This document shows positions 1-54,338 of a DNA stretch of 54,338 bases, one piece after another. The DNA lies in the IMG/VR virus record IMGVR_UViG_3300021389_000029, positions 1 through 54,338 of that record; one strand, given 5' to 3'. The translations under genes were made by a program, and so were the position numbers. Origin of the DNA: a virus (taxonomy: Duplodnaviria > Caudoviricetes). The notes below the pieces were generated by a model that ran no database searches, was not told where the DNA came from, and saw only the letters and a program-made list of their open reading frames with translations. Numbering within the stretch: the first letter of the stretch is position 1; the number at the start of each line of letters is the position of its first letter.

Positions 1-80
1 TAGGTTACATTTGATACATTTCCCACATATTTATGTGCATTGACCGGATTATATTTTCCTTTATATGTAAATCTCCGCAT
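1..80 (-). CDS. gp4: Head completion protein gp4-like (5' part only; runs off window start)
   Basis: Not in the ORF track. Reverse complement from ATG at 80 reads MRRFTYKGKYNPVNAHKYVGNVSNVT(Y), matching the T4 gp4 N-terminal pattern Y.GK..P.N..KY.G....I.YRS. Divergent from the baseplate genes, as in T4-like phages. Confidence 0.85.
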   Translation of the reverse strand, partial: MRRFTYKGKYNPVNAHKYVGNVSNVT

Positions 81-97
81 TGTCGTATAAAAAACCT

Positions 98-105
98 TAT
101 AAATA
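98..105 (+). promoter_or_regulatory. T4-type late promoter (TATAAATA)
   Basis: Exact gp55-dependent late promoter consensus 28 nt upstream of the ATG at 133; GGAG at 120-123. Confidence 0.85.
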
Positions 106-120
106 TATTTAACTATTTAG
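105..120 (-). promoter_or_regulatory. Possible late promoter variants (CTAAATA / TTAAATA) for the divergent gp4 gene
   Basis: + strand tattta at 106-111 and ctatttag at 113-120 read TAAATA on the minus strand, upstream of the gp4 ATG. Confidence 0.45.
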
Positions 121-132
121 GAGTCTTTACTG

Positions 133-1275
133 ATGTTTAATTTGCCATTTGGGAATTTTAATATATCTCAGGTCACCAATACGTTTGACGATAATAATAT
201 TGCTATACCAGATATACCAAATCTTTCTATACCGGATATACCAGATATATCAGAAATTACACCTCAACTTATTCTTGAGAGATCGGGTATACCTGTCACA
301 ACGGAAAGTCTTGAGGCACAGGCAAAGTTATTGGAAGGCGCCACTCAAGAGAAATTGCAAGAAGCTCTTGCAAATGCTGATGCGGTCGGAAGGGCTCGCG
401 CATCAATCGAAAAAGCAGCAAATGATGCAGCTGGGGTGATCTCTCAACAAGTAACAAGAACTGGTGGACCTAATACAGTACAGGCTAGTGACATGGAAAG
501 GCCTTTCGCTGGGGCATATCCTGGCGATATGGGATCTGATAATGTTCGTGATTATATCATATTTACTGCTTATTCAAATGACATTGCAGGATATACAAAG
601 ATGGAAACTGTAGGTTCGCAATCGCAGGGTGGAGAACCAGAAGGAACTGTCCAGTTATATATCCCAGAAAGTCTTACAGTAAATTCTCAGGTAGGATATA
701 GAAATACAGACGGTGGAAGTATTGCGGGTACGATAGGGAATCTAGGAAGTGATGGAGATGATAATAATATGGATGTACTTGCAAATCTTTCTGCACAGAT
801 CATCGGTCAAACTGGTCAACAATTGGGTGATACTGGTGGGGTTCTTGCCCAGACACAGGGCGCTGGTGTTGGTGCTGCAAATCGACATGTTTTATTTGAG
901 GGAGTAGAGTTTAGGACTTTTAGTTATGCATATGAATTTTTGCCCAAATCTTGGGAAGAATCTGATATGTTGAGAAAAATAATTAAATTTTTTAGGATCC
1001 AGATGTTGCCCGAAATTAGAGGAAATGGAAATACTTTCAACCCACCCAATTGGTTTAGTATAGAATATATGATTGATGGAAAACCTACTGAATATCTCAA
1101 TAAGATAAAACCATCGGTATGTACGGGTTGTGATGTATCATATGGTGGCAATGGACAGTTTGCAATGTTTCAAAGTGACAAGGGTGAGGCCCCTGCTCCA
1201 GCACTAATAAATCTCACATTAACATTCCAAGAAGTACAAGTCGTATCCACACGCGATGCTGCAGAAGGATATTAA
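133..1275 (+). CDS. gp48: Baseplate tail-tube cap gp48-like
   Basis: C-terminal half VLFEGVEFRTFSYAYEFLPKSWEESDMLRKIIKFFR...P.WF.IEY...YLNKIKPSVCTGCDVSY...INLTLTFQEVQVV is typical of gp48/gp54 tube-fold proteins. Lies directly before gp53. Confidence 0.8.
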   Translation: MFNLPFGNFNISQVTNTFDDNNIAIPDIPNLSIPDIPDISEITPQLILERSGIPVTTESLEAQAKLLEGATQEKLQEALANADAVGRARASIEKAANDAAGVISQQVTRTGGPNTVQASDMERPFAGAYPGDMGSDNVRDYIIFTAYSNDIAGYTKMETVGSQSQGGEPEGTVQLYIPESLTVNSQVGYRNTDGGSIAGTIGNLGSDGDDNNMDVLANLSAQIIGQTGQQLGDTGGVLAQTQGAGVGAANRHVLFEGVEFRTFSYAYEFLPKSWEESDMLRKIIKFFRIQMLPEIRGNGNTFNPPNWFSIEYMIDGKPTEYLNKIKPSVCTGCDVSYGGNGQFAMFQSDKGEAPAPALINLTLTFQEVQVVSTRDAAEGY

Positions 1276-1277
1276 AA

Positions 1278-2558
1278 ATGTTTAATAAAATTTCAAATAT
1301 TAAATATGATATAAAACTTGATAATCGTCCAGTAGAATCTAAAAATATTTTTAGATTTGCATATATTTTAGATTCTTACAAAGATGATCCCAAAAATTAT
1401 TTGGTACATACTATAGAATCTGACCAGACAGTAGAAAGCATATCTGCACAATATTATGGCGATACGAAATATAGTTGGGTTATTTTGATGTACAATAACT
1501 TGTTAGACGTTTATGAAGAATTACCTAAGACGGAATCTATGTTGTATGAATATATCTCTAAAAAATACACTCCAAAAAATGTTTTAGAACTAAAACGTAT
1601 GTTACCAGCTCCTTTGTTGCCCAAAAATGGAAACACTTCATTTGGAAATTATAATGGTCAGATTGTTTATGACGAAAGTATTGATAGAGGCGTCAAATGG
1701 GATAGTATAACTCAAAATTGGTCCCCGTTACCCGAACTTGGGGTGCCAACTCCTAGCTCGGCCGAATTTAATATATCATGTAATAATTGGAATAATCCTG
1801 AAGAATCTAATCATTTTTTAATTAATGGCCTTACAGATCCAGAACTTGTGTTATTTCGAGGTGGTACATATAAATTTAAAATAAATTTTTCTCCTTATGA
1901 TACTTTTTATTTAACTACCGATGATGGAAAAAATTATTGGAATCCGAATCGTTTTTATGGTCTATATGACAATGGAATATCTGAAAAGGATTTTTTTGGA
2001 TCTTCCCACATAACTTTCAAAGTTCCTGATGATGCTCCAGATTTATTATATTACTCATCTGATATGACCCGACCTTTTGATGAAAATAACAATAGAAATA
2101 TGTCTAATATGATAAGAATTATAAATCTTGAAGATGTTCCATATGTTAGTCAGAGCGATAGAAATTCGTTACAAAATCTAAATGGCCGAGTGATGGGCAA
2201 AGTAGTAAAAATTGAAGATAATTTTTATGTTTGGAATGGAATATATACAGAGCCAAATCAAACTAACTTTCTCGAGGGTTGGAATTTACTAAATCCGCAA
2301 TCGTCCTCTGAGTATATAATAGAATTAGGATTGTTGGTTGCAATGCAGACCCCACACAAATTTACTCATAAAATAGAAGGCTATAAAATAACATCAGATA
2401 CATATTCTGCGTTGCCGGCAGAAGAAAAAAATTCGTATATTATGCAGTCTAAGTATGCATATGAAGAAGAGAAAAACGAAAAAAATAGAACTATAAGAAT
2501 TATGAAAAAAGATCTTTTGGGTAAATTTTTAGAAAATTGGGAAAGGATTGTTGCATAA
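1278..2558 (+). CDS. gp53: Baseplate wedge protein gp53-like (LysM-like fold) with a large internal insertion
   Basis: N-terminal HTIESDQTVESISAQYYGDTKYSWVILMYNNLLD and C-terminal YAYEEEKNEKNRTIRIMKK..L..F are the two conserved ends of gp53. Confidence 0.85.
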   Translation: MFNKISNIKYDIKLDNRPVESKNIFRFAYILDSYKDDPKNYLVHTIESDQTVESISAQYYGDTKYSWVILMYNNLLDVYEELPKTESMLYEYISKKYTPKNVLELKRMLPAPLLPKNGNTSFGNYNGQIVYDESIDRGVKWDSITQNWSPLPELGVPTPSSAEFNISCNNWNNPEESNHFLINGLTDPELVLFRGGTYKFKINFSPYDTFYLTTDDGKNYWNPNRFYGLYDNGISEKDFFGSSHITFKVPDDAPDLLYYSSDMTRPFDENNNRNMSNMIRIINLEDVPYVSQSDRNSLQNLNGRVMGKVVKIEDNFYVWNGIYTEPNQTNFLEGWNLLNPQSSSEYIIELGLLVAMQTPHKFTHKIEGYKITSDTYSALPAEEKNSYIMQSKYAYEEEKNEKNRTIRIMKKDLLGKFLENWERIVA

Positions 2559-3886
2559 TGAGTATTTCTCAGACATATGGGCTGTGTGAAATAAAAAAAA
2601 TGACTATAGTTTCTCACAACGACTTTGAATTGAATCTTTTTGGTGTTTACAAATCTCTTAATATTTACGAAGACTTATTTTCTCCTTCGATTACGGCTCA
2701 ACTGACTTTGGAAGATGCTAACGGGATTCTCAACTTTTTGCCTATTATAGGACAGGAAAGGGTAAATATATCTTTTGCGACTCAAGGATTAACAGAATTT
2801 ACAGAACTTGATATGATTGTCAATAAAATTACAGATTTAGAAAGCGATGTCAGTACGCAAACTTATAATTTGGAATTGGTTTCTGTAGATATGATAACAA
2901 ATTTTGAACAAAGAATATCAGAATATTTTGAAGGCAGTTCTACAGAAATTGCTGAAAAATGTTTTCAACGATTAGAATCTAAAAAGACATTTGAGTTTGA
3001 GCCAAGCGAAGATAAATATGATGAAGAACTTGGTGTCGTAATTCCTAATATGACGCCTATGAAAGCAATTTCTTTTTTGTGTGGAAAGGCCTTTCACGAA
3101 GAATATAAGAGTTCATCTTATATGTTTTATGAAACCAGTAAAAAATATGTAATGAAACCTATGGAAATGTTGGTGGAAGAAGAGCCTAAAAATGAATTTA
3201 ATCTTGGTTCTTATAAAAATGCTGGTGTTGATGGAAAAGAGATATTGGACGCAAATGTAGAAAACAAAAAGGCAATCACTTATAAGTTTCTTTCCAATTT
3301 TTCGGTTTTGGATAACATTACAAATGGTGTTTTTGCTTCAAAAGTTTCTACTGTTGACATGCTTACAAGAAATAAAACCGATCTAGAACATAGTATATGG
3401 GAAGATCACGAAGAATACAAATACTTGAATTATGACAAAGACAATAAAAACACATCAGGTCCAATTTTTGATGTTTCTGGAAAAGGCAAACAATATATGA
3501 AAGTCGATGATGACACTTCGGTACGATTTATAGTACCTGAAGTGGAAGTCAAAGAAGGCCGGCCAATGTATAATCAAGAGAAAATTTTTAGGCAGAGGTT
3601 ATTTTATACAAATCTTATGAATAACATCAAATGCGAGATGTCGATTTATGGTGACAGCGACTTAGTGGTCGGCGACACTGTAAATTTAACATTACCTCTG
3701 TTTACTAGAGTCGATATGGGCGAAGAATGGAAAGATAAATATTATAGTGGAAAATATTTGATAACAGGAATTAGACATATACTAGCCGGCGATCAGTACA
3801 CCACAGATTTAGAATTAGTCAAAGACAGTTTCAATGATGTTTTACCATCGAAAGAACCAGTATTGACGGGGGGCGGTGGTAAATGA
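2558..3886 (+). CDS. Baseplate hub protein (gp27/GPD-like)
   Basis: SLNIYEDLFSPSITAQLTLED..GILNFLPIIGQE at the N-terminus and GDSDLVVGDTV...KYYSGKYLITGIRH at the C-terminus fit the hub family found between gp53 and gp5. Likely start is the ATG at 2558 overlapping the gp53 stop (TAATG), not 2537. Confidence 0.7.
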   Translation: MSISQTYGLCEIKKMTIVSHNDFELNLFGVYKSLNIYEDLFSPSITAQLTLEDANGILNFLPIIGQERVNISFATQGLTEFTELDMIVNKITDLESDVSTQTYNLELVSVDMITNFEQRISEYFEGSSTEIAEKCFQRLESKKTFEFEPSEDKYDEELGVVIPNMTPMKAISFLCGKAFHEEYKSSSYMFYETSKKYVMKPMEMLVEEEPKNEFNLGSYKNAGVDGKEILDANVENKKAITYKFLSNFSVLDNITNGVFASKVSTVDMLTRNKTDLEHSIWEDHEEYKYLNYDKDNKNTSGPIFDVSGKGKQYMKVDDDTSVRFIVPEVEVKEGRPMYNQEKIFRQRLFYTNLMNNIKCEMSIYGDSDLVVGDTVNLTLPLFTRVDMGEEWKDKYYSGKYLITGIRHILAGDQYTTDLELVKDSFNDVLPSKEPVLTGGGGK

Positions 3887-6192
3887 ATCTTTTTACTGGT
3901 ACTGAAGGATTGGTCTGGTGGCAAGGCATTGTAGAAGATGTCAATGATCCAGAGACATTAGGTCGCGTCCGAGTTCGTATTTTTGGATTTCATAGCGATG
4001 ATAAATCAAAAATTCCAACAGATAAATTACCTTGGGCTGCGCCGATAATGCCCATCACTAGTGCTGCTATTGGTGGTGTCGGACAATCTCCTACTGGATC
4101 TCTGCCTGGCGCATGGGTTATGGGATTTTTCCGAGATGGCATGAATGCTCAGGATCCTATAGTTTGGGGGACCGTTTATGGAAAACCAAATGCAACTTCT
4201 ATAAAATCTCCAGATGGGTCTTATCCCGCTGAAGGAAGTGCGTCTGTCGAGGGTGGTACAGTCGTAAATCAGAGTGACGTAAACCCTCTAGCAACTGGAG
4301 CAGGAGTCGAAACAAGTGCCAGCGGCGCGCCAGCATCAAATGACCACCACAATAAGGGAAATGATAGCGCAAGTCCAGATCAATCTGGTACTCCAAATGA
4401 TGCAGACAATAGAGAACGACTTTCAAAAATTACAACTAAAAATGGCAAAAGTACTTGGGTTGCGACTATCTATGCAAAGAATTTTCAAAACTTTATAAAT
4501 GAATTTGAAAGAACTCCTGCTCCTAATCATCCGGATGGATATACTATTTATAGTCTGGGTGGATATGTCCATAGACAAAGTAGAGGTTCTAAAAAATGGA
4601 GTTATCATGCTTCTGGTGTTGCGATTGATATCAATCCCGCTGAAAACCCATACCAAAAAACATTTGAAAGTGATATGCCATCAAATACCTCTGCAATTGC
4701 AAAGAAATATGGCCTTGGTTGGGGTGGTGATTGGAATAGTGTCAAAGATGCAATGCACTTCAGTATGGCCAAGGGAGAGCGTGGCACAGTACCAATAAAA
4801 AGAAATGGTATTGTGCCAGACCCAAAAACAGGAAGTCAAGATTCCAAAAGTATTGGATCTTCGGTTGAAGGAACTCCTTTAGAATATTCGCCTTCTACAT
4901 CAGCCCCCACCGGCAATACTGGAACTTATGATAAACCAGAACCAAAATCTAGCGAAAACATCGGAGCTGCCCCAAGCTTGGATGTCAGCGAATGGAAGAA
5001 TGGGTCAGATTATTCGGAGGGAGACTTGGTGCGTTCTCCACAACTGCAAGAAAATCAAATTGGAAGTCTACCTCCGTATACATATAGAACTGGCATCATT
5101 ACTGCTGCTGCTGCAATGCAGTGTAGTGCATTAGACTTTGGTACTGTTATGTCTTATGAAATGGGCGGTAGGTGGGACGCCAGACGCAAGGGACCAACTA
5201 CACAATGGGGTCAGCACCGAGGCGTCATTCAATTTGGAGAACCACAAGCTAAAAAATACGGCATTGATTTTTCAACGGAACAAACCGCGATTGATACACA
5301 ACTTGGTCCTAACGGCGCGGTTGTAAGATATCTGAGAGATCATGGCGTCAAAAATGGTATGGGTAGATTAGAAATTTATTCTTCAATTAATGCGGGTGGT
5401 GTTGGTGAAAAATACTATGGAAGATCTGATGCGAATAATAATGGCGCGCCCGGATCGGTCAGAGATAAAGTTAATAATCAAATGGGTGGCCACGAAGCAA
5501 ATGCCAGAAGATTATTGAACAGTAAAGACGATGGTAAATACATAGAACAAAAAGTTTATCGGGCGGTAAAATCAGGAACATCTAGTGATAGTGGAACTGG
5601 ACCGGCTTCATCTAAACTGAAAGATGGAGATGTGATGTGGGAAGTTGCTCCAGAAGAATTTCAGAGTGCTTCTAGGAATACTCAAAATGCAATGTATGAG
5701 TCAGAGGCTCCATCTTCAAGTGATGGTTATTCTGTAGCGCCCCAACAATCCGGTGGCGGTAGCAGTAGTCCAAAACCACCATCAGTTGAGAAAAAAATTG
5801 CAGATACCGATGTTACAGATTTGTTTCAAGAACCGGACAATCCATTTGGAGCAAAATATCCGCATAATAAAGCACTATTCACAGAATCAGGACACATTCA
5901 AGAATTTGATGATACGCCAGGAGCTGAAAGAATACATACTTATCATAGAACTGGAACTTTTGAAGAAATACATCCAGACGGTACTAGGGTTGTAAAGGTA
6001 GTAAAAGACAATTACGAAATCATTTTTGGAGAGAATAATATTCATGTAAAGGGTACTGCAAATATTGTGGTAGATGCTGATGTAAATGTCAAAATAGGTG
6101 GAAATGTAAATGTAGAGGTTGGTGGCAAAATCGACACTACAAGCGGTGGAAATACAACTATCAAGGGCGCTCAAATTCATCTGAATCCATAA
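3883..6192 (+). CDS. gp5: Baseplate central spike gp5-like with inserted peptidase M15 and lysozyme-like domains
   Basis: OB-fold WWQGIVEDVNDPETLGRVRVRIFGFH...LPWA...GAWVMGFFRDG..AQDPIVWG; C-terminal YPHNK...TESGHIQEFDDTPGAERIH.YHRTGTFEEIHPDG plus a beta-helix. Internal SYHASGVAID...WGGDW...DAMH (M15) and SYEMGG...RGVIQF (lysozyme-like). Confidence 0.9.
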   Translation: MNLFTGTEGLVWWQGIVEDVNDPETLGRVRVRIFGFHSDDKSKIPTDKLPWAAPIMPITSAAIGGVGQSPTGSLPGAWVMGFFRDGMNAQDPIVWGTVYGKPNATSIKSPDGSYPAEGSASVEGGTVVNQSDVNPLATGAGVETSASGAPASNDHHNKGNDSASPDQSGTPNDADNRERLSKITTKNGKSTWVATIYAKNFQNFINEFERTPAPNHPDGYTIYSLGGYVHRQSRGSKKWSYHASGVAIDINPAENPYQKTFESDMPSNTSAIAKKYGLGWGGDWNSVKDAMHFSMAKGERGTVPIKRNGIVPDPKTGSQDSKSIGSSVEGTPLEYSPSTSAPTGNTGTYDKPEPKSSENIGAAPSLDVSEWKNGSDYSEGDLVRSPQLQENQIGSLPPYTYRTGIITAAAAMQCSALDFGTVMSYEMGGRWDARRKGPTTQWGQHRGVIQFGEPQAKKYGIDFSTEQTAIDTQLGPNGAVVRYLRDHGVKNGMGRLEIYSSINAGGVGEKYYGRSDANNNGAPGSVRDKVNNQMGGHEANARRLLNSKDDGKYIEQKVYRAVKSGTSSDSGTGPASSKLKDGDVMWEVAPEEFQSASRNTQNAMYESEAPSSSDGYSVAPQQSGGGSSSPKPPSVEKKIADTDVTDLFQEPDNPFGAKYPHNKALFTESGHIQEFDDTPGAERIHTYHRTGTFEEIHPDGTRVVKVVKDNYEIIFGENNIHVKGTANIVVDADVNVKIGGNVNVEVGGKIDTTSGGNTTIKGAQIHLNP

Positions 6193-6202
6193 GGAAATTA
6201 AA

Positions 6203-6640
6203 ATGGCATATGCAACAGAAACAAACAGAGATTTCGATTTAAAATTTATGAAAAACCCCATTAGCAATGATGTGGTAATAAAAATAGACCGACCTGAAAG
6301 GAATAGATTTCCTGCTATTGAACAGAGTATTACTAATATATTAATGACCTCTAAACTGGAAAGAAAGTTTATGCCTGCATTTGGTGGAAATGTATTGAAA
6401 ACTTTATTTGAGTTATTAACAGATTTTGACCAAATCAGTGTACCGGGCGAGATAAATATTAAAGAAGTTATAAGAATGTCACTGAAAAAATATGAACCCA
6501 GAATTACAGTCGAAACTGTCGATTTTGGTGATTGGAAAGAAGATAGTAACTCAAATAAACTAAATATCACCATTATGTATTCGGTGCCACCTGTCAATGA
6601 GGTACTGTCATATACGCTAGGGATTAAAAGAGTAAAATAA
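6203..6640 (+). CDS. gp25: Baseplate wedge subunit gp25
   Basis: DFDLKF..NP..ND...AIEQSITNILMT...ER.F.P.FG...I...L..YEPRITV motif; position between gp5 and gp6. Confidence 0.9.
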   Translation: MAYATETNRDFDLKFMKNPISNDVVIKIDRPERNRFPAIEQSITNILMTSKLERKFMPAFGGNVLKTLFELLTDFDQISVPGEINIKEVIRMSLKKYEPRITVETVDFGDWKEDSNSNKLNITIMYSVPPVNEVLSYTLGIKRVK

Positions 6641-8704
6641 ATGGCAAAAAATATTCAAATTTCCGAATTAGACTTTTCAAGTATCAAAAGTAGTATAAAA
6701 GAATATATGAAAAGTGATCCTACATTTAAGGATTATGATTTTGAAGGCTCTGGACTATCAACTCTCACAGATCTTTTGAGCTATAATACCTACTACAACT
6801 CTTTTTATCTTAATATGATATCTAACGAAATGTTTTTGGATACTGCTAGGTTGAGAGATAATGTTGTAGCTAAAGCAAAGTTGCTAGGATATACGCCAAC
6901 TTCAGCACGTGCGGCTGAGGCATCACTATCATGTACGTTTGAGATTGTTTCAGACTATGAAGATCCATCGATTTTCAATAGTATAAAAATAGACAAAACT
7001 TTTATGTTTTCAAAAAATAATAGCCAGACATACGAAGAATATAAGTTTATTCCAAAAGTGAGTAGGACTGTCCCACGAACTTTCTCACCTCAACTTCTAG
7101 CGAATGGTACATATAAACATACATATGAAATATTTGATTTGGAAGTAATCCAAGGCATATATGTCGAAGAAAAAATAATAGTAGATACTACAGATCCAAA
7201 TCAAAAATTTCTTATATCAAATTCTAATGTTGATACAGATACTTTGCAAGTGTTTATTCAATCAAATGTTACTGACACCAATTTGACTGAGTTTAAACGA
7301 TCTACTGATACAATGTCATTGTCAGATATAAGTAAAGTATTTTTCTTGCAAGAATCTTACGAGGAAAAATATGAAATTGTTTTTGGCGATGGTGTTCTAG
7401 GATCTGCCGTAGAAAGCGGAAATATAATTATTTTAAAGTATTTAGTTACTCAGGGATCCGTGGCTAATGACATGACAGGAAATTTAAGACTTATTTCTTC
7501 TAATAGAAATATTAGGGCGTCAAATATACAGGACAATTTGCAAATAATTGGACGTACTTATGGAGGTAGTGATAGGGAATCTGTAAATTCTATTAAATTT
7601 TATGCACCAAAAACTTTTGAAGGACAGAATAGAGCTGTAACTGCAAGAGACTATCAAACAATAATTCCTAAAATTTATCCACAAACCTCATCTGTTAATA
7701 TTTGGGGCGGCGAAGATTCCGATCCACCCGAATATGGAAAAGTGTTTATCAGTATCAAACCCAATTCTGGATTTTATGTTTCTGCTCAAGAAAAACAATC
7801 CATAAAACAAAATTTAGTAAAAAATTACTCTGTACTGACTTTGACTCCGACCATTATCGATCCAGACTTTATAAAATTAAAAATAACAACACAAGTAAAA
7901 TATGATAATGAATCTACAATGTTGGATGAAGCTACATTACAAGAAATCGTTAAAAAATCTATTATAGATTATGATATGAATATGTTGAATGATTTTAATA
8001 GTTACTTTAGATATTCTCAGTTCTTGGCTAAAATCGATCAATCGGACGAATCTATAACTAACAACTTGACAGAAATATTGATGATAAACGAAAAAACGAT
8101 ATTTGTGGATACATCTACTAGTTATAGATTTCAATTTAATAATGCTTTAACTCCATCAACTCTATATTCGAAAGCATTTTATATTACTGGTAATGAAAAT
8201 GCATATTATCTTGATGACAATGGTCTTGGTAAAGTAAGATTTCACACTATGAACGTCGCTGCAGAAAAAGTTTATGATCCGATATATTCTGGAACAATAG
8301 ATTATGAAACAGGAACAATAATTATTCCCGATATTTCTTTATCCAGTGTTGTTGGATCATCATCTTCTATTGGTGTGGTCGTTAAGCCTTTGAATAATGA
8401 TATATTTCCTGTAAGGAATCAAATTATCTTATTAGATTTAGATGAACTGTCAATCACAATGCTAGAAGATACCGATGACTTTAATGAAAATTATGACATA
8501 TCTTCGCAAAGAGTTGTAGTATCCAGAAATGCTACATCTACATATAATAATTCATCTATGTCTGTCACTTCGGCAACTGGGACCACATCTATAACTAGAA
8601 CTTATTCGGATTCTCCATCTGCTGGTACTTCAGGATCAAGCAGTGGTGGTGGATCTAGTAGTGGCGGATCCAGCAGTGGTGGTGGATATGGCGGTGGGTA
8701 TTAA
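6641..8704 (+). CDS. gp6: Baseplate wedge subunit gp6
   Basis: ELDFSSIK..IKEYM...F.DYDFEGSGLS.L.DLLSYNTYYN.FY.NM..NE.FLDTA.LR; YEIVFGDGVLG; QNRAVTARDY; WGGED..PPEYGKVFISIKP. Ends in a G/S-rich tail. Confidence 0.95.
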   Translation: MAKNIQISELDFSSIKSSIKEYMKSDPTFKDYDFEGSGLSTLTDLLSYNTYYNSFYLNMISNEMFLDTARLRDNVVAKAKLLGYTPTSARAAEASLSCTFEIVSDYEDPSIFNSIKIDKTFMFSKNNSQTYEEYKFIPKVSRTVPRTFSPQLLANGTYKHTYEIFDLEVIQGIYVEEKIIVDTTDPNQKFLISNSNVDTDTLQVFIQSNVTDTNLTEFKRSTDTMSLSDISKVFFLQESYEEKYEIVFGDGVLGSAVESGNIIILKYLVTQGSVANDMTGNLRLISSNRNIRASNIQDNLQIIGRTYGGSDRESVNSIKFYAPKTFEGQNRAVTARDYQTIIPKIYPQTSSVNIWGGEDSDPPEYGKVFISIKPNSGFYVSAQEKQSIKQNLVKNYSVLTLTPTIIDPDFIKLKITTQVKYDNESTMLDEATLQEIVKKSIIDYDMNMLNDFNSYFRYSQFLAKIDQSDESITNNLTEILMINEKTIFVDTSTSYRFQFNNALTPSTLYSKAFYITGNENAYYLDDNGLGKVRFHTMNVAAEKVYDPIYSGTIDYETGTIIIPDISLSSVVGSSSSIGVVVKPLNNDIFPVRNQIILLDLDELSITMLEDTDDFNENYDISSQRVVVSRNATSTYNNSSMSVTSATGTTSITRTYSDSPSAGTSGSSSGGGSSSGGSSSGGGYGGGY

Positions 8705-8706
8705 AA

Positions 8707-11700
8707 ATGAATAAAACTAATATTTCAAATATTGCAAACCATGTAAAAAGTCAGCTTCCATCTTATATTTCTTCTGATGAAGATTATTCTAGGTTTGTAA
8801 AATTTTTAGAATTGTATTATGAGTGGATGTCTCAGTCAGATAATCCGTCCGGTGTCACCGGCGATATGACTGAATATGCCGACATTGATGATACACTAGA
8901 AATGTTTGTTTCTTTATACAAGAACGAGTTGGCTTCATCTTTTCCAAATGTTGTAAAAATAAAAGGAATAGAAGAAAAAAACTCTGAAAATGTGAACGCA
9001 AACCAATTAGGAAAAACCGCTGAGTCTGCTACAGAAAGTTTGTATGACCAAGAATTTTTAATGGATGGAATTGCAACATCTTTCAAACTTAATTATTTTA
9101 ATCCTTTTTATTATTTTGGCGAAACTGATGCGACATCTGTTGTTGATGAAATTGTGGTGTTTAAAAATCCAGCGACTTCAACTGATCGTGGAGATGGAGA
9201 TACATTGCAATCTTATGTCGATAATCTGACTCCGCCAGCTGTAAGTCGTACAGGAACAACAGGTGATTATGTAAAACTGGTCGAAAATACAGATTATGTT
9301 ATAGAAGGAAATGTCATTAAATTTGTGGACTCTAGTGGAGATCCCGACACTTTGATTGTAAATGATATAGTAAAAATTAGATTTTATGTAAAAACATACT
9401 TGGATGTTTCAACGACACCGGACACAGAAGATGGTGTTAAAAGATTAGTTGAATCTACTGGCGTCAAAAAAACTACATATGAAAATCAAAGAAACTTTCT
9501 AAAATTTATGAAAGATTTTTATCAATCTAAGGGTACAGAAAAATCATATGATTTTTTATTCCGATCAATTTTTAACGAACCCATAGAAATTTATTATCCA
9601 AAAGACAACCTATTTAAAGCCAGTAATAATATTTGGGAAAGTACTACATCAGTACGATCGATACCACATGTCGTTACTTTAGAGAATCCAGAAATACAAA
9701 ATCCATATAGAATAACAGGAAAAGTATCCGAAGCAACTGCTATTGTTGAATATTATAAAGACTTGAAAATTGGCGATTATGATGTTAGAGAATATTTCAT
9801 AACAAATATTTTTGGAACTTTTCAGAGCGAGGAAGATATTATAGTTTCTCAGACCAATGGAACTAAATTCGAAGAAAAATTATATGAATGTGTTGTGGGG
9901 TTTGATATTACAAATGCGGGTACGGATTATTCCAGAAATCAACCAATTCACTATAATCTTTCTTCAGAAGGTAGTGGCCATGGATTTGCAGCCGAAATTG
10001 GTCATACAACCACCGGCAAAGTGGAAAGAATCGATATCGGATCTGGTGGAGATGGATACACAGATGGAGAACATATAGAATTTGTTGATGATGGGACATT
10101 GGGTTCAGGTGCATCAGGTATAGTAATAGATACAAGCGCCACCACTAGTAATTATAGTGTATTGTTTAATCAAAATCCATCTTCTAGTGAGTATATTGCA
10201 AACGGGCCTCAAACTATATTTGATATTGGATTGTCTGGTGATGTTTATCACGATACTGCAAAAAATACAGTGGTAAGTATTGAAAATATTGATTCTATGT
10301 CAGATTCGGTTTTTGCTTTGTATGATTTTGAAAGTATTGATACTTCTATTATCACTGTTAAAGATAGTACTCAATTTTCTGGTTTGATACCAGATCTGAA
10401 ATCAAATTTGAATGGTATTAGAATAGAAACATCACTTGTTTCTACTGTGTCGCCGCCGTATGCGGTAGCCAATATTGACCCCAGTGATGATTTGGATACT
10501 AGATATAAAAACGATTTACTTTTGAGCGTGTCAAGTGTGGATTCAAATGGATCTATCACTGGTATTTCTACCGAAAATTCATTATTTGGTTCGTCTTTCA
10601 CGTCACTATCATCGCCATCCGCCGGTAAAACTAGTTCTAATTCTCAAGTTCTTCCTTCTCCTGTTAATTTAACCAACCAAACAGCTAGATACGAGTCTGG
10701 TAATGGTTTCGGTGGTAAATTTGATATATCAATAGAAAATAATTCGATATTAACTATTCTTTCTAGTACATCTGGTTTGGGATTTCAATATTTAAAAAAT
10801 GATGTATTAAAGATTGACGGAACTCAACTTGGTCTGAACGGATTATCTGACACGAATGATATTTTTATAAAAATAGATTCTGTAACAGCTGGTAGTGATT
10901 ATATGACAATTAATCAAGAAGATCCTATTACTTCGACCGCTGGATATACCACCACATCCGTCAGTGGTACGAATGCTAGTTGGAACGTCAATACGGGTAT
11001 GACTTTGCCCAGCGGTTCACCCATACCACTTTTTGTTAAATTGGCAGATTCTCCCTCTTCTGTAGGATATTCTGTAAATGATGTAATTATAATTCCTGGC
11101 GACTTATTAGGTGGATTTTCGCCTACAAATGACTTGACAATTATTGTAAATCAGGTCGATTCTATTGGAAGAATAGAAGAATTTTCTTTTAGTGGGGTTT
11201 CTTCGGTTGGCCAAATAGCTTCGTTTAGTGTGATTGGTACTCCAATTATTCCCGATGTCAAAGATAGTCATTATAACCCTTCATTTACCCTAACACAGTT
11301 CGATACATCTCTTCCAGCAGGAACTGATGCGAAATTTTTTGTTGAGAGAAGTGGTGCAACGTATCAAGTTTTGTTGCCCAGTTTTTCTGATAGAGGTACT
11401 AATTATGTAGTTGGCGACTCAATACTTATTGATGGTGCCCAGCTGGGTGGCGTTAGTACCACAAATGATCTAATTTTTGAAATTTCTTCTATTGACAGTA
11501 ATGGTGGAGTCACAGGGATTTCTATTATATCCGGTACATCTAAAAATTCATTTTCTATCTCTGACATTTCAGCGGAATCTGTCAAAGGAATTGGCGCAGA
11601 ATTTGATATTGTTATTACAAATGATGTCTATTCAGCAAGTGTTAGTTCTGGAAAAGGTGGCACTGGATATAATGTAGGGCAAGTTTTAACTATCAAAGGT

Positions 11701-14700
11701 TCTGTTTTAGCCCATCAGTGGGTTAAAAGTGGATTTACTGCAAAAATAAATCAGGTTGGTGAAAATGCACTATTTACTGATTCTGGATATATGAGACTTT
11801 CCGATATCGGTGAAACATTTAGAAAAAATTCTACGGATGGTATTACTATTGATTTTTGGTATTTCCGAAAAGGCACTGAAATTAGTGGTACTTATGGAGG
11901 CGCATCTATATTTTCTATAAATGAATCTGTAGGTGGTACACAAAAAACATTTTTACAACAACTTCCAGATGGTACTTTAGAATTTGGAAATGGGACTGTA
12001 TCGGAGACTGGCTCAGCTCTTTCCTTTGGCGATTGGCATCACATTGCCGTATTTTTAGGCCCAGCAGAATCCAGAGTTTATGTTGATGGACAAAACTATA
12101 TCACAACAATCACCGATAATAGTTATTTTGATATTTCTGAATATGGAGAGTATACAGAAACAATCACTATTGCCTCTGGTCAAGAAAATGGTATTTCTAC
12201 GATAGTATATGATCCTAATAAAAATATAGAAATGTCGGTTGACTATACATCGGGCCCATCTGCCGGAACACTTGTTTCTGTTACACCTACGACCAACTCT
12301 GCGGGTAATGTTATTTCCTGGCCAACATTGTCGATTGGAGACGTGGTCACTCTAACATATTCAAAACCAGTAAAGAATTTTTACTTGGGTGCTAGACAAA
12401 AAGTAGATTCTTCATATTCCATAGAAGATTATAATCATGCTTTCTTTGGAACTCTGAGATTTACAACTGGTCGCAGATATGAAGAAGTCTCTGGCCTCAT
12501 TGAAGATACGGGTACTGATAATTCTATCTCTGGTGTTGGATTGAATCCAATATATGTAAATCCAATTCCTTCTGTTACTACTATTCGAAAATCTGAACCA
12601 TTAAAGGTTACATTTAAAGTGACAGAGTCAAATAAATCTGCATTTTCTATGATGTTTGATATAAATGAAATCCCTACAATTACTAGAAGTGTAAACTCTA
12701 CTGTTCCCTCTGGTGAAATAATAACAAATACTTCCGAATTAATTCAACCAGGCCAAACCGGCGCACAGTTTTCATTGACTCAGGCTTTAGATTCTGGTGG
12801 TAATGCTATAAGTGGAATGGGCAGTGGAATTGCATTTTCGCCAGATTTGGGAATAGATGAAGTAATAGAAATAAGTTATTTGAGCGTTCTTGAAGATGAT
12901 GTAGAATATATTATTCGTAATGAAAATCATCCTGTGTCTGCTAATAAAATTTCTTTGCGAAAATCTGACGAAAATGGCATATATTCTACCTATGCTCTAC
13001 CGGACGGAAATTCTTTGCGAGTTTCTTGGTCGTCAAAACCAAGAGCTGCGGTTACTATTGTAAGTTTGTCTACTTTTGGAAATAATTATATGAAGAAACC
13101 ATATGGTTATGTCAAGGAATATACTGGTATTTATAAGTCGATTGGTAAGGGTGCATGGTTCAAAGGACATGGCAAAGACATAGGTAAAATAGAAAGTTTT
13201 AAAATAAAAGGAAATACACTTCAATCAGAACTGGAAGGGTTTGGAGTTGATTATACTACCCCACCAGTAATTGATCTAAGTTCCTTTGGTGATGGACAAG
13301 CGACAGCGACTGTATTGACAGGACCCCTTTGTGTGCGGTCTGGCGAGTTTTTAAACAAACAGGGATTTTTGTCAGATGACAATAGATTATATGATGGGTA
13401 TTTGTGGCAGGAGTTTTCTTATGTTGTTAAAGTCGGAAGATATATTGACGAATGGAGAAAAATTGTTAAAAAAGTGATTCACCCTGCCGGATTAATGATG
13501 TTTGGAGAATATAGTATTTCTACTGCTGCAGAAGTCAGAAAAGGTGCTGGTATTGCATGGGCCCAACTTATATACGAGATTATTAAAAATGTCAACATGA
13601 AAGTTAAAAATATGGACGGTCTTGGTCGATGGGCATATGGAGAAACTAATGGCCAATGGTATCCGACTTCGACAAGACAGGACACAAATTATTTAAATTC
13701 TCATGGAAATATATTCACATATGACAATAGACAACTAAGTGTAAATTCTACAATAGATGGAATGTATAATGGCGTAGGCGAAGGCGAAGTGTCTGACGAT
13801 ACCGCTGGATCTACAACAGTAGATAACGGATCTGGAAGATACGCTTTACTACAGGTTGATGGTACAAACGCTTCTGGTGGATGGTGGCAAGTTAAAAAAA
13901 TTGCATTAAATTTTAGAGAAGCATTTGGAAAAGACTATTCACACTATTACACTTCCGGGCTTATAGGAAATACTGTAACTATTTACGATATTTCTGATGA
14001 AGATATGATCTCTGATAATTGGATTAATACTCGACCTTGGGGAAAGTATGAAATAATTGGAGCTCTAATTGATTCATCGGTTGGTGAAAGATATGTTGTA
14101 TATGATGTCAAATTGATTTCAAGTTATTCTGCTGACATGCCCGAATGGGATAATGCAGTATTCGGTGGTCCGAATAGAGTAGAATTTAGATGGGATAATA
14201 TATTTCGTGGAAATGTAGATAGAAATGCCAATAGTTGGATCGGTTCTATCGCAGATGGTGCAAATCCTCGCGATGAAAAAATGATTATAAATATTTCTGG
14301 AAGATTTAACAATAATAAAGAAGGCGATGTGCCGACTTTACATACGACTTGGAAATCTTTAGAAAGATTTAAATTTTATTTTAGGGATACTTATCCTCGT
14401 AACGAATTGGTGCAACAAATGTTTAGTCCAGCTTCGGAAATGGTAGGTTCGCCTTATAATAACCATAGAAAATTGGTACAGGGAAATAATTTGACACATA
14501 TAGCAGTTAGACATCCGGATTATAATATGTGGTATAATTTGCCAGTAGAAGAAAATGGAAATGAGGAATGGATATCTACCACTGACGGAACAGATCATAA
14601 ATGGAGAAATACTGTTATGTCAGATGTAGTTACTAAATCTGATAGAAAGTATAGGGCGGTTTTAGATTCTATTGTAAATATTTCTCCCGTTTATTTGATT

Positions 14701-14979
14701 ATGTCGGAAGAAACCCCCCTATCAGGGACAAGAAAAAGAATGGGCCCAACAAATCTTTCAGTAGAAAGAGCTAAATTTAACGAAAAACTACAGTCGGGAT
14801 CTGATTATAACATTAGTGTTTTGGATGAAAATACATTTGAAAAATTTATATCGCCGGGCACTATAAATGACAAATCCAATTTCGCATCAGAATCTACATT
14901 GGTAAAATATACGACAGCAAATATACCATCAACTGTTGAAGAATTGAATCAAATTTTAGAAACTATGACAATCGACTAA
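8707..14979 (+). CDS. gp7: Baseplate wedge initiator gp7-like, enlarged (repeated beta domains, LamG-like domain, C-terminal extension)
   Basis: VKSQLP.YI...Y..FVKFLELYYEW; KDFYQSKGTEKSYDFLFRSIFNE.IEIYYPKD; GFLSD..RLYDG..WQEFSYV.K....W..IVKK.IHPAG..MFG. LamG-like TIDFWY...DWHHIAV...RVYVDG. Lies between gp6 and gp8. Confidence 0.8.
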   Translation: MNKTNISNIANHVKSQLPSYISSDEDYSRFVKFLELYYEWMSQSDNPSGVTGDMTEYADIDDTLEMFVSLYKNELASSFPNVVKIKGIEEKNSENVNANQLGKTAESATESLYDQEFLMDGIATSFKLNYFNPFYYFGETDATSVVDEIVVFKNPATSTDRGDGDTLQSYVDNLTPPAVSRTGTTGDYVKLVENTDYVIEGNVIKFVDSSGDPDTLIVNDIVKIRFYVKTYLDVSTTPDTEDGVKRLVESTGVKKTTYENQRNFLKFMKDFYQSKGTEKSYDFLFRSIFNEPIEIYYPKDNLFKASNNIWESTTSVRSIPHVVTLENPEIQNPYRITGKVSEATAIVEYYKDLKIGDYDVREYFITNIFGTFQSEEDIIVSQTNGTKFEEKLYECVVGFDITNAGTDYSRNQPIHYNLSSEGSGHGFAAEIGHTTTGKVERIDIGSGGDGYTDGEHIEFVDDGTLGSGASGIVIDTSATTSNYSVLFNQNPSSSEYIANGPQTIFDIGLSGDVYHDTAKNTVVSIENIDSMSDSVFALYDFESIDTSIITVKDSTQFSGLIPDLKSNLNGIRIETSLVSTVSPPYAVANIDPSDDLDTRYKNDLLLSVSSVDSNGSITGISTENSLFGSSFTSLSSPSAGKTSSNSQVLPSPVNLTNQTARYESGNGFGGKFDISIENNSILTILSSTSGLGFQYLKNDVLKIDGTQLGLNGLSDTNDIFIKIDSVTAGSDYMTINQEDPITSTAGYTTTSVSGTNASWNVNTGMTLPSGSPIPLFVKLADSPSSVGYSVNDVIIIPGDLLGGFSPTNDLTIIVNQVDSIGRIEEFSFSGVSSVGQIASFSVIGTPIIPDVKDSHYNPSFTLTQFDTSLPAGTDAKFFVERSGATYQVLLPSFSDRGTNYVVGDSILIDGAQLGGVSTTNDLIFEISSIDSNGGVTGISIISGTSKNSFSISDISAESVKGIGAEFDIVITNDVYSASVSSGKGGTGYNVGQVLTIKGSVLAHQWVKSGFTAKINQVGENALFTDSGYMRLSDIGETFRKNSTDGITIDFWYFRKGTEISGTYGGASIFSINESVGGTQKTFLQQLPDGTLEFGNGTVSETGSALSFGDWHHIAVFLGPAESRVYVDGQNYITTITDNSYFDISEYGEYTETITIASGQENGISTIVYDPNKNIEMSVDYTSGPSAGTLVSVTPTTNSAGNVISWPTLSIGDVVTLTYSKPVKNFYLGARQKVDSSYSIEDYNHAFFGTLRFTTGRRYEEVSGLIEDTGTDNSISGVGLNPIYVNPIPSVTTIRKSEPLKVTFKVTESNKSAFSMMFDINEIPTITRSVNSTVPSGEIITNTSELIQPGQTGAQFSLTQALDSGGNAISGMGSGIAFSPDLGIDEVIEISYLSVLEDDVEYIIRNENHPVSANKISLRKSDENGIYSTYALPDGNSLRVSWSSKPRAAVTIVSLSTFGNNYMKKPYGYVKEYTGIYKSIGKGAWFKGHGKDIGKIESFKIKGNTLQSELEGFGVDYTTPPVIDLSSFGDGQATATVLTGPLCVRSGEFLNKQGFLSDDNRLYDGYLWQEFSYVVKVGRYIDEWRKIVKKVIHPAGLMMFGEYSISTAAEVRKGAGIAWAQLIYEIIKNVNMKVKNMDGLGRWAYGETNGQWYPTSTRQDTNYLNSHGNIFTYDNRQLSVNSTIDGMYNGVGEGEVSDDTAGSTTVDNGSGRYALLQVDGTNASGGWWQVKKIALNFREAFGKDYSHYYTSGLIGNTVTIYDISDEDMISDNWINTRPWGKYEIIGALIDSSVGERYVVYDVKLISSYSADMPEWDNAVFGGPNRVEFRWDNIFRGNVDRNANSWIGSIADGANPRDEKMIINISGRFNNNKEGDVPTLHTTWKSLERFKFYFRDTYPRNELVQQMFSPASEMVGSPYNNHRKLVQGNNLTHIAVRHPDYNMWYNLPVEENGNEEWISTTDGTDHKWRNTVMSDVVTKSDRKYRAVLDSIVNISPVYLIMSEETPLSGTRKRMGPTNLSVERAKFNEKLQSGSDYNISVLDENTFEKFISPGTINDKSNFASESTLVKYTTANIPSTVEELNQILETMTID

Positions 14980-14986
14980 AAAAGAT

Positions 14987-14994
14987 TATAAATA
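14987..14994 (+). promoter_or_regulatory. T4-type late promoter (TATAAATA)
   Basis: Exact consensus in the intergenic gap upstream of gp8. Confidence 0.85.
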
Positions 14995-15025
14995 ATATAA
15001 AAAATCATATGCAAAAGGTAAAACA

Positions 15026-16708
15026 ATGGCAGCAATTATCACAAATAAACTGAGAATATTTAATGCTCAGGAATTTTTGCAATCTATTAACAGATCCGCA
15101 CCAATTTGGAAGGCATCAACAACTTATTCAGAAGGCACTTCTGTAGTGAAAGATGGAAATCTTTGGCTTGCATTGGGTAATGGAACTTCTGGTACTACAG
15201 GTCCAACACCGTCCGTACCCACCGATGGAAATATTACTTGGTCCCATCTAGGACAATCAGTATATAATAACCTTTATATGTCGATTGGGAAACCTACTGC
15301 TTGGTTGAATGATGCAAACCCGCCAACACCGGAAGATTCTATCGGATATGGATATGCAGTCAAACAGGGTTCTATTGCAATGAAAAAGGTCGAACAGACT
15401 GATATGACTCTTGCAATTCCTAGAATTAACTGGACACCAAATACAGTTTATACAATGTATGAACATGACTTGGCAGAAGAGATTATCCCAAATTCTTATG
15501 TGATAACCGAAGGTTCGAATCAATACAATGTGTATAAATGCATAAACAATCAAAAATTTGTAGATGACAGTGCAACATCTATTGCAGTTCAATCGACTGT
15601 GAAACCTACCACCACTTCTGTATCAGAAATAGAAACTACAGCTGATGGTTATAGGTGGAAATATATGTATTCTATTTCTCTTGCAGATTCCTTGAAGTTT
15701 TTGACAAAGGATTATATTCCTATAACCACTGTTGAATACGATCCATTAGATTCTTCTTCTGCTGAAGGTGTTCAATGGCAAATTCAACAAGCTGCTCTGA
15801 CAGCGCCTGGCCATATAGATCATGTAAAAATAATGCCTAATGAGGTCAATGGATCAATAACAGGAGGAGTAGGTTATCACGACAATATTTCTCGCAATGA
15901 CATGCTCCTTGATGGGACAAGTACTGTCACAATCACTGGTGTAGAATCTGGCATGTTGAGTGGTAAGTATAACGGATATTATGTTGTAGATGTACAAAAT
16001 CAAAATCAACAAAAAATTACAGATTGGGTAGTTACTGGAACAACTGTTGTTGTTACTCTCGATGGTGCTCTTCCTGCACAGGCCTCAACTACTATAATCG
16101 TGGCGCCAGGAATTACCACTACGGGTAATGGTTCGGGTTTCGATGCATATGGTATTGTTTCTTCTGGTAAAATTTCTAATATAAACATTACTAATAAAGG
16201 AACAAATTATACTACGATTACTTCAGCAGTTATAGATACCGATCACTTGCCGGCTCTTAGTTCTGGTGCAGATAATGTGAACGCATGTAAGGTAAAGCCG
16301 ATCATTAGTCCCGATAAAGGCCATGGATCTGATGCTATAGAAGAACTTGGTGGATATTATATTATGATAGCTATGCGACTTGAATATGATGAACAACATA
16401 CCAGACCTAATGATGCGGGCACTGATACAACTAAAGTAATGTTTCCAGTTTCGGACACATCTTCTGTGTTTAGACAAATCGCAATTGTTGCAGATCCCCT
16501 CGAAAAAACATCTCTTATTCCTGCAACAAATGTATCATATCGTGGTCCATCTTATACAACGCCATCGTCCGATGCTTGGGGTACTGCCGGAGAAACTACT
16601 TTTGATGTAGAATCTGGTTCTGGTAAGGTTTTGTATACTGAAAACAGACAACCCGTATCTCGCGCTATAGATCAAATCGAAGATATCAAGGTTGTCTTTG
16701 AATTTTAA
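15026..16708 (+). CDS. gp8: Baseplate wedge subunit gp8
   Basis: MAAIITNKLRIFNA..F; Y..IGKP..W....PP.P.D; AIPRINW...Y..Y; YNVYKCINN; DGYRWKYMYSI; P..GHG.D...ELG; SG.VLY.ENR.P.SRA.DQ.EDIK.V.EF (cyanophage-type gp8). Confidence 0.92.
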   Translation: MAAIITNKLRIFNAQEFLQSINRSAPIWKASTTYSEGTSVVKDGNLWLALGNGTSGTTGPTPSVPTDGNITWSHLGQSVYNNLYMSIGKPTAWLNDANPPTPEDSIGYGYAVKQGSIAMKKVEQTDMTLAIPRINWTPNTVYTMYEHDLAEEIIPNSYVITEGSNQYNVYKCINNQKFVDDSATSIAVQSTVKPTTTSVSEIETTADGYRWKYMYSISLADSLKFLTKDYIPITTVEYDPLDSSSAEGVQWQIQQAALTAPGHIDHVKIMPNEVNGSITGGVGYHDNISRNDMLLDGTSTVTITGVESGMLSGKYNGYYVVDVQNQNQQKITDWVVTGTTVVVTLDGALPAQASTTIIVAPGITTTGNGSGFDAYGIVSSGKISNINITNKGTNYTTITSAVIDTDHLPALSSGADNVNACKVKPIISPDKGHGSDAIEELGGYYIMIAMRLEYDEQHTRPNDAGTDTTKVMFPVSDTSSVFRQIAIVADPLEKTSLIPATNVSYRGPSYTTPSSDAWGTAGETTFDVESGSGKVLYTENRQPVSRAIDQIEDIKVVFEF

Positions 16709-16740
16709 TTCGTTTAACTACCCAATGAGAGAAGAAACAT

Positions 16741-19700
16741 ATGACTTTAAATCTTAATGTCACCCCCTATTTTGACGATTATGACATAAACAAGGGATAT
16801 CTAAAAATACTATTCAAGCCTGGAAATTCTATTCAGGCAAGAGAATTGACTCAAATGCAGAGTTTGTTGCAACAACAGATTACTAATTTGTCAGATCATT
16901 TCTTTAAAGAAGGGGCGATGGTAATACCTGGCCAATCAGCGATTGATTTAAATGCTCAGTATGTAAAAGTTATGCTTCCAACTACTCTACCATCTGCAAA
17001 TGATTTTGTAGGAAAGATAGTTCAAGGTAACAAAACTGGTTTGAAGGCATTAGTTGTTAAACATGTAGATATTTTTGATGGAAATAGTGACGGAGATTTT
17101 ACAGATTATGCAGCAGATGGTGATGAACCAACTACACTATATTTGAAATATCTTGATGGAGCCCCTGCTCCGAATACACAAGTTAATGTGGGAAGCGGAT
17201 TGGTTTCTATTCAAAATTCGGTGCCGGGCACCACGACATTTACTGTCAATGGAGAGACCGTAACTATTGATGAAGGGGCTACTTCTACATTTGTTGAAGG
17301 CGAAACTCTTGTAACAACTGGAACAGATGGTTCTACTTTAACTTGCGAAGTCATGTCAAATTCTGTTGTCTCTAGACCCATTGGTCAAGGTACGATTGCC
17401 TTTATTGAGGAGGGCGTTTATTATATCAGCGGACAATTGGTAAAAGTCCAAGCACAAAGTATTGTATTGAGTAAATACACTTCGGAACCAACTGCAAAAA
17501 TTGGTCTGGATATTTCACAATCTGTTATTACTTCTAATGATGATAGTTCTTTGCTTGATACATCTTTGGGTAGTGTAAATTATAATGCGCCTGGAGCTGA
17601 TAGACTGAAAGTTGTATTGACTTTAGTAAAAAAGGATATTGATGTAGTAGATACATCCGATTTTGTTGAGTTGATAACTGTTAAAAATGGTACTGTTGCT
17701 AAAGAAGCGGCGAGAGATGATTATGAAATTCTTATGAAAACTTTGGCCAGAAGAACTTATGATGAATCCGGCGATTATACTGTACGACCTTTCAAATTAG
17801 ATATTAGAGAATATTATAAAGAGAATTTTAATGATGGCGTTTTTGATATGTCGGACTTTGTATTTAATACTGATGTTGAGGCTAGATTCTGGGCAGAAAC
17901 TAAAATGCCAGAAGAATATGGAATGACTATCGATGGAGTCGGTCAATCGCATCAGATTACACAGCAAGATATTAATAATTATCCCGATCAGGTGCTAGAT
18001 ACAACTCAGACAAAATACTATCCTGGCGTTACGCATCAGAATTTGATTAATGCAGTTAGAAATAAAATTGCAATTGGTATCGAATCTGGTAAGGCATATA
18101 TAAAAGGATATGAAGTAGAACCCAAGGCCTTAAGCAAAGAGGGTAAATATCTTATATACGATAAAGCAAGAGAAATTTATAAAGAAAACAATGAGTTTAT
18201 TCCAGTAGATTTGGGCCCATATATCTTTGTGTCTGATATGAAGGGATTGCCAAAAATAAATAGTGCGGTCAATTTGGTAAATTGTCACATAGGTAAATCT
18301 GCGTCCGAAAAATGGGTTAGCGTGCCGGCAGATTCTAATACAACCTCTCTCAATATAGCGGGAATGACAGTCGATGGTGTTGCCGGAGAAATCCCACCAG
18401 TTATGTTTGATGGTGGGGCGGAGACATTGACATCAAACGTATATGGTATTGATATTGTCGGTACTGCAAAGGTTAAAGCAATTTCTTATTACGAAGATTC
18501 TAGTAGTGGTGCCAGATCATATAATCACACAACGGGGGATTTTAGACCTCCTGTTACCACACAAGAAACGGCGATCTATAAATTATATCTATATGACATA
18601 AATTTTGAAACTAACCCCAGAACTAACGCAGAATATAATATATTAGATGCTAGGTCTGTTACATCTCAAGAGACACATGGCGCAACAAAAGTATATGACT
18701 TTGGTTCAAATATTTTAACAAAGATGTCTATGATGCAACAAGAAGGAAATTTTTCCAGAAAATCTTTGATTTACCAAAAAAATAATGATGCTATTCGTGG
18801 CATTGTTTATGATTACAACTCTTTTAATGGTTCTTTATTGGTAAAAGAATTAAATTCTGGAAATGCGGGCGGATCAAATGGTTCGGTCGGAGACACTAAT
18901 ATTTTACCGAGAAATCGTTTTGCTCTTAATGAGGTAATTTTTGAGGCAATCGGAGTTAGTTCTGGTGGCAATTTCGCTAATACTGGAAATTCGACAGACG
19001 GAACTATTTCCAATACTACAACTACAGCTAGACTCTTTAGTAAATCGGTTATATCAAATTCCCTTGGCGGAAGTATAATTGAAACTGGAAATAATTGGCT
19101 CAAGACAATACGAAGTATAGATGACATTAGTGGTACTTCTACTGTTGATACACAATATTCTGTAATGAAAGAATTTGTGACTTCATCCAGTAATTTAGGA
19201 TCGGTAACTCTTACTCTAGCTGCCGCCGACGAATATTTTGAACAAACTACAACATTATATAATGTATGGACGCCTCCAAATGGAACTAGTTTATTCGCAG
19301 GCGAAGTAGGAACTCAAAGCAACTTTTCATTCTCATCCGATCTAAAATCGGTTACTTTTATAACTACATTATCTAGTATGTCGAACTTAAATGTACTGGT
19401 TCCTGTGAGAAAAACACAATCGAAAGAAAAAATAAAGACTGAAAACACACAAATATATATGCCATATACATTGACAAGTTTGACCGGCGGTACTATATCT
19501 GGACAAAATTGGGATTCGAACACAACGAACAATGATACAAATAACACTAATACATATGATATTGATATTGCTTCTCAAAGATCTTCTTCATCTGGACAAC
19601 TTTTATCTACTCTCACTGGATTGGGTGTAAGTACAGATTTATCATTATCTATAAACGAATTTCAATTACATCATTCTGATATCGTTAGCCTTAAAAAAAT

Positions 19701-22700
19701 ATATGATACATGTAATGTAAATAATTATGCGTATAGAGTTGCTATAGATTCATCTGATAAGAAAAACATTCACCAGATGTCAGAGGAAGATTTTGAATTT
19801 GCATTGAAAGCTTATAATTTTTATGAACAAACTGGTTCAAGCCCTTTCAATGTAACTTTGACAGCTGTCGGTGGGTTGACTTATGATGACGTGAAAAATT
19901 CCCTTACAATTTCTGGTATAGAAAATCCATTTTCTGATGAAATATTAAATCTATTTGTTTCTGGTGTAACTGCAATTCCAAATCCATCTGATGTACCTGT
20001 TAAAATTAATGATATTACAGATCGATATATTTTAGATGATGGATCAAAATTTAATGTTTTAGGCCTTGGTAAAGTAAAAATTAAAGGCGCGGGAGAATCT
20101 TGTAAAGGTAGGCCTATTATAGTGTATTCGTATTGGTCACATGGTGTAGGAGACTATGCTTCGGTAGATTCTTATCCAGATTATGAACTTATTGGAAATT
20201 TTGATAATATCAGATTGTCTGATGTTTTTGATTTCAGACCTGCATTAGAATGGTCTCAACTCGATGGGACGGGCGGATTAGTTGGCGGTGGATGGCCAAA
20301 TGTACTAGGTGTTGTAAATAGTCCATCTGGAGATTACCCCAGAACGGGTAGTGCTATCAGCGCCGATTTACGGGGATATTTGGGTCGTAAAGATAAACTT
20401 TATGCAACAGAAAAAGGTAAATTTTTAATAAAATATGGCAGTTCTTCTATATCTCCTCAAATGCCCGATGATCCTGTAAATGGAATGGTTTTATATGAAT
20501 TAACGACATTACCATATACTGAGGGTCCAGAATCTATATCAATTTCGATGATGGATAATAGAAGATATACCATGAAGGATATTGGAAAATTGGAAAAAAG
20601 AATTTCCAATTTGGAATATTATACATCTCTCAATCTTTTAGAAAAAGATACAATGGATATGAAAGTTACAGATGCCGATGGAAATGATAGATTTAAAAAT
20701 GGGTTCATTGTAGATCAGTTTCAAAATCATAGTGTTGGTGCAACAGCAGATCCAGATTATAGAGTTGCTATTGACAGCAATAGGGGAGAACTGAGACCAT
20801 TCCATACATCAAAAAATGTTAATCTTGCTATCAACACATTAGAATCTAGTGGGTATGCTCTTAAAGAACAGAAAATTTACTTGCCATATACTAGTGAACA
20901 GGTTATGGCACAAGAAAAATCATCTAAAACTATCAACGTAAATCCATTTGCTATTTTCTCATTTAGAGGAAGTTTGCAACTTTTCCCTTCGACTGATGAT
21001 TGGAAAGAAACCAATCAGGCTCCAGATATTGTAACAGATAAAAGAGATGAATATGAGGTATTTGAACATTTACTTCCTGCCGATGGAGTCATGGGTACGG
21101 AATGGGGCGAATGGGAAAATAACTGGACCGGTGTAGTGGAAGGTAGAACTACTGTTACAAAAAACTCATGGGCCCAAAATAAAGCTTTTAAAATCTCGCG
21201 GGGATTGACCAACTGGGGCGTGCCTAGAACTTCGACAAGAACAACACAACAAAAAAGAGTGGGCACAAAAACTCGCACAGGACAACAGACAACCGTGGCG
21301 CCTTTAGATAAAAGAGAAAGTTACGGGACCAAAACTCTGAAAACTGAAGTGATTCCTTATATTCGTTCAAGAAATGTTTATTTCTCTGCTGAAAAAATGA
21401 AACCAAATACCAAATTGTATGCATTTTTTGATGGTGTAGCAGTTTCAGAGTTTTGTGAAAGCACCAGAAAATTCACATTTACGGATACAAATGAGGTTAT
21501 TGCCGAGTGGTTTAAAAACAATAGAGATGTGATAGTAGACAATAGAGGAAATGTTGGTTTGGTAGGAGATACCAGCGAACATAAAGTCAATATATATGAT
21601 GTTGATTGGATCGATTCAACCACTATTACACTACATGTGGGACCGGATAATGTATTTGCACAATTTGGTAGTCGCGATGGTTCATATACTACTGGAGAGC
21701 AAATGACTGTTAGGTGGCCGGATCCAGATAGTCCAACTGGTCTTTCTGAAAAACGTGTAGGAACATTGCCTGCCGGGGATAATGTAATAGCGGCAAATTC
21801 AGATCTCAAAACGGATGAAGCTGGATTTATTTCTGGAATATTTTCATTACCCAATAGTGCAAATATAAGATTTAAAACTGGCGAAAGAATTTTTAGAATG
21901 TCAGACCAAGTAAACAATGCATCTGATGCAGGCACAGAAGGGCAAACAACATATGCTGCAACTGGTATTATAGAAACTGTTGCTGATCAAATTGTCTTGA
22001 CAAGAGTTCCGGAATTTACAGTCACCGATGTTAGTGACGAAGAACCTATTAGTAAACGGCTTCCGCCGATAAATCAAGTTTTTCAGAGTGGTGGCTGGTA
22101 TGATCCACTTGCACAGACAATTATGGTTGATATGGATGGTGGTATGTTTATTAGTGCTGTAGACCTATTCTTTTCCACTAAAGACGATTTTAAACCCGTC
22201 ACATGTCAAATTAGACACACTGTAAACGGATATCCTGGCCCTAAGATTTTGGGCGAAAAAGTCTTATATCCAAAAGATGTAAATATTTCTGAATTAGGTA
22301 CAACACCGACTCAGTTTGTATTCCCTTCTCCAATTTATGTACAAGATCAAACGGAATATTGTATTGTTATCTTAGCAGACACTCAGGGTTATAGATGTCA
22401 TATTTCTAGGATGGGACAAGAAGCCGTCGATGGTAGTGGAACAATTTCTGCTCAACCACATGCGGGTGTGTTCTTTAAATCTCAAAATGCGTCTACTTGG
22501 ACAGCTGATCAAATGGAAGATTTGAAATTTAGAGTACATAGAGCAGTATTTGATACATCTGCTCGCGGCGAGGTAATACTAGAAAACACAGAATATGATG
22601 ATAATAATAACGATCTATGGTCAAAAGAATTTGGTCCACAGAGTATGAAAATAACTGAAAATTCATCAAAAATTACATTTAATATTAATGACACTTCAGG

Positions 22701-23751
22701 ATTTGTTTCGACAGACCGGTGGTCCGGACAAGGATATAACTATGTTACTTTATCAGATTTTCATGGAACATATGATGTATTTCCATCAGAATCTTTTAAC
22801 GGCGACCACTTAGTTACCGAAACGACTTATAATACATTCACTATTGATATGAGAAATAGTTTTTATAAACAGGGATCGTCTTCTCAAAGTATTGCATATT
22901 CTGCAGCTGAATTGCCAACAGCAACTAATACATACACTCCAAAAAGTAATACCGGATTTTTACCTAGATTTAAAAGTAATTTTAAATATGATTTGATGAA
23001 ACCGACTATTCAAACAATAGAATTGCCAAATACTGATATTACTGCACAATTTAGAGGATTGTCTGGAACATCACAAGATTCCAACAAAGTGCCAGGAATC
23101 AAGGATGCAAATTATCAGTATTTTGTACCCAATCAAAATATAGAATTTTCTTCTCCGATGATGATGGCAACAAATACAAATGAAAGACTTTTCAACAGAT
23201 CCGGTACTGCATTAGACAAAAAATCTCTGGCAATAAAATTGAATCTGATAAGCCAATTTGATAATATTTCTCCTGTTGTTGATACACAAAGAATGAGTGC
23301 AATTCTTATATCAAATAAAACGAACAGTCCTTCAAACGCAACTGTTGGACAGAGAGGATATGTCAATACTGGATTTATTGCAGAAACAGAACCAACTAAC
23401 GGTTCAATTGCAACTAAATATATAACAAAGGAAGTCACACTAGAACAGTCATCCACATCTCTGAAGACCGTTGCGTCTGTAAATAAACAGTCGCCATGTG
23501 ATATTGATTTTTACTATAGAATCAAAACTTCAGAAGAACAAGTTTTCGTTGACCGGCCTTGGGTATTAATGGAAAGACCAGATATCTATAGTGTCAACTC
23601 TATAAACGAAGATGATTTCAAAGAGTTTGAATTTGATGTGCAAAATTTACCAGAATTTACTTCTGTTTCGGTAAAAATTGTTATGTCAACTGAAAATTCA
23701 TCTATTGTACCAAAAGTAAAAGACCTAAGAATAATTGCATTGGCGAGTTAA
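16741..23751 (+). CDS. vrlC: VrlC-like / DUF4815 giant virion structural protein
   Basis: LNVTPYFDDYD..KGY.KILFKPG..IQARELTQ.QS.LQ.QI; APGADRLK; LARRTYDESGDY.V.PF; RRYTMKDIGKLEKRI.NLEYYTSL.LLE; RFKNGFIVD.F; DPLAQT; FFKSQNASTW.A.Q.EDLKF; ends P.VKDLR.IALA. Confidence 0.85.
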   Translation: MTLNLNVTPYFDDYDINKGYLKILFKPGNSIQARELTQMQSLLQQQITNLSDHFFKEGAMVIPGQSAIDLNAQYVKVMLPTTLPSANDFVGKIVQGNKTGLKALVVKHVDIFDGNSDGDFTDYAADGDEPTTLYLKYLDGAPAPNTQVNVGSGLVSIQNSVPGTTTFTVNGETVTIDEGATSTFVEGETLVTTGTDGSTLTCEVMSNSVVSRPIGQGTIAFIEEGVYYISGQLVKVQAQSIVLSKYTSEPTAKIGLDISQSVITSNDDSSLLDTSLGSVNYNAPGADRLKVVLTLVKKDIDVVDTSDFVELITVKNGTVAKEAARDDYEILMKTLARRTYDESGDYTVRPFKLDIREYYKENFNDGVFDMSDFVFNTDVEARFWAETKMPEEYGMTIDGVGQSHQITQQDINNYPDQVLDTTQTKYYPGVTHQNLINAVRNKIAIGIESGKAYIKGYEVEPKALSKEGKYLIYDKAREIYKENNEFIPVDLGPYIFVSDMKGLPKINSAVNLVNCHIGKSASEKWVSVPADSNTTSLNIAGMTVDGVAGEIPPVMFDGGAETLTSNVYGIDIVGTAKVKAISYYEDSSSGARSYNHTTGDFRPPVTTQETAIYKLYLYDINFETNPRTNAEYNILDARSVTSQETHGATKVYDFGSNILTKMSMMQQEGNFSRKSLIYQKNNDAIRGIVYDYNSFNGSLLVKELNSGNAGGSNGSVGDTNILPRNRFALNEVIFEAIGVSSGGNFANTGNSTDGTISNTTTTARLFSKSVISNSLGGSIIETGNNWLKTIRSIDDISGTSTVDTQYSVMKEFVTSSSNLGSVTLTLAAADEYFEQTTTLYNVWTPPNGTSLFAGEVGTQSNFSFSSDLKSVTFITTLSSMSNLNVLVPVRKTQSKEKIKTENTQIYMPYTLTSLTGGTISGQNWDSNTTNNDTNNTNTYDIDIASQRSSSSGQLLSTLTGLGVSTDLSLSINEFQLHHSDIVSLKKIYDTCNVNNYAYRVAIDSSDKKNIHQMSEEDFEFALKAYNFYEQTGSSPFNVTLTAVGGLTYDDVKNSLTISGIENPFSDEILNLFVSGVTAIPNPSDVPVKINDITDRYILDDGSKFNVLGLGKVKIKGAGESCKGRPIIVYSYWSHGVGDYASVDSYPDYELIGNFDNIRLSDVFDFRPALEWSQLDGTGGLVGGGWPNVLGVVNSPSGDYPRTGSAISADLRGYLGRKDKLYATEKGKFLIKYGSSSISPQMPDDPVNGMVLYELTTLPYTEGPESISISMMDNRRYTMKDIGKLEKRISNLEYYTSLNLLEKDTMDMKVTDADGNDRFKNGFIVDQFQNHSVGATADPDYRVAIDSNRGELRPFHTSKNVNLAINTLESSGYALKEQKIYLPYTSEQVMAQEKSSKTINVNPFAIFSFRGSLQLFPSTDDWKETNQAPDIVTDKRDEYEVFEHLLPADGVMGTEWGEWENNWTGVVEGRTTVTKNSWAQNKAFKISRGLTNWGVPRTSTRTTQQKRVGTKTRTGQQTTVAPLDKRESYGTKTLKTEVIPYIRSRNVYFSAEKMKPNTKLYAFFDGVAVSEFCESTRKFTFTDTNEVIAEWFKNNRDVIVDNRGNVGLVGDTSEHKVNIYDVDWIDSTTITLHVGPDNVFAQFGSRDGSYTTGEQMTVRWPDPDSPTGLSEKRVGTLPAGDNVIAANSDLKTDEAGFISGIFSLPNSANIRFKTGERIFRMSDQVNNASDAGTEGQTTYAATGIIETVADQIVLTRVPEFTVTDVSDEEPISKRLPPINQVFQSGGWYDPLAQTIMVDMDGGMFISAVDLFFSTKDDFKPVTCQIRHTVNGYPGPKILGEKVLYPKDVNISELGTTPTQFVFPSPIYVQDQTEYCIVILADTQGYRCHISRMGQEAVDGSGTISAQPHAGVFFKSQNASTWTADQMEDLKFRVHRAVFDTSARGEVILENTEYDDNNNDLWSKEFGPQSMKITENSSKITFNINDTSGFVSTDRWSGQGYNYVTLSDFHGTYDVFPSESFNGDHLVTETTYNTFTIDMRNSFYKQGSSSQSIAYSAAELPTATNTYTPKSNTGFLPRFKSNFKYDLMKPTIQTIELPNTDITAQFRGLSGTSQDSNKVPGIKDANYQYFVPNQNIEFSSPMMMATNTNERLFNRSGTALDKKSLAIKLNLISQFDNISPVVDTQRMSAILISNKTNSPSNATVGQRGYVNTGFIAETEPTNGSIATKYITKEVTLEQSSTSLKTVASVNKQSPCDIDFYYRIKTSEEQVFVDRPWVLMERPDIYSVNSINEDDFKEFEFDVQNLPEFTSVSVKIVMSTENSSIVPKVKDLRIIALAS

Positions 23752-23753
23752 AG

Positions 23754-23963
23754 ATGAAAAAAGAAAAAATAAAAGTACAAGATCACGAAGATTATGTGAG
23801 AGATAGTTCCACAAATGCAATTATTAATACCGATATAAAATCATATAAACAGTATATGACAAAAATTAATGCACAAAAACAAACAAAAGAAGATATCCGA
23901 GATTTGCAAAATGAGATGTCAGAAATAAAAGAACTTTTAATAAAGATATTGGAGAAAAAATAA
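23754..23963 (+). CDS. Small conserved hypothetical protein downstream of VrlC-like gene
   Basis: KV.DH..YVRD..TNAIINTD...Y..Y followed by a coiled coil IRDLQNEMSEIKELL. This motif and position are typical of T4-like marine phages. Confidence 0.75.
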   Translation: MKKEKIKVQDHEDYVRDSSTNAIINTDIKSYKQYMTKINAQKQTKEDIRDLQNEMSEIKELLIKILEKK

Positions 23964-23964
23964 A

Positions 23965-25155
23965 ATGGCCGTAGAATATCCAACACTGGTATCTGTTTTA
24001 ACTACAGATACATTCGAAGAATGGCGCAAAAAAACCAATTCTATGATCCTCCACACAGAGGCCGGAAGACAAAACATTGGTGATCTGGGACTTCTAAACA
24101 CCGATAGTAAAGTTTCTATTGTGAATGCAATCAACGAAGTCGATGCCCATGCAGATCAAAACACGCAAAATATTGGCAATTTGTCACTTCTTAATTCAGA
24201 CATTAGTGCTGTAGATTTAGTTTCTGCTATCAATAATAATTATGATTGGCAAAAAATAAATACTGACTCACAAATAGACAAAGAAGTTATTGATAGAAAA
24301 GCAGCAGATTCTGCAATTCAATCTGAATTGGATTTAACCCAAACATCTTTGGGTATACTTTCTAATGGAACATTTAATATTATGGTTGGTAGTAATTATC
24401 TTAGTACTGCTAACAATTTGCAGGGTGCGGTGTCCTTATTGGATGCAGCCACCAAGACTAAGGCAGATTTATTAGACACTCTGATAGCCACTATAGGCAG
24501 TGACTCTACGGCTAAATTTGATTGGTCTGATAGTACGGTAAACTATTTGACAGTAGAATCGGATGGCAGTGCAAATATCAAAAAGAATATGGTAATTCTC
24601 GATCAGAGAATTAAAACTAATACAGACGCCCAACTTGCAAACACAACTGCTGTAGAATTAAATTTAATTAAAATACAAAATATTATTGCATCTTTGGGTG
24701 TTGATAGTGTGCAGGGTACTATGGTTCCGGATGCAGAGAATGATTATGCAACTTCTGCAAATATTGTGACTAATGTTAGGTTATTGGATAATGAAATTAG
24801 AACATTGGATGACAGACTAGATGGCGAAATTGAAATAAAACTCGACGCATTACGTGCTGATATAGAGAAGAGAACTAAAATAGAAGATGTTGGAACTGTC
24901 TCAAATTTAAGTGATGGTTTAAATGGAACTACTATCATAGATGCAATAAATATTGTTTATGGTCTCTTGAAACCCATTGCAGATGATTATAATAATAATG
25001 GCGGTTTTGTGAGACGAAATAAGGTCGATGGTGATAGTATGAATAATGGACTAGACATAAACGATGGCGATTTAAAAGTGCAAGGGGCTGCAGGGACTTC
25101 AAGGCGGATTACTTGCACCGGAGATATTGTAGCATATATCGGTTCTGTTGCATAA
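23965..25155 (+). CDS. Fibre / fibritin-like coiled-coil virion protein
   Basis: N-terminal V..TDTFEEWR.KTN anchor motif; repeated IG.L..L......IV.AIN and NYL.....LLD units; C-terminal beta region ending ITCTGDIVAY. Confidence 0.7.
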   Translation: MAVEYPTLVSVLTTDTFEEWRKKTNSMILHTEAGRQNIGDLGLLNTDSKVSIVNAINEVDAHADQNTQNIGNLSLLNSDISAVDLVSAINNNYDWQKINTDSQIDKEVIDRKAADSAIQSELDLTQTSLGILSNGTFNIMVGSNYLSTANNLQGAVSLLDAATKTKADLLDTLIATIGSDSTAKFDWSDSTVNYLTVESDGSANIKKNMVILDQRIKTNTDAQLANTTAVELNLIKIQNIIASLGVDSVQGTMVPDAENDYATSANIVTNVRLLDNEIRTLDDRLDGEIEIKLDALRADIEKRTKIEDVGTVSNLSDGLNGTTIIDAINIVYGLLKPIADDYNNNGGFVRRNKVDGDSMNNGLDINDGDLKVQGAAGTSRRITCTGDIVAYIGSVA

Positions 25156-25158
25156 ATA
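25152..25158 (+). promoter_or_regulatory. Late promoter variant (cATAAATA) overlapping the upstream stop codon
   Basis: 7/8 match to TATAAATA, 20 nt upstream of the ATG at 25178. Confidence 0.6.
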
Positions 25159-25177
25159 AACAAAAAGAGTACAAAAC

Positions 25178-28120
25178 ATGGCGATACCAAAATCAGGAAA
25201 AATATCATTATCTGAAATTGTTGTAAATTTTAGTCCAGAAAAAAACACTGCATCTCATGCAATAAGTGAATATTATAGGGCTCATCCAAATGGAAATGTA
25301 AAAGATTTTGTCAGTAATAGAAATATCCCATTATATAGATCTGCTGGTATTCCTAGAGAAATAAAATGGTCAGATTTTCATGGATCTGGATTGCAATCTG
25401 AATATTATTGGCCAATTCCAGAACTTTGTACAGACTCATTTCATCTTTTTGGAAAGGGTGTTGAGAATTGGGATGGAGTGAAAGATTCAACTAATGAATA
25501 TGTAGGACGCGATGATACTGAAGCTTCAATGACAATACCAGTTTTTAATGAACAAGCAACAATATCTATCCCTCCATTGAAATTTGATATTGGAAGCGAG
25601 CTGGGCGAAGATTTGAGATATGAAAGAATTTTAGAAAATACTTCTACTGTTGCAAAAAATTTGGGATTGCCTACAACTAGTTTTACCTCTGGTCACTGGC
25701 AAATGATAGTACCTAAAAAATTCAAAAGACTCAAGATTATGGTAGTTTCTGGTGGTGGTTCTGGTAGTGTCCAGAAAACTATTGTGTCTGGCGATCAATT
25801 GAAAAATAAAAAAACAAAAGGTATTGTAGAAAATGGTTATGATGGTGGAAATTCTACCGTTTGGTTAGAAACTGCATCTATAAATCTGTCCGGCGGCGCC
25901 GGCGGGGGAGATGTTTCTAAAGATGGTGGGGTTATCAAGTCTGGTAATGAATACGATCAGACATTATCAACAACAGAAAATCCTATTGTAACTGGTGGTT
26001 TTGCAACTTCATATGAAAACAAATCAGCTGATACGCCGACAGAATATATAATATCTGATACAATGGTTCCTGATAATGGTAGTATTTCTTTTGGACGAAA
26101 TAATTTTCCCATCAACATTTTGCACAAAATTGGACGTCCTAAAGAACTTCGTGGACATGCTACGAATCGCGAAAGCGGCCTTGGTGAAGATTCTCTGTTC
26201 GGCACTGGCGGCACGCCAGGAATTGAATATACATATGCTGGAGAACGGCAAATAGATATAACACAAGTGCCGGATAGCTCATTTGGTGTTGGTGGTGCTG
26301 CAGGGCAACATGGGGGTCGTGGATCGGATGAAACTGGTTATACAGGAACCCAAGCAGGACAGAGTGGGGTGACAGGATATTTTGGGGATTTTGAAGTAAA
26401 TGGGGGCGATATTGTAAATATCAATGTTGGCGCTGGAGGAAAAAGTTCTATTAATTATTATCAAGATTTTGATCCCGAAACTGCTTCTGATGATTATGAC
26501 GGCATGTCCAATACTCGAATTTCTGAATCTGGTTATGGTGGAAATGGAGTTGTGCAAATAATTGGGTCTTATGGACATTCTCATTCCAAATTGAGTCATC
26601 CTGGCTGGATACTGGAAGATGAATTAGGTAATATTTTATCATCTTCTTATGCACGAAGTTATTCCGTTCGCGGAGAGACAACATTTCAAGGAGCAATGAC
26701 TTCTGCCAGAACTATTGACGTAATGGGATCGAATGATGTAAACAATCCAAAAATGTACCGATTAAGATTTAGTGCAAGAATTGGAAAAAATGGCGATGTA
26801 CCTATGAAAACAACCTTCTGTCACATAGGAAAAAAATCAGTAAAAGTAAAAGCATTGACGAAAAAAATATTTTTGAATAGTCCTATTTTAGAAAAATTAT
26901 ATGAAAATCCCGATGCATCTTTGGATGTAGAACAAGTAACCGGCGTTTATATGCCTAGGGGGGAGACCGACTATGAAGAAGTAGATAATTGGTTCATTCC
27001 AACATGTCCTGTTAAGTTTGAATTGACACATAGAGGATCGTATAATAACACAGCGACATTTACAAAAGTGCCATCTACTGCTGTATCACAATCGCGCGGC
27101 GGCGGGCCAGATACTTTTACTTTAAGCAAAAGTAAAAGTGTAATAGAATTCACAATGGCATCAAGAGAAAGATATGTATTAAAACCACAAAATTTGGATG
27201 GAACAGGTAGAAGTAAATCTTCATCTAATAGGCTTGCATCTTTTGTAAGAAGTAGAAATCAAATGCAATTAGATGAAAGTGGTGGAATGAACTCTTTTGC
27301 AAATGCTGACATGGCAATTAAATATACTGGTATGGGTGGGTTTTACTTGAGCTCAAATACTTTTTCCCCAGTTCGAATTGATAAAACCAACTCGGCATCT
27401 TCCGGTGTACAAACTCATCATCTTGCACATCGAATTAATAATCTGAACGGTAATGGCATGGTATTGACCGAATATAATAGTAATTGGACAATCGGCGGTG
27501 GAACGTTTGGTTCACCCAAAACTTTAAATTCTAGTAATTTTCCAGATTTATTTGAAAATAAAACAGTAGCTTGGGAAACTTCCGAAGATGGTATAGATAG
27601 TAAACAAGTCTATTGGATTAAAGATGGTTGGGAATCTCTTGCTAGAAGTATTTTTTCCGACTCTGGCGGAGCTACAAATACTACTCATTTTAGTTGTGGT
27701 TATAGAGGTAATGCACAAAATGGTACTGGAACAACCGTAGCACATACATGGGTGAAGAAAAAAGATAAATGGTGGGATGTGAACATCAAGCCATCACACT
27801 GTTGTACTGCGGCTGAGAATCGTGGTATAATGACTTTCACAGAAGTTAAAAAACTTCGGGCCTGGCACAGAAAACAACCTATAATCTGGCAAGAAGGATA
27901 TGATATCTGGGGCAAAGTAATCGCTGATACTCTTATTTCAAAATCTGATTGGTCGTCCAGAAGAGTTGTAGATTATTATAAACATAAAATATATGGAAAA
28001 AGATCATTTGGTTCTACTCTTGCAGATATAGTGATATATCCTATATCTATGATTGTTGGTACATATGTGTGTGTATCTAAGGGATTATCAAAACTATTTA
28101 GACGGACAAAACCGTTATAA
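25178..28120 (+). CDS. Putative fibre-tip adhesin / receptor-binding protein with glycine-rich domain
   Basis: N-terminal MAIP.SG.ISLS.I...F......ISEYYR...IP......I.WSDF.G adhesin-attachment motif; glycine-rich SGGGSG, GGAGGG, VGAGG, GYGGNGVVQI; distinct basic, Cys-led C-terminal domain. Confidence 0.65.
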   Translation: MAIPKSGKISLSEIVVNFSPEKNTASHAISEYYRAHPNGNVKDFVSNRNIPLYRSAGIPREIKWSDFHGSGLQSEYYWPIPELCTDSFHLFGKGVENWDGVKDSTNEYVGRDDTEASMTIPVFNEQATISIPPLKFDIGSELGEDLRYERILENTSTVAKNLGLPTTSFTSGHWQMIVPKKFKRLKIMVVSGGGSGSVQKTIVSGDQLKNKKTKGIVENGYDGGNSTVWLETASINLSGGAGGGDVSKDGGVIKSGNEYDQTLSTTENPIVTGGFATSYENKSADTPTEYIISDTMVPDNGSISFGRNNFPINILHKIGRPKELRGHATNRESGLGEDSLFGTGGTPGIEYTYAGERQIDITQVPDSSFGVGGAAGQHGGRGSDETGYTGTQAGQSGVTGYFGDFEVNGGDIVNINVGAGGKSSINYYQDFDPETASDDYDGMSNTRISESGYGGNGVVQIIGSYGHSHSKLSHPGWILEDELGNILSSSYARSYSVRGETTFQGAMTSARTIDVMGSNDVNNPKMYRLRFSARIGKNGDVPMKTTFCHIGKKSVKVKALTKKIFLNSPILEKLYENPDASLDVEQVTGVYMPRGETDYEEVDNWFIPTCPVKFELTHRGSYNNTATFTKVPSTAVSQSRGGGPDTFTLSKSKSVIEFTMASRERYVLKPQNLDGTGRSKSSSNRLASFVRSRNQMQLDESGGMNSFANADMAIKYTGMGGFYLSSNTFSPVRIDKTNSASSGVQTHHLAHRINNLNGNGMVLTEYNSNWTIGGGTFGSPKTLNSSNFPDLFENKTVAWETSEDGIDSKQVYWIKDGWESLARSIFSDSGGATNTTHFSCGYRGNAQNGTGTTVAHTWVKKKDKWWDVNIKPSHCCTAAENRGIMTFTEVKKLRAWHRKQPIIWQEGYDIWGKVIADTLISKSDWSSRRVVDYYKHKIYGKRSFGSTLADIVIYPISMIVGTYVCVSKGLSKLFRRTKPL

Positions 28121-28123
28121 ATA
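28116..28123 (+). promoter_or_regulatory. T4-type late promoter (TATAAATA) overlapping the upstream stop codon
   Basis: Exact consensus; AGGA at 28142-28145 follows. Confidence 0.85.
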
Positions 28124-28155
28124 GGTATGAACTAAAATATTAGGAATTGATGCAA

Positions 28156-30492
28156 ATGGCTCAACGGCAAATAACAAATCTCGCTACATTCTCAAATTAT
28201 GGAATGAGTAGACTCAGAACTGGATTTACTAAAATTGATGGAACCGCTTCTATCGACTCTAATGAAGTCGTGTCGGGTGGAATGATGATGGCCTTAGCGT
28301 TAGATATGAAAAATACTTGGGGTATGTTTAACGGAGCTCCAGATGTCGGAAATGAATTAATAGATTCATCTAATGTACCCATAACAAAACAATTCTTTGA
28401 AGAAATATCACTCAACAGAATAGGAGATTTTTCGGGAACATATTCTGGGTCTGCTAACTATAGCCAGTCAACACCCTCTGCGCCCTCTCAACATGTTATG
28501 TTATTTCAATCCACAAATGATATTTTGCCCAATAATGGTACAGTTTCTAGGGGATTGGATCAAAATTATAGGATACGTTTTGAGTTAGATTTGAGACCGA
28601 GACTTTATTTTAATCATGGGACCGGATTGGGTGACAGAGAATTTGCTCAAGAATTATATCAATTAAATATGAGAATGGATTCTTTAGGACTTTATCATTA
28701 TTCTGCTGGCAACCAAATAAACGAACAAGCGTTCAAACCAAATTCTTACTATCCCGACACAGTATACAGACCTGATAATTTTATTCTCCCAGCATCTGGT
28801 TTTAGTGGGAGTTCTGGTTGGGAGGATCAAATTGGTATTCCAAATCCTATGTATGGATGGTTTAAGGTTAATGTGGGTTGTTCAAATCAATTATTGGCAT
28901 CTGGTGATATTTCTAGTCCACAAACAGAAACCAATGGATTAATAACACTGGAAAATGGTTCTACAGTAGATACATCTATTTTGAGGATGCCAGGAGAGTG
29001 TGTAGATTTGACATTTGAAGATGTCACTGTTCTTTCAGACCCTTCCAACACAGGTCCATATTATGTACAAGGGACTATAACAGAAGACAATCCACAACCA
29101 AAGTATTATTTTCCTGTGTTTTTAGATCAATACGCAGCAAATCAATACGATGGAGCGATTGCTAACACTGCGTCTACCACCCCGATTTCTGCTGTCTCTA
29201 ATACGAGTCCTGTGATTGTGACCACCTCTGCGGCACATGGATATACTGACGGCCAACCAGTACATTTTAGTTCTATCTCTCCGACGATAAACCCATTAAA
29301 CGGAAACACATATTATATAAAACTTATTGTTGGCAGTGTAACTCAATTTAGAGTATACATGAACTCAAATTGTACAATTCCATTAGATGGCACTCTTTGG
29401 AGTACTGCTCAACAATACACTGGTGGCGGGACAGTATCTTCTGGTGTTGGAACATCTGTTGCAAAAACTGTTACAGAATTTCCATTGCTGACGCTGTATG
29501 TACCTACTACTTCGCATGGGTCTGCTACATGGGGTTCTGATACGGCTCCAAGTTCTGTAACGGGATTTAAAAAATATATAAACAACCGATCTCTTCGATT
29601 TAGAAATAAGAAAAAGGGTTCTGGTTGGTTTAAAAGATTTCCTAAAACAGAACCAGTTTTACAAGGGTCATATCCATTTTCATATAGACTTACTATGACA
29701 GAAAGAGGAATATTTTTATATATTCACGATGATGCTGCATCCGATCAGGCAGATGATTACGCATGGCTTGCAGTTCAAAGAACTGTAAATAATGAGACCG
29801 GTATAACAAGAACAGATGAAGGTTCAAAGTTTCCATTACATACGATGTATTCATGTTCAAGAGATTCTGTATATTCTAGGGATGCTGGTGTTTATTTTTC
29901 TCAGGCCGCGGCCAATTTGCAAAATGCAGAAAATACGGTAGATACAGTTTATGACGAATCAGGCAACACATACAACTTATCAAATTTAGACAACAGCAAA
30001 ACATTTTATATATTAAGTCCATATGATAGAGAAGATTATCTTGCAGATGAATATACTGCAAAAAATATTTGGAGATTTGTTGCAAGAGAATTTGATATTT
30101 TAAAACCCACAGATGTTCATAAATTTGCCACACGACATCAAGTTGACAGCAACGCAGTCATTAATCCACTTGAACAATTATCTATCACAGACGAAAACAG
30201 ATTTGTTATAACATTTCCGACCGGATTGACGACTCAAAGATTTATGTATCCAAAAGAAGAAATGGATTTGATTTGTTTTTCATCTGCTGAAGTAGTTGCG
30301 GAGTCAAGTAATATTCCAATGACAACTTATAAGTATGATGGTACAAGCATAGATAAACGCAGATATCAGGGCATGCGTTCCACGGCAGCTTTTGGTAACG
30401 GTATGCGAATTATGGCTTTAGTAAACGGACAGAATATTCATAATAGTGATGTAGTATTGGATATTAACGATCCAATTGGAATAGAAGTATAA
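28156..30492 (+). CDS. Virion structural protein, paralog family member 1
   Basis: Shares blocks YP.SY.LT.T..G, DDYAW..VQR.VN, RFV.RE.D..KP.D.H, INPLEQLSIT, FPT.L..QRF.Y, RRY.GM.ST..GNGMRI with three other ORFs in the window. Start ambiguous (TTG 28147, ATG 28150, ATG 28156). Confidence 0.7.
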   Translation: MAQRQITNLATFSNYGMSRLRTGFTKIDGTASIDSNEVVSGGMMMALALDMKNTWGMFNGAPDVGNELIDSSNVPITKQFFEEISLNRIGDFSGTYSGSANYSQSTPSAPSQHVMLFQSTNDILPNNGTVSRGLDQNYRIRFELDLRPRLYFNHGTGLGDREFAQELYQLNMRMDSLGLYHYSAGNQINEQAFKPNSYYPDTVYRPDNFILPASGFSGSSGWEDQIGIPNPMYGWFKVNVGCSNQLLASGDISSPQTETNGLITLENGSTVDTSILRMPGECVDLTFEDVTVLSDPSNTGPYYVQGTITEDNPQPKYYFPVFLDQYAANQYDGAIANTASTTPISAVSNTSPVIVTTSAAHGYTDGQPVHFSSISPTINPLNGNTYYIKLIVGSVTQFRVYMNSNCTIPLDGTLWSTAQQYTGGGTVSSGVGTSVAKTVTEFPLLTLYVPTTSHGSATWGSDTAPSSVTGFKKYINNRSLRFRNKKKGSGWFKRFPKTEPVLQGSYPFSYRLTMTERGIFLYIHDDAASDQADDYAWLAVQRTVNNETGITRTDEGSKFPLHTMYSCSRDSVYSRDAGVYFSQAAANLQNAENTVDTVYDESGNTYNLSNLDNSKTFYILSPYDREDYLADEYTAKNIWRFVAREFDILKPTDVHKFATRHQVDSNAVINPLEQLSITDENRFVITFPTGLTTQRFMYPKEEMDLICFSSAEVVAESSNIPMTTYKYDGTSIDKRRYQGMRSTAAFGNGMRIMALVNGQNIHNSDVVLDINDPIGIEV

Positions 30493-30520
30493 TTAAAAAG
30501 AGAAACAACAAAATATTTTT

Positions 30521-30528
30521 TATAAATA
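30521..30528 (+). promoter_or_regulatory. T4-type late promoter (TATAAATA)
   Basis: Exact consensus followed by an AGGAG RBS before the ATG at 30555. Confidence 0.88.
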
Positions 30529-30554
30529 ATAAGAAAATTAGATAGGAGACCTTA

Positions 30555-33500
30555 ATGTCTATTGCAAGCGGATTTAGTATTCAGAGAAATGACGTTATAC
30601 AAGTGCCACATAGGCAACAATACGAAAGTCACGATGCAATTTCGGGAGATAAAATCTATCTTTTGAGATCATTGCCAGATTATGAAGACAAGAATTGGGA
30701 TTGGGATATTCGAATGGGTGAAGTTAGAACTCATCTAGAACGAGGGGCAGCTGCTTTAGCGGTGAATGGGAATAATACCACCTCGACTGGCGTTGGCCCA
30801 ACCGGAGTTTACCCAACAGAAAAAGTGGCATGGAACGCAAATGCATATACAGAAGGGTCTCTTGCAGCAGGACTAGGAACTGTTATGTACGATTCTCAAT
30901 ATGGAGAATTTGGAGCTATTGTATTCCATGAATCAGCTCAACCAATGCCGGGCGAAATAGTTGAGATTTCATATACAGAACATACAAGTAAATTTACTGG
31001 TTCTGGTGGTTTATTATATCAACTTGCACATGATATGTGTATTCACCCTTTCGATTCACCAGAAATATTTCAAGCCCACTTTGGAAATTACACAGAATTC
31101 GTGGATGATAATGCCGCCGAGGCTGGCAACCAGCGCGGCGACGTGGGCAAGGAATATGTATCTAACATTCCTTCTGCTGGTCTCGCAGGATCAAATAATT
31201 TCGCTGCATTGGGCCCAGCTGGTGCTGTCTTGACAGGTACAGCTGCAGAGGATCTAAAAGTTTTTAAAAACAACCTCTCTATAAAATACAAAGATTTATT
31301 GGATGATGACATTAAAGAGGCGACACAAAGAACTGTTCAGAATTTGTGGAAGGTCGTAAGAGAACACAAAGAAACTGCAACTATTAATATGAGCGCCAAC
31401 ACAAGCGGCGCGACAACCAATGCGGATCTTTTCGCGACGGACACAGTGCCCACAATAGCTGAAACATATAGCTTGGCCAAATTACAAGCTGCTTCGACGG
31501 CGGCAGAGATTACAGCGCAAACTATTCCACTTATGACAGACTTCCCATTAATTGAGAGCGATCTTGGTAGTGGCGAATTTAGAGTTTCTATTGACGGAAA
31601 ACTGATTAATAGAGATGATTGGATAGTTACCAGCGATGTTTCATCAAGAAGATCGACTTTTAAATTAAAAAGAACTACTGGCATGCCTTGGATTAGAAAT
31701 CTTGGAGCTGTCGAAGTCTCTATTGCATATGTCTGGGGCAAATCTATCGATGTTCCTTATGGAGCATTAGTTGGTAGACAAGGACTAGGTCCAGATCAAG
31801 TCACATCGACTTTGGCGGTTAATGAGGTATCTTTCCCACATGACGATCAGGCCTACGATAGTAATATCCTAGATGCAAATACACAAAAGTATTGGATATT
31901 TAGTAGGGCGTTTAGGTCGCCCACCAAAGTGTCACCACTTGATCCAAAAAATGCATTTTTTGGATGGCATACGGCTAGCGCAGCTACTGAGGCGACTATA
32001 GTAACAGCTCAAGAAGGATCAACTGGTCCATTATCATTGTCTGCGATCGCAACCGCCGAGGCCTTGTCGGGAAGACACAAGAATACTGCTAAAATTAATG
32101 ATTCTGATGTTATGTATCTGGAAATGAAATCTTCTGATGAATATTCAAGACCATTTCAATTGATATATCCGCGGCCGCTTACTTCGGGGTTGACGTCTTC
32201 CGATAGTGATATAAAATCTAAATTAAGAGAAATTACAGATAGATTTGTAGTCGAATCAGAAAGAGGTGTCGATCTCCTGTCTGATAGTAATTTGAGTTTT
32301 GTTAATAGTAACAGCCCTGTAAGTAATAGAAAACCACAGAAATGGCGTATAAGATTTGTTTGGGATGAGACATCACTATCTCTAAAAGTCAATGTTGGTA
32401 CAGATTTGCAAATTTTAGATGATTGTACTGTATCAACAATGCAAAATCGAGATGGAATAAAATCTCCAATATTCAGAGAGCCGGGCGAACTGTGCGATGT
32501 ATATCAAACTCCTGCTATTGGCCGTGGTACTAGTGTGTCAATTTCACGAGCGAAGTCTCAATTTTTTAGAAAATCACAAATCGAAAAAGAAATGGCTCGC
32601 AGTTATCCCATGTCTTTTAAAATGACTTGTACTGATCACGGCATGGGATTGTTCTTGTTTGATCAAGCCTCTGTTGACCAAGACGACGATTATGCATGGT
32701 TTGTAATTCAAAGACATGTAAATCAATCAACTGGACAACCGGAATTTGCAGATAAATCACCAGTACATTGTGTATATTCGCCATCAAAAAGACCGACAGA
32801 TGTGAGTACACTGACTCCATATTATTCATCTTCTGACATAAACGATATGAGCAAACCACCAACCATTTATAGTTCTCTTGCTGGTGTATATAAAACTGAA
32901 GCACCGACAGTATATATCAGTAAAGATGCTGCGTTTTTTAATGGTAGGGTAAATGCAATTGATTTTAATGGATATGGATATGCATCTGGTACTGCTCAAG
33001 GATCGGTTGCTGCAACCACTTTAGAAATTTCTGATGTAAAGGTAGATTTATTTAGAGGATTGTCGGGAAATATGTCTGCAATCAATACTGATTTGTGGTA
33101 TGAAAAAACATATTCTTTCTTTGTTAAAATTGATGACGCCATAAATCCACCAAAAATTCAAAAAGGACATTTTTTGGCATGTAGAAACAAGGCTGGAGAT
33201 GTTGACGACACAAATCCTATTATATGGGGGGGTAGAATAAAAGAATGGTTCCCATCCACTGGAAAAATTACAATTTCATCGGTAAATAATATTACTGGCG
33301 ATGAAATTCGAGGTGACAGTCTCACCGATGTTACTACTAACGCAGATGGTACTCTATTGAAATTAATTGACGCTGATACTGCGACAGATGGTTCTACTAC
33401 TATAAACCTTGAAATTGGTATGTCAAATTCTGGTGATGTTACAGATGGTACTTTCCAACCATTTGCTTCAACTGCCGAGGCGCTCACAAGAACGGCTGAA

Positions 33501-35303
33501 TACAAAAAAACAACTTTAAAGTTAAAAACTATGCCATATGTGAATATCTCTGGACCATCCAGCGAGATTACAGATTTGGCTATTACAGGATTTAATTCTT
33601 TGCCTAGAAGAAGAGACACATCTATAGCATTGAATGCGTCACCAGCGCCAGGTGCTGTTGAACAAGTTGAAAAACAAGTTACATCGGGTGTTGTTACTGC
33701 TGAGGCATTGATTCGTGGTATCACAACTACTGGTGATAATCTCATAGATGCGACACCGGCCGCCGCAAATTGGGCAATCGGAAATGACACATCTTCACAA
33801 CTCTCCCAAAATATAATTTGGCCAACCCAAATTATTGAAAGAATGTCAACATTTAAAAATGCTTCTCAAGATGGTACTGGTGTACCTAGTTCTGTAGAAA
33901 ATATCAATTTGACTAATTATGCAGAAGGTGATTCTGCTTTAATGGACATTTTATATACAGCACAACCAGAAAATGTCGATAAAGTATTTGAATCTATGGT
34001 TGTAACTTTAGATGAAGTTGAAGTTATAAGAGATTCAAAAGCATATATCCTAACTTACGATGAATGGGTAAGAAGAGGAGATCCGACTACTGTTCCTAGA
34101 TTTATGGAATCTTTAGAGGCTGCTGGTGTGACCAATCTTGGACCAAATTTTAAACTTCCTAATATAGATGCGAGTACTGTGCCAAATTTCAATGCGTTAC
34201 AGCCAGGAATGGATCCAAACGCTACAAGTAACAATATTATTTCGTATACTACACAGAATTTTACTACTGGAAAAAGATTCTTTTCAGAATGGAATACTAC
34301 AACAACAGGTATATATTCACATGTGGATAACTCTGGAAACATCATCGCGCCGGATACTACTGGCTCAGGGTTTGCGAGTGGTAGCTCAACTACACCCACG
34401 GACGATGCTGACACCGATTGGGTACAGGGTGTGGATTATCCACATTGGGTTATTGATTCTAGTAAATTGGTTGCTTCTGCCAACGATTCAAAATTGAGTT
34501 CTAAATTGCCGGGCGATGTAATATGGACAAATACAACTGGTAGAAACGAATATATGTATGATTTTTGGAATAAATCTCTTTATTTTAAGAATTCTCCAAG
34601 ATCAGGATCGTCATTCTCAATTTCTATGATCAACTACCAAACATCAAATCCAAGTCAAGGAACATATATTATTTCTACTCCCGAAGATAGAAATTTCCCC
34701 GAAACAAATATGAATGATGTTAAGTCTATTAATAGATTTATTGTAAGAGAAAAAGATGTGTTTAAACCGTGGGATTACCATGTTTCTGCAACAATGCATG
34801 AAGTAGATTCACATGCTATTATAAATCCGCAAGAACAACTTTCGATTACTCAAGGAAGAAATTTCGTATTTTCTTTCCCAACACAATTGACAAGTCAGAG
34901 ATTTTACTATCCAGAAAGTGAACTGGATCTGATTTGTGTTTCTTCTGCTGATTTTTCAACTCAAGCTGGGTATGTAGAAATTGATAAATACAATGACTCT
35001 GATGGCAAGATAACACCAGCTGGCAGTGGTTATACAGATCCAGTTCAAGTAGCTATCAACGCCGTATCGGACACCAACGAAATCAATGAAGATTTACATA
35101 AGATAAACACTACAAACGCTGGTGCTTATGGTGGGCATTTGGCGCCGGATGGATCTTACCAGATTTGGAGAAAAAATAAAAGAAGGTATGAGGGCATGCC
35201 TTCAACATTGCCGAACGGAAATGGTATGAGAATATTCTTACAAGTTACCGGATCTAGTATTTCATATAGTGATGTAGAAAATGGCTCCGCACCTGTAGCC
35301 TAA
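30555..35303 (+). CDS. Virion structural protein, paralog family member 2
   Basis: SIQRN; LAHDMC.HP; RKPQKWRIRF; VNVGT.LQI; FREPGEL; YPMSF..TCTDHG; DQASVDQDDDYAWFVIQRHVN; KPWDYHVSA; GNGMRI. Own late promoter and RBS. Confidence 0.72.
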   Translation: MSIASGFSIQRNDVIQVPHRQQYESHDAISGDKIYLLRSLPDYEDKNWDWDIRMGEVRTHLERGAAALAVNGNNTTSTGVGPTGVYPTEKVAWNANAYTEGSLAAGLGTVMYDSQYGEFGAIVFHESAQPMPGEIVEISYTEHTSKFTGSGGLLYQLAHDMCIHPFDSPEIFQAHFGNYTEFVDDNAAEAGNQRGDVGKEYVSNIPSAGLAGSNNFAALGPAGAVLTGTAAEDLKVFKNNLSIKYKDLLDDDIKEATQRTVQNLWKVVREHKETATINMSANTSGATTNADLFATDTVPTIAETYSLAKLQAASTAAEITAQTIPLMTDFPLIESDLGSGEFRVSIDGKLINRDDWIVTSDVSSRRSTFKLKRTTGMPWIRNLGAVEVSIAYVWGKSIDVPYGALVGRQGLGPDQVTSTLAVNEVSFPHDDQAYDSNILDANTQKYWIFSRAFRSPTKVSPLDPKNAFFGWHTASAATEATIVTAQEGSTGPLSLSAIATAEALSGRHKNTAKINDSDVMYLEMKSSDEYSRPFQLIYPRPLTSGLTSSDSDIKSKLREITDRFVVESERGVDLLSDSNLSFVNSNSPVSNRKPQKWRIRFVWDETSLSLKVNVGTDLQILDDCTVSTMQNRDGIKSPIFREPGELCDVYQTPAIGRGTSVSISRAKSQFFRKSQIEKEMARSYPMSFKMTCTDHGMGLFLFDQASVDQDDDYAWFVIQRHVNQSTGQPEFADKSPVHCVYSPSKRPTDVSTLTPYYSSSDINDMSKPPTIYSSLAGVYKTEAPTVYISKDAAFFNGRVNAIDFNGYGYASGTAQGSVAATTLEISDVKVDLFRGLSGNMSAINTDLWYEKTYSFFVKIDDAINPPKIQKGHFLACRNKAGDVDDTNPIIWGGRIKEWFPSTGKITISSVNNITGDEIRGDSLTDVTTNADGTLLKLIDADTATDGSTTINLEIGMSNSGDVTDGTFQPFASTAEALTRTAEYKKTTLKLKTMPYVNISGPSSEITDLAITGFNSLPRRRDTSIALNASPAPGAVEQVEKQVTSGVVTAEALIRGITTTGDNLIDATPAAANWAIGNDTSSQLSQNIIWPTQIIERMSTFKNASQDGTGVPSSVENINLTNYAEGDSALMDILYTAQPENVDKVFESMVVTLDEVEVIRDSKAYILTYDEWVRRGDPTTVPRFMESLEAAGVTNLGPNFKLPNIDASTVPNFNALQPGMDPNATSNNIISYTTQNFTTGKRFFSEWNTTTTGIYSHVDNSGNIIAPDTTGSGFASGSSTTPTDDADTDWVQGVDYPHWVIDSSKLVASANDSKLSSKLPGDVIWTNTTGRNEYMYDFWNKSLYFKNSPRSGSSFSISMINYQTSNPSQGTYIISTPEDRNFPETNMNDVKSINRFIVREKDVFKPWDYHVSATMHEVDSHAIINPQEQLSITQGRNFVFSFPTQLTSQRFYYPESELDLICVSSADFSTQAGYVEIDKYNDSDGKITPAGSGYTDPVQVAINAVSDTNEINEDLHKINTTNAGAYGGHLAPDGSYQIWRKNKRRYEGMPSTLPNGNGMRIFLQVTGSSISYSDVENGSAPVA

Positions 35304-35329
35304 GGTTTATTAGTCGGAAAAATACTATG

Positions 35330-35337
35330 TATAAATA
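35330..35337 (+). promoter_or_regulatory. T4-type late promoter (TATAAATA)
   Basis: Exact consensus followed by a TAAGGAG RBS before the ATG at 35366. Confidence 0.88.
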
Positions 35338-35365
35338 TAAGTAAAACATTTAAGGAGATCAATAA

Positions 35366-38300
35366 ATGCCAACATCAACCTCACTGAAAACTCCATTTCT
35401 GTCGGGGGGATATTCCATTCAAAGGAATGAGATGATATCAATCCCCCAAACAAGACAACGGCAGAGATTTCAGTTCATGAACGAATTTAATCAAACTTTC
35501 GCTAAGTTTGATCGAGCGGCACAAGGCCTTGGCAGAGGCGCACAAGAACAACTTGACAGAGTTCCGGCATACGAAATAAGATCAGAAAAAAGAGAAGTTC
35601 AAAATGGAGTCATTAGTTCTGTCAAAAAACCTCTAACTTATAAATTTGCAACTGGTTCTAACAAAGCTACTTTAGGAACTGTTGTTTTAACTGATTCTAC
35701 ATCTCCATTGGGCGAAGGAGTAATTCAACAGTTTGCTATTTCCAATGGTGGTCAAGGATATACGCCTGGAGCTGATTATGGAGTATGTATCAGAGGCGGA
35801 GAAGCAGCAAACAAGACCCCCCAACCAGCTAACATTACTTGTAAGGCTGATGGTAACGGTTCTATAACATCATTTACAATACATGATGGTGGACAGAATT
35901 ACACTCTCGCTGGGGATACTGGTAATGGTTATCCAGCATTGACAATGGAAATTGATGAAACTCCATTGTTAGGACAGTTTGTTGTAACAAGACTTAATGG
36001 AGAAACCGAAGATACGGGTGTGGGAGCAATAACAAGTATAGATATTACATCCACAACATTGACAGGACATAGGCCGGGCGTCTGGTTTGTTTCTCATAAT
36101 GGAAGCGACAAAGTAATTACTACCGATAGCACTGATGGTGTTGTAAATAATTTAATGATACAAGTTTTTGTAAATCAATTAGGAAAAATTAACAAAGTTA
36201 CTTTCTGTTCTTATGGCGAAAAATTTTTGGTTGGTGATACACTCACAATCCCACAATCCCAACTGGGTGGAATTCAAGACGATTCTTTGGGCGTAAATGA
36301 TTTAGTATTAACTGTCACCACAGTCGCAGATCAAAATCAAGTTGATTTAGATCATGGTACTGCAATTTGGAGAAGTGAATCTTTTGAAGCCGGTGTTGAT
36401 GTTGTTATGGAATATACAATTGACACCAATATCGACACAAAGACTGAAGATGGATTTTTAAGAACACTTGCTAAGGACCTTTGTTTACACCCATATGCAA
36501 ATTACTACAGTTCTGCATGGAGCACTGTTGCTCAAAGAAAAGCTACTCTGCAGCTGACGGGCGCTCCGCGCACTATGGTCACGTCCGGCACCGCTGAAGT
36601 GACAGCAACACTGCGCGATAGAGAAACCAATGTAGCATTAACAGAATTGACTGGCGGCTTTAAATCTGAGGATATAAAGAAGAGAATTATAGAACCCTAC
36701 GGAAGTGGTACTATGTATATTACTGGTGTGGTTGATGGTGTAGCGACTTGTACTATGCTAAAATCTGGAACTTATAATGATGAGGATGTAAATACTTGGG
36801 ATGATCCAACTCAGGAGTTCTATCTTATGGATCATTGGAGACTTTGTATAGACCAACATGCTGATCCAAGCGGCACATATCCCGATACCAATCTTGGCGG
36901 ATTCGAATCGCAACCCTATAATTTAATTTATCCTAGAATAGATGAATTTGCATCAAATCATATTCTCATTAGAGATAATGGACAACAAAATCATAGAGAT
37001 GTTATGAGTTGTATTCGTCGGATAGGTGATTTGTTTGTTGTAGAATCGGAAAAGGCGACAGATCTTCTTTCATCTTTAGCCGATGTGAGCTCAGCTTCAG
37101 TTTCTATACCAAGAACGATAAACTTAACACAACCTGTCAGAGACCAGAGAAAACCTCAAAAATGGCGTATGAGATTTTATTATGATTCAAGAGATGAATA
37201 TTTATATGTTAATGTTGGAACTTCCTTACAAATTATGGATAATGGGGATTTGACAAGTGGACAAGGTCGAGATGGTATAAAAAATGCCGTGTTTAGACAG
37301 CCAGGAGAACTGAGTGAAATTTATTATAATTTCAGTAATGATGATAATAAAGCAAAATCCGGTTTCTTTAGGAGACAGGGGAAAACTGATGACGGAATAG
37401 ATTCGAATTATCCAATGGCATATAGACTTACTTGTACTGACCACGGTATAGGATTTTTCATGTTCGATCAAGCCTCAGTCGACCAAGACGACGATTATGC
37501 ATGGTTTGTAATTCAAAGACATGTAAATAATGTCTCTGGAAAAATTGAAGGCGAAGATGGAAAATCCCCAGTTCATTGTTTATATTCACCATCAAAAAGA
37601 CCTGAAGAAACTAGTGATTTTAATATGGGATTCTTTGCTGAAGTGGTTAATAAGTTAGACCCTGAGACCGGTACGACTACCGTAACATCAAAAACTCTTG
37701 GCGATTTAGAAATTTTTGATGTAAATGGTAGAAAACTTACGCCCGGACTTCCACTAAATCAAAGTATTTTGACTTCTGGTTTTCCAGTTATGTCTAGAAC
37801 AACACCATATGGACAAGGAACAAGCTATGTAACTCCTCCATCAACAGGGGGATTGCGCCTTACAGATTCTTCTAATATGGGCACAGATTTAACCTCTGGA
37901 TATTCAAACGTCAATGATTTTATCGAATTTCCACCTGTCACCTCAACCAATTATACTGGATTAGAAAAATCTAACTTAGATGATTCAGCAGTGATTGATG
38001 AAGTACTTGCAGATGGCGTCGTAACCGAACCAGCTATATATGCTTTTCCGATGGGATATGGTAGAAATTTTGGTAGTAATTTCGTAACTGTTGGCGATTA
38101 TTATGTTGATATGAAAAATTCCACCAGATATACTGACGCATCACCGGGCAATTCAAAACCAAGTGCCTTTTTCAGATCTGCTGGCGGAGTGTCAGTGCCG
38201 GCCGAGGGTAGTACAGAGGCAGTGTCAGGCCGAGACGACATGGGATTGGCGAATTATGTTAATGCCAGAAATCAAATGCAAGGCCCAGCGAGATTGGGAC

Positions 38301-40255
38301 TCAAATTACATAGAGTTCGTCATAGAACTGCATCCGGATTTGATACAATATTGGATGTAAGTGATATTCAATTTATAAACAGATCGGAACAACCACCAAG
38401 GGTTGACAAAGATAATAAACCACTAGAATTGCCTGTTTCATCTGCCGTTGCGATATTTACACCAAAATCTTCTGCTGCTCTGAATCTTTTAAAGACTCGT
38501 AGTATCAAAATTATGTATTATGATTATGTTACTTTTACTTATGATGGAACAACTTCCACTATAATCACACCAACAATCCAAAGCGCGCTGGCGGCAGGCC
38601 ACACCGGCGGTAGTGAAACCGAACCAACGAAACAGAACAGAGCTAATTACGATACAGCGACATATGACTTTTCATCTACCATCGCCGCAATCACCGAGCT
38701 CGGTGCGGAAAATACCAGCGCGCCCCAAGACGGAACTGAAACAAATGGTCCAATTTCTATATTGAAAACAGAAATAGTACCTGTGCCAGGCCTGGCAAAC
38801 AATATTGGCGGAAACACTCAAAAATATTTTGCACATAAATCTCTATCAGATACGGATAATACTACTGAAGATACATCCGGAACTGGATCTTTTTCAACTA
38901 GAATTGGCAATGTAAATGCCGCCGGCAGCGAACAAGTTTTACCTAGAGTTGGCGATGTTGTTACTCTGAATGAATGGGTCACTGAGGGTTCTGCGGCCCA
39001 AACCCTGAGTGTTGAACCCGCTACTGTTTTGGATTCGAGCAGTGAAAGGCCTGCGGCTAGAATTACTAATATATTAAGTTCATTTCCTGAAGGTGACAGA
39101 CTTATATATGAATATGCATGGGAAGGTGCGGGACATAACAGTGAATATACAAACTTTTATGGACGAAGTGGTATTGGTTCAAATCCTTTATTCGAAACAA
39201 ATAGACTAAAAGTTTTTGTTGATGGATTAGAAGCCGATGCTGCGATTCAAGGTATAAATTATGATATAAACTCTGATGGAGAAATAGAATTTGGCGAGAC
39301 GAGTTCATCATTGGAATATTTTGGCGTTGAAAAACCAATTTATGCTTATAACACAGCAAATGATAAATTGAAATTTGCATTGCCGGTCGAAGATAATAAG
39401 ATCGTAAAACTTTCTTACGAAAATTATTCAGATGTAGAAGAACGAGATACCGGAAAATCTACATACCTAATTAAAGTACCTGAAGATAGAGATATTCCAA
39501 ATATCTGGAACGATATTCACAAAGTTTCAAAGGGCATTTATCGTTTTGTTGTTAGAGAAAATGATGTACTAAAACCTTGGGATTATCATGTTTCTGCTGT
39601 ATTGCCACAAATTGACAGTCCAGCATGTATTAATCCTGTTGAGCAACTATCAATTACTCAAGATAAAACAGTGATATTCAACTTCCCGACACCATTAGCG
39701 TCACAAAGATTTATCTATAGTGATGCAGAAGCAGATATAATTTGTATTGCTGGTGCGGATAGTTCTACTCAAGGTGGTATTATTAAAACTTCAGATACTA
39801 AGTTTGATTTGGATTCTGCACAAACTAGTGGATATATGAACGCCCTTGAATCAGACGGCACATATCCCAGCACAGCTGGAATTCAATACGGTTTTGATGC
39901 CGATGGCATAGCGGCAAATGAGGGTATAGCCAAGGTCGCAAAATCTTCTAATGGTGATTTTTTAGACTTCAGAAGAGAATATTCATGGCATAATCCATTC
40001 CAAGGCTCAGTTAATACCACCACGAGCGATGCCAATCTAGGATATCGTAGTGGTCGAGTTGCGACCGCGCCATTGACAGCATTTGATACTCCTGATAATT
40101 GTACTCATAGAACTTATTTGGGAATGCAATCTACCAAACCTTATGGTAATGGTATGAGGTTATTTATTTTGACTCGCGGCGGACCTATTAGACCTCAATA
40201 TACAGATTATACTCCTAGAGATCAAGTAGACAGTGGTTCCAATACTTTCACCTAA
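35366..40255 (+). CDS. Virion structural protein, paralog family member 3
   Basis: Same conserved blocks as member 2 (SIQRN; LAKDLCLHP; RKPQKWRMRF; FRQPGEL; DQASVDQDDDYAWFVIQRHVN; KPWDYHVSA; GNGMRL) with different inserts. Confidence 0.72.
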   Translation: MPTSTSLKTPFLSGGYSIQRNEMISIPQTRQRQRFQFMNEFNQTFAKFDRAAQGLGRGAQEQLDRVPAYEIRSEKREVQNGVISSVKKPLTYKFATGSNKATLGTVVLTDSTSPLGEGVIQQFAISNGGQGYTPGADYGVCIRGGEAANKTPQPANITCKADGNGSITSFTIHDGGQNYTLAGDTGNGYPALTMEIDETPLLGQFVVTRLNGETEDTGVGAITSIDITSTTLTGHRPGVWFVSHNGSDKVITTDSTDGVVNNLMIQVFVNQLGKINKVTFCSYGEKFLVGDTLTIPQSQLGGIQDDSLGVNDLVLTVTTVADQNQVDLDHGTAIWRSESFEAGVDVVMEYTIDTNIDTKTEDGFLRTLAKDLCLHPYANYYSSAWSTVAQRKATLQLTGAPRTMVTSGTAEVTATLRDRETNVALTELTGGFKSEDIKKRIIEPYGSGTMYITGVVDGVATCTMLKSGTYNDEDVNTWDDPTQEFYLMDHWRLCIDQHADPSGTYPDTNLGGFESQPYNLIYPRIDEFASNHILIRDNGQQNHRDVMSCIRRIGDLFVVESEKATDLLSSLADVSSASVSIPRTINLTQPVRDQRKPQKWRMRFYYDSRDEYLYVNVGTSLQIMDNGDLTSGQGRDGIKNAVFRQPGELSEIYYNFSNDDNKAKSGFFRRQGKTDDGIDSNYPMAYRLTCTDHGIGFFMFDQASVDQDDDYAWFVIQRHVNNVSGKIEGEDGKSPVHCLYSPSKRPEETSDFNMGFFAEVVNKLDPETGTTTVTSKTLGDLEIFDVNGRKLTPGLPLNQSILTSGFPVMSRTTPYGQGTSYVTPPSTGGLRLTDSSNMGTDLTSGYSNVNDFIEFPPVTSTNYTGLEKSNLDDSAVIDEVLADGVVTEPAIYAFPMGYGRNFGSNFVTVGDYYVDMKNSTRYTDASPGNSKPSAFFRSAGGVSVPAEGSTEAVSGRDDMGLANYVNARNQMQGPARLGLKLHRVRHRTASGFDTILDVSDIQFINRSEQPPRVDKDNKPLELPVSSAVAIFTPKSSAALNLLKTRSIKIMYYDYVTFTYDGTTSTIITPTIQSALAAGHTGGSETEPTKQNRANYDTATYDFSSTIAAITELGAENTSAPQDGTETNGPISILKTEIVPVPGLANNIGGNTQKYFAHKSLSDTDNTTEDTSGTGSFSTRIGNVNAAGSEQVLPRVGDVVTLNEWVTEGSAAQTLSVEPATVLDSSSERPAARITNILSSFPEGDRLIYEYAWEGAGHNSEYTNFYGRSGIGSNPLFETNRLKVFVDGLEADAAIQGINYDINSDGEIEFGETSSSLEYFGVEKPIYAYNTANDKLKFALPVEDNKIVKLSYENYSDVEERDTGKSTYLIKVPEDRDIPNIWNDIHKVSKGIYRFVVRENDVLKPWDYHVSAVLPQIDSPACINPVEQLSITQDKTVIFNFPTPLASQRFIYSDAEADIICIAGADSSTQGGIIKTSDTKFDLDSAQTSGYMNALESDGTYPSTAGIQYGFDADGIAANEGIAKVAKSSNGDFLDFRREYSWHNPFQGSVNTTTSDANLGYRSGRVATAPLTAFDTPDNCTHRTYLGMQSTKPYGNGMRLFILTRGGPIRPQYTDYTPRDQVDSGSNTFT

Positions 40256-40299
40256 TACTTTCACCGATTAAAATTATTCAAATAATCTAAAAATTTAAA

Positions 40300-40306
40300 A
40301 TAAATA
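40300..40306 (+). promoter_or_regulatory. Late promoter variant (aATAAATA) abutting a terminator hairpin
   Basis: 7/8 match to the consensus, 39 nt upstream of the ATG at 40345. Confidence 0.5.
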
Positions 40307-40307
40307 G

Positions 40308-40333
40308 AGGGGGAACTTGTTTCCCCCTTTTTT
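40308..40333 (+). terminator. Rho-independent terminator
   Basis: AGGGGGAA-cttgt-TTCCCCCT 8-bp stem running into a 6-T tract, downstream of the paralog 1-3 cluster. Confidence 0.85.
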
Positions 40334-40344
40334 GCAGAGTATAC

Positions 40345-43300
40345 ATGACAACATTATCTAACATATTTTTATTTAATGACGTAATAATCGTCAGAGTAGG
40401 CGTTGAAAGTCCTTCGAATTTTTCTCGCTCGCCTACAACTGACCCAGCCAATCGTGATTATACAATTACGATAGATGGAGAAACTTGGAAATATATACAT
40501 CCTTTTGGTTGGAATATTCCGGTTAATACTGTTATAGATGAAGGAAAATTACGATACACTTGGTCGTCTATAGGGTTTAGAGAGAATGGATATCTGACCG
40601 ATGAATGGAAAATTTGCGTATTTTCAAATCTAATAATGGTAAATGGTTTATCTGGACCAGTTACGATTTCATTTGATAGTGGCGAAATTTATAAAAATGG
40701 ATCTTCTGTCGGTAATACTACTACTGTCGAAAACGGCGACACTATCAAGTTAGAAGTTTCAAATTACATTGCTAATATTTCTCAACCATCCATATTCTTA
40801 ATAAATGTAGATGGTGTCGATATACCTTGGACAGTTTCATTGACAGATCCATTGTTGAATATCATAGAAAACGAAGTCAGAAAATCTTCATCAAATGATG
40901 ACTTGAAAATATCTCATCATAATATTCCAGTTAAGGCCGCAGATTTAAAACTTGTATATGATAATGCTCCGGTTGTGGCTAATGCATTTGAAAAACTGAT
41001 AAGCGATATTGCAGAAAAATCAACCAGTATAGAGTTTTCTTTGCAGGAGTTGCAAGAGGTAATATCAGATCAGGTCATAGGTATAATTTCTGAAAAAACT
41101 AGAACGACTGTCTCCGAATTAAATATTCTTTCTCCTTCTGAAATAATTAGTCTTAGAGAAATAAAAATAGACAATATCTATGACACAGAGACTTTAATAT
41201 TGGAGTTGGATATTCCGCTCGAGAGATCTGACACTTCCGATATTTCTGTTATTTCTGCTAATGAAATTGCATCAGTATCAGAAATTGATGTTACTGAAAT
41301 AACAGAAATATCAACCACAGAAGATATAGAATCTACATCATCCGAAGATTTATTACTTACGAAAGAAAAAGAGTTTGATAGTCCTGAAGAGGTTGTAAAT
41401 ACATCTGCGTTAGAAAGTGCTGTTGACGAAGATTTAGCAGAAACTACAGAGACACCAACAGAAACAATAGTAGATTCTGTAGAAACTGCAGCGGCCGAAA
41501 CCACATCGGTAGTCGATTTGCCAGATGGGTTGGATGTAGAAAACGATGTTGATGAAGATTCTCCGGACGGACTCAGTGTAGAAAGTGCTGTTGACGAAGA
41601 TTTAGCAGAAACTACAACAACAGAAAGCGCTGTTGATGAAGATTCTCCGGACGGACTCAGTGTAGAAAGTGCTGTTGACGAAGATTTAGCAGAAACTACA
41701 ACAACAGAAAGCGCTGTTGACGAAGATTTAGCAGAAACTACAACAACAGAAACCGCGGCAGTAGATGATTTGGTGGAAACCTCTACCACTGAAACTGCAG
41801 CTCTGGATGATTTAGCAGAAACCACAGACACACCGACTGAAACAATAGATGATTTGGCGGAAACTTCTACCACTGAAACTGCAGCTCTGGATGATTTAGC
41901 AGAAACCACAGACACACCGACTGAAACAATAGATGATTTATCTACCACAACAGATTTGGAAAGTGCGACAGTAGATGATGATTTGGAGTTGTCGGCTGTT
42001 GATAATGTAGTAGATGTAGAACTAACAACAGATTCGGATATAGAAAACGAAACCGATAATGATATTGTAGATGAAAATGAGTTTGAAAACGCATCTATAG
42101 AAGATGTTATCACAGAAAACGAAATAGAAAGTGTTATCGAAAGCGAAACATCTGAAACTGGCGATTTGGCTACTATTGCTGAGACAGATTTATCTAGTGA
42201 AGAAACGAGAGAATCTATCTCAGAGAGTGAAACTCTTGAAGAAAAAATACTTGAAAAAATACAAGAGTTGACCACCGAAGTATTTTCTGATGTTTCTGTA
42301 ATTACAGAAGAGATAATCGAAGATTTATTAGAAAGTGTATTAGATCAATTATCAGAAACTACAGATGAAAATGATATCTCTACTTTATCAATAACAGAGC
42401 TGATCACCCAATTACAAACAGTCTTTGATAATTCGCCCGAATTCTTAACCACAACCGACACAGTACAGGAAGTTGTCAAAGAATCAACATCAACATTGGA
42501 TCTTGCCGTAGTCAGCGAAGATTTTGTAAATACATTTATAGAAACTCTTTCTGAAAATATTCGTGAAGAAATAGAAATCGCAGAAAGAGAAGAAGATAAT
42601 CAATTAGAAATTGTAACATCATTAGATGCTGAAGTTTTAGAGGAATCTGAAACGGTTTTAGAAGATACGAAAATAGATGATACGATAACTCCCACTGATA
42701 ACACCGAAATTACTTTAGACGATGTGTCGGGAAGTGAGGGCGATGAGGAAAATTCCGAAGATCAAGTTACAGAAGTTAGTGATAATTTTGAAACTGGTCA
42801 AGATCAAATCACAGATTCCCCCGCCAATGGGGAAAGTGTTCAAGAAGAAGTTATAACAAACGAATCAAATATAGAAATTTCATTAGATGAGCCTATCAAA
42901 ATAGAATCTCCCACAGATGATACACCAGATAGCCCACAAAAATTTGAAACATCTATAGATGACACGCCAGATAGTCCACAACAATTCGAATCATCTATAG
43001 ACGAGACTCCAGACACGCCACAAGAATTTGAAACTGCAACTGATGATACGCCTGATAGTCCACAACAATTTGAAACATCAACAGACGAAACACCAGATGC
43101 ACCTCAGCAATTCGAATCAGCTATAGATGACACACCAGATGCACCTCAAGAATTTGAAACTGCAACTGATGATACGCCTGATAGTCCACAACAATTTGAA
43201 ATTGCGACTGATGATACGCCCGATAGTCCACAAGAATTTGAAATTGCGACTGATGATACGCCCGATAGTCCACAACAATTCGAAACGGCGACCGATGACA

Positions 43301-43812
43301 CACCAGACACACCACAAGAATTTGAAATTGCGACTGATGATACGCCTGATAGTCCACAACAATTTGAAACGGCGACTGATGACACACCAGATGCACCTCA
43401 GCAATTCGAATCAGCTATAGATGACACACCAGACACGCCGCAAGAATTTGAAACTGCAACTGATGATACGCCTGATAGTCCACAACAATTTGAAACATCA
43501 ACAGACGAAACACCAGATAGTCCAGAACAATCTGAAGCTTCAGTGGATGAAGTGCCAGACGAATCGACAATTTTAGTTTCAGATGACAATCAAACTTTGG
43601 ACAATTCTTCGCCCACAGTTACTACCGGAGAAAGATTTCCAGAATTTTCTCCAGAAACTATTGTCGGTGCGGATAATTTTTCCCAACAAAGGGGGGTCGT
43701 TCATATGCGTACGGCCGAATCGAAACTTTATTACTTGAATCCACATATAACTATTGCAGGCAGAACCGGACCATTTATCGACAGAAATGGTGTTAATAGG
43801 GATTACGGATAA
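40345..43812 (+). CDS. Highly acidic (D/E/T/S-rich) repeat protein, function unknown, probably virion-associated
   Basis: 1155-aa ORF: about 170-aa globular N-terminus, then very acidic sequence containing two 42-bp tandem arrays. Confidence 0.7.
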   Translation: MTTLSNIFLFNDVIIVRVGVESPSNFSRSPTTDPANRDYTITIDGETWKYIHPFGWNIPVNTVIDEGKLRYTWSSIGFRENGYLTDEWKICVFSNLIMVNGLSGPVTISFDSGEIYKNGSSVGNTTTVENGDTIKLEVSNYIANISQPSIFLINVDGVDIPWTVSLTDPLLNIIENEVRKSSSNDDLKISHHNIPVKAADLKLVYDNAPVVANAFEKLISDIAEKSTSIEFSLQELQEVISDQVIGIISEKTRTTVSELNILSPSEIISLREIKIDNIYDTETLILELDIPLERSDTSDISVISANEIASVSEIDVTEITEISTTEDIESTSSEDLLLTKEKEFDSPEEVVNTSALESAVDEDLAETTETPTETIVDSVETAAAETTSVVDLPDGLDVENDVDEDSPDGLSVESAVDEDLAETTTTESAVDEDSPDGLSVESAVDEDLAETTTTESAVDEDLAETTTTETAAVDDLVETSTTETAALDDLAETTDTPTETIDDLAETSTTETAALDDLAETTDTPTETIDDLSTTTDLESATVDDDLELSAVDNVVDVELTTDSDIENETDNDIVDENEFENASIEDVITENEIESVIESETSETGDLATIAETDLSSEETRESISESETLEEKILEKIQELTTEVFSDVSVITEEIIEDLLESVLDQLSETTDENDISTLSITELITQLQTVFDNSPEFLTTTDTVQEVVKESTSTLDLAVVSEDFVNTFIETLSENIREEIEIAEREEDNQLEIVTSLDAEVLEESETVLEDTKIDDTITPTDNTEITLDDVSGSEGDEENSEDQVTEVSDNFETGQDQITDSPANGESVQEEVITNESNIEISLDEPIKIESPTDDTPDSPQKFETSIDDTPDSPQQFESSIDETPDTPQEFETATDDTPDSPQQFETSTDETPDAPQQFESAIDDTPDAPQEFETATDDTPDSPQQFEIATDDTPDSPQEFEIATDDTPDSPQQFETATDDTPDTPQEFEIATDDTPDSPQQFETATDDTPDAPQQFESAIDDTPDTPQEFETATDDTPDSPQQFETSTDETPDSPEQSEASVDEVPDESTILVSDDNQTLDNSSPTVTTGERFPEFSPETIVGADNFSQQRGVVHMRTAESKLYYLNPHITIAGRTGPFIDRNGVNRDYG
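41413..42000 (+). repeat. Coding tandem repeat array 1, 42-bp (14-aa) period with 84-bp higher-order units
   Basis: Units ESAVDEDLAETTTT / ESAVDEDSPDGLSV / ETAALDDLAETTDT / PTETIDDLAETSTT. GAA starts at 41413, 41581, 41623, 41665, 41707, 41749, 41791, 41875 and 41959, all multiples of 42 apart. Confidence 0.9.
42916..43545 (+). repeat. Coding tandem repeat array 2, 15 x 42 bp (D[DE]TPD[STA]PQ[QE]FE[TSI][AS][TI])
   Basis: Fifteen contiguous 14-aa units counted in the translation, with near-identical DNA. Confidence 0.95.
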
Positions 43813-43813
43813 C

Positions 43814-46800
43814 ATGGCAGTTTCATTTCAAGGCCGAGTGGGTCCGATAGTTCAAACAGTTACCAGAACAATAGATAATATAATATTCGATTCTAATGAC
43901 AGTATCGAGGTATCATATGTAAATTATTTTTTTTCATCTACAGAAAAATCATCATCAGAAGTCATTGTAGAATATACAGATGGATTGCCCCTTCACACTG
44001 GGCCAAAATCAAATAGTGAATTTGTTGCCGAATATCACCACGAAAAATATGTTGATGAACAAAAATCATCAGTAATTGTAGAATCATTTAATTATATGAC
44101 AGGAACATTTTCTTCATATGAAGATAGATCTGCTTCTAAAAAATCATTCGATTTTAACAGAAATATAGTGTTATCGAATCAATCATTGTTGTATACGATA
44201 ACTGGAAATGATTATAAAGTTGGATTACAAACCGTAGGTGATTGGGAAATTCGACCATTTCTACAGACAGCATCCACAAAACATCTTATCAACAATCCAT
44301 TTTTAGATGATCCAGAATCTAAAGCTCCGCCATGGGATGGTCAAGTTTTATTGGAATCTGGAACCAGTTTTAGTCATAATCCGATATTTTTTCAAGGAAT
44401 TGCATACAACTTTCCAGAACCGACTGAGTTTATTTCTAAAACATCAAAGTTAATTAACGAAAATTCTAATTTCTCAAGACATTTAGAATCGTTTAATTTA
44501 TTAAATCAAAACTTTGCAAGATCAATGCACATATCCAATCCTACTACTCATGATGTAATAGAAATGAAAAGCGGATTGTATGTTATGCAGCCGGAAATGT
44601 TTAACAAATCAAACACTATATATAGATCTCTGGGATATGGACCACCAGCAGATAAGGCTGTTTCCATAAGTTTAACAGTCAGCAATCCAAGAGATACTTT
44701 TTCAAAAAATAATCAATTTTCAAAATTATTAGATAATTATAGTTCAAAAGATGATGAATTTGTTGAAATTGTCAAAAACACTACTTTGAATGATGTTACT
44801 TGGGTAGATAAAATAAAGGTTTTAAATTTTGAATTTTCCAAAACGGCATATTTTGAACGCACAAATCCTCTAGAGGTTCCTGTAAAAGTTTTCTATACTC
44901 CGGTATTAGATAAACCATTTATTCACAAGGTTTTCTTTGTGAATTTTGATATTGGGAAACCAAAGTTTAAACCTTTTTTACAATCACCAGATAAGACATT
45001 TCTCATAGAACAAAATTATATGCACAGCACCGTTTCGATTGGAAAAGGCCCAAAAAACAAGTTCAAACATTTAATGATAGAGGAATTGTATAGGCCAGGA
45101 TTCAGATCTTATGAACAGGTCTATGAATTTATTATGGAAAAATTCGAGGTTGTTTCATCTACCCAATTTGATTATAATAAATTTGGACACACATTTTATG
45201 AAGTGATACAGACAAAAAGACCGAGTTTATCTGGCGGATCTAATGCGTTTGGTCACGATCTTTTACCTATTGAAGTTGGGCCAACTTCTATCAAAAATAA
45301 AATATTTAACTTGGAAGAGCATGTAGAAAATAGTCTACAGGCTGCTGGAAGATCGGGTACTCATAGAGATGGAGAGTACAGAGAAATTCAAAATATAGAT
45401 TTATACGAATTTCAATATCTGGATTATGATGTAAAATCAAAAGGTCCATATTCTGAAGATTGGAGATTAGATAAAGAAAAATCTACTTTTAATTTTATCT
45501 ATACAATAGATGAGGATCCGAGTAATGGTAGATTACCCGAATGTCTGTCTTTTGATGATGGCCGATTAACAGGAACGGTACATGAAACAGATAAATTTTT
45601 AAGAAAATATTCATGGGAAGATTGGATGAAAATACAAGGTGAAACGGATTCAGATGGTAATTTTATATCTCTATCCGACAGTTTAGATTTTTCATATGAA
45701 GATTTTGAATTGATTACACCGAGAAAGTGGGAAGTCAACCTCACCGGCAGAAGTATAACCAAAGGAACGATAGATTTAGTATATAATGGCGTAGAATTAA
45801 AAAGAGGTGATATAATAACACAGACTATAGCGGGACAAAGTAGCGAATTTGAAATTGTGGAAAAGGTTTCAGAATTTGACAAAGAAACCGATAGAGCTAC
45901 TGGCGGATTAATCACTGAAACTATTCACAGATATGAATTTGAAAATCTTAGGGGTGAGATAGAAATCACAACATTGACAGATTTATTTGTAGAAACATTT
46001 GTCGACGGAAAGTCAGAATTACAAAAAGAAGTAAATAATTTACAAGAAGAATTGCAATTTTCTGTCAATTTTAAAGCTTCAGTTCTACAAAAACAAATAG
46101 AAGAATTAAGTGCAACTATTATAGAAAATGATTTGGTAAATCCTACTGGATATGCTTATATAGAAAAGACTCCATCTGGAAAACAGGTAAACTATCAATA
46201 TGTGTTGAATGAAGAAGGAGATAGTTTTGTTGTAGATGATCTTGAGATGTTGACAGGTGGTGTTGTAACAAAATTTATAAAATTAATATTTACAATACGC
46301 AACAACTGGTCATTTGATAGAGATTTGAGATTGTTCACAGATAGCTCTATTATTGATTCTGAATTCCCCAACAGGACTGATTGGGTAGAAGATCAAAGAT
46401 CTAAGGGTAGGGGATTATTTGATCCACAATTAAATAATAACGAAATTGACAAAATGTTGATAGGATATATGAAAGAATATAAAGATTCTATTATAAGTAT
46501 AGAAAGATATTTAGAAGAAAGAGATATTATTATAGAGAGTAGAATTTATATCGATCCTGATCAAAAAATAAAATATAAAAATTTCTTGGATCGATTTATC
46601 TATATTGACAGAAAGAGCAACATGTGGCAAAAAAATGATTATTTGATAATGTCTATTACTAGTGAAGATTTCTTTTTAGAATTTCCTATAAACGATGGTA
46701 TAGATAGAGGACAAAGTTTGGATACAATTTCAGAGACAGAAAACGGAAAACAAGTATTTAAAATAAATTGCGATTTTAATGTTGACGAACAGACTTTCTA

Positions 46801-46861
46801 TAATAATGTAGACGATGTAAGAGAATTGAGGGGGTATCCAGTTTATGCCAGCTGTAACTAG
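43814..46861 (+). CDS. Large hypothetical protein, probably structural
   Basis: Long ORF in the late operon. Likely start is the ATG at 43814 (MAVSFQGR), 1 nt after the upstream stop. GRLPECLSFDDGRLTG resembles a putative Ig (He_PIG-like) fragment. Confidence 0.6.
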   Translation: MAVSFQGRVGPIVQTVTRTIDNIIFDSNDSIEVSYVNYFFSSTEKSSSEVIVEYTDGLPLHTGPKSNSEFVAEYHHEKYVDEQKSSVIVESFNYMTGTFSSYEDRSASKKSFDFNRNIVLSNQSLLYTITGNDYKVGLQTVGDWEIRPFLQTASTKHLINNPFLDDPESKAPPWDGQVLLESGTSFSHNPIFFQGIAYNFPEPTEFISKTSKLINENSNFSRHLESFNLLNQNFARSMHISNPTTHDVIEMKSGLYVMQPEMFNKSNTIYRSLGYGPPADKAVSISLTVSNPRDTFSKNNQFSKLLDNYSSKDDEFVEIVKNTTLNDVTWVDKIKVLNFEFSKTAYFERTNPLEVPVKVFYTPVLDKPFIHKVFFVNFDIGKPKFKPFLQSPDKTFLIEQNYMHSTVSIGKGPKNKFKHLMIEELYRPGFRSYEQVYEFIMEKFEVVSSTQFDYNKFGHTFYEVIQTKRPSLSGGSNAFGHDLLPIEVGPTSIKNKIFNLEEHVENSLQAAGRSGTHRDGEYREIQNIDLYEFQYLDYDVKSKGPYSEDWRLDKEKSTFNFIYTIDEDPSNGRLPECLSFDDGRLTGTVHETDKFLRKYSWEDWMKIQGETDSDGNFISLSDSLDFSYEDFELITPRKWEVNLTGRSITKGTIDLVYNGVELKRGDIITQTIAGQSSEFEIVEKVSEFDKETDRATGGLITETIHRYEFENLRGEIEITTLTDLFVETFVDGKSELQKEVNNLQEELQFSVNFKASVLQKQIEELSATIIENDLVNPTGYAYIEKTPSGKQVNYQYVLNEEGDSFVVDDLEMLTGGVVTKFIKLIFTIRNNWSFDRDLRLFTDSSIIDSEFPNRTDWVEDQRSKGRGLFDPQLNNNEIDKMLIGYMKEYKDSIISIERYLEERDIIIESRIYIDPDQKIKYKNFLDRFIYIDRKSNMWQKNDYLIMSITSEDFFLEFPINDGIDRGQSLDTISETENGKQVFKINCDFNVDEQTFYNNVDDVRELRGYPVYASCN

Positions 46862-47783
46862 ATTAGGAGATCGATGTACTGGTCATGGTTGTCACCCGCC
46901 TCGACCGAATAGATCAGCAAGTACAGATGTATTTGTAAATAGTAAGGGAGCACATAGAAAAGGCGATGGATGGCATGTTCATGTATGTCCACCAAAAATA
47001 TATGCGCCGCACGGTTCAATTCTCGCGGCCGGTTCATCGTCAGTTTTTGCAAATGGAAAACCAATCGGAAGAATAAACGATCCAGTTGCGTGTGGTTCTT
47101 ATGTTCGAGATGGAAGTGGAAATGTTTTTGCTGGAGATAGTTCTCCACCTGTGCCACCTTTATCGGATGTTCCGGTAGATATCTCGCAAGAACATGAAGA
47201 TTATATGAAAGAAGGAATAATTACCGCGCCAAAGAATAGTGAAACTTTTGAATATGGTGATGGTGGAATATCTAATGGCGATGGTGGATACTTATCAAAT
47301 AATACAAGTCCTGTAAATAATGTTACTGGACCACAAGATGCTCCAATAGAAGATAATAGTGTTCCATTTGAAAGAGTTGATGATCCAACATTGAATTTCT
47401 TACCACACACAGATTCTAGAATTGAACCAGCACTGAAAAATATTCTTATTGAAGTTGCTAAAGAATGGGGCCGGACACTTGATATAACCAGCGCCTATCG
47501 CAGTCCAGAGTATAACAAAAAGGTTGGTGGGGCTAAAGGAAGTATGCATCAACAGGGTAAGGCTACCGACATTATAATGTCTAGTTATAGCAAAACCGAT
47601 AGGGCAAGATTTATTGATATATGCGTTCAAAAAGGAATAAAGGGTATTGGATTGTATAATACTTTCACTCACATTGATATTGGAGGCAAACGGGCATGGG
47701 GATCAAATGGCAGTAGAACAAGTATTCCAAGATTCCCTTGGGCGATATCTACTTTGAAAAAACATGGTTATGCTACTGGTTGA
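46845..47783 (+). CDS. PAAR spike-tip protein (gp5.4-like) fused to a C-terminal peptidase M15A domain
   Basis: MPAVTRLGDRCTGHGCHPPR....S.DVFVN.KGAHRKGD.W..H.C.....H...LA.GSSSVF.NGK..GRI.DP..CGS.V..GS.NVF.G is a gp5.4-type PAAR. ITSAYRSPEYNKKVGGA.GSMHQQGKATDI...GIGLY.TFTHID is Peptidase_M15_3 with intact SxHxxGxAxD and H ligands. Confidence 0.9.
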   Translation: MPAVTRLGDRCTGHGCHPPRPNRSASTDVFVNSKGAHRKGDGWHVHVCPPKIYAPHGSILAAGSSSVFANGKPIGRINDPVACGSYVRDGSGNVFAGDSSPPVPPLSDVPVDISQEHEDYMKEGIITAPKNSETFEYGDGGISNGDGGYLSNNTSPVNNVTGPQDAPIEDNSVPFERVDDPTLNFLPHTDSRIEPALKNILIEVAKEWGRTLDITSAYRSPEYNKKVGGAKGSMHQQGKATDIIMSSYSKTDRARFIDICVQKGIKGIGLYNTFTHIDIGGKRAWGSNGSRTSIPRFPWAISTLKKHGYATG

Positions 47784-47790
47784 TATTTGT

Positions 47791-47798
47791 TATAAATA
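47791..47798 (+). promoter_or_regulatory. T4-type late promoter (TATAAATA)
   Basis: Exact consensus followed by an AGGAG RBS before the ATG at 47818. Confidence 0.88.
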
Positions 47799-47817
47799 AT
47801 ACATAGGAGATTTTTAA

Positions 47818-48735
47818 ATGGCAGGCGCATTTCCACTCAAGGCTATTGTACAAACTACCGGAGATGTTGTACTTGGAGAGTTTTTAGAATCTGATTTCGT
47901 TGGCATTTTAGACGGCGGAACTGGTGCAGGCGGTAATGGTGGACTCCCTGATACTGCCACCGATTCGGAAAAATTATTAGCAATAAAAGGTCAAGTAAGA
48001 TCAAATTTTGATTTGATAAAATTTGATACATATAATACATTGGCAGAACTACAATCTGAGGTTGCTGATAGTGGTCGTTTAGCTTTGCTTAATTCTAATT
48101 TATATTATTCAACTGGTTCTAGTTGGATAGCTCTTGCAGAAGCATTGACGGTCGATACTAATATTACGGGAAATATAGAATTTGCTGGTAGTATAATTTC
48201 GACATATGATCCAACTACAAACACTACAACTGCAAGTTTAGATCTTACACCATTGCAATCCGAACTTGATACGACACAATCAGCAGCAGGACTAAATGCG
48301 GATGGGACTTATACTGCCGATGGCACCACTAATTATTTGACAACCTCTACATCTTTGAAAGATTCTGATGGACTTCTGGATTCTGCTATATTCTCAGAAA
48401 GAACCAGAGCTATTGGCGTAGAAACAACAATTATTACAGATCAAAACACCATAGAAAATAACTTGCAAAATTTTGAATATTCCGGTCATACAAGCGCCCA
48501 AGTGTCTGCAGCGGGTAAAGTTAGTATTGCTTATGATATAAATACTGGCAAATTCGTACCTGATGATAATTTTGGAACTGGTGGGTTTATAAAATTTACA
48601 AAAACTAATGGTACAAGGGATGATATTCCATTGACAACTACATTTACAGGTAACGAAATGACCAGTGGTGAAGTAGATTTTTTCATGGCAAATGGCACAC
48701 AGGATAATATCGATCTCATTATTAACGGTGTGTAA
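47818..48735 (+). CDS. Short fibre-like / adaptor virion protein
   Basis: N-terminus resembles that of the ORF at 53603. QSELD.TQ...G....GT.....NYL.....L.....LLD module is shared with the ORF at 23965. Duplicated C-terminal F...NGT.D.I.L motif. Confidence 0.6.
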   Translation: MAGAFPLKAIVQTTGDVVLGEFLESDFVGILDGGTGAGGNGGLPDTATDSEKLLAIKGQVRSNFDLIKFDTYNTLAELQSEVADSGRLALLNSNLYYSTGSSWIALAEALTVDTNITGNIEFAGSIISTYDPTTNTTTASLDLTPLQSELDTTQSAAGLNADGTYTADGTTNYLTTSTSLKDSDGLLDSAIFSERTRAIGVETTIITDQNTIENNLQNFEYSGHTSAQVSAAGKVSIAYDINTGKFVPDDNFGTGGFIKFTKTNGTRDDIPLTTTFTGNEMTSGEVDFFMANGTQDNIDLIINGV

Positions 48736-48743
48736 TTTTTTTT

Positions 48744-48751
48744 TATAAATA
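48744..48751 (+). promoter_or_regulatory. T4-type late promoter (TATAAATA)
   Basis: Exact consensus; AGGAG RBS before the ATG at 48796. Confidence 0.88.
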
Positions 48752-48795
48752 ATAAAAACAAACATGCACAGAATTAAAATTATAGGAGCACATAA

Positions 48796-51700
48796 ATGTC
48801 TATTTCAATAAACAGAAATGAAATTGTCCATATGGATGATTATTACAGAGATAGGAAAAGAGAGACCTTCAAACCACTAATCCAACAGATGTCCGAAGAT
48901 ATGTTGGATAATGGATTTAAAGATGTAGGTCCACAAATTACTAAGATTAGTATCAATGATGATAATTTAACACAATTTATCGATGAATTTATTTGTTTTT
49001 ATTACGATTCGAGTGTTGGTCAAGTTGGAAAAGGTGCCAGCGGTATAAATGTTTTTGGCAAGGTCGCGGATTATGATACCGGCACATCTGTGTACACCAA
49101 CCGAAATGAAGTTGGAAATTTAAGTGCTACGACATACTTTCTTGATGGAGAAAAAGGTAGTAGAATTAAAAAAATTGATGATATATACGACAATCCAAAC
49201 TGGAACGAAAATATTGCTAAAAAAATTCCAGCGATTGGATATCCCAATTATACTATTAGGGAAGGGACCCATTCGACGAACTCTAAAGACAATGCTATTA
49301 CAGGAACATCTAATTATCCGGCTGAATTCTTTAAAGCTACTGACGGAACTGCTATTACACACGTTTCTTCGTTGATTCCAAACTATACAAAGGAGGCAGA
49401 TAATCTAAACTGGGGCGATGAGGACGCACTGGAACTTGACACAAGTGTTTTTGGACAAGTATTAGGTCCAAATTCAGAACTTTTTGCATATTTAAATCCA
49501 CATCCAAATATGCGCGGAAGTACACAAGCAATAAGAGATTTTATTGCACCAAACTTTCCATCTAGTCCTTCAAATGGAGATACCCACACAATACATACGA
49601 ATGATGGTCCGGTCATCTATACATATGATGGTAGTATTTGGAATGGTGCAGACGGATCTACACATACCGGAACATCGACTTTAGATTCAAGTGTTCTCAG
49701 CGATGGAGGTAGTGTTAAAGGAATTCCATTTGGTTCTGGATGGAAAGATATAAATGATTTAGTTCCTTCAAGTGGATTTACCTGGCCCACTCAAGCCGGT
49801 GCTTATAAAGAACGTGGCGATCGGACAGATAATTCGCGGCCACTGGATTTAAAGGACGGACATTTTTATAAAAAAACGCCAGGGACCCCCGATATAGCGA
49901 CCGGTTCTGAAGTAATCCTAGTAGGCCTAGCAAGTGCAACAGAATATGCTGAAAAAGGTATTACAGATAGCACTGGATGGGACTTCATCACCACCGGAAC
50001 CCCCGACGCAACTGCGACCCCACCCACCACTTTGCCGCCAACGGCGTCCAGCAGCAAAGCAGGCCAGTCAACTTCTATCCCCGTATACCGAACTTTGCCT
50101 GCTTATCTTAATCAAGCAGGATATGTTGGATTGTCAGAGATTTCGAAAGCGGTATATTTGAACGAATTTAATAAAGTAAAAACTCTTCTTACACACCAAT
50201 CTCGAGGTGTTGTTATGCGGCCAGATTCTGCATCTGGAGTCAATACAAAAGCAACTATTAGAAATTATAGAAAAACTGTAGAAGAAAAAGGCCCAGACAC
50301 ACATGATTTTTGGATTTCAAATTATAAAGACGAAAACTTTTTTCCAGCAGGAACAGTAGAACCTAAAAAATTCGAAGGCGAATTGATGATTGGTTTTGAT
50401 TCGACATATAACAATAATGTGTTTCAAACTGGCGATGTATATACTTTCTCTTTTATCCATACTGCATTTGGCGCTGGAGCACAAACATTTACAATTCCTG
50501 TAGAAGTTGTACAAAGTACTGTAGCCGGATTCAGCAATTCAGTTTTTGAAGCTCTTTCAAAGAATCAATTATTTGATCCTGCATCCGGAGCATATTCTGT
50601 TGTAGATGGTGGCACTCTGTCTCCCAAGAGAAATGGTGTGTTAATTATAGAATCTAACAACATTGGTAGCAATTTGACGTCATCTGTTTCAAGAGTTGCA
50701 AGACCTATGGAGAGTTTTACTAATAATATACAATCATATATTGTAACTGATAACAACACACTATTCAATTCTACAATGACTAATGGCGATGGTGGTACGG
50801 CTTACACCTTAAACACATTTGAAAATGGATATGTACATGAAATTCAATTGCGCGGGTTTAGTGGCGCAAACAACGATGATGAATTTGAGTTCACAATAAA
50901 TAATCTGTTAGATGAACTTCCTAATGGTGGACTGGCAGATGTAAATAATCCAGCACTCAGAAGTGAAACTATTTACTTTAAGACAGGTGTTGCATTAAAC
51001 TCAGGTCAATTAACAGAGGCCATAGCTGCTAAGATTAGACAAAACGCATATATGAATAAGTATATGGAAGTTATATCAAATTCAAATGCTATTACTCTCA
51101 GATATAATAGACTTTCTTCTGGATATATGAAAAAGGGTGATGTTGGAAAAAGTCATGGATTACTTGCTGCAAATAGTGTCGCCCAAGGCGGCACAGGATC
51201 CGTATTGTTTACTGGCAAAACAGTAGGACAGACAAATTCCGAAGAATTTTCTATAAATGGTATCGCAGAAGAGGATGTTCCTGCCGCAGCAAAATTCAAT
51301 ATTGTGGGTAATGCTGTTTCCGGTTCTACTAATATAACTGCAATGCGAGTTGCAGCGGACGGAACATCTGCATCTACAGATACCACATATCTCGCTGCAA
51401 CGCTTCTAGATGAGAATGATTTTACTCCTGCTAAAACTGTAGACACAACCGGAGATCCATTCAACTATCGTGGAGATAATGGCGCAGTCGAAGTGATTCA
51501 AGTGGGGTTAGGAACATCTATTAAAAGAGTTAGATTAGAATTTCCTTTGGCGAGAGATTTAGGTACTTTTGCGATGCCGGTTCATGGGCAATATACAGCT
51601 TATGTTGCTCCAGCAACCAGTAGAAAAACTTCGTATTTTTCATCATATGAACAAATGGTGCTTGCTAAAAAGACGGGCAGACCAGAAGGTCCACAAGTTT

Positions 51701-53514
51701 CTTTCGATTCTATTGTAATTGCACAACACCCAAATACTTCACATGGCGGAGTTCAAAATGGTATAGTAGGTTATGAAGAGTTTGAAACTTATTCTCACGA
51801 TATTGATATTGAAACTTTCGAATATATCACAGATTATTCTATGGGTCCAGTAGTATTAGAAACCGATAGACTTCACAAATTATCGGGTTATCCAACTGGC
51901 AGAGAGGGTGAAATAGAAGGTGATCAACCTTGGAGAATAAGATTGAATATCACCAGAGGACATGAAATCCAAGAAGCTTCTCCTTATATTGCAGATGCAG
52001 TTTTGCAAGTTAATCCTGAGCAAGATTCTTCTAATTCTTTTGAATATTTACAAGTTCATGTAGCTACAGAATTTCAACTTAAAGGTGATGGAACTGTCGC
52101 AAAACCCGAGGGGAAAGATGGTCTCTCCGCTGTCACCACTATGAGAGAACCGGGCCATTTGGGTGGACTCAGACCCCAATATAAAGGGTATTTAGAAACT
52201 GCTGTTCATAAGGTAAATCCTTTTGTTCAAAGATCGAAACTTGACAGCGGAGTTAGAACTGGTTTTAATTTTAGTTCGGGAGTTGTCGGTATCCATCATT
52301 TCAATGATAGTCATGAACTGATGTTGGATCACTCATCAGTATTTACTCAAGAAGTCATTGCGGTGCCAGCATCGGGCAGCGGCGCCACGGCCGTGACCGC
52401 CGTAGCAGGCGTACCGAAGTACTTTTCTGTTGGCGGCGAGGGTGAAGGACAGATTCCATTAAAAGTGGTTGGATCAAGAATTATGACAGATTATGATTCT
52501 GGTATTTTAGTAAATGATGAGTATAGATATGAAGAACATTATTTGAGGGGTACATCTACAGAATTGGTACATGATACACCATATAATAATGGAAATTTAA
52601 GACTGCAAAAAGGATTGTTTAGAAGAACTGGGAAATCAAGATCAGATATTGCTCCAGCATATCCTATGAGTTATTATATGACAATTGTTGATCATGGAAT
52701 TGCATTTTATCTTAGAGATCAAGCTTCAACACAGGCAGATGATAATGCATTTTTTGTTGTACAAAGACATGTTCATTCTTCGGCAGAAGTTGGTAATGGA
52801 ACCACAAGTGCGCCTCAATTTCGTGCTGGTTATCCTGATATGGGAATTGATGGAAGTGATCATCAACCAATTCATTGTGTATATCAATCTTCAGAACCGA
52901 CATTGTTGTATTCTGATTTAGAACCACTCTTTACAGAAAAAGATTTGTCAAGAAGATCTTCTATTGCAAATATGGGACTATACGATCTTGAAGGAAATCA
53001 AACATTTGACTTTATGACATCAAGACTAGAATCAGCTGAGATGTCATCGGTAGATTTGGAAACTCAAAGTAGATTTAGAAGATTTGTTGTTCGAGAAAAA
53101 GATGTTCTAAAACCTTGGGATAGACATGTATTTGCTGGAGTTAATGAAAGAGATTCTACTTCTATTATAAATCCACTTGAACAACTATCTCTCAATGACC
53201 GTGGAAAACTTGTAATTCAATTTCCAAATAGATTGGGATCGCAAAGATTTATGTATACCGGCAGAGAAATTGATTTGATCGGTTTCTGTGCTGCTGGCGC
53301 GGTCGGACAAGATACTTTGATTAGTAGTGATAGGATGAGTACAGCCGGGCAAGGTGGTACGGGATCTGATGGCGATTATAGAAGATTGTATAGAGGGATG
53401 ATGTCAACTGGTGAGTTTGGTTCGGGGATGAGAATTCTTCTTCTAGTAGCAGAAAATGCTGCAGGCGATTCTATTATGCCTACCAATGCCGACATTAGAT
53501 TACTGGACAATTAA
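48796..53514 (+). CDS. Virion structural protein, paralog family member 4
   Basis: SINRNE; QPWRIRL; MREPG.L; YPMSYYMTIVDHG; DQAS..ADDNAFFVVQRHV; RFVVREKDVLKPWDRH; IINPLEQLS; FPNRLGSQRFMY; Y.GM.STG.FGSGMRILLL. About 1000-aa insert near the N-terminus. Confidence 0.72.
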   Translation: MSISINRNEIVHMDDYYRDRKRETFKPLIQQMSEDMLDNGFKDVGPQITKISINDDNLTQFIDEFICFYYDSSVGQVGKGASGINVFGKVADYDTGTSVYTNRNEVGNLSATTYFLDGEKGSRIKKIDDIYDNPNWNENIAKKIPAIGYPNYTIREGTHSTNSKDNAITGTSNYPAEFFKATDGTAITHVSSLIPNYTKEADNLNWGDEDALELDTSVFGQVLGPNSELFAYLNPHPNMRGSTQAIRDFIAPNFPSSPSNGDTHTIHTNDGPVIYTYDGSIWNGADGSTHTGTSTLDSSVLSDGGSVKGIPFGSGWKDINDLVPSSGFTWPTQAGAYKERGDRTDNSRPLDLKDGHFYKKTPGTPDIATGSEVILVGLASATEYAEKGITDSTGWDFITTGTPDATATPPTTLPPTASSSKAGQSTSIPVYRTLPAYLNQAGYVGLSEISKAVYLNEFNKVKTLLTHQSRGVVMRPDSASGVNTKATIRNYRKTVEEKGPDTHDFWISNYKDENFFPAGTVEPKKFEGELMIGFDSTYNNNVFQTGDVYTFSFIHTAFGAGAQTFTIPVEVVQSTVAGFSNSVFEALSKNQLFDPASGAYSVVDGGTLSPKRNGVLIIESNNIGSNLTSSVSRVARPMESFTNNIQSYIVTDNNTLFNSTMTNGDGGTAYTLNTFENGYVHEIQLRGFSGANNDDEFEFTINNLLDELPNGGLADVNNPALRSETIYFKTGVALNSGQLTEAIAAKIRQNAYMNKYMEVISNSNAITLRYNRLSSGYMKKGDVGKSHGLLAANSVAQGGTGSVLFTGKTVGQTNSEEFSINGIAEEDVPAAAKFNIVGNAVSGSTNITAMRVAADGTSASTDTTYLAATLLDENDFTPAKTVDTTGDPFNYRGDNGAVEVIQVGLGTSIKRVRLEFPLARDLGTFAMPVHGQYTAYVAPATSRKTSYFSSYEQMVLAKKTGRPEGPQVSFDSIVIAQHPNTSHGGVQNGIVGYEEFETYSHDIDIETFEYITDYSMGPVVLETDRLHKLSGYPTGREGEIEGDQPWRIRLNITRGHEIQEASPYIADAVLQVNPEQDSSNSFEYLQVHVATEFQLKGDGTVAKPEGKDGLSAVTTMREPGHLGGLRPQYKGYLETAVHKVNPFVQRSKLDSGVRTGFNFSSGVVGIHHFNDSHELMLDHSSVFTQEVIAVPASGSGATAVTAVAGVPKYFSVGGEGEGQIPLKVVGSRIMTDYDSGILVNDEYRYEEHYLRGTSTELVHDTPYNNGNLRLQKGLFRRTGKSRSDIAPAYPMSYYMTIVDHGIAFYLRDQASTQADDNAFFVVQRHVHSSAEVGNGTTSAPQFRAGYPDMGIDGSDHQPIHCVYQSSEPTLLYSDLEPLFTEKDLSRRSSIANMGLYDLEGNQTFDFMTSRLESAEMSSVDLETQSRFRRFVVREKDVLKPWDRHVFAGVNERDSTSIINPLEQLSLNDRGKLVIQFPNRLGSQRFMYTGREIDLIGFCAAGAVGQDTLISSDRMSTAGQGGTGSDGDYRRLYRGMMSTGEFGSGMRILLLVAENAAGDSIMPTNADIRLLDN

Positions 53515-53539
53515 TTTTAGTCAGTTAGTAAATTATGAG

Positions 53540-53577
53540 GGAGTCTGATAAAATCTCAAGGGGTAATATCAGACTCC
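53540..53577. repeat. Intergenic inverted repeat (11-bp perfect arms, 16-nt spacer)
   Basis: GGAGTCTGATA (53540-53550) and TATCAGACTCC (53567-53577); no T tract follows. Confidence 0.85.
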
Positions 53578-53583
53578 TAAATA
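53577..53583 (+). promoter_or_regulatory. Late promoter variant (CTAAATA)
   Basis: TAAATA core 20 nt upstream of the ATG at 53603; GAGG RBS at 53593-53596. Confidence 0.5.
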
Positions 53584-53602
53584 GTATTAAAAGAGGTTTT
53601 TG

Positions 53603-54338
53603 ATGGCTGACGTAACCCCAATTCGAGTCGTAGTTGATGGTTCTGGTGACACAACAGGATTAAGTGAATTCCTGTCCGGCGAAACACTAGGACTCGTACA
53701 CGGTGGTACAGGTGCGACCACAGCCGCGGGCGCGAGAAATAGTCTGGGGTTGCACTCTATTGCTGTAACTGGTAGTTGGACGCAATTATTAAATAAACCT
53801 GATACAGATGGTATACCAGAAGGTACTACAAATCTTTATTATACAGATGCTAGAGTTATATCATATTTAAACACTAATAGTTATGTCACCCAATCATATG
53901 TAGATAATGCAGTTTCTAATATTCTTGATGGCGCTCCTGGCGTATTAGATACTTTAAATGAACTTGCAGCGGCCATCGGCGATGATGCAAATTTCATAAC
54001 TACAATCAACTCAAGTATTTCTGCTGTTCAAAGTAATGTTGATGCATTATTTGGATCAAAATCTACAACTGATTTATCAGAAGGTACAAATCTATATTTT
54101 ACCAATGAAAGAGTTGATGATAGGGTTGCAAATCTGATCACTGATGGCGTTGGTATCACGAAATCGTATGATGACGCCGGAAATCTTTTAAATATCGCAA
54201 TAGATTTCTCCGAGTTTGATACAGATGATATCATTGAAGGAAGTGTAAATACTTTCCTCAATACCAGAACAACAGATGATTTATCTGAAGGTTCGACAAA
54301 TCTATATTTTACCAATGAAAGAGTGGACGATAGAGTAG
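53603..54338 (+). CDS. Tail-fibre-like repeat protein (5' part only; runs off window end)
   Basis: Not in the ORF track because it has no stop. Reads MADVTPIRVVVDGSGD...GGTGATTAAGARNSLGL...LDGAPGVLDTLNELAAAIGDDANF...TTDLSEGTNLYFTNERVDDRV...TDDLSEGSTNLYFTNERVDDRV; these are common phage fibre motifs. Confidence 0.85.
   Translation, partial: MADVTPIRVVVDGSGDTTGLSEFLSGETLGLVHGGTGATTAAGARNSLGLHSIAVTGSWTQLLNKPDTDGIPEGTTNLYYTDARVISYLNTNSYVTQSYVDNAVSNILDGAPGVLDTLNELAAAIGDDANFITTINSSISAVQSNVDALFGSKSTTDLSEGTNLYFTNERVDDRVANLITDGVGITKSYDDAGNLLNIAIDFSEFDTDDIIEGSVNTFLNTRTTDDLSEGSTNLYFTNERVDDRV
54086..54324 (+). repeat. 29-bp identical direct repeat, 210 bp apart (TNLYFTNERV fibre repeat)
   Basis: acaaatctatattttaccaatgaaagagt at 54086-54114 and 54296-54324. 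Confidence 0.85.

Follow-up and report, generated by a model that had tools for sequence, protein, structure and literature searches.

Four insert-bearing paralogues in the baseplate/fibre module of an uncultured marine T4-like phage: relation to phrog_12249 and to the JBD30 gp47/gp48 fold

Closest described systems

The closest solved counterparts, in predicted structure, of the proteins analysed here are gp47 and gp48 of Pseudomonas phage JBD30 (PDB 8rk3), a siphophage whose baseplate is threefold. In the JBD30 report (Valentova et al. 2024, PMC11445458), these two similar proteins are called 'tail fibre forming proteins' and form heterodimers. Three of these heterodimers, stacked with a 180-degree rotation of each, make up a bent arm that leaves the baseplate sideways and holds the receptor. 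They are virion proteins, encoded as neighbouring paralogues in a tail-tip/baseplate gene block. A second comparison is offered by ORF158, ORF159 and ORF160 of Bacillus phage 0305phi8-36, a tandem set of paralogous virion proteins confirmed by mass spectrometry, whose genes follow those of the baseplate and precede a tail-fibre gene; these carry no large inserts and have no sequence similarity to the proteins of our locus.

At the sequence level, the relevant group is phrog_12249, whose members (PaBG gp261, the adjacent pair Y3_151 and Y3_152 of Erwinia phage Y3, and proteins of Lu11, the Dickeya JA and AD phages and Atu_ph07) are true homologues with the same ordered blocks. These members, usually present as two adjacent copies, are 310-400 aa long, lack large inserts and belong to jumbo phages that have no relation to T4; the proteins described below are 2.4 to 5 times longer. 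A tblastn search with the family found 136 places across 68 phage records, the cultured holders including Lu11, Y3, Dickeya JA11, JA13, JA29 and JA33, AD1, and Atu_ph07 (2 places). Furthermore, a profile of orthologues of the first paralogue matched 390 representative proteins among 1.84 billion at E<=1e-3, and 206 at <=1e-30; their lengths range from 85 to 2481 aa, many of them 310-400 aa. Counted from Met5, the PaBG member has 326 aa and a mass of 34,777.7 Da. Table 1 of the PaBG study (PMC7412058) gives 34,778.16 Da for gp261, listed as 'Unknown' from band 10, and the neighbours of the family member fit gp257 and gp263 by mass. By this match to the published table, the PaBG family member is gp261, a detected virion protein.

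Four genes with one interrupted core

Our window, the whole stretch of 54,338 nucleotides from IMG/VR record IMGVR_UViG_3300021389_000029, contains four plus-strand genes whose products match phrog_12249 and no other PHROG. The shortest product, P0001 (28156..30492), has 778 aa counted from the ATG at 28156, the longest frame beginning with TTG at 28147; P0002 (30555..35303), P0003 (35366..40255) and P0004 (48796..53514) have 1582, 1629 and 1572 aa. In that order, E values are 2e-48, 7e-39, 3e-32 and 2.5e-34 for phrog_12249, and 1e-65, 7e-67, 9e-57 and 4e-50 for a core HMM made from 46 minimal members of the family (4e-50 to 7e-67 in range). The genes come after those for a baseplate tube-cap, a hub-lysozyme and wedge proteins, and are adjoined by a PAAR-peptidase gene and a fibre-like gene. 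They read as late-promoter genes and are set in the baseplate/fibre module of this T4-like phage, an uncultured marine virus. The family is kept in five of five related records, with four open frames apiece; in the one complete relative (a 203,815-base record) these frames encode 684, 1438, 1500 and 1327 aa and lie at 171-197 kb.

A late promoter of its own and an AGGA(G) ribosome-binding site had been proposed for each paralogue in the first-pass annotation, and the motifs for both occur at all four starts. The T4-type late promoter motif TATAAATA occurs on the plus strand at 28116..28123, 30521..30528, 35330..35337 and 48744..48751, beginning 40, 34, 36 and 52 nt upstream of the ATG of P0001, P0002, P0003 and P0004, respectively, and AGGA or AGGAG stands 7-10 nt upstream of each start. 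With 7.6 sites expected and 12 reached in 8 of 100 shuffles, the 12 TATAAATA sites of the whole window are unremarkable as a number. Their placement stands out: seven of the nine plus-strand sites fall in short gaps immediately 5' of genes, and the genes with a site directly upstream start at 133, 15026, 28156, 30555, 35366, 47818 and 48796. A terminator-like hairpin followed by a T run lies on the plus strand at 40309..40335, 54 nt past the P0003 stop.

That the four proteins form one family, a scaffold of the same ordered blocks split by inserts, had been claimed from the letters alone, and the comparisons made here bear this out. In an all-against-all BLASTP of 20 window ORFs, P0001 to P0004 are mutually linked at E 1e-14 to 1e-60, the only other link being an unrelated 64-aa match between a 396-aa and a 305-aa ORF. 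The four-way alignment holds 66 invariant columns, most of them in the C-terminal blocks. Stand-alone relatives of 310-330 aa contain all the blocks listed in the first-pass annotation, in the same order and without inserts, and the minimal-member HMM (46 sequences), which matches the four paralogues, has zero matches among the remaining window ORFs. From these BLASTP links, the alignment, the insert-free relatives and the specificity of the HMM, it follows that the split scaffold is real and far beyond chance. The block order, from an N-terminal strand and helix to a C-terminal GMR block, is common by alignment to paralogues and minimal members; in three of the four paralogues the strand and helix fall below HMM significance and were located by alignment. 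The four genes are paralogues and, judged by their sequences, probably old copies of one virion protein. We also considered the neighbouring 305-aa and 396-aa ORFs as hidden fifth and sixth members, and rejected them because hhalign with the family profile shows no relation. Pfam gave nothing usable on the four paralogues and 14 further family members at the thresholds applied; sequence searches of the PDB with P0001, the P0001-orthologue profile and the minimal-member profile returned no relevant match, and a megablast search of phage records with 7 kb from this region matched nothing.

The way in which the core is interrupted differs between two pairs of paralogues. In P0001 the N-terminal strand and helix occupy about aa 16-52 and the core is near-contiguous over aa 375-761; in P0004 the core lies in two pieces (aa 1040-1148 and 1269-1554). 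P0002 has core pieces at aa 556-747, 1382-1482 and 1540-1569, and P0003, which is 46% identical to P0002 across 256 aa (BLASTP), at aa 586-746, 1387-1466 and 1578-1608. The latter two proteins share their insert sites: about 635-640 aa between core positions 211 and 212, and further inserts near the N-terminus and near the C-terminus. In P0001 and P0004, the 211/212 junction is nearly closed and the large inserts are placed earlier in the core, that of P0004 (about 1000 aa) directly after the N-terminal strand and helix. The earlier statement that each paralogue uses different sites thus holds between these pairs and fails for P0002 and P0003, whose sites are identical.

One insert could be characterized further. 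The module in P0001 at aa 326-429 (29131..29442, plus strand) is modelled as a small beta-barrel, aa 340-429 being the usable part of the model, and aligns with 9mc4_A at Z 10.5 (rmsd 1.8, 75 aligned, 32% identity) and with 9jlf_E at Z 9.7. As modelled, it resembles the ubiquitin E1 FCCH domain as well as domains that decorate other phage virion proteins. The module, a 105-aa indel, is missing from the orthologue in the complete relative. Furthermore, identity between P0001 and its orthologue is 75% over the C-terminal core and 52% over the N-terminal half, and P0004 is 42% identical to its orthologue overall, with 256 gap columns; in these sequence comparisons, conservation is higher in the core than in the inserts. 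The picture supported in outline is of a core of about 320 residues bearing large, variable, lineage-specific inserts of 60 to about 1000 aa.

Predicted fold and proposed assembly

The fold of the core was approached through a distant minimal member (P0114), for which AF2 with 46 sequences gave a model of pLDDT 91.8 and pTM 0.92. Foldseek with this model against the PDB returned two matches at E<=1e-3, both to 8rk3 (chains G and K; probability 1.00). Similarly, VIA-align over 48,161 chains placed 8rk3_S on top (Z 15.9, rmsd 3.4, 248 aligned), the runner-up entry being at Z 5.4, and a repeat search gave 8rk3_G at Z 15.9 with 252 of 305 residues aligned and no further entry at Z>=5. The 8rk3 chain lengths, 305 and 317, agree with those of JBD30 gp48 (307 aa) and gp47 (318 aa). 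In the ESM Atlas, P0114 matched unnamed viral clusters and weak barrel look-alikes only. Foldseek on BFVD added A7KUT2, A7KUT3 and A7KUT4 (probability 1.00, E 5e-6 to 3e-4), which we take to be ORF158-160 of 0305phi8-36 from their equal lengths (293, 270 and 267 aa) and their accession prefix. An AF2 model of full-length P0001 (18 sequences) reached pLDDT 53 overall and stayed under 50 in the core. As that model is poor, the fold is transferred to the window proteins through sequence homology only. The family core is thus predicted to share the fold of gp47 and gp48, and the four paralogues would by homology share it too.

Whether the core belongs to an already characterized fibre subunit, which the first-pass annotation had named as the finding that would tell against its reading, has a divided answer. 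By fold it does: the match to gp47 and gp48 covers nearly the whole chain, and both are about 310-320 aa long. By sequence it does not: identity in the structural alignment is 8-10%, with no detectable sequence similarity; hhalign of the family profile gives probabilities of 0.1% against gp48 and 0.5% against gp47; and gp47 and gp48 belong to a different PHROG, phrog_687. The gene setting is alike, members of the family also being virion proteins encoded by neighbouring paralogues in such a block. JBD30 builds its arm from two plain subunits; here, in a T4-like myovirus, there are four, each bearing inserts. Likeness in fold is no proof of likeness in function.

On this analogy, we somewhat favour a heteromeric baseplate arm or short fibre. 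Late expression of each paralogue, driven by a T4-type late promoter of its own, would yield a virion protein on one beta-rich core in which the N-terminal strand and helix precede several sheets. The four would co-assemble through their cores into an arm or fibre anchored at the rim of a T4-type baseplate, and the loops of the cores would carry the inserts, of 60 to about 1000 aa, facing outward, where they might contact the host surface or surrounding polymers. We infer here that the paralogues co-assemble and that their inserts serve in binding, as well as their location in the virion and their stoichiometry. The docking of such an arm on a sixfold T4-type baseplate is without precedent in this comparison, because the baseplate of the siphophage JBD30 is threefold. 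The earlier suggestion of a polymerizing appendage with a conserved core and varied inserts survives in outline, the closest solved fold being that of the stacking JBD30 pair.

Alternative readings and wider comparison

The name attached to the family suggests quite another role. The description of phrog_12249 is 'tail sheath', RefSeq uses the same words for the members in PaBG, Lu11, Yoloswag and JA11, and a two-protein sheath does exist in PaBG-group phages (PMC7412058), so that the paralogues might be extra sheath proteins polymerizing round the tube as a multi-component or outer sheath. A T4 gp18-type sheath (Phage_sheath_1; phrog_23) is likewise a late virion protein with a conserved N- and C-terminal core and domains inserted between, but it has no sequence or profile similarity to the paralogues. 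The Phage_sheath_1 profile (PF04984) has no match in the window, and no Pfam family falls on the four paralogues. Furthermore, the complete relative has a sheath gene of its own, for 1061 aa (phrog_23, E 5e-111), at 4.9-8.7 kb immediately 5' of the tube gene, a canonical gp18-gp19 pair that belongs to a standard head-tail module and is separated from the paralogues by about 160 kb; hhalign between the family profile and this gp18 sheath gives a probability of 0.4%. In PaBG itself, the sheath proteins named in the published study are gp76 and gp213 (58 kDa) (PMC7412058), and the family member is gp261 (35 kDa). No sheath chain is among the matches listed in three fold searches with the core model, whose sole strong match is JBD30 gp47/gp48. 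We conclude that the paralogues are not tail sheath and that the label on phrog_12249 is unsupported; the idea of an additional sheath retains hardly any probability.

A reading as surface enzymes would make the core catalytic and the paralogues depolymerases or cell-wall hydrolases carried on the virion, not structural bricks; it is improbable. In the JBD30 report, gp47 is classified in the nitrilase hydrolase superfamily and may cleave cell-wall links, and gp48 is placed in no enzyme family (PMC11445458). VIA-align also lists polysaccharide lyases (9irq_B, 5.4; 3e7j_A, 4.7), at Z values in the range that the tool calls common. Pfam recognizes no family on gp47, gp48, the four paralogues or the 14 other members at the thresholds used, and we could discern no catalytic set among the family-wide invariant columns, mostly G, P, W, Y and R. 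Less remote, yet still unlikely in our judgement, is that the family builds or anchors hair-like appendages on the tail or head of 'hairy' myoviruses, the marine phage having a four-component, insert-laden version. The family occurs in several 'hairy' myoviruses, and its cultured holders by tblastn include Lu11, Y3, Dickeya JA11, JA13, JA29 and JA33, and AD1; Atu_ph07, with its two places, has 'hairy' whiskers (PMC6102473); PaBG gp261 is abundant enough for an SDS-PAGE band; and a stacking brick fold could in principle polymerize further. However, the association may be phylogenetic only, because most holders belong to one jumbo-phage lineage, and none of the 68 tblastn-matching records belongs to the other hairy lineage, the Rak2-like phages (CBB, phAPEC6; PMC5259590). 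Furthermore, the paralogues of the window lie in a baseplate/fibre module and do not adjoin a sheath gene, and in JBD30 the fold makes short six-subunit arms, not long hairs. At the level of titles and abstracts, the literature on JBD30 gp47/gp48 and on jumbo-phage hair-like appendages and their cryo-EM contains no assignment of the family to hairs and no description of it in T4-like phages. The boldest form of the idea is speculative to a similar degree: the family would be the long-sought hair subunits, their brick core stacking open-endedly or docking on the tail, and in an abundant uncultured marine T4-like clade the four components with giant inserts would make a multivalent, rapidly exchangeable adhesion organ that replaces the T4 gp9-gp12 fibre network.

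Through its overlap with 'hairy' phages, the family nevertheless becomes a candidate, open to testing, for appendages whose protein make-up is stated to be unknown. No recognisable gp9-gp12 homologues are known from marine T4-like phages, and the four late genes, conserved as they are, offer concrete candidates for the apparatus of outer baseplate and host recognition in a widespread uncultured clade. Pfam T4_gp9_10_N and GP11 matched nothing in the window and three relatives, which is weak evidence because the control gave no match either. The unsupported 'tail sheath' label is attached to phrog_12249 and, in RefSeq, to proteins of PaBG, Lu11, Yoloswag and the JA phages, among others, and would mislead the annotation of marine viromes, where four extra sheath genes would be wrongly read. 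The brick fold of JBD30, until now described from a single siphophage, would on the present models extend to jumbo myoviruses and T4-like marine phages. A small number of fixed loops in it would accommodate inserts that exceed the fold several-fold in size, which makes it a natural display scaffold.

In summary, the locus was put forward in the first-pass annotation as an undescribed system, and this view had to be given up: the core is that of the existing family phrog_12249, whose PaBG member is detected in the virion, and its fold has been solved in JBD30. Sequence family, virion member and fold were thus already known; what differs here is the use of four subunits, their giant inserts and their setting in a T4-like myovirus.

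Four paralogs on one core

Four open frames on the + strand (28156-30492, 30555-35303, 35366-40255 and 48796-53514, hereafter paralogs 1-4 or P0001-P0004; 778-1629 aa) were confirmed at the lengths proposed in the first-pass annotation. The four-member family suggested there is real: BLASTP among the 20 ORFs of the window joined exactly these four (E 1e-14 to 1e-60), and in 5 of 5 related records examined the family is likewise carried by four long open frames. One shared stretch of ~100 aa runs from YPxSY to QRHV, and a second, C-terminal stretch of ~150-290 aa contains RFVVRE, INPxEQLS, FPxxLxxQRF and GMR in that order; the two are adjacent in P0001 and P0004 and ~635-640 aa apart in P0002 and P0003. 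The late promoter and ribosome binding site ascribed to each gene were also found, with the T4-type late promoter motif TATAAATA beginning 34-52 nt 5' of each ATG and AGGA(G) in between. The motif occurs 12 times in the window versus 7.6 expected, a number not significant in itself, but of its 9 copies on the + strand, 7 immediately precede gene starts. A terminator-like hairpin is present 3' of paralog 3.

All four paralogs match phrog_12249 (profile positions ~170-369 of 370), labelled 'tail sheath', and no Pfam family was found on any of them. When 1.84 billion representatives were searched with a profile built from 18 P0001 orthologs (A2), 390 proteins were recovered at E<=1e-3, of which 328 reached <=1e-10 and 206 reached <=1e-30; they range from 85 to 2481 aa in length, and many are stand-alone proteins of 310-400 aa. 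In the four of these minimal members that were inspected (P0114, P0116, P0136 and P0198), every block listed in the first-pass annotation is present and contiguous. When the core was mapped on the window proteins by an HMM of 46 minimal members, inserts were seen to separate the N-terminal strand from the helix, to follow the helix, to interrupt the WRIRF-VNVG hairpin region, to precede YPxSY, to separate PxHxxY from RFxxRE, and to precede the last strand. The idea that each paralog uses different sites holds for P0001 and P0004, which differ from the other two and from each other, but P0002 and P0003 have their sites in common.

The one insert that modelled well is a small beta-barrel at aa 340-429 of P0001, within a module at 29131-29442 (+; aa 326-429). 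The FCCH domain of ubiquitin E1 is similar in structure (Z 10.5, rmsd 1.8; 75 residues aligned with human UBA1 at 32% identity), and similar domains occur on a phage connector protein, on an endosialidase and on a decorated tail tube. The barrel module is missing from the P0001 ortholog in the single complete related record (203,815 bases); identity to this ortholog is 75% in the C-terminal core and 52% in the N-terminal half. P0004 shares 42% identity with its own ortholog over the full length, and their alignment preserves the core well but contains 256 gap columns. These ortholog comparisons show inserts turning over on a core that is retained.

The genome and its baseplate module

The 54,338-base window is an entire IMG/VR viral record, estimated by CheckV at 27% completeness, and carries all of its large ORFs on the + strand. 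PHROG matches identified a baseplate tail-tube cap (133-1275), wedge subunits (1278-2558, 6641-8704, 8707-14979 and 15026-16708), a hub subunit with tail lysozyme (3883-6192) and, at the 3' end, a fibre-like ORF; we take the baseplate ORFs to be the equivalents of T4 gp48, gp53, gp5, gp6, gp7 and gp8. Pfam T4_gp9_10_N and GP11 gave no match in the window or in three relatives (G001-G003, the complete one included), and the control genomes likewise had none, which makes this negative weak evidence of absence. Methylophilales phage Melnitz, Pelagibacter phage HTVC008M and cyanomyophages have wedge proteins 35-37% identical to the one encoded at 6641, and P0001 has its close relatives in JGI, ENA, Logan and Tara data; thus, the source phage is an uncultured T4-like myovirus, probably of marine origin.

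Several other ORFs (all +) deserve mention. Directly 3' of the last wedge gene, a 2336-aa ORF (16741-23751; match to DUF4815/phrog_358, 1434 bits) encodes a large, conserved virion protein. The single ORF at 46845-47783 (PHROG match) combines a PAAR domain, typical of spike tips, with an M15 peptidase domain and probably acts as a cell-wall hydrolase at the tail tip. An 1155-aa ORF (40345-43812) located between paralogs 3 and 4 has no family match; it contains acidic tandem repeats of 42 nt (14 aa) in two arrays, at 41535-41940 and at 42913-43536 (~15 copies in the latter). A 64-aa stretch (38% identity, E 1e-5) is common to a 396-aa ORF (23965-25155) and a 305-aa ORF (47818-48735), the latter preceded by its own TATAAATA; neither was related to the four paralogs by BLASTP among the 20 ORFs or by hhalign with the family profile.

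Fold of the core and the sheath label

An AF2 model of P0114, built with 46 sequences, reached pLDDT 91.8 and pTM 0.92. Of 350,542 PDB chains searched with Foldseek, 2 matched at E<=1e-3, and both belong to 8rk3, the baseplate of the Pseudomonas siphophage JBD30. With VIA-align against 48,161 representatives, 8rk3_S scored Z 15.9 (rmsd 3.4, 248 aligned of 305) and the following entry Z 5.4; among Foldseek's 995 best chains, 8rk3_G scored Z 15.9 (252 aligned) and no other entry had Z>=5. The 8rk3 chain lengths, 305 and 317, agree with the 307 aa of gp48 and the 318 aa of gp47. According to passages of PMC11445458, these two proteins have similar folds and are heterodimer partners, three gp47/gp48 heterodimers, each rotated 180 degrees, make up an arm, and three bent arms project laterally from the baseplate and embrace the type IV pilus. 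Neither hhalign nor PHROG matches gave any sequence signal between the family and gp47/gp48. The model of P0001 itself was poor (pLDDT 53), so the gp47/gp48-like fold predicted for the window paralogs is carried over by homology from the minimal member. In BFVD, the P0114 model matched family members first, two from Atu_ph07 among them, followed at probability 1.00 by 'virion structural proteins' of ~300 aa from several siphophages and, also at 1.00, by three entries that we infer from their equal lengths to be ORF158-160 of 0305phi8-36, which are tandem virion proteins, confirmed by mass spectrometry, between baseplate and fibre genes.

The ~330-390-aa family members are named 'tail sheath' in RefSeq (NC_022096, NC_017972, NC_047815, NC_048077 and others) and 'hypothetical protein' in the original GenBank records; the RefSeq name appears to have been propagated from the PHROG description. 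The complete relative has a Phage_sheath_1 match within a 1061-aa sheath gene (phrog_23, E 5e-111), which lies ~160 kb from the paralogs in a standard head-tail run ordered adaptor, head closure, sheath stabiliser, terminase small and large subunits, sheath, tube, portal, protease, scaffold and major head protein. Aligned with this sheath by hhalign, the family profile gave a probability of 0.4%. Furthermore, the family member of phage PaBG, a 330-aa gene named 'tail sheath' in RefSeq, gives 326 aa and 34,777.7 Da when read from Met5, the mass of gp261, and its neighbours fit gp257 and gp263 within 1 Da. In Table 1 of PMC7412058, gp261 is band 10, 'Unknown'; the two sheath proteins that this paper names are gp76 and gp213 (58 kDa). 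Given the separate canonical sheath, the hhalign result and the identity of gp261, which is not a named sheath protein, tail-sheath identity was rejected, and we found no support for the label.

Hairs, arms or fibres

By tblastn, the family was found in phages Lu11, Y3, Dickeya JA and AD, and Atu_ph07. These phages are hairy or whiskered according to published papers, one of which states that the hair proteins are unknown, and this lends some support to the family being hair-appendage proteins. However, the Rak2-like hairy phages are absent from the 68 records with a tblastn match, and shared ancestry alone may account for the overlap. In the best-supported reading, the four paralogs would serve as bricks that build a heteromeric arm or fibre of the baseplate, with their inserts facing outward. 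This reading draws on the fold analogy, the gene position, the late promoters, a homologue that is a virion protein, and the recurrence of the fold as neighbouring paralog sets; we infer the co-assembly, location and binding of the paralogs. The appendage scaffold envisaged in the first-pass annotation was right in outline, but the system is not an undescribed one: the core belongs to a known sequence family, some members of which stand alone, and its fold is known from one siphophage. What is new here is the setting of that fold, since the JBD30 siphophage has two subunits, gp47 and gp48, whereas the window encodes four insert-laden paralogs in a T4-like myovirus.

Follow-up and report, generated by a model that had tools for sequence, protein, structure and literature searches.

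Short patches rich in G/C-ending codons mark hypervariable segments in three giant paralogous genes of an uncultured, AT-rich marine phage. The patches are sharply bounded, raised in both synonymous and nonsynonymous divergence and present as indel alleles, and their variants are clustered in a mosaic. They are probably lineage-specific segments exchanged as old alleles by short-tract recombination (probability roughly 0.6). Co-circulating strains would bear differing, old alleles of each segment, which would pass between otherwise near-identical genomes via homologous recombination over short tracts, with the conserved AT-rich flanks as anchors; their diversity is presumably maintained by diversifying selection on host recognition.

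The window, i.e. the whole stretch of DNA analysed here (54,338 nt), covers ~27% of the genome of the source phage. It is a fragment of a T4-like myovirus in which a baseplate module is followed by a host-recognition cluster downstream of a VrlC-like DUF4815 gene (16741-23751). The three paralogs (~1600 aa) come after this gene, in the tail-fibre region (Table 1). They matched no Pfam, NCBIfam or PDB family, a search with family profile A1 found no PDB relative of paralog 1, and AlphaFold2 modeling of its residues 1001-1572 (31-row alignment) yielded a mean pLDDT of 44.7, which is too poor for structure mapping. The labels 'surface loop' and 'receptor binding' are therefore given on genomic position alone, and a role of the patches in receptor binding is putative. 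Within a phage collection, a near-identity DNA search gave no matches to the window and a protein search gave distant matches only (22-35% identity).

Table 1. Paralogs and patches of G/C-ending codons in the window (GC3 as G/C-ending codons out of all codons)
Feature	Position	Strand	GC3	Remarks
Minor patch	25886..25906	+	7/7	Another structural gene; divergence hot spot 25889-25915 (7/27 nt)
Paralog 2	30555..35303	+		1582 aa; family unassigned; in host-recognition cluster; phrog_12249 match; blocks common to other paralogs
Patch	31113..31151	+	12/13	Hypervariable; 13 differences/39 nt vs G001, 100-nt flanks 2+2; three alleles
Patch	31392..31451	+	14/20	Hypervariable; allele with 3-nt indel
Moderate patch	34340..34440	+	15/32	Varies in L015-L017 lineage and runs X6, X15, X20
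Paralog 3	35366..40255	+		1629 aa; ORF; blocks common to other paralogs
Patch	36548..36616	+	16/23	Same sequence in G001; replaced in L015-L017, starting a ~300-nt divergent block
Moderate patch	38183..38251	+	13/22	Deletion alleles; 18 nt missing in G001
Patch	38576..38731	+	29/52	Both ends vary, middle constant
Paralog 1	48796..53514	+		1572 aa; ORF; blocks common to other paralogs
Strongest patch	49981..50067	+	21/29	Core of divergence segment 49926-50082; lineage-specific insertion
Patch	52354..52440	+	20/29	A/V/G/T/P-rich putative loop; 3-aa indel alleles

Gene-wide GC3 is 0.21-0.28 across all 19 ORFs of the window. An earlier note on this DNA had counted G/C-ending codons by hand, and its counts were reproduced exactly and in frame: 12/13 at 31113-31151, 16/23 at 36548-36616, 21/30 at 49981-50070 and 16/21 (with 0 T-ending codons) at 52360-52422, next to 5/20 and 3/20 in control 20-codon samples at 52261 and 52501. 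As a null model, synonymous codons were shuffled within each gene, which preserves protein and codon usage and by design removes amino-acid bias, rightly set aside in the note, as an explanation of the signal. The three paralogs contain 19, 25 and 42 windows of 20 codons with ≥ 12 G/C-ending codons, where the shuffles predict 2.0, 1.3 and 0.9. Among the other 16 ORFs, 2537-3886 alone stands out (6 windows vs 0.9 expected). The top segments have p-values of 0.003, 0.002 and 0/2000 over 2000 shuffles, and the second-best segments were matched in 0/2000 shuffles in all three paralogs. Clustering far above chance is therefore a feature of the paralogs and of hardly any other gene in the window. 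Neighbouring sequence and GC12 have a small but real effect; in the other genes, the link between GC12 and GC3 lifts GC3 only from 0.20 to 0.28.

Six segments exceed the 95% null of their own gene (31113-31151, 31392-31451, 36548-36592, 38576-38731, 49981-50067 and 52354-52440), as do three minor ones (3623-3676, 25886-25906 and 53714-53755). Six further patches had been listed by eye; 31390-31520 (GC3 0.51) and 38580-38740 (0.53) are strong and 34340-34440 (0.47) and 38140-38300 (0.41) moderate, whereas the signal at 38910-39060 (0.38) and 40010-40080 (0.39) is weak and would fail multiple testing. As supposed in the note, the significant patches avoid conserved blocks and lie outside those common to the paralogs; the weak patches 32169-32201 and 35055-35084 touch such common blocks. 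At the significant patches of paralog 1, mean column conservation is 0.09-0.21 (0.54 protein-wide) and the gap fraction 0.48-0.86 (0.14 protein-wide). A search of the patches for a shared motif or Chi-like site returned only generic GC-rich k-mers, enriched on both strands, and 0/22 tandem-repeat rows (TRF, minimum score 30), the mark of slippage, overlap any patch.

The close-genome comparison proposed in the earlier note was based on metagenome assemblies throughout: the window, G001 (a relative with 96% identity) and L015-L017 as a third lineage. A metagenome scan with the middle gene returned 4 loci, so that DNA of paralog 1 comes from two lineages only. Between the window and G001, the six significant patches differ at 73/474 nt (15.4%) and the rest of the paralogs at 412/13635 nt (3.0%), an excess with p = 0.0004 against random patch placement; 36548-36592 is the exception, with 0 differences. 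In the alignments, divergence is concentrated in the patches, and the flanks are identical or nearly so. The dS and dN are 0.204 and 0.146 in the patches, compared to 0.038 and 0.010 in non-hot sequence. Since synonymous sites have diverged as well, with a patch dS ~4-5 times that elsewhere, positive selection alone is insufficient. Greater mutability of G/C sites was considered and rejected, as it would give an estimated ~1.6-fold more third-position change against the 4-5-fold higher dS.

The association was also found starting from divergence. Segments defined by divergence alone have a GC3 of 135/315 (0.43) in the paralogs, against 940/4338 (0.22) elsewhere in them (Fisher 7e-16), and of 57/189 against 1510/7378 in the other genes without the repeat gene (p = 0.002); 2-4 codons beyond a divergence edge, GC3 has dropped to the background level. 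Hypervariability also occurs in several AT-rich segments (29973-30015, GC 0.21; 34727-34769, 0.23; 54064-54105, 0.26), hence GC-richness is no necessary companion of variability.

Independent assemblies and proteins give the same picture. Protein variants inside 90% clusters differ at the patches, indel alleles included, with variable columns at 44/73 positions in patches vs 126/1499 outside for paralog 1 and 33/90 vs 105/1539 for paralog 3; cluster 2 was not relied on, as a single partial protein with a poor alignment (P0078) inflates its outside figure (300/1504). At 49981-50067, 28/29 columns are variable across 12 cluster members, and all 8 differences of a 1.4-kb contig (X3) fall in 49926-50068. 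Contigs of other metagenome runs skip or replace exactly the patch stretches: 36564-36679 is skipped by contigs of 3/4 runs, 3 letters stand in place of 38191-38240 in run X15, and runs X6 and X20 have 104 nt in place of 149 nt in the 49981-50067 region.

Sharp divergent segments thus stand in near-identical flanks, and their raised synonymous divergence points to older alleles, as in a recombinational mosaic. Relationships conflict along the sequence, judged on runs of lineage-private sites: over 475 informative sites, these variants form 178 runs, where 313 ± 10 are expected (three lineages only), and such clustering would also follow from a locally raised mutation rate. Variable patch positions fall on third, first and second codon positions in the ratio 41, 30 and 20, the pattern of ordinary old divergence. 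Pairwise, L015, L016 and L017 differ at 5-9 sites, 0-1 of them within patches, which implies that the patches do not change in every genome. Divergence from G001, variants within 90% clusters, contigs of other runs and mosaic clustering bear out the earlier suggestion that short stretches are replaced or diversified; short-tract exchange probably accounts for this.

Short-tract exchange leaves the GC3 excess unaccounted for. This excess is intrinsic to the segments and present in all alleles available as DNA. We tentatively suggest that, in this phage lineage, a local, persistent GC-favouring process may act specifically on the host-recognition loops that strains exchange, for which biased heteroduplex repair at recombination hot spots or ongoing exchange with a GC-richer cassette pool could be responsible. 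Of more specific accounts, import of GC-rich segments from a higher-GC gene pool (e.g. phages sharing hosts), as inserted or replaced loops retaining donor codon usage, is possible but rather doubtful. It agrees with the composition of the patches, which have a GC of 0.63 raised at all three codon positions, move toward G/C-ending codons in every amino acid and have an Arg CGN:AGR ratio of 5:4 (38:160 elsewhere); Arg itself is scarcer than random GC-rich DNA predicts, by an estimated random expectation. The sharp composition edges also fit import, as does the GC3-richness of lineage-specific insertions in paralog 1 (75/186 vs 264/1346 elsewhere, p = 2e-9). At 49981-50067, a long P/A/T-rich form alternates with short, N/S/T/K/E-rich alleles (7/12 protein alleles), again as import would have it. 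The trait is moreover lineage-specific. In pelagiphage HTVC008M, 2/32 large genes have p < 0.05, none of them a fibre gene. Of the 17 distant orthologue loci, 14 carry no patch, and the remaining three, all from one lineage, share a single recurring one.

The 'higher-GC donors' of the earlier note did not materialize: no donor was found, and the GC3 of relatives (0.19-0.37 over the 17 distant orthologue loci) nowhere exceeds 0.37. A 26-nt patch core has 0 matches in viral_contigs and 1 in genome_contigs; the latter lies in an actinobacterial MAG, keeps the reading frame and has no similarity in its flanks, and we attribute it to chance identity. Patch changes polarised over three lineages balance (W>S 36 vs S>W 39), so that recent imports would be no GC-richer than the alleles they replaced.

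Alternatively, GC-biased heteroduplex repair (biased gene conversion) at local recombination hot spots could steadily drive the segments to G/C, which we consider unlikely. Consistent with it, a correlation of GC3 with divergence and mosaic segments is seen in the paralogs and, at lower strength, in the other genes, and in the 89%-identical L014 lineage these loci have retained or increased their GC3 despite third-position turnover. At patch third positions, 20 S>W changes stand against 14 W>S, where AT bias predicts ~27:7 (binomial 0.005), a comparison made unsafe by polarisation over three recombining lineages that exchange alleles. Varying conversion tracts, however, do not predict composition edges sharp to 2-4 codons, and a number of hot segments are rich in A/T. 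T4-like phages recombine generally, yet HTVC008M and 14/17 distant orthologue loci have no patches, and the literature searched yielded no report of this kind of bias in phages.

Selection for clusters of rare codons, e.g. as translation pauses between folding units of very long fibre proteins, with variability as a separate matter, appears very unlikely. In this genome the rare codons are those that end in G/C, and GC3-richness persists across diverged alleles (89-96% relatives). Against this, such clusters are lacking in the HTVC008M fibre genes and at the same 14/17 loci, in relatives of which most have no such loops at all, codon positions 1 and 2 are GC-enriched too, the raised dS is left unexplained, and 0/8 patch segments fold into RNA structure beyond that of shuffles (z -1.57 to +0.51).

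Targeted hypermutation by a diversity-generating retroelement (DGR) or some other mutator located beyond the window, the other process proposed in the earlier note, would suit variability restricted to short parts of putative host-recognition proteins in a genome of which ~27% is in hand, but is highly improbable, since PF00078 matches 0/2 records (window and G001, 27% and 22% genome fragments), at least 10 unrelated patch sequences would require equally many templates, indel alleles are present, and the near-identical L015-L017 are stable at the patches. A template search (blastn-short, 7 patches vs window, G001 and L014-L017) recovered orthologous copies only, with no second copy, silent cassette or template of any patch. 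Variation in the order third, first, second codon position, the common invariant A (72 A and 33 T among 278 invariant patch positions) and the lack of a template or RT match in these searches argue for short-tract exchange rather than DGR-type mutagenesis.

Hypervariable host-recognition segments of phages are well known, and locating them usually takes many genomes. Here, a composition signal from one genome delimits such segments to within 2-4 codons, in proteins without known family or structure. If the link extends to other lineages, the loops that determine specificity in uncultured phages could be predicted cheaply; if a local GC-favouring process is at work, hypervariable receptor-contact loops would be predictable to within a few codons from a GC3 spike in one genome alone. 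That GC-rich codons persist where this AT-rich genome changes fastest is also relevant to whether phage genomes are shaped by biased repair or by cross-lineage cassette traffic. In the literature searched, we found no paper describing GC3 spikes that mark hypervariable phage segments.

DGRs, such as that of the Mtd type in Bordetella phage BPP-1, generate localised variability in phage receptor-binding proteins. The patches differ from DGR targets in that no template repeat, RT, adenine-specific pattern or per-genome variability was found in the sequences searched. In recombining bacterial genes, GC-biased gene conversion leaves a higher GC3 where recombination leaves marks; this likeness is shared by the patches, which by contrast span tens of bases with sharp edges. 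The gp37/gp38 tail-fibre adhesins of T-even phages carry hypervariable segments between conserved motifs (PMC3157838, accessible part). Both systems concern T4-type host recognition (putative here) and place short variable segments between conserved stretches able to anchor recombination. The paralogs, with 0 Pfam families, have no sequence relationship to these adhesins; their flanks are ordinary AT-rich coding sequence rather than the glycine-rich motifs of gp37/gp38, and a GC3 spike at the variable segments is not mentioned for gp37/gp38 in the accessible part of that paper. In pelagimyophages and cyanomyophages, the host recognition cluster (HRC) is a variable tail-fibre region downstream of the VrlC gene (PMC7029224, accessible part), and in the window, likewise, the VrlC-like gene precedes the paralogs. 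HRC variability is described there as gene content, whereas here it acts on a scale of 40-150 nt inside 96-97%-identical genes and carries a composition signature.

Within the window, ORFs have a background third-position GC content (GC3) of 0.21-0.28. Short GC3-rich patches had been reported in three large paralogous proteins (paralogs 1 to 3, Table) from hand counts, and all four patch counts and both control counts of that earlier note proved exact on recount. The permutation test it had proposed was performed gene by gene, with codons permuted only between sites that encode the same residue. Clustering exceeds the shuffle expectation in all three paralogs: 19, 25 and 42 windows of 20 codons contain ≥ 12 G/C-ending codons, where the shuffles predict 2.0, 1.3 and 0.9. 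The remaining 16 ORFs include a single significant case in this test, the baseplate/tail gene 2537-3886; its patch (3623-3676, + strand, 12/17) lies outside the coverage of the relatives. A maximal-segment scan with the gene-specific 95% null as cutoff delimited six significant patches (Table), the best and second-best segment of each paralog having p ≤ 0.003 (2000 shuffles). The six additional patches previously described as visible are of uneven quality, with two strong, two moderate and two weak. On the coding strand, the patches consist of C (0.35), G (0.28), A (0.24) and T (0.13), G/C is enriched at all three codon positions and codon usage is shifted towards G/C-ending codons for every amino acid. 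A local link between GC12 and GC3 is general in other genes, yet small, raising GC3 from 0.20 to 0.28 only.

Features of the window, with nucleotide differences from the close relative G001 for each significant patch
Feature	Position	Strand	Basis or module	Differences vs G001
GC3 segment above 95% null	31113-31151	+	maximal-segment scan	13/39
GC3 segment above 95% null	31392-31451	+	maximal-segment scan	9/60
GC3 segment above 95% null	36548-36592	+	maximal-segment scan	0/45
GC3 segment above 95% null	38576-38731	+	maximal-segment scan	19/156
GC3 segment above 95% null	49981-50067	+	maximal-segment scan	25/87
GC3 segment above 95% null	52354-52440	+	maximal-segment scan	7/87
gp48/gp53-like proteins	window first half	+	baseplate	
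gp5-like hub	3883-6192	+	baseplate	
gp6, gp7, gp8-like wedge proteins	window first half	+	baseplate	
DUF4815 (VrlC-like) protein, 2336 aa	window first half	+	baseplate module	
Large protein under study (paralog 2)	30555-35303	+		
Large protein under study (paralog 3)	35366-40255	+		
Large protein under study (paralog 1)	48796-53514	+		

The viral contig G001 is collinear with window positions 12394-54338 at 96-97% identity, and a metagenome scan yielded four further loci: L014 (89% identity) and L015, L016 and L017, which form one lineage (0.1% apart mutually, 3.5-4.6% from the window and G001). Differences between the window and G001 are strongly clumped and the clumps coincide with the patches, with 73 differences in 474 nt for the six significant and 48 in 249 nt for the six weaker patches, versus 412 in 13,635 nt elsewhere in the paralogs; random patch placement attains the observed divergence with p = 0.0004. 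Nei-Gojobori estimates are dS 0.204 and dN 0.146 in the patches versus dS 0.038 and dN 0.010 outside both the patches and the hot segments. The sole significant patch identical in G001, 36548-36592, has another allele in L015-L017 (~20 changes, with an identical left flank), where it starts a ~300-nt divergent block.

The same concentration is found in protein clusters at 90% identity, where variable columns amount to 44/73 in patches versus 126/1499 outside for paralog 1 and 33/90 versus 105/1539 for paralog 3; the figure for cluster 2 is distorted by one partial sequence. Indel alleles are present among cluster members, which come from contigs of up to ~150 kb, and patch 49981-50067 comprises six allele classes in 12 sequences. 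The stretch was found in 20 runs from 17 studies (2 possibly the source). When contigs of four runs were aligned to window positions 34000-53999, 36564-36679 was skipped in three runs, 49925-50075 (149 nt) was swapped for 104 other letters in two (X6 and X20, where the allele is short and N/S/T-rich), and 38191-38240 was swapped for three letters in one. All eight differences in a 1396-nt contig of run X3 fall between 49926 and 50068. The comparisons with close relatives, protein clusters and run contigs thus bear out the claim that short patches are replaced or diversified.

For the reverse test, segments were set solely by divergence from G001, composition not being used. In the paralogs, GC3 is 135/315 (0.43) inside divergent segments and 940/4338 (0.22) outside; in other genes, it is 57/189 versus 1510/7378 (p = 0.002) without the tandem-repeat gene and 87/330 versus 1731/8385 (p = 0.015) with it. 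GC3 falls from 0.42 inside the divergence edge to 0.31 at 1-2 codons, 0.25 at 3-4 codons and 0.23 at 5-7 codons. Not all hot segments are GC-rich; exceptions include 29973-30015, 34727-34769 and 54064-54105.

As to the source of the GC excess, two observations suggest a continuing GC-favouring force on the patches: third-position G/C to A/T and A/T to G/C changes occur at 20:14, where the AT bias of the genome predicts ~27:7 (p = 0.005), although exchange of alleles makes such polarisation unsafe, and the L014 lineage keeps its GC3 peaks despite third-position turnover. The data do not establish that the patches were imported. An import would fit the codon shift, the sharp composition edges and the lineage-specific insertions of paralog 1 (GC3 75/186 versus 264/1346). 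It would also fit the restriction of the trait to certain lineages: among 17 orthologue loci of distant relatives (GC3 0.19-0.37) no patch occurs in 14, the remaining three, of one distant lineage, share a single one (L024, L025 and L038, 38% identity; significant, residues 440-456, 13/17 codons), and only 2 of 32 large genes of HTVC008M reach p < 0.05, neither a fibre gene. However, a search for a donor found none, every allele observed at the DNA level has a high GC3 (0.48-0.92), and polarised changes are in balance (39 G/C to A/T, 36 A/T to G/C). Positions 52375-52400 are identical over 26 nt to an actinobacterial MAG (L040, genome_contigs), with the reading frame and the 9 encoded residues also in common. 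No similarity beyond these 26 nt was found; the match is due to chance and shows that codon choice in this patch is typical of high-GC organisms. The GC-rich patches are not explained by RNA structure, by tandem repeats or by a shared motif.

Regarding the mechanism of variability, odd-lineage identity at 475 sites in three lineages forms 178 runs versus 313 ± 10 expected, and such clustering is what short-tract imports produce. Variable patch positions are distributed over third (41), first (30) and second (20) codon positions and the amino acid sequences are partly conserved between alleles, a pattern of ordinary long divergence under constraint. Targeted mutagenesis by a diversity-generating retroelement (DGR), the kind of process the earlier note had also considered, is not supported. 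A and T are frequent among the 278 invariant patch positions (72 and 33), and of the 5-9 sites that separate the near-identical L015-L017, 0-1 fall in a patch. Searches found no second copy of any patch in the window, G001 or L014-L017, and no reverse transcriptase (PF00078) match in the window or G001 fragments. The clustered private sites, the ordinary-divergence pattern and the evidence against a DGR lead us to read the patches as putative cassette-like loop alleles. These would be exchanged by short-tract homologous recombination, the likely mode, and their diversity may be kept up by selection. Of the earlier proposal of micro-recombination with higher-GC donors, short-patch replacement and probable recombination are retained, whereas the donors find no counterpart in the donor search or the balanced changes.

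The window is a 54-kb viral contig (~27% of the genome by estimate) with all large ORFs on the + strand and T4-type baseplate proteins in its first half. Its gp6 homologue shares only 35-37% identity with its counterparts in Methylophilales phage Melnitz, Pelagibacter phage HTVC008M and cyanomyophages, and its gp5-like hub contains a Peptidase_M15_4 domain at the place where T4 gp5 has lysozyme. The three large proteins had no family match in Pfam, NCBIfam or PDB searches; they resemble each other and a 781-aa protein (28147-30492) only in blocks (35-54% identity). A phrog_12249-like region common to the four is unbroken in the 781-aa protein and paralog 1, and paralogs 2 and 3 carry it as two blocks ~600 aa apart, an arrangement suggestive of a large nested insertion. 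Over a 195-nt stretch (32603-32794 versus 37408-37602, seen via G001), paralogs 2 and 3 share 81.5% DNA identity, far more than the protein identity of the block around it (46%), so that gene conversion between them is possible. Mid fibre cluster, 46845-47783 (+) encodes a fusion of a PAAR motif with an M15 peptidase domain, with a divergence hot spot at 47012-47040 (GC3 5/10 in the window versus 0/10 in G001). Gene 40345-43812 (+) has 42-nt (14-aa) tandem repeat arrays at 41535-41940 and 42913-43536; 84 nt of the first (41544-41627) are missing from G001 and the second differs at many sites. Unlike other hot segments, these arrays are without GC3 enrichment (30/141 versus 221/1007).

Full-text searches on GC-rich hypervariable regions of fibres, on phages and biased gene conversion, on fibre genes with clustered rare codons and on raised GC in the variable parts of RBPs listed no published account of hypervariable GC3-rich micro-segments in fibre genes of phages. 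For pelagimyophages, PMC7029224 describes a 'host recognition cluster', which the genes 3' of the window's VrlC-like gene match in position. We read the patches as a case of a known kind, the mosaic hypervariable segment in host-recognition proteins of phages; what is new is the compositional marker.
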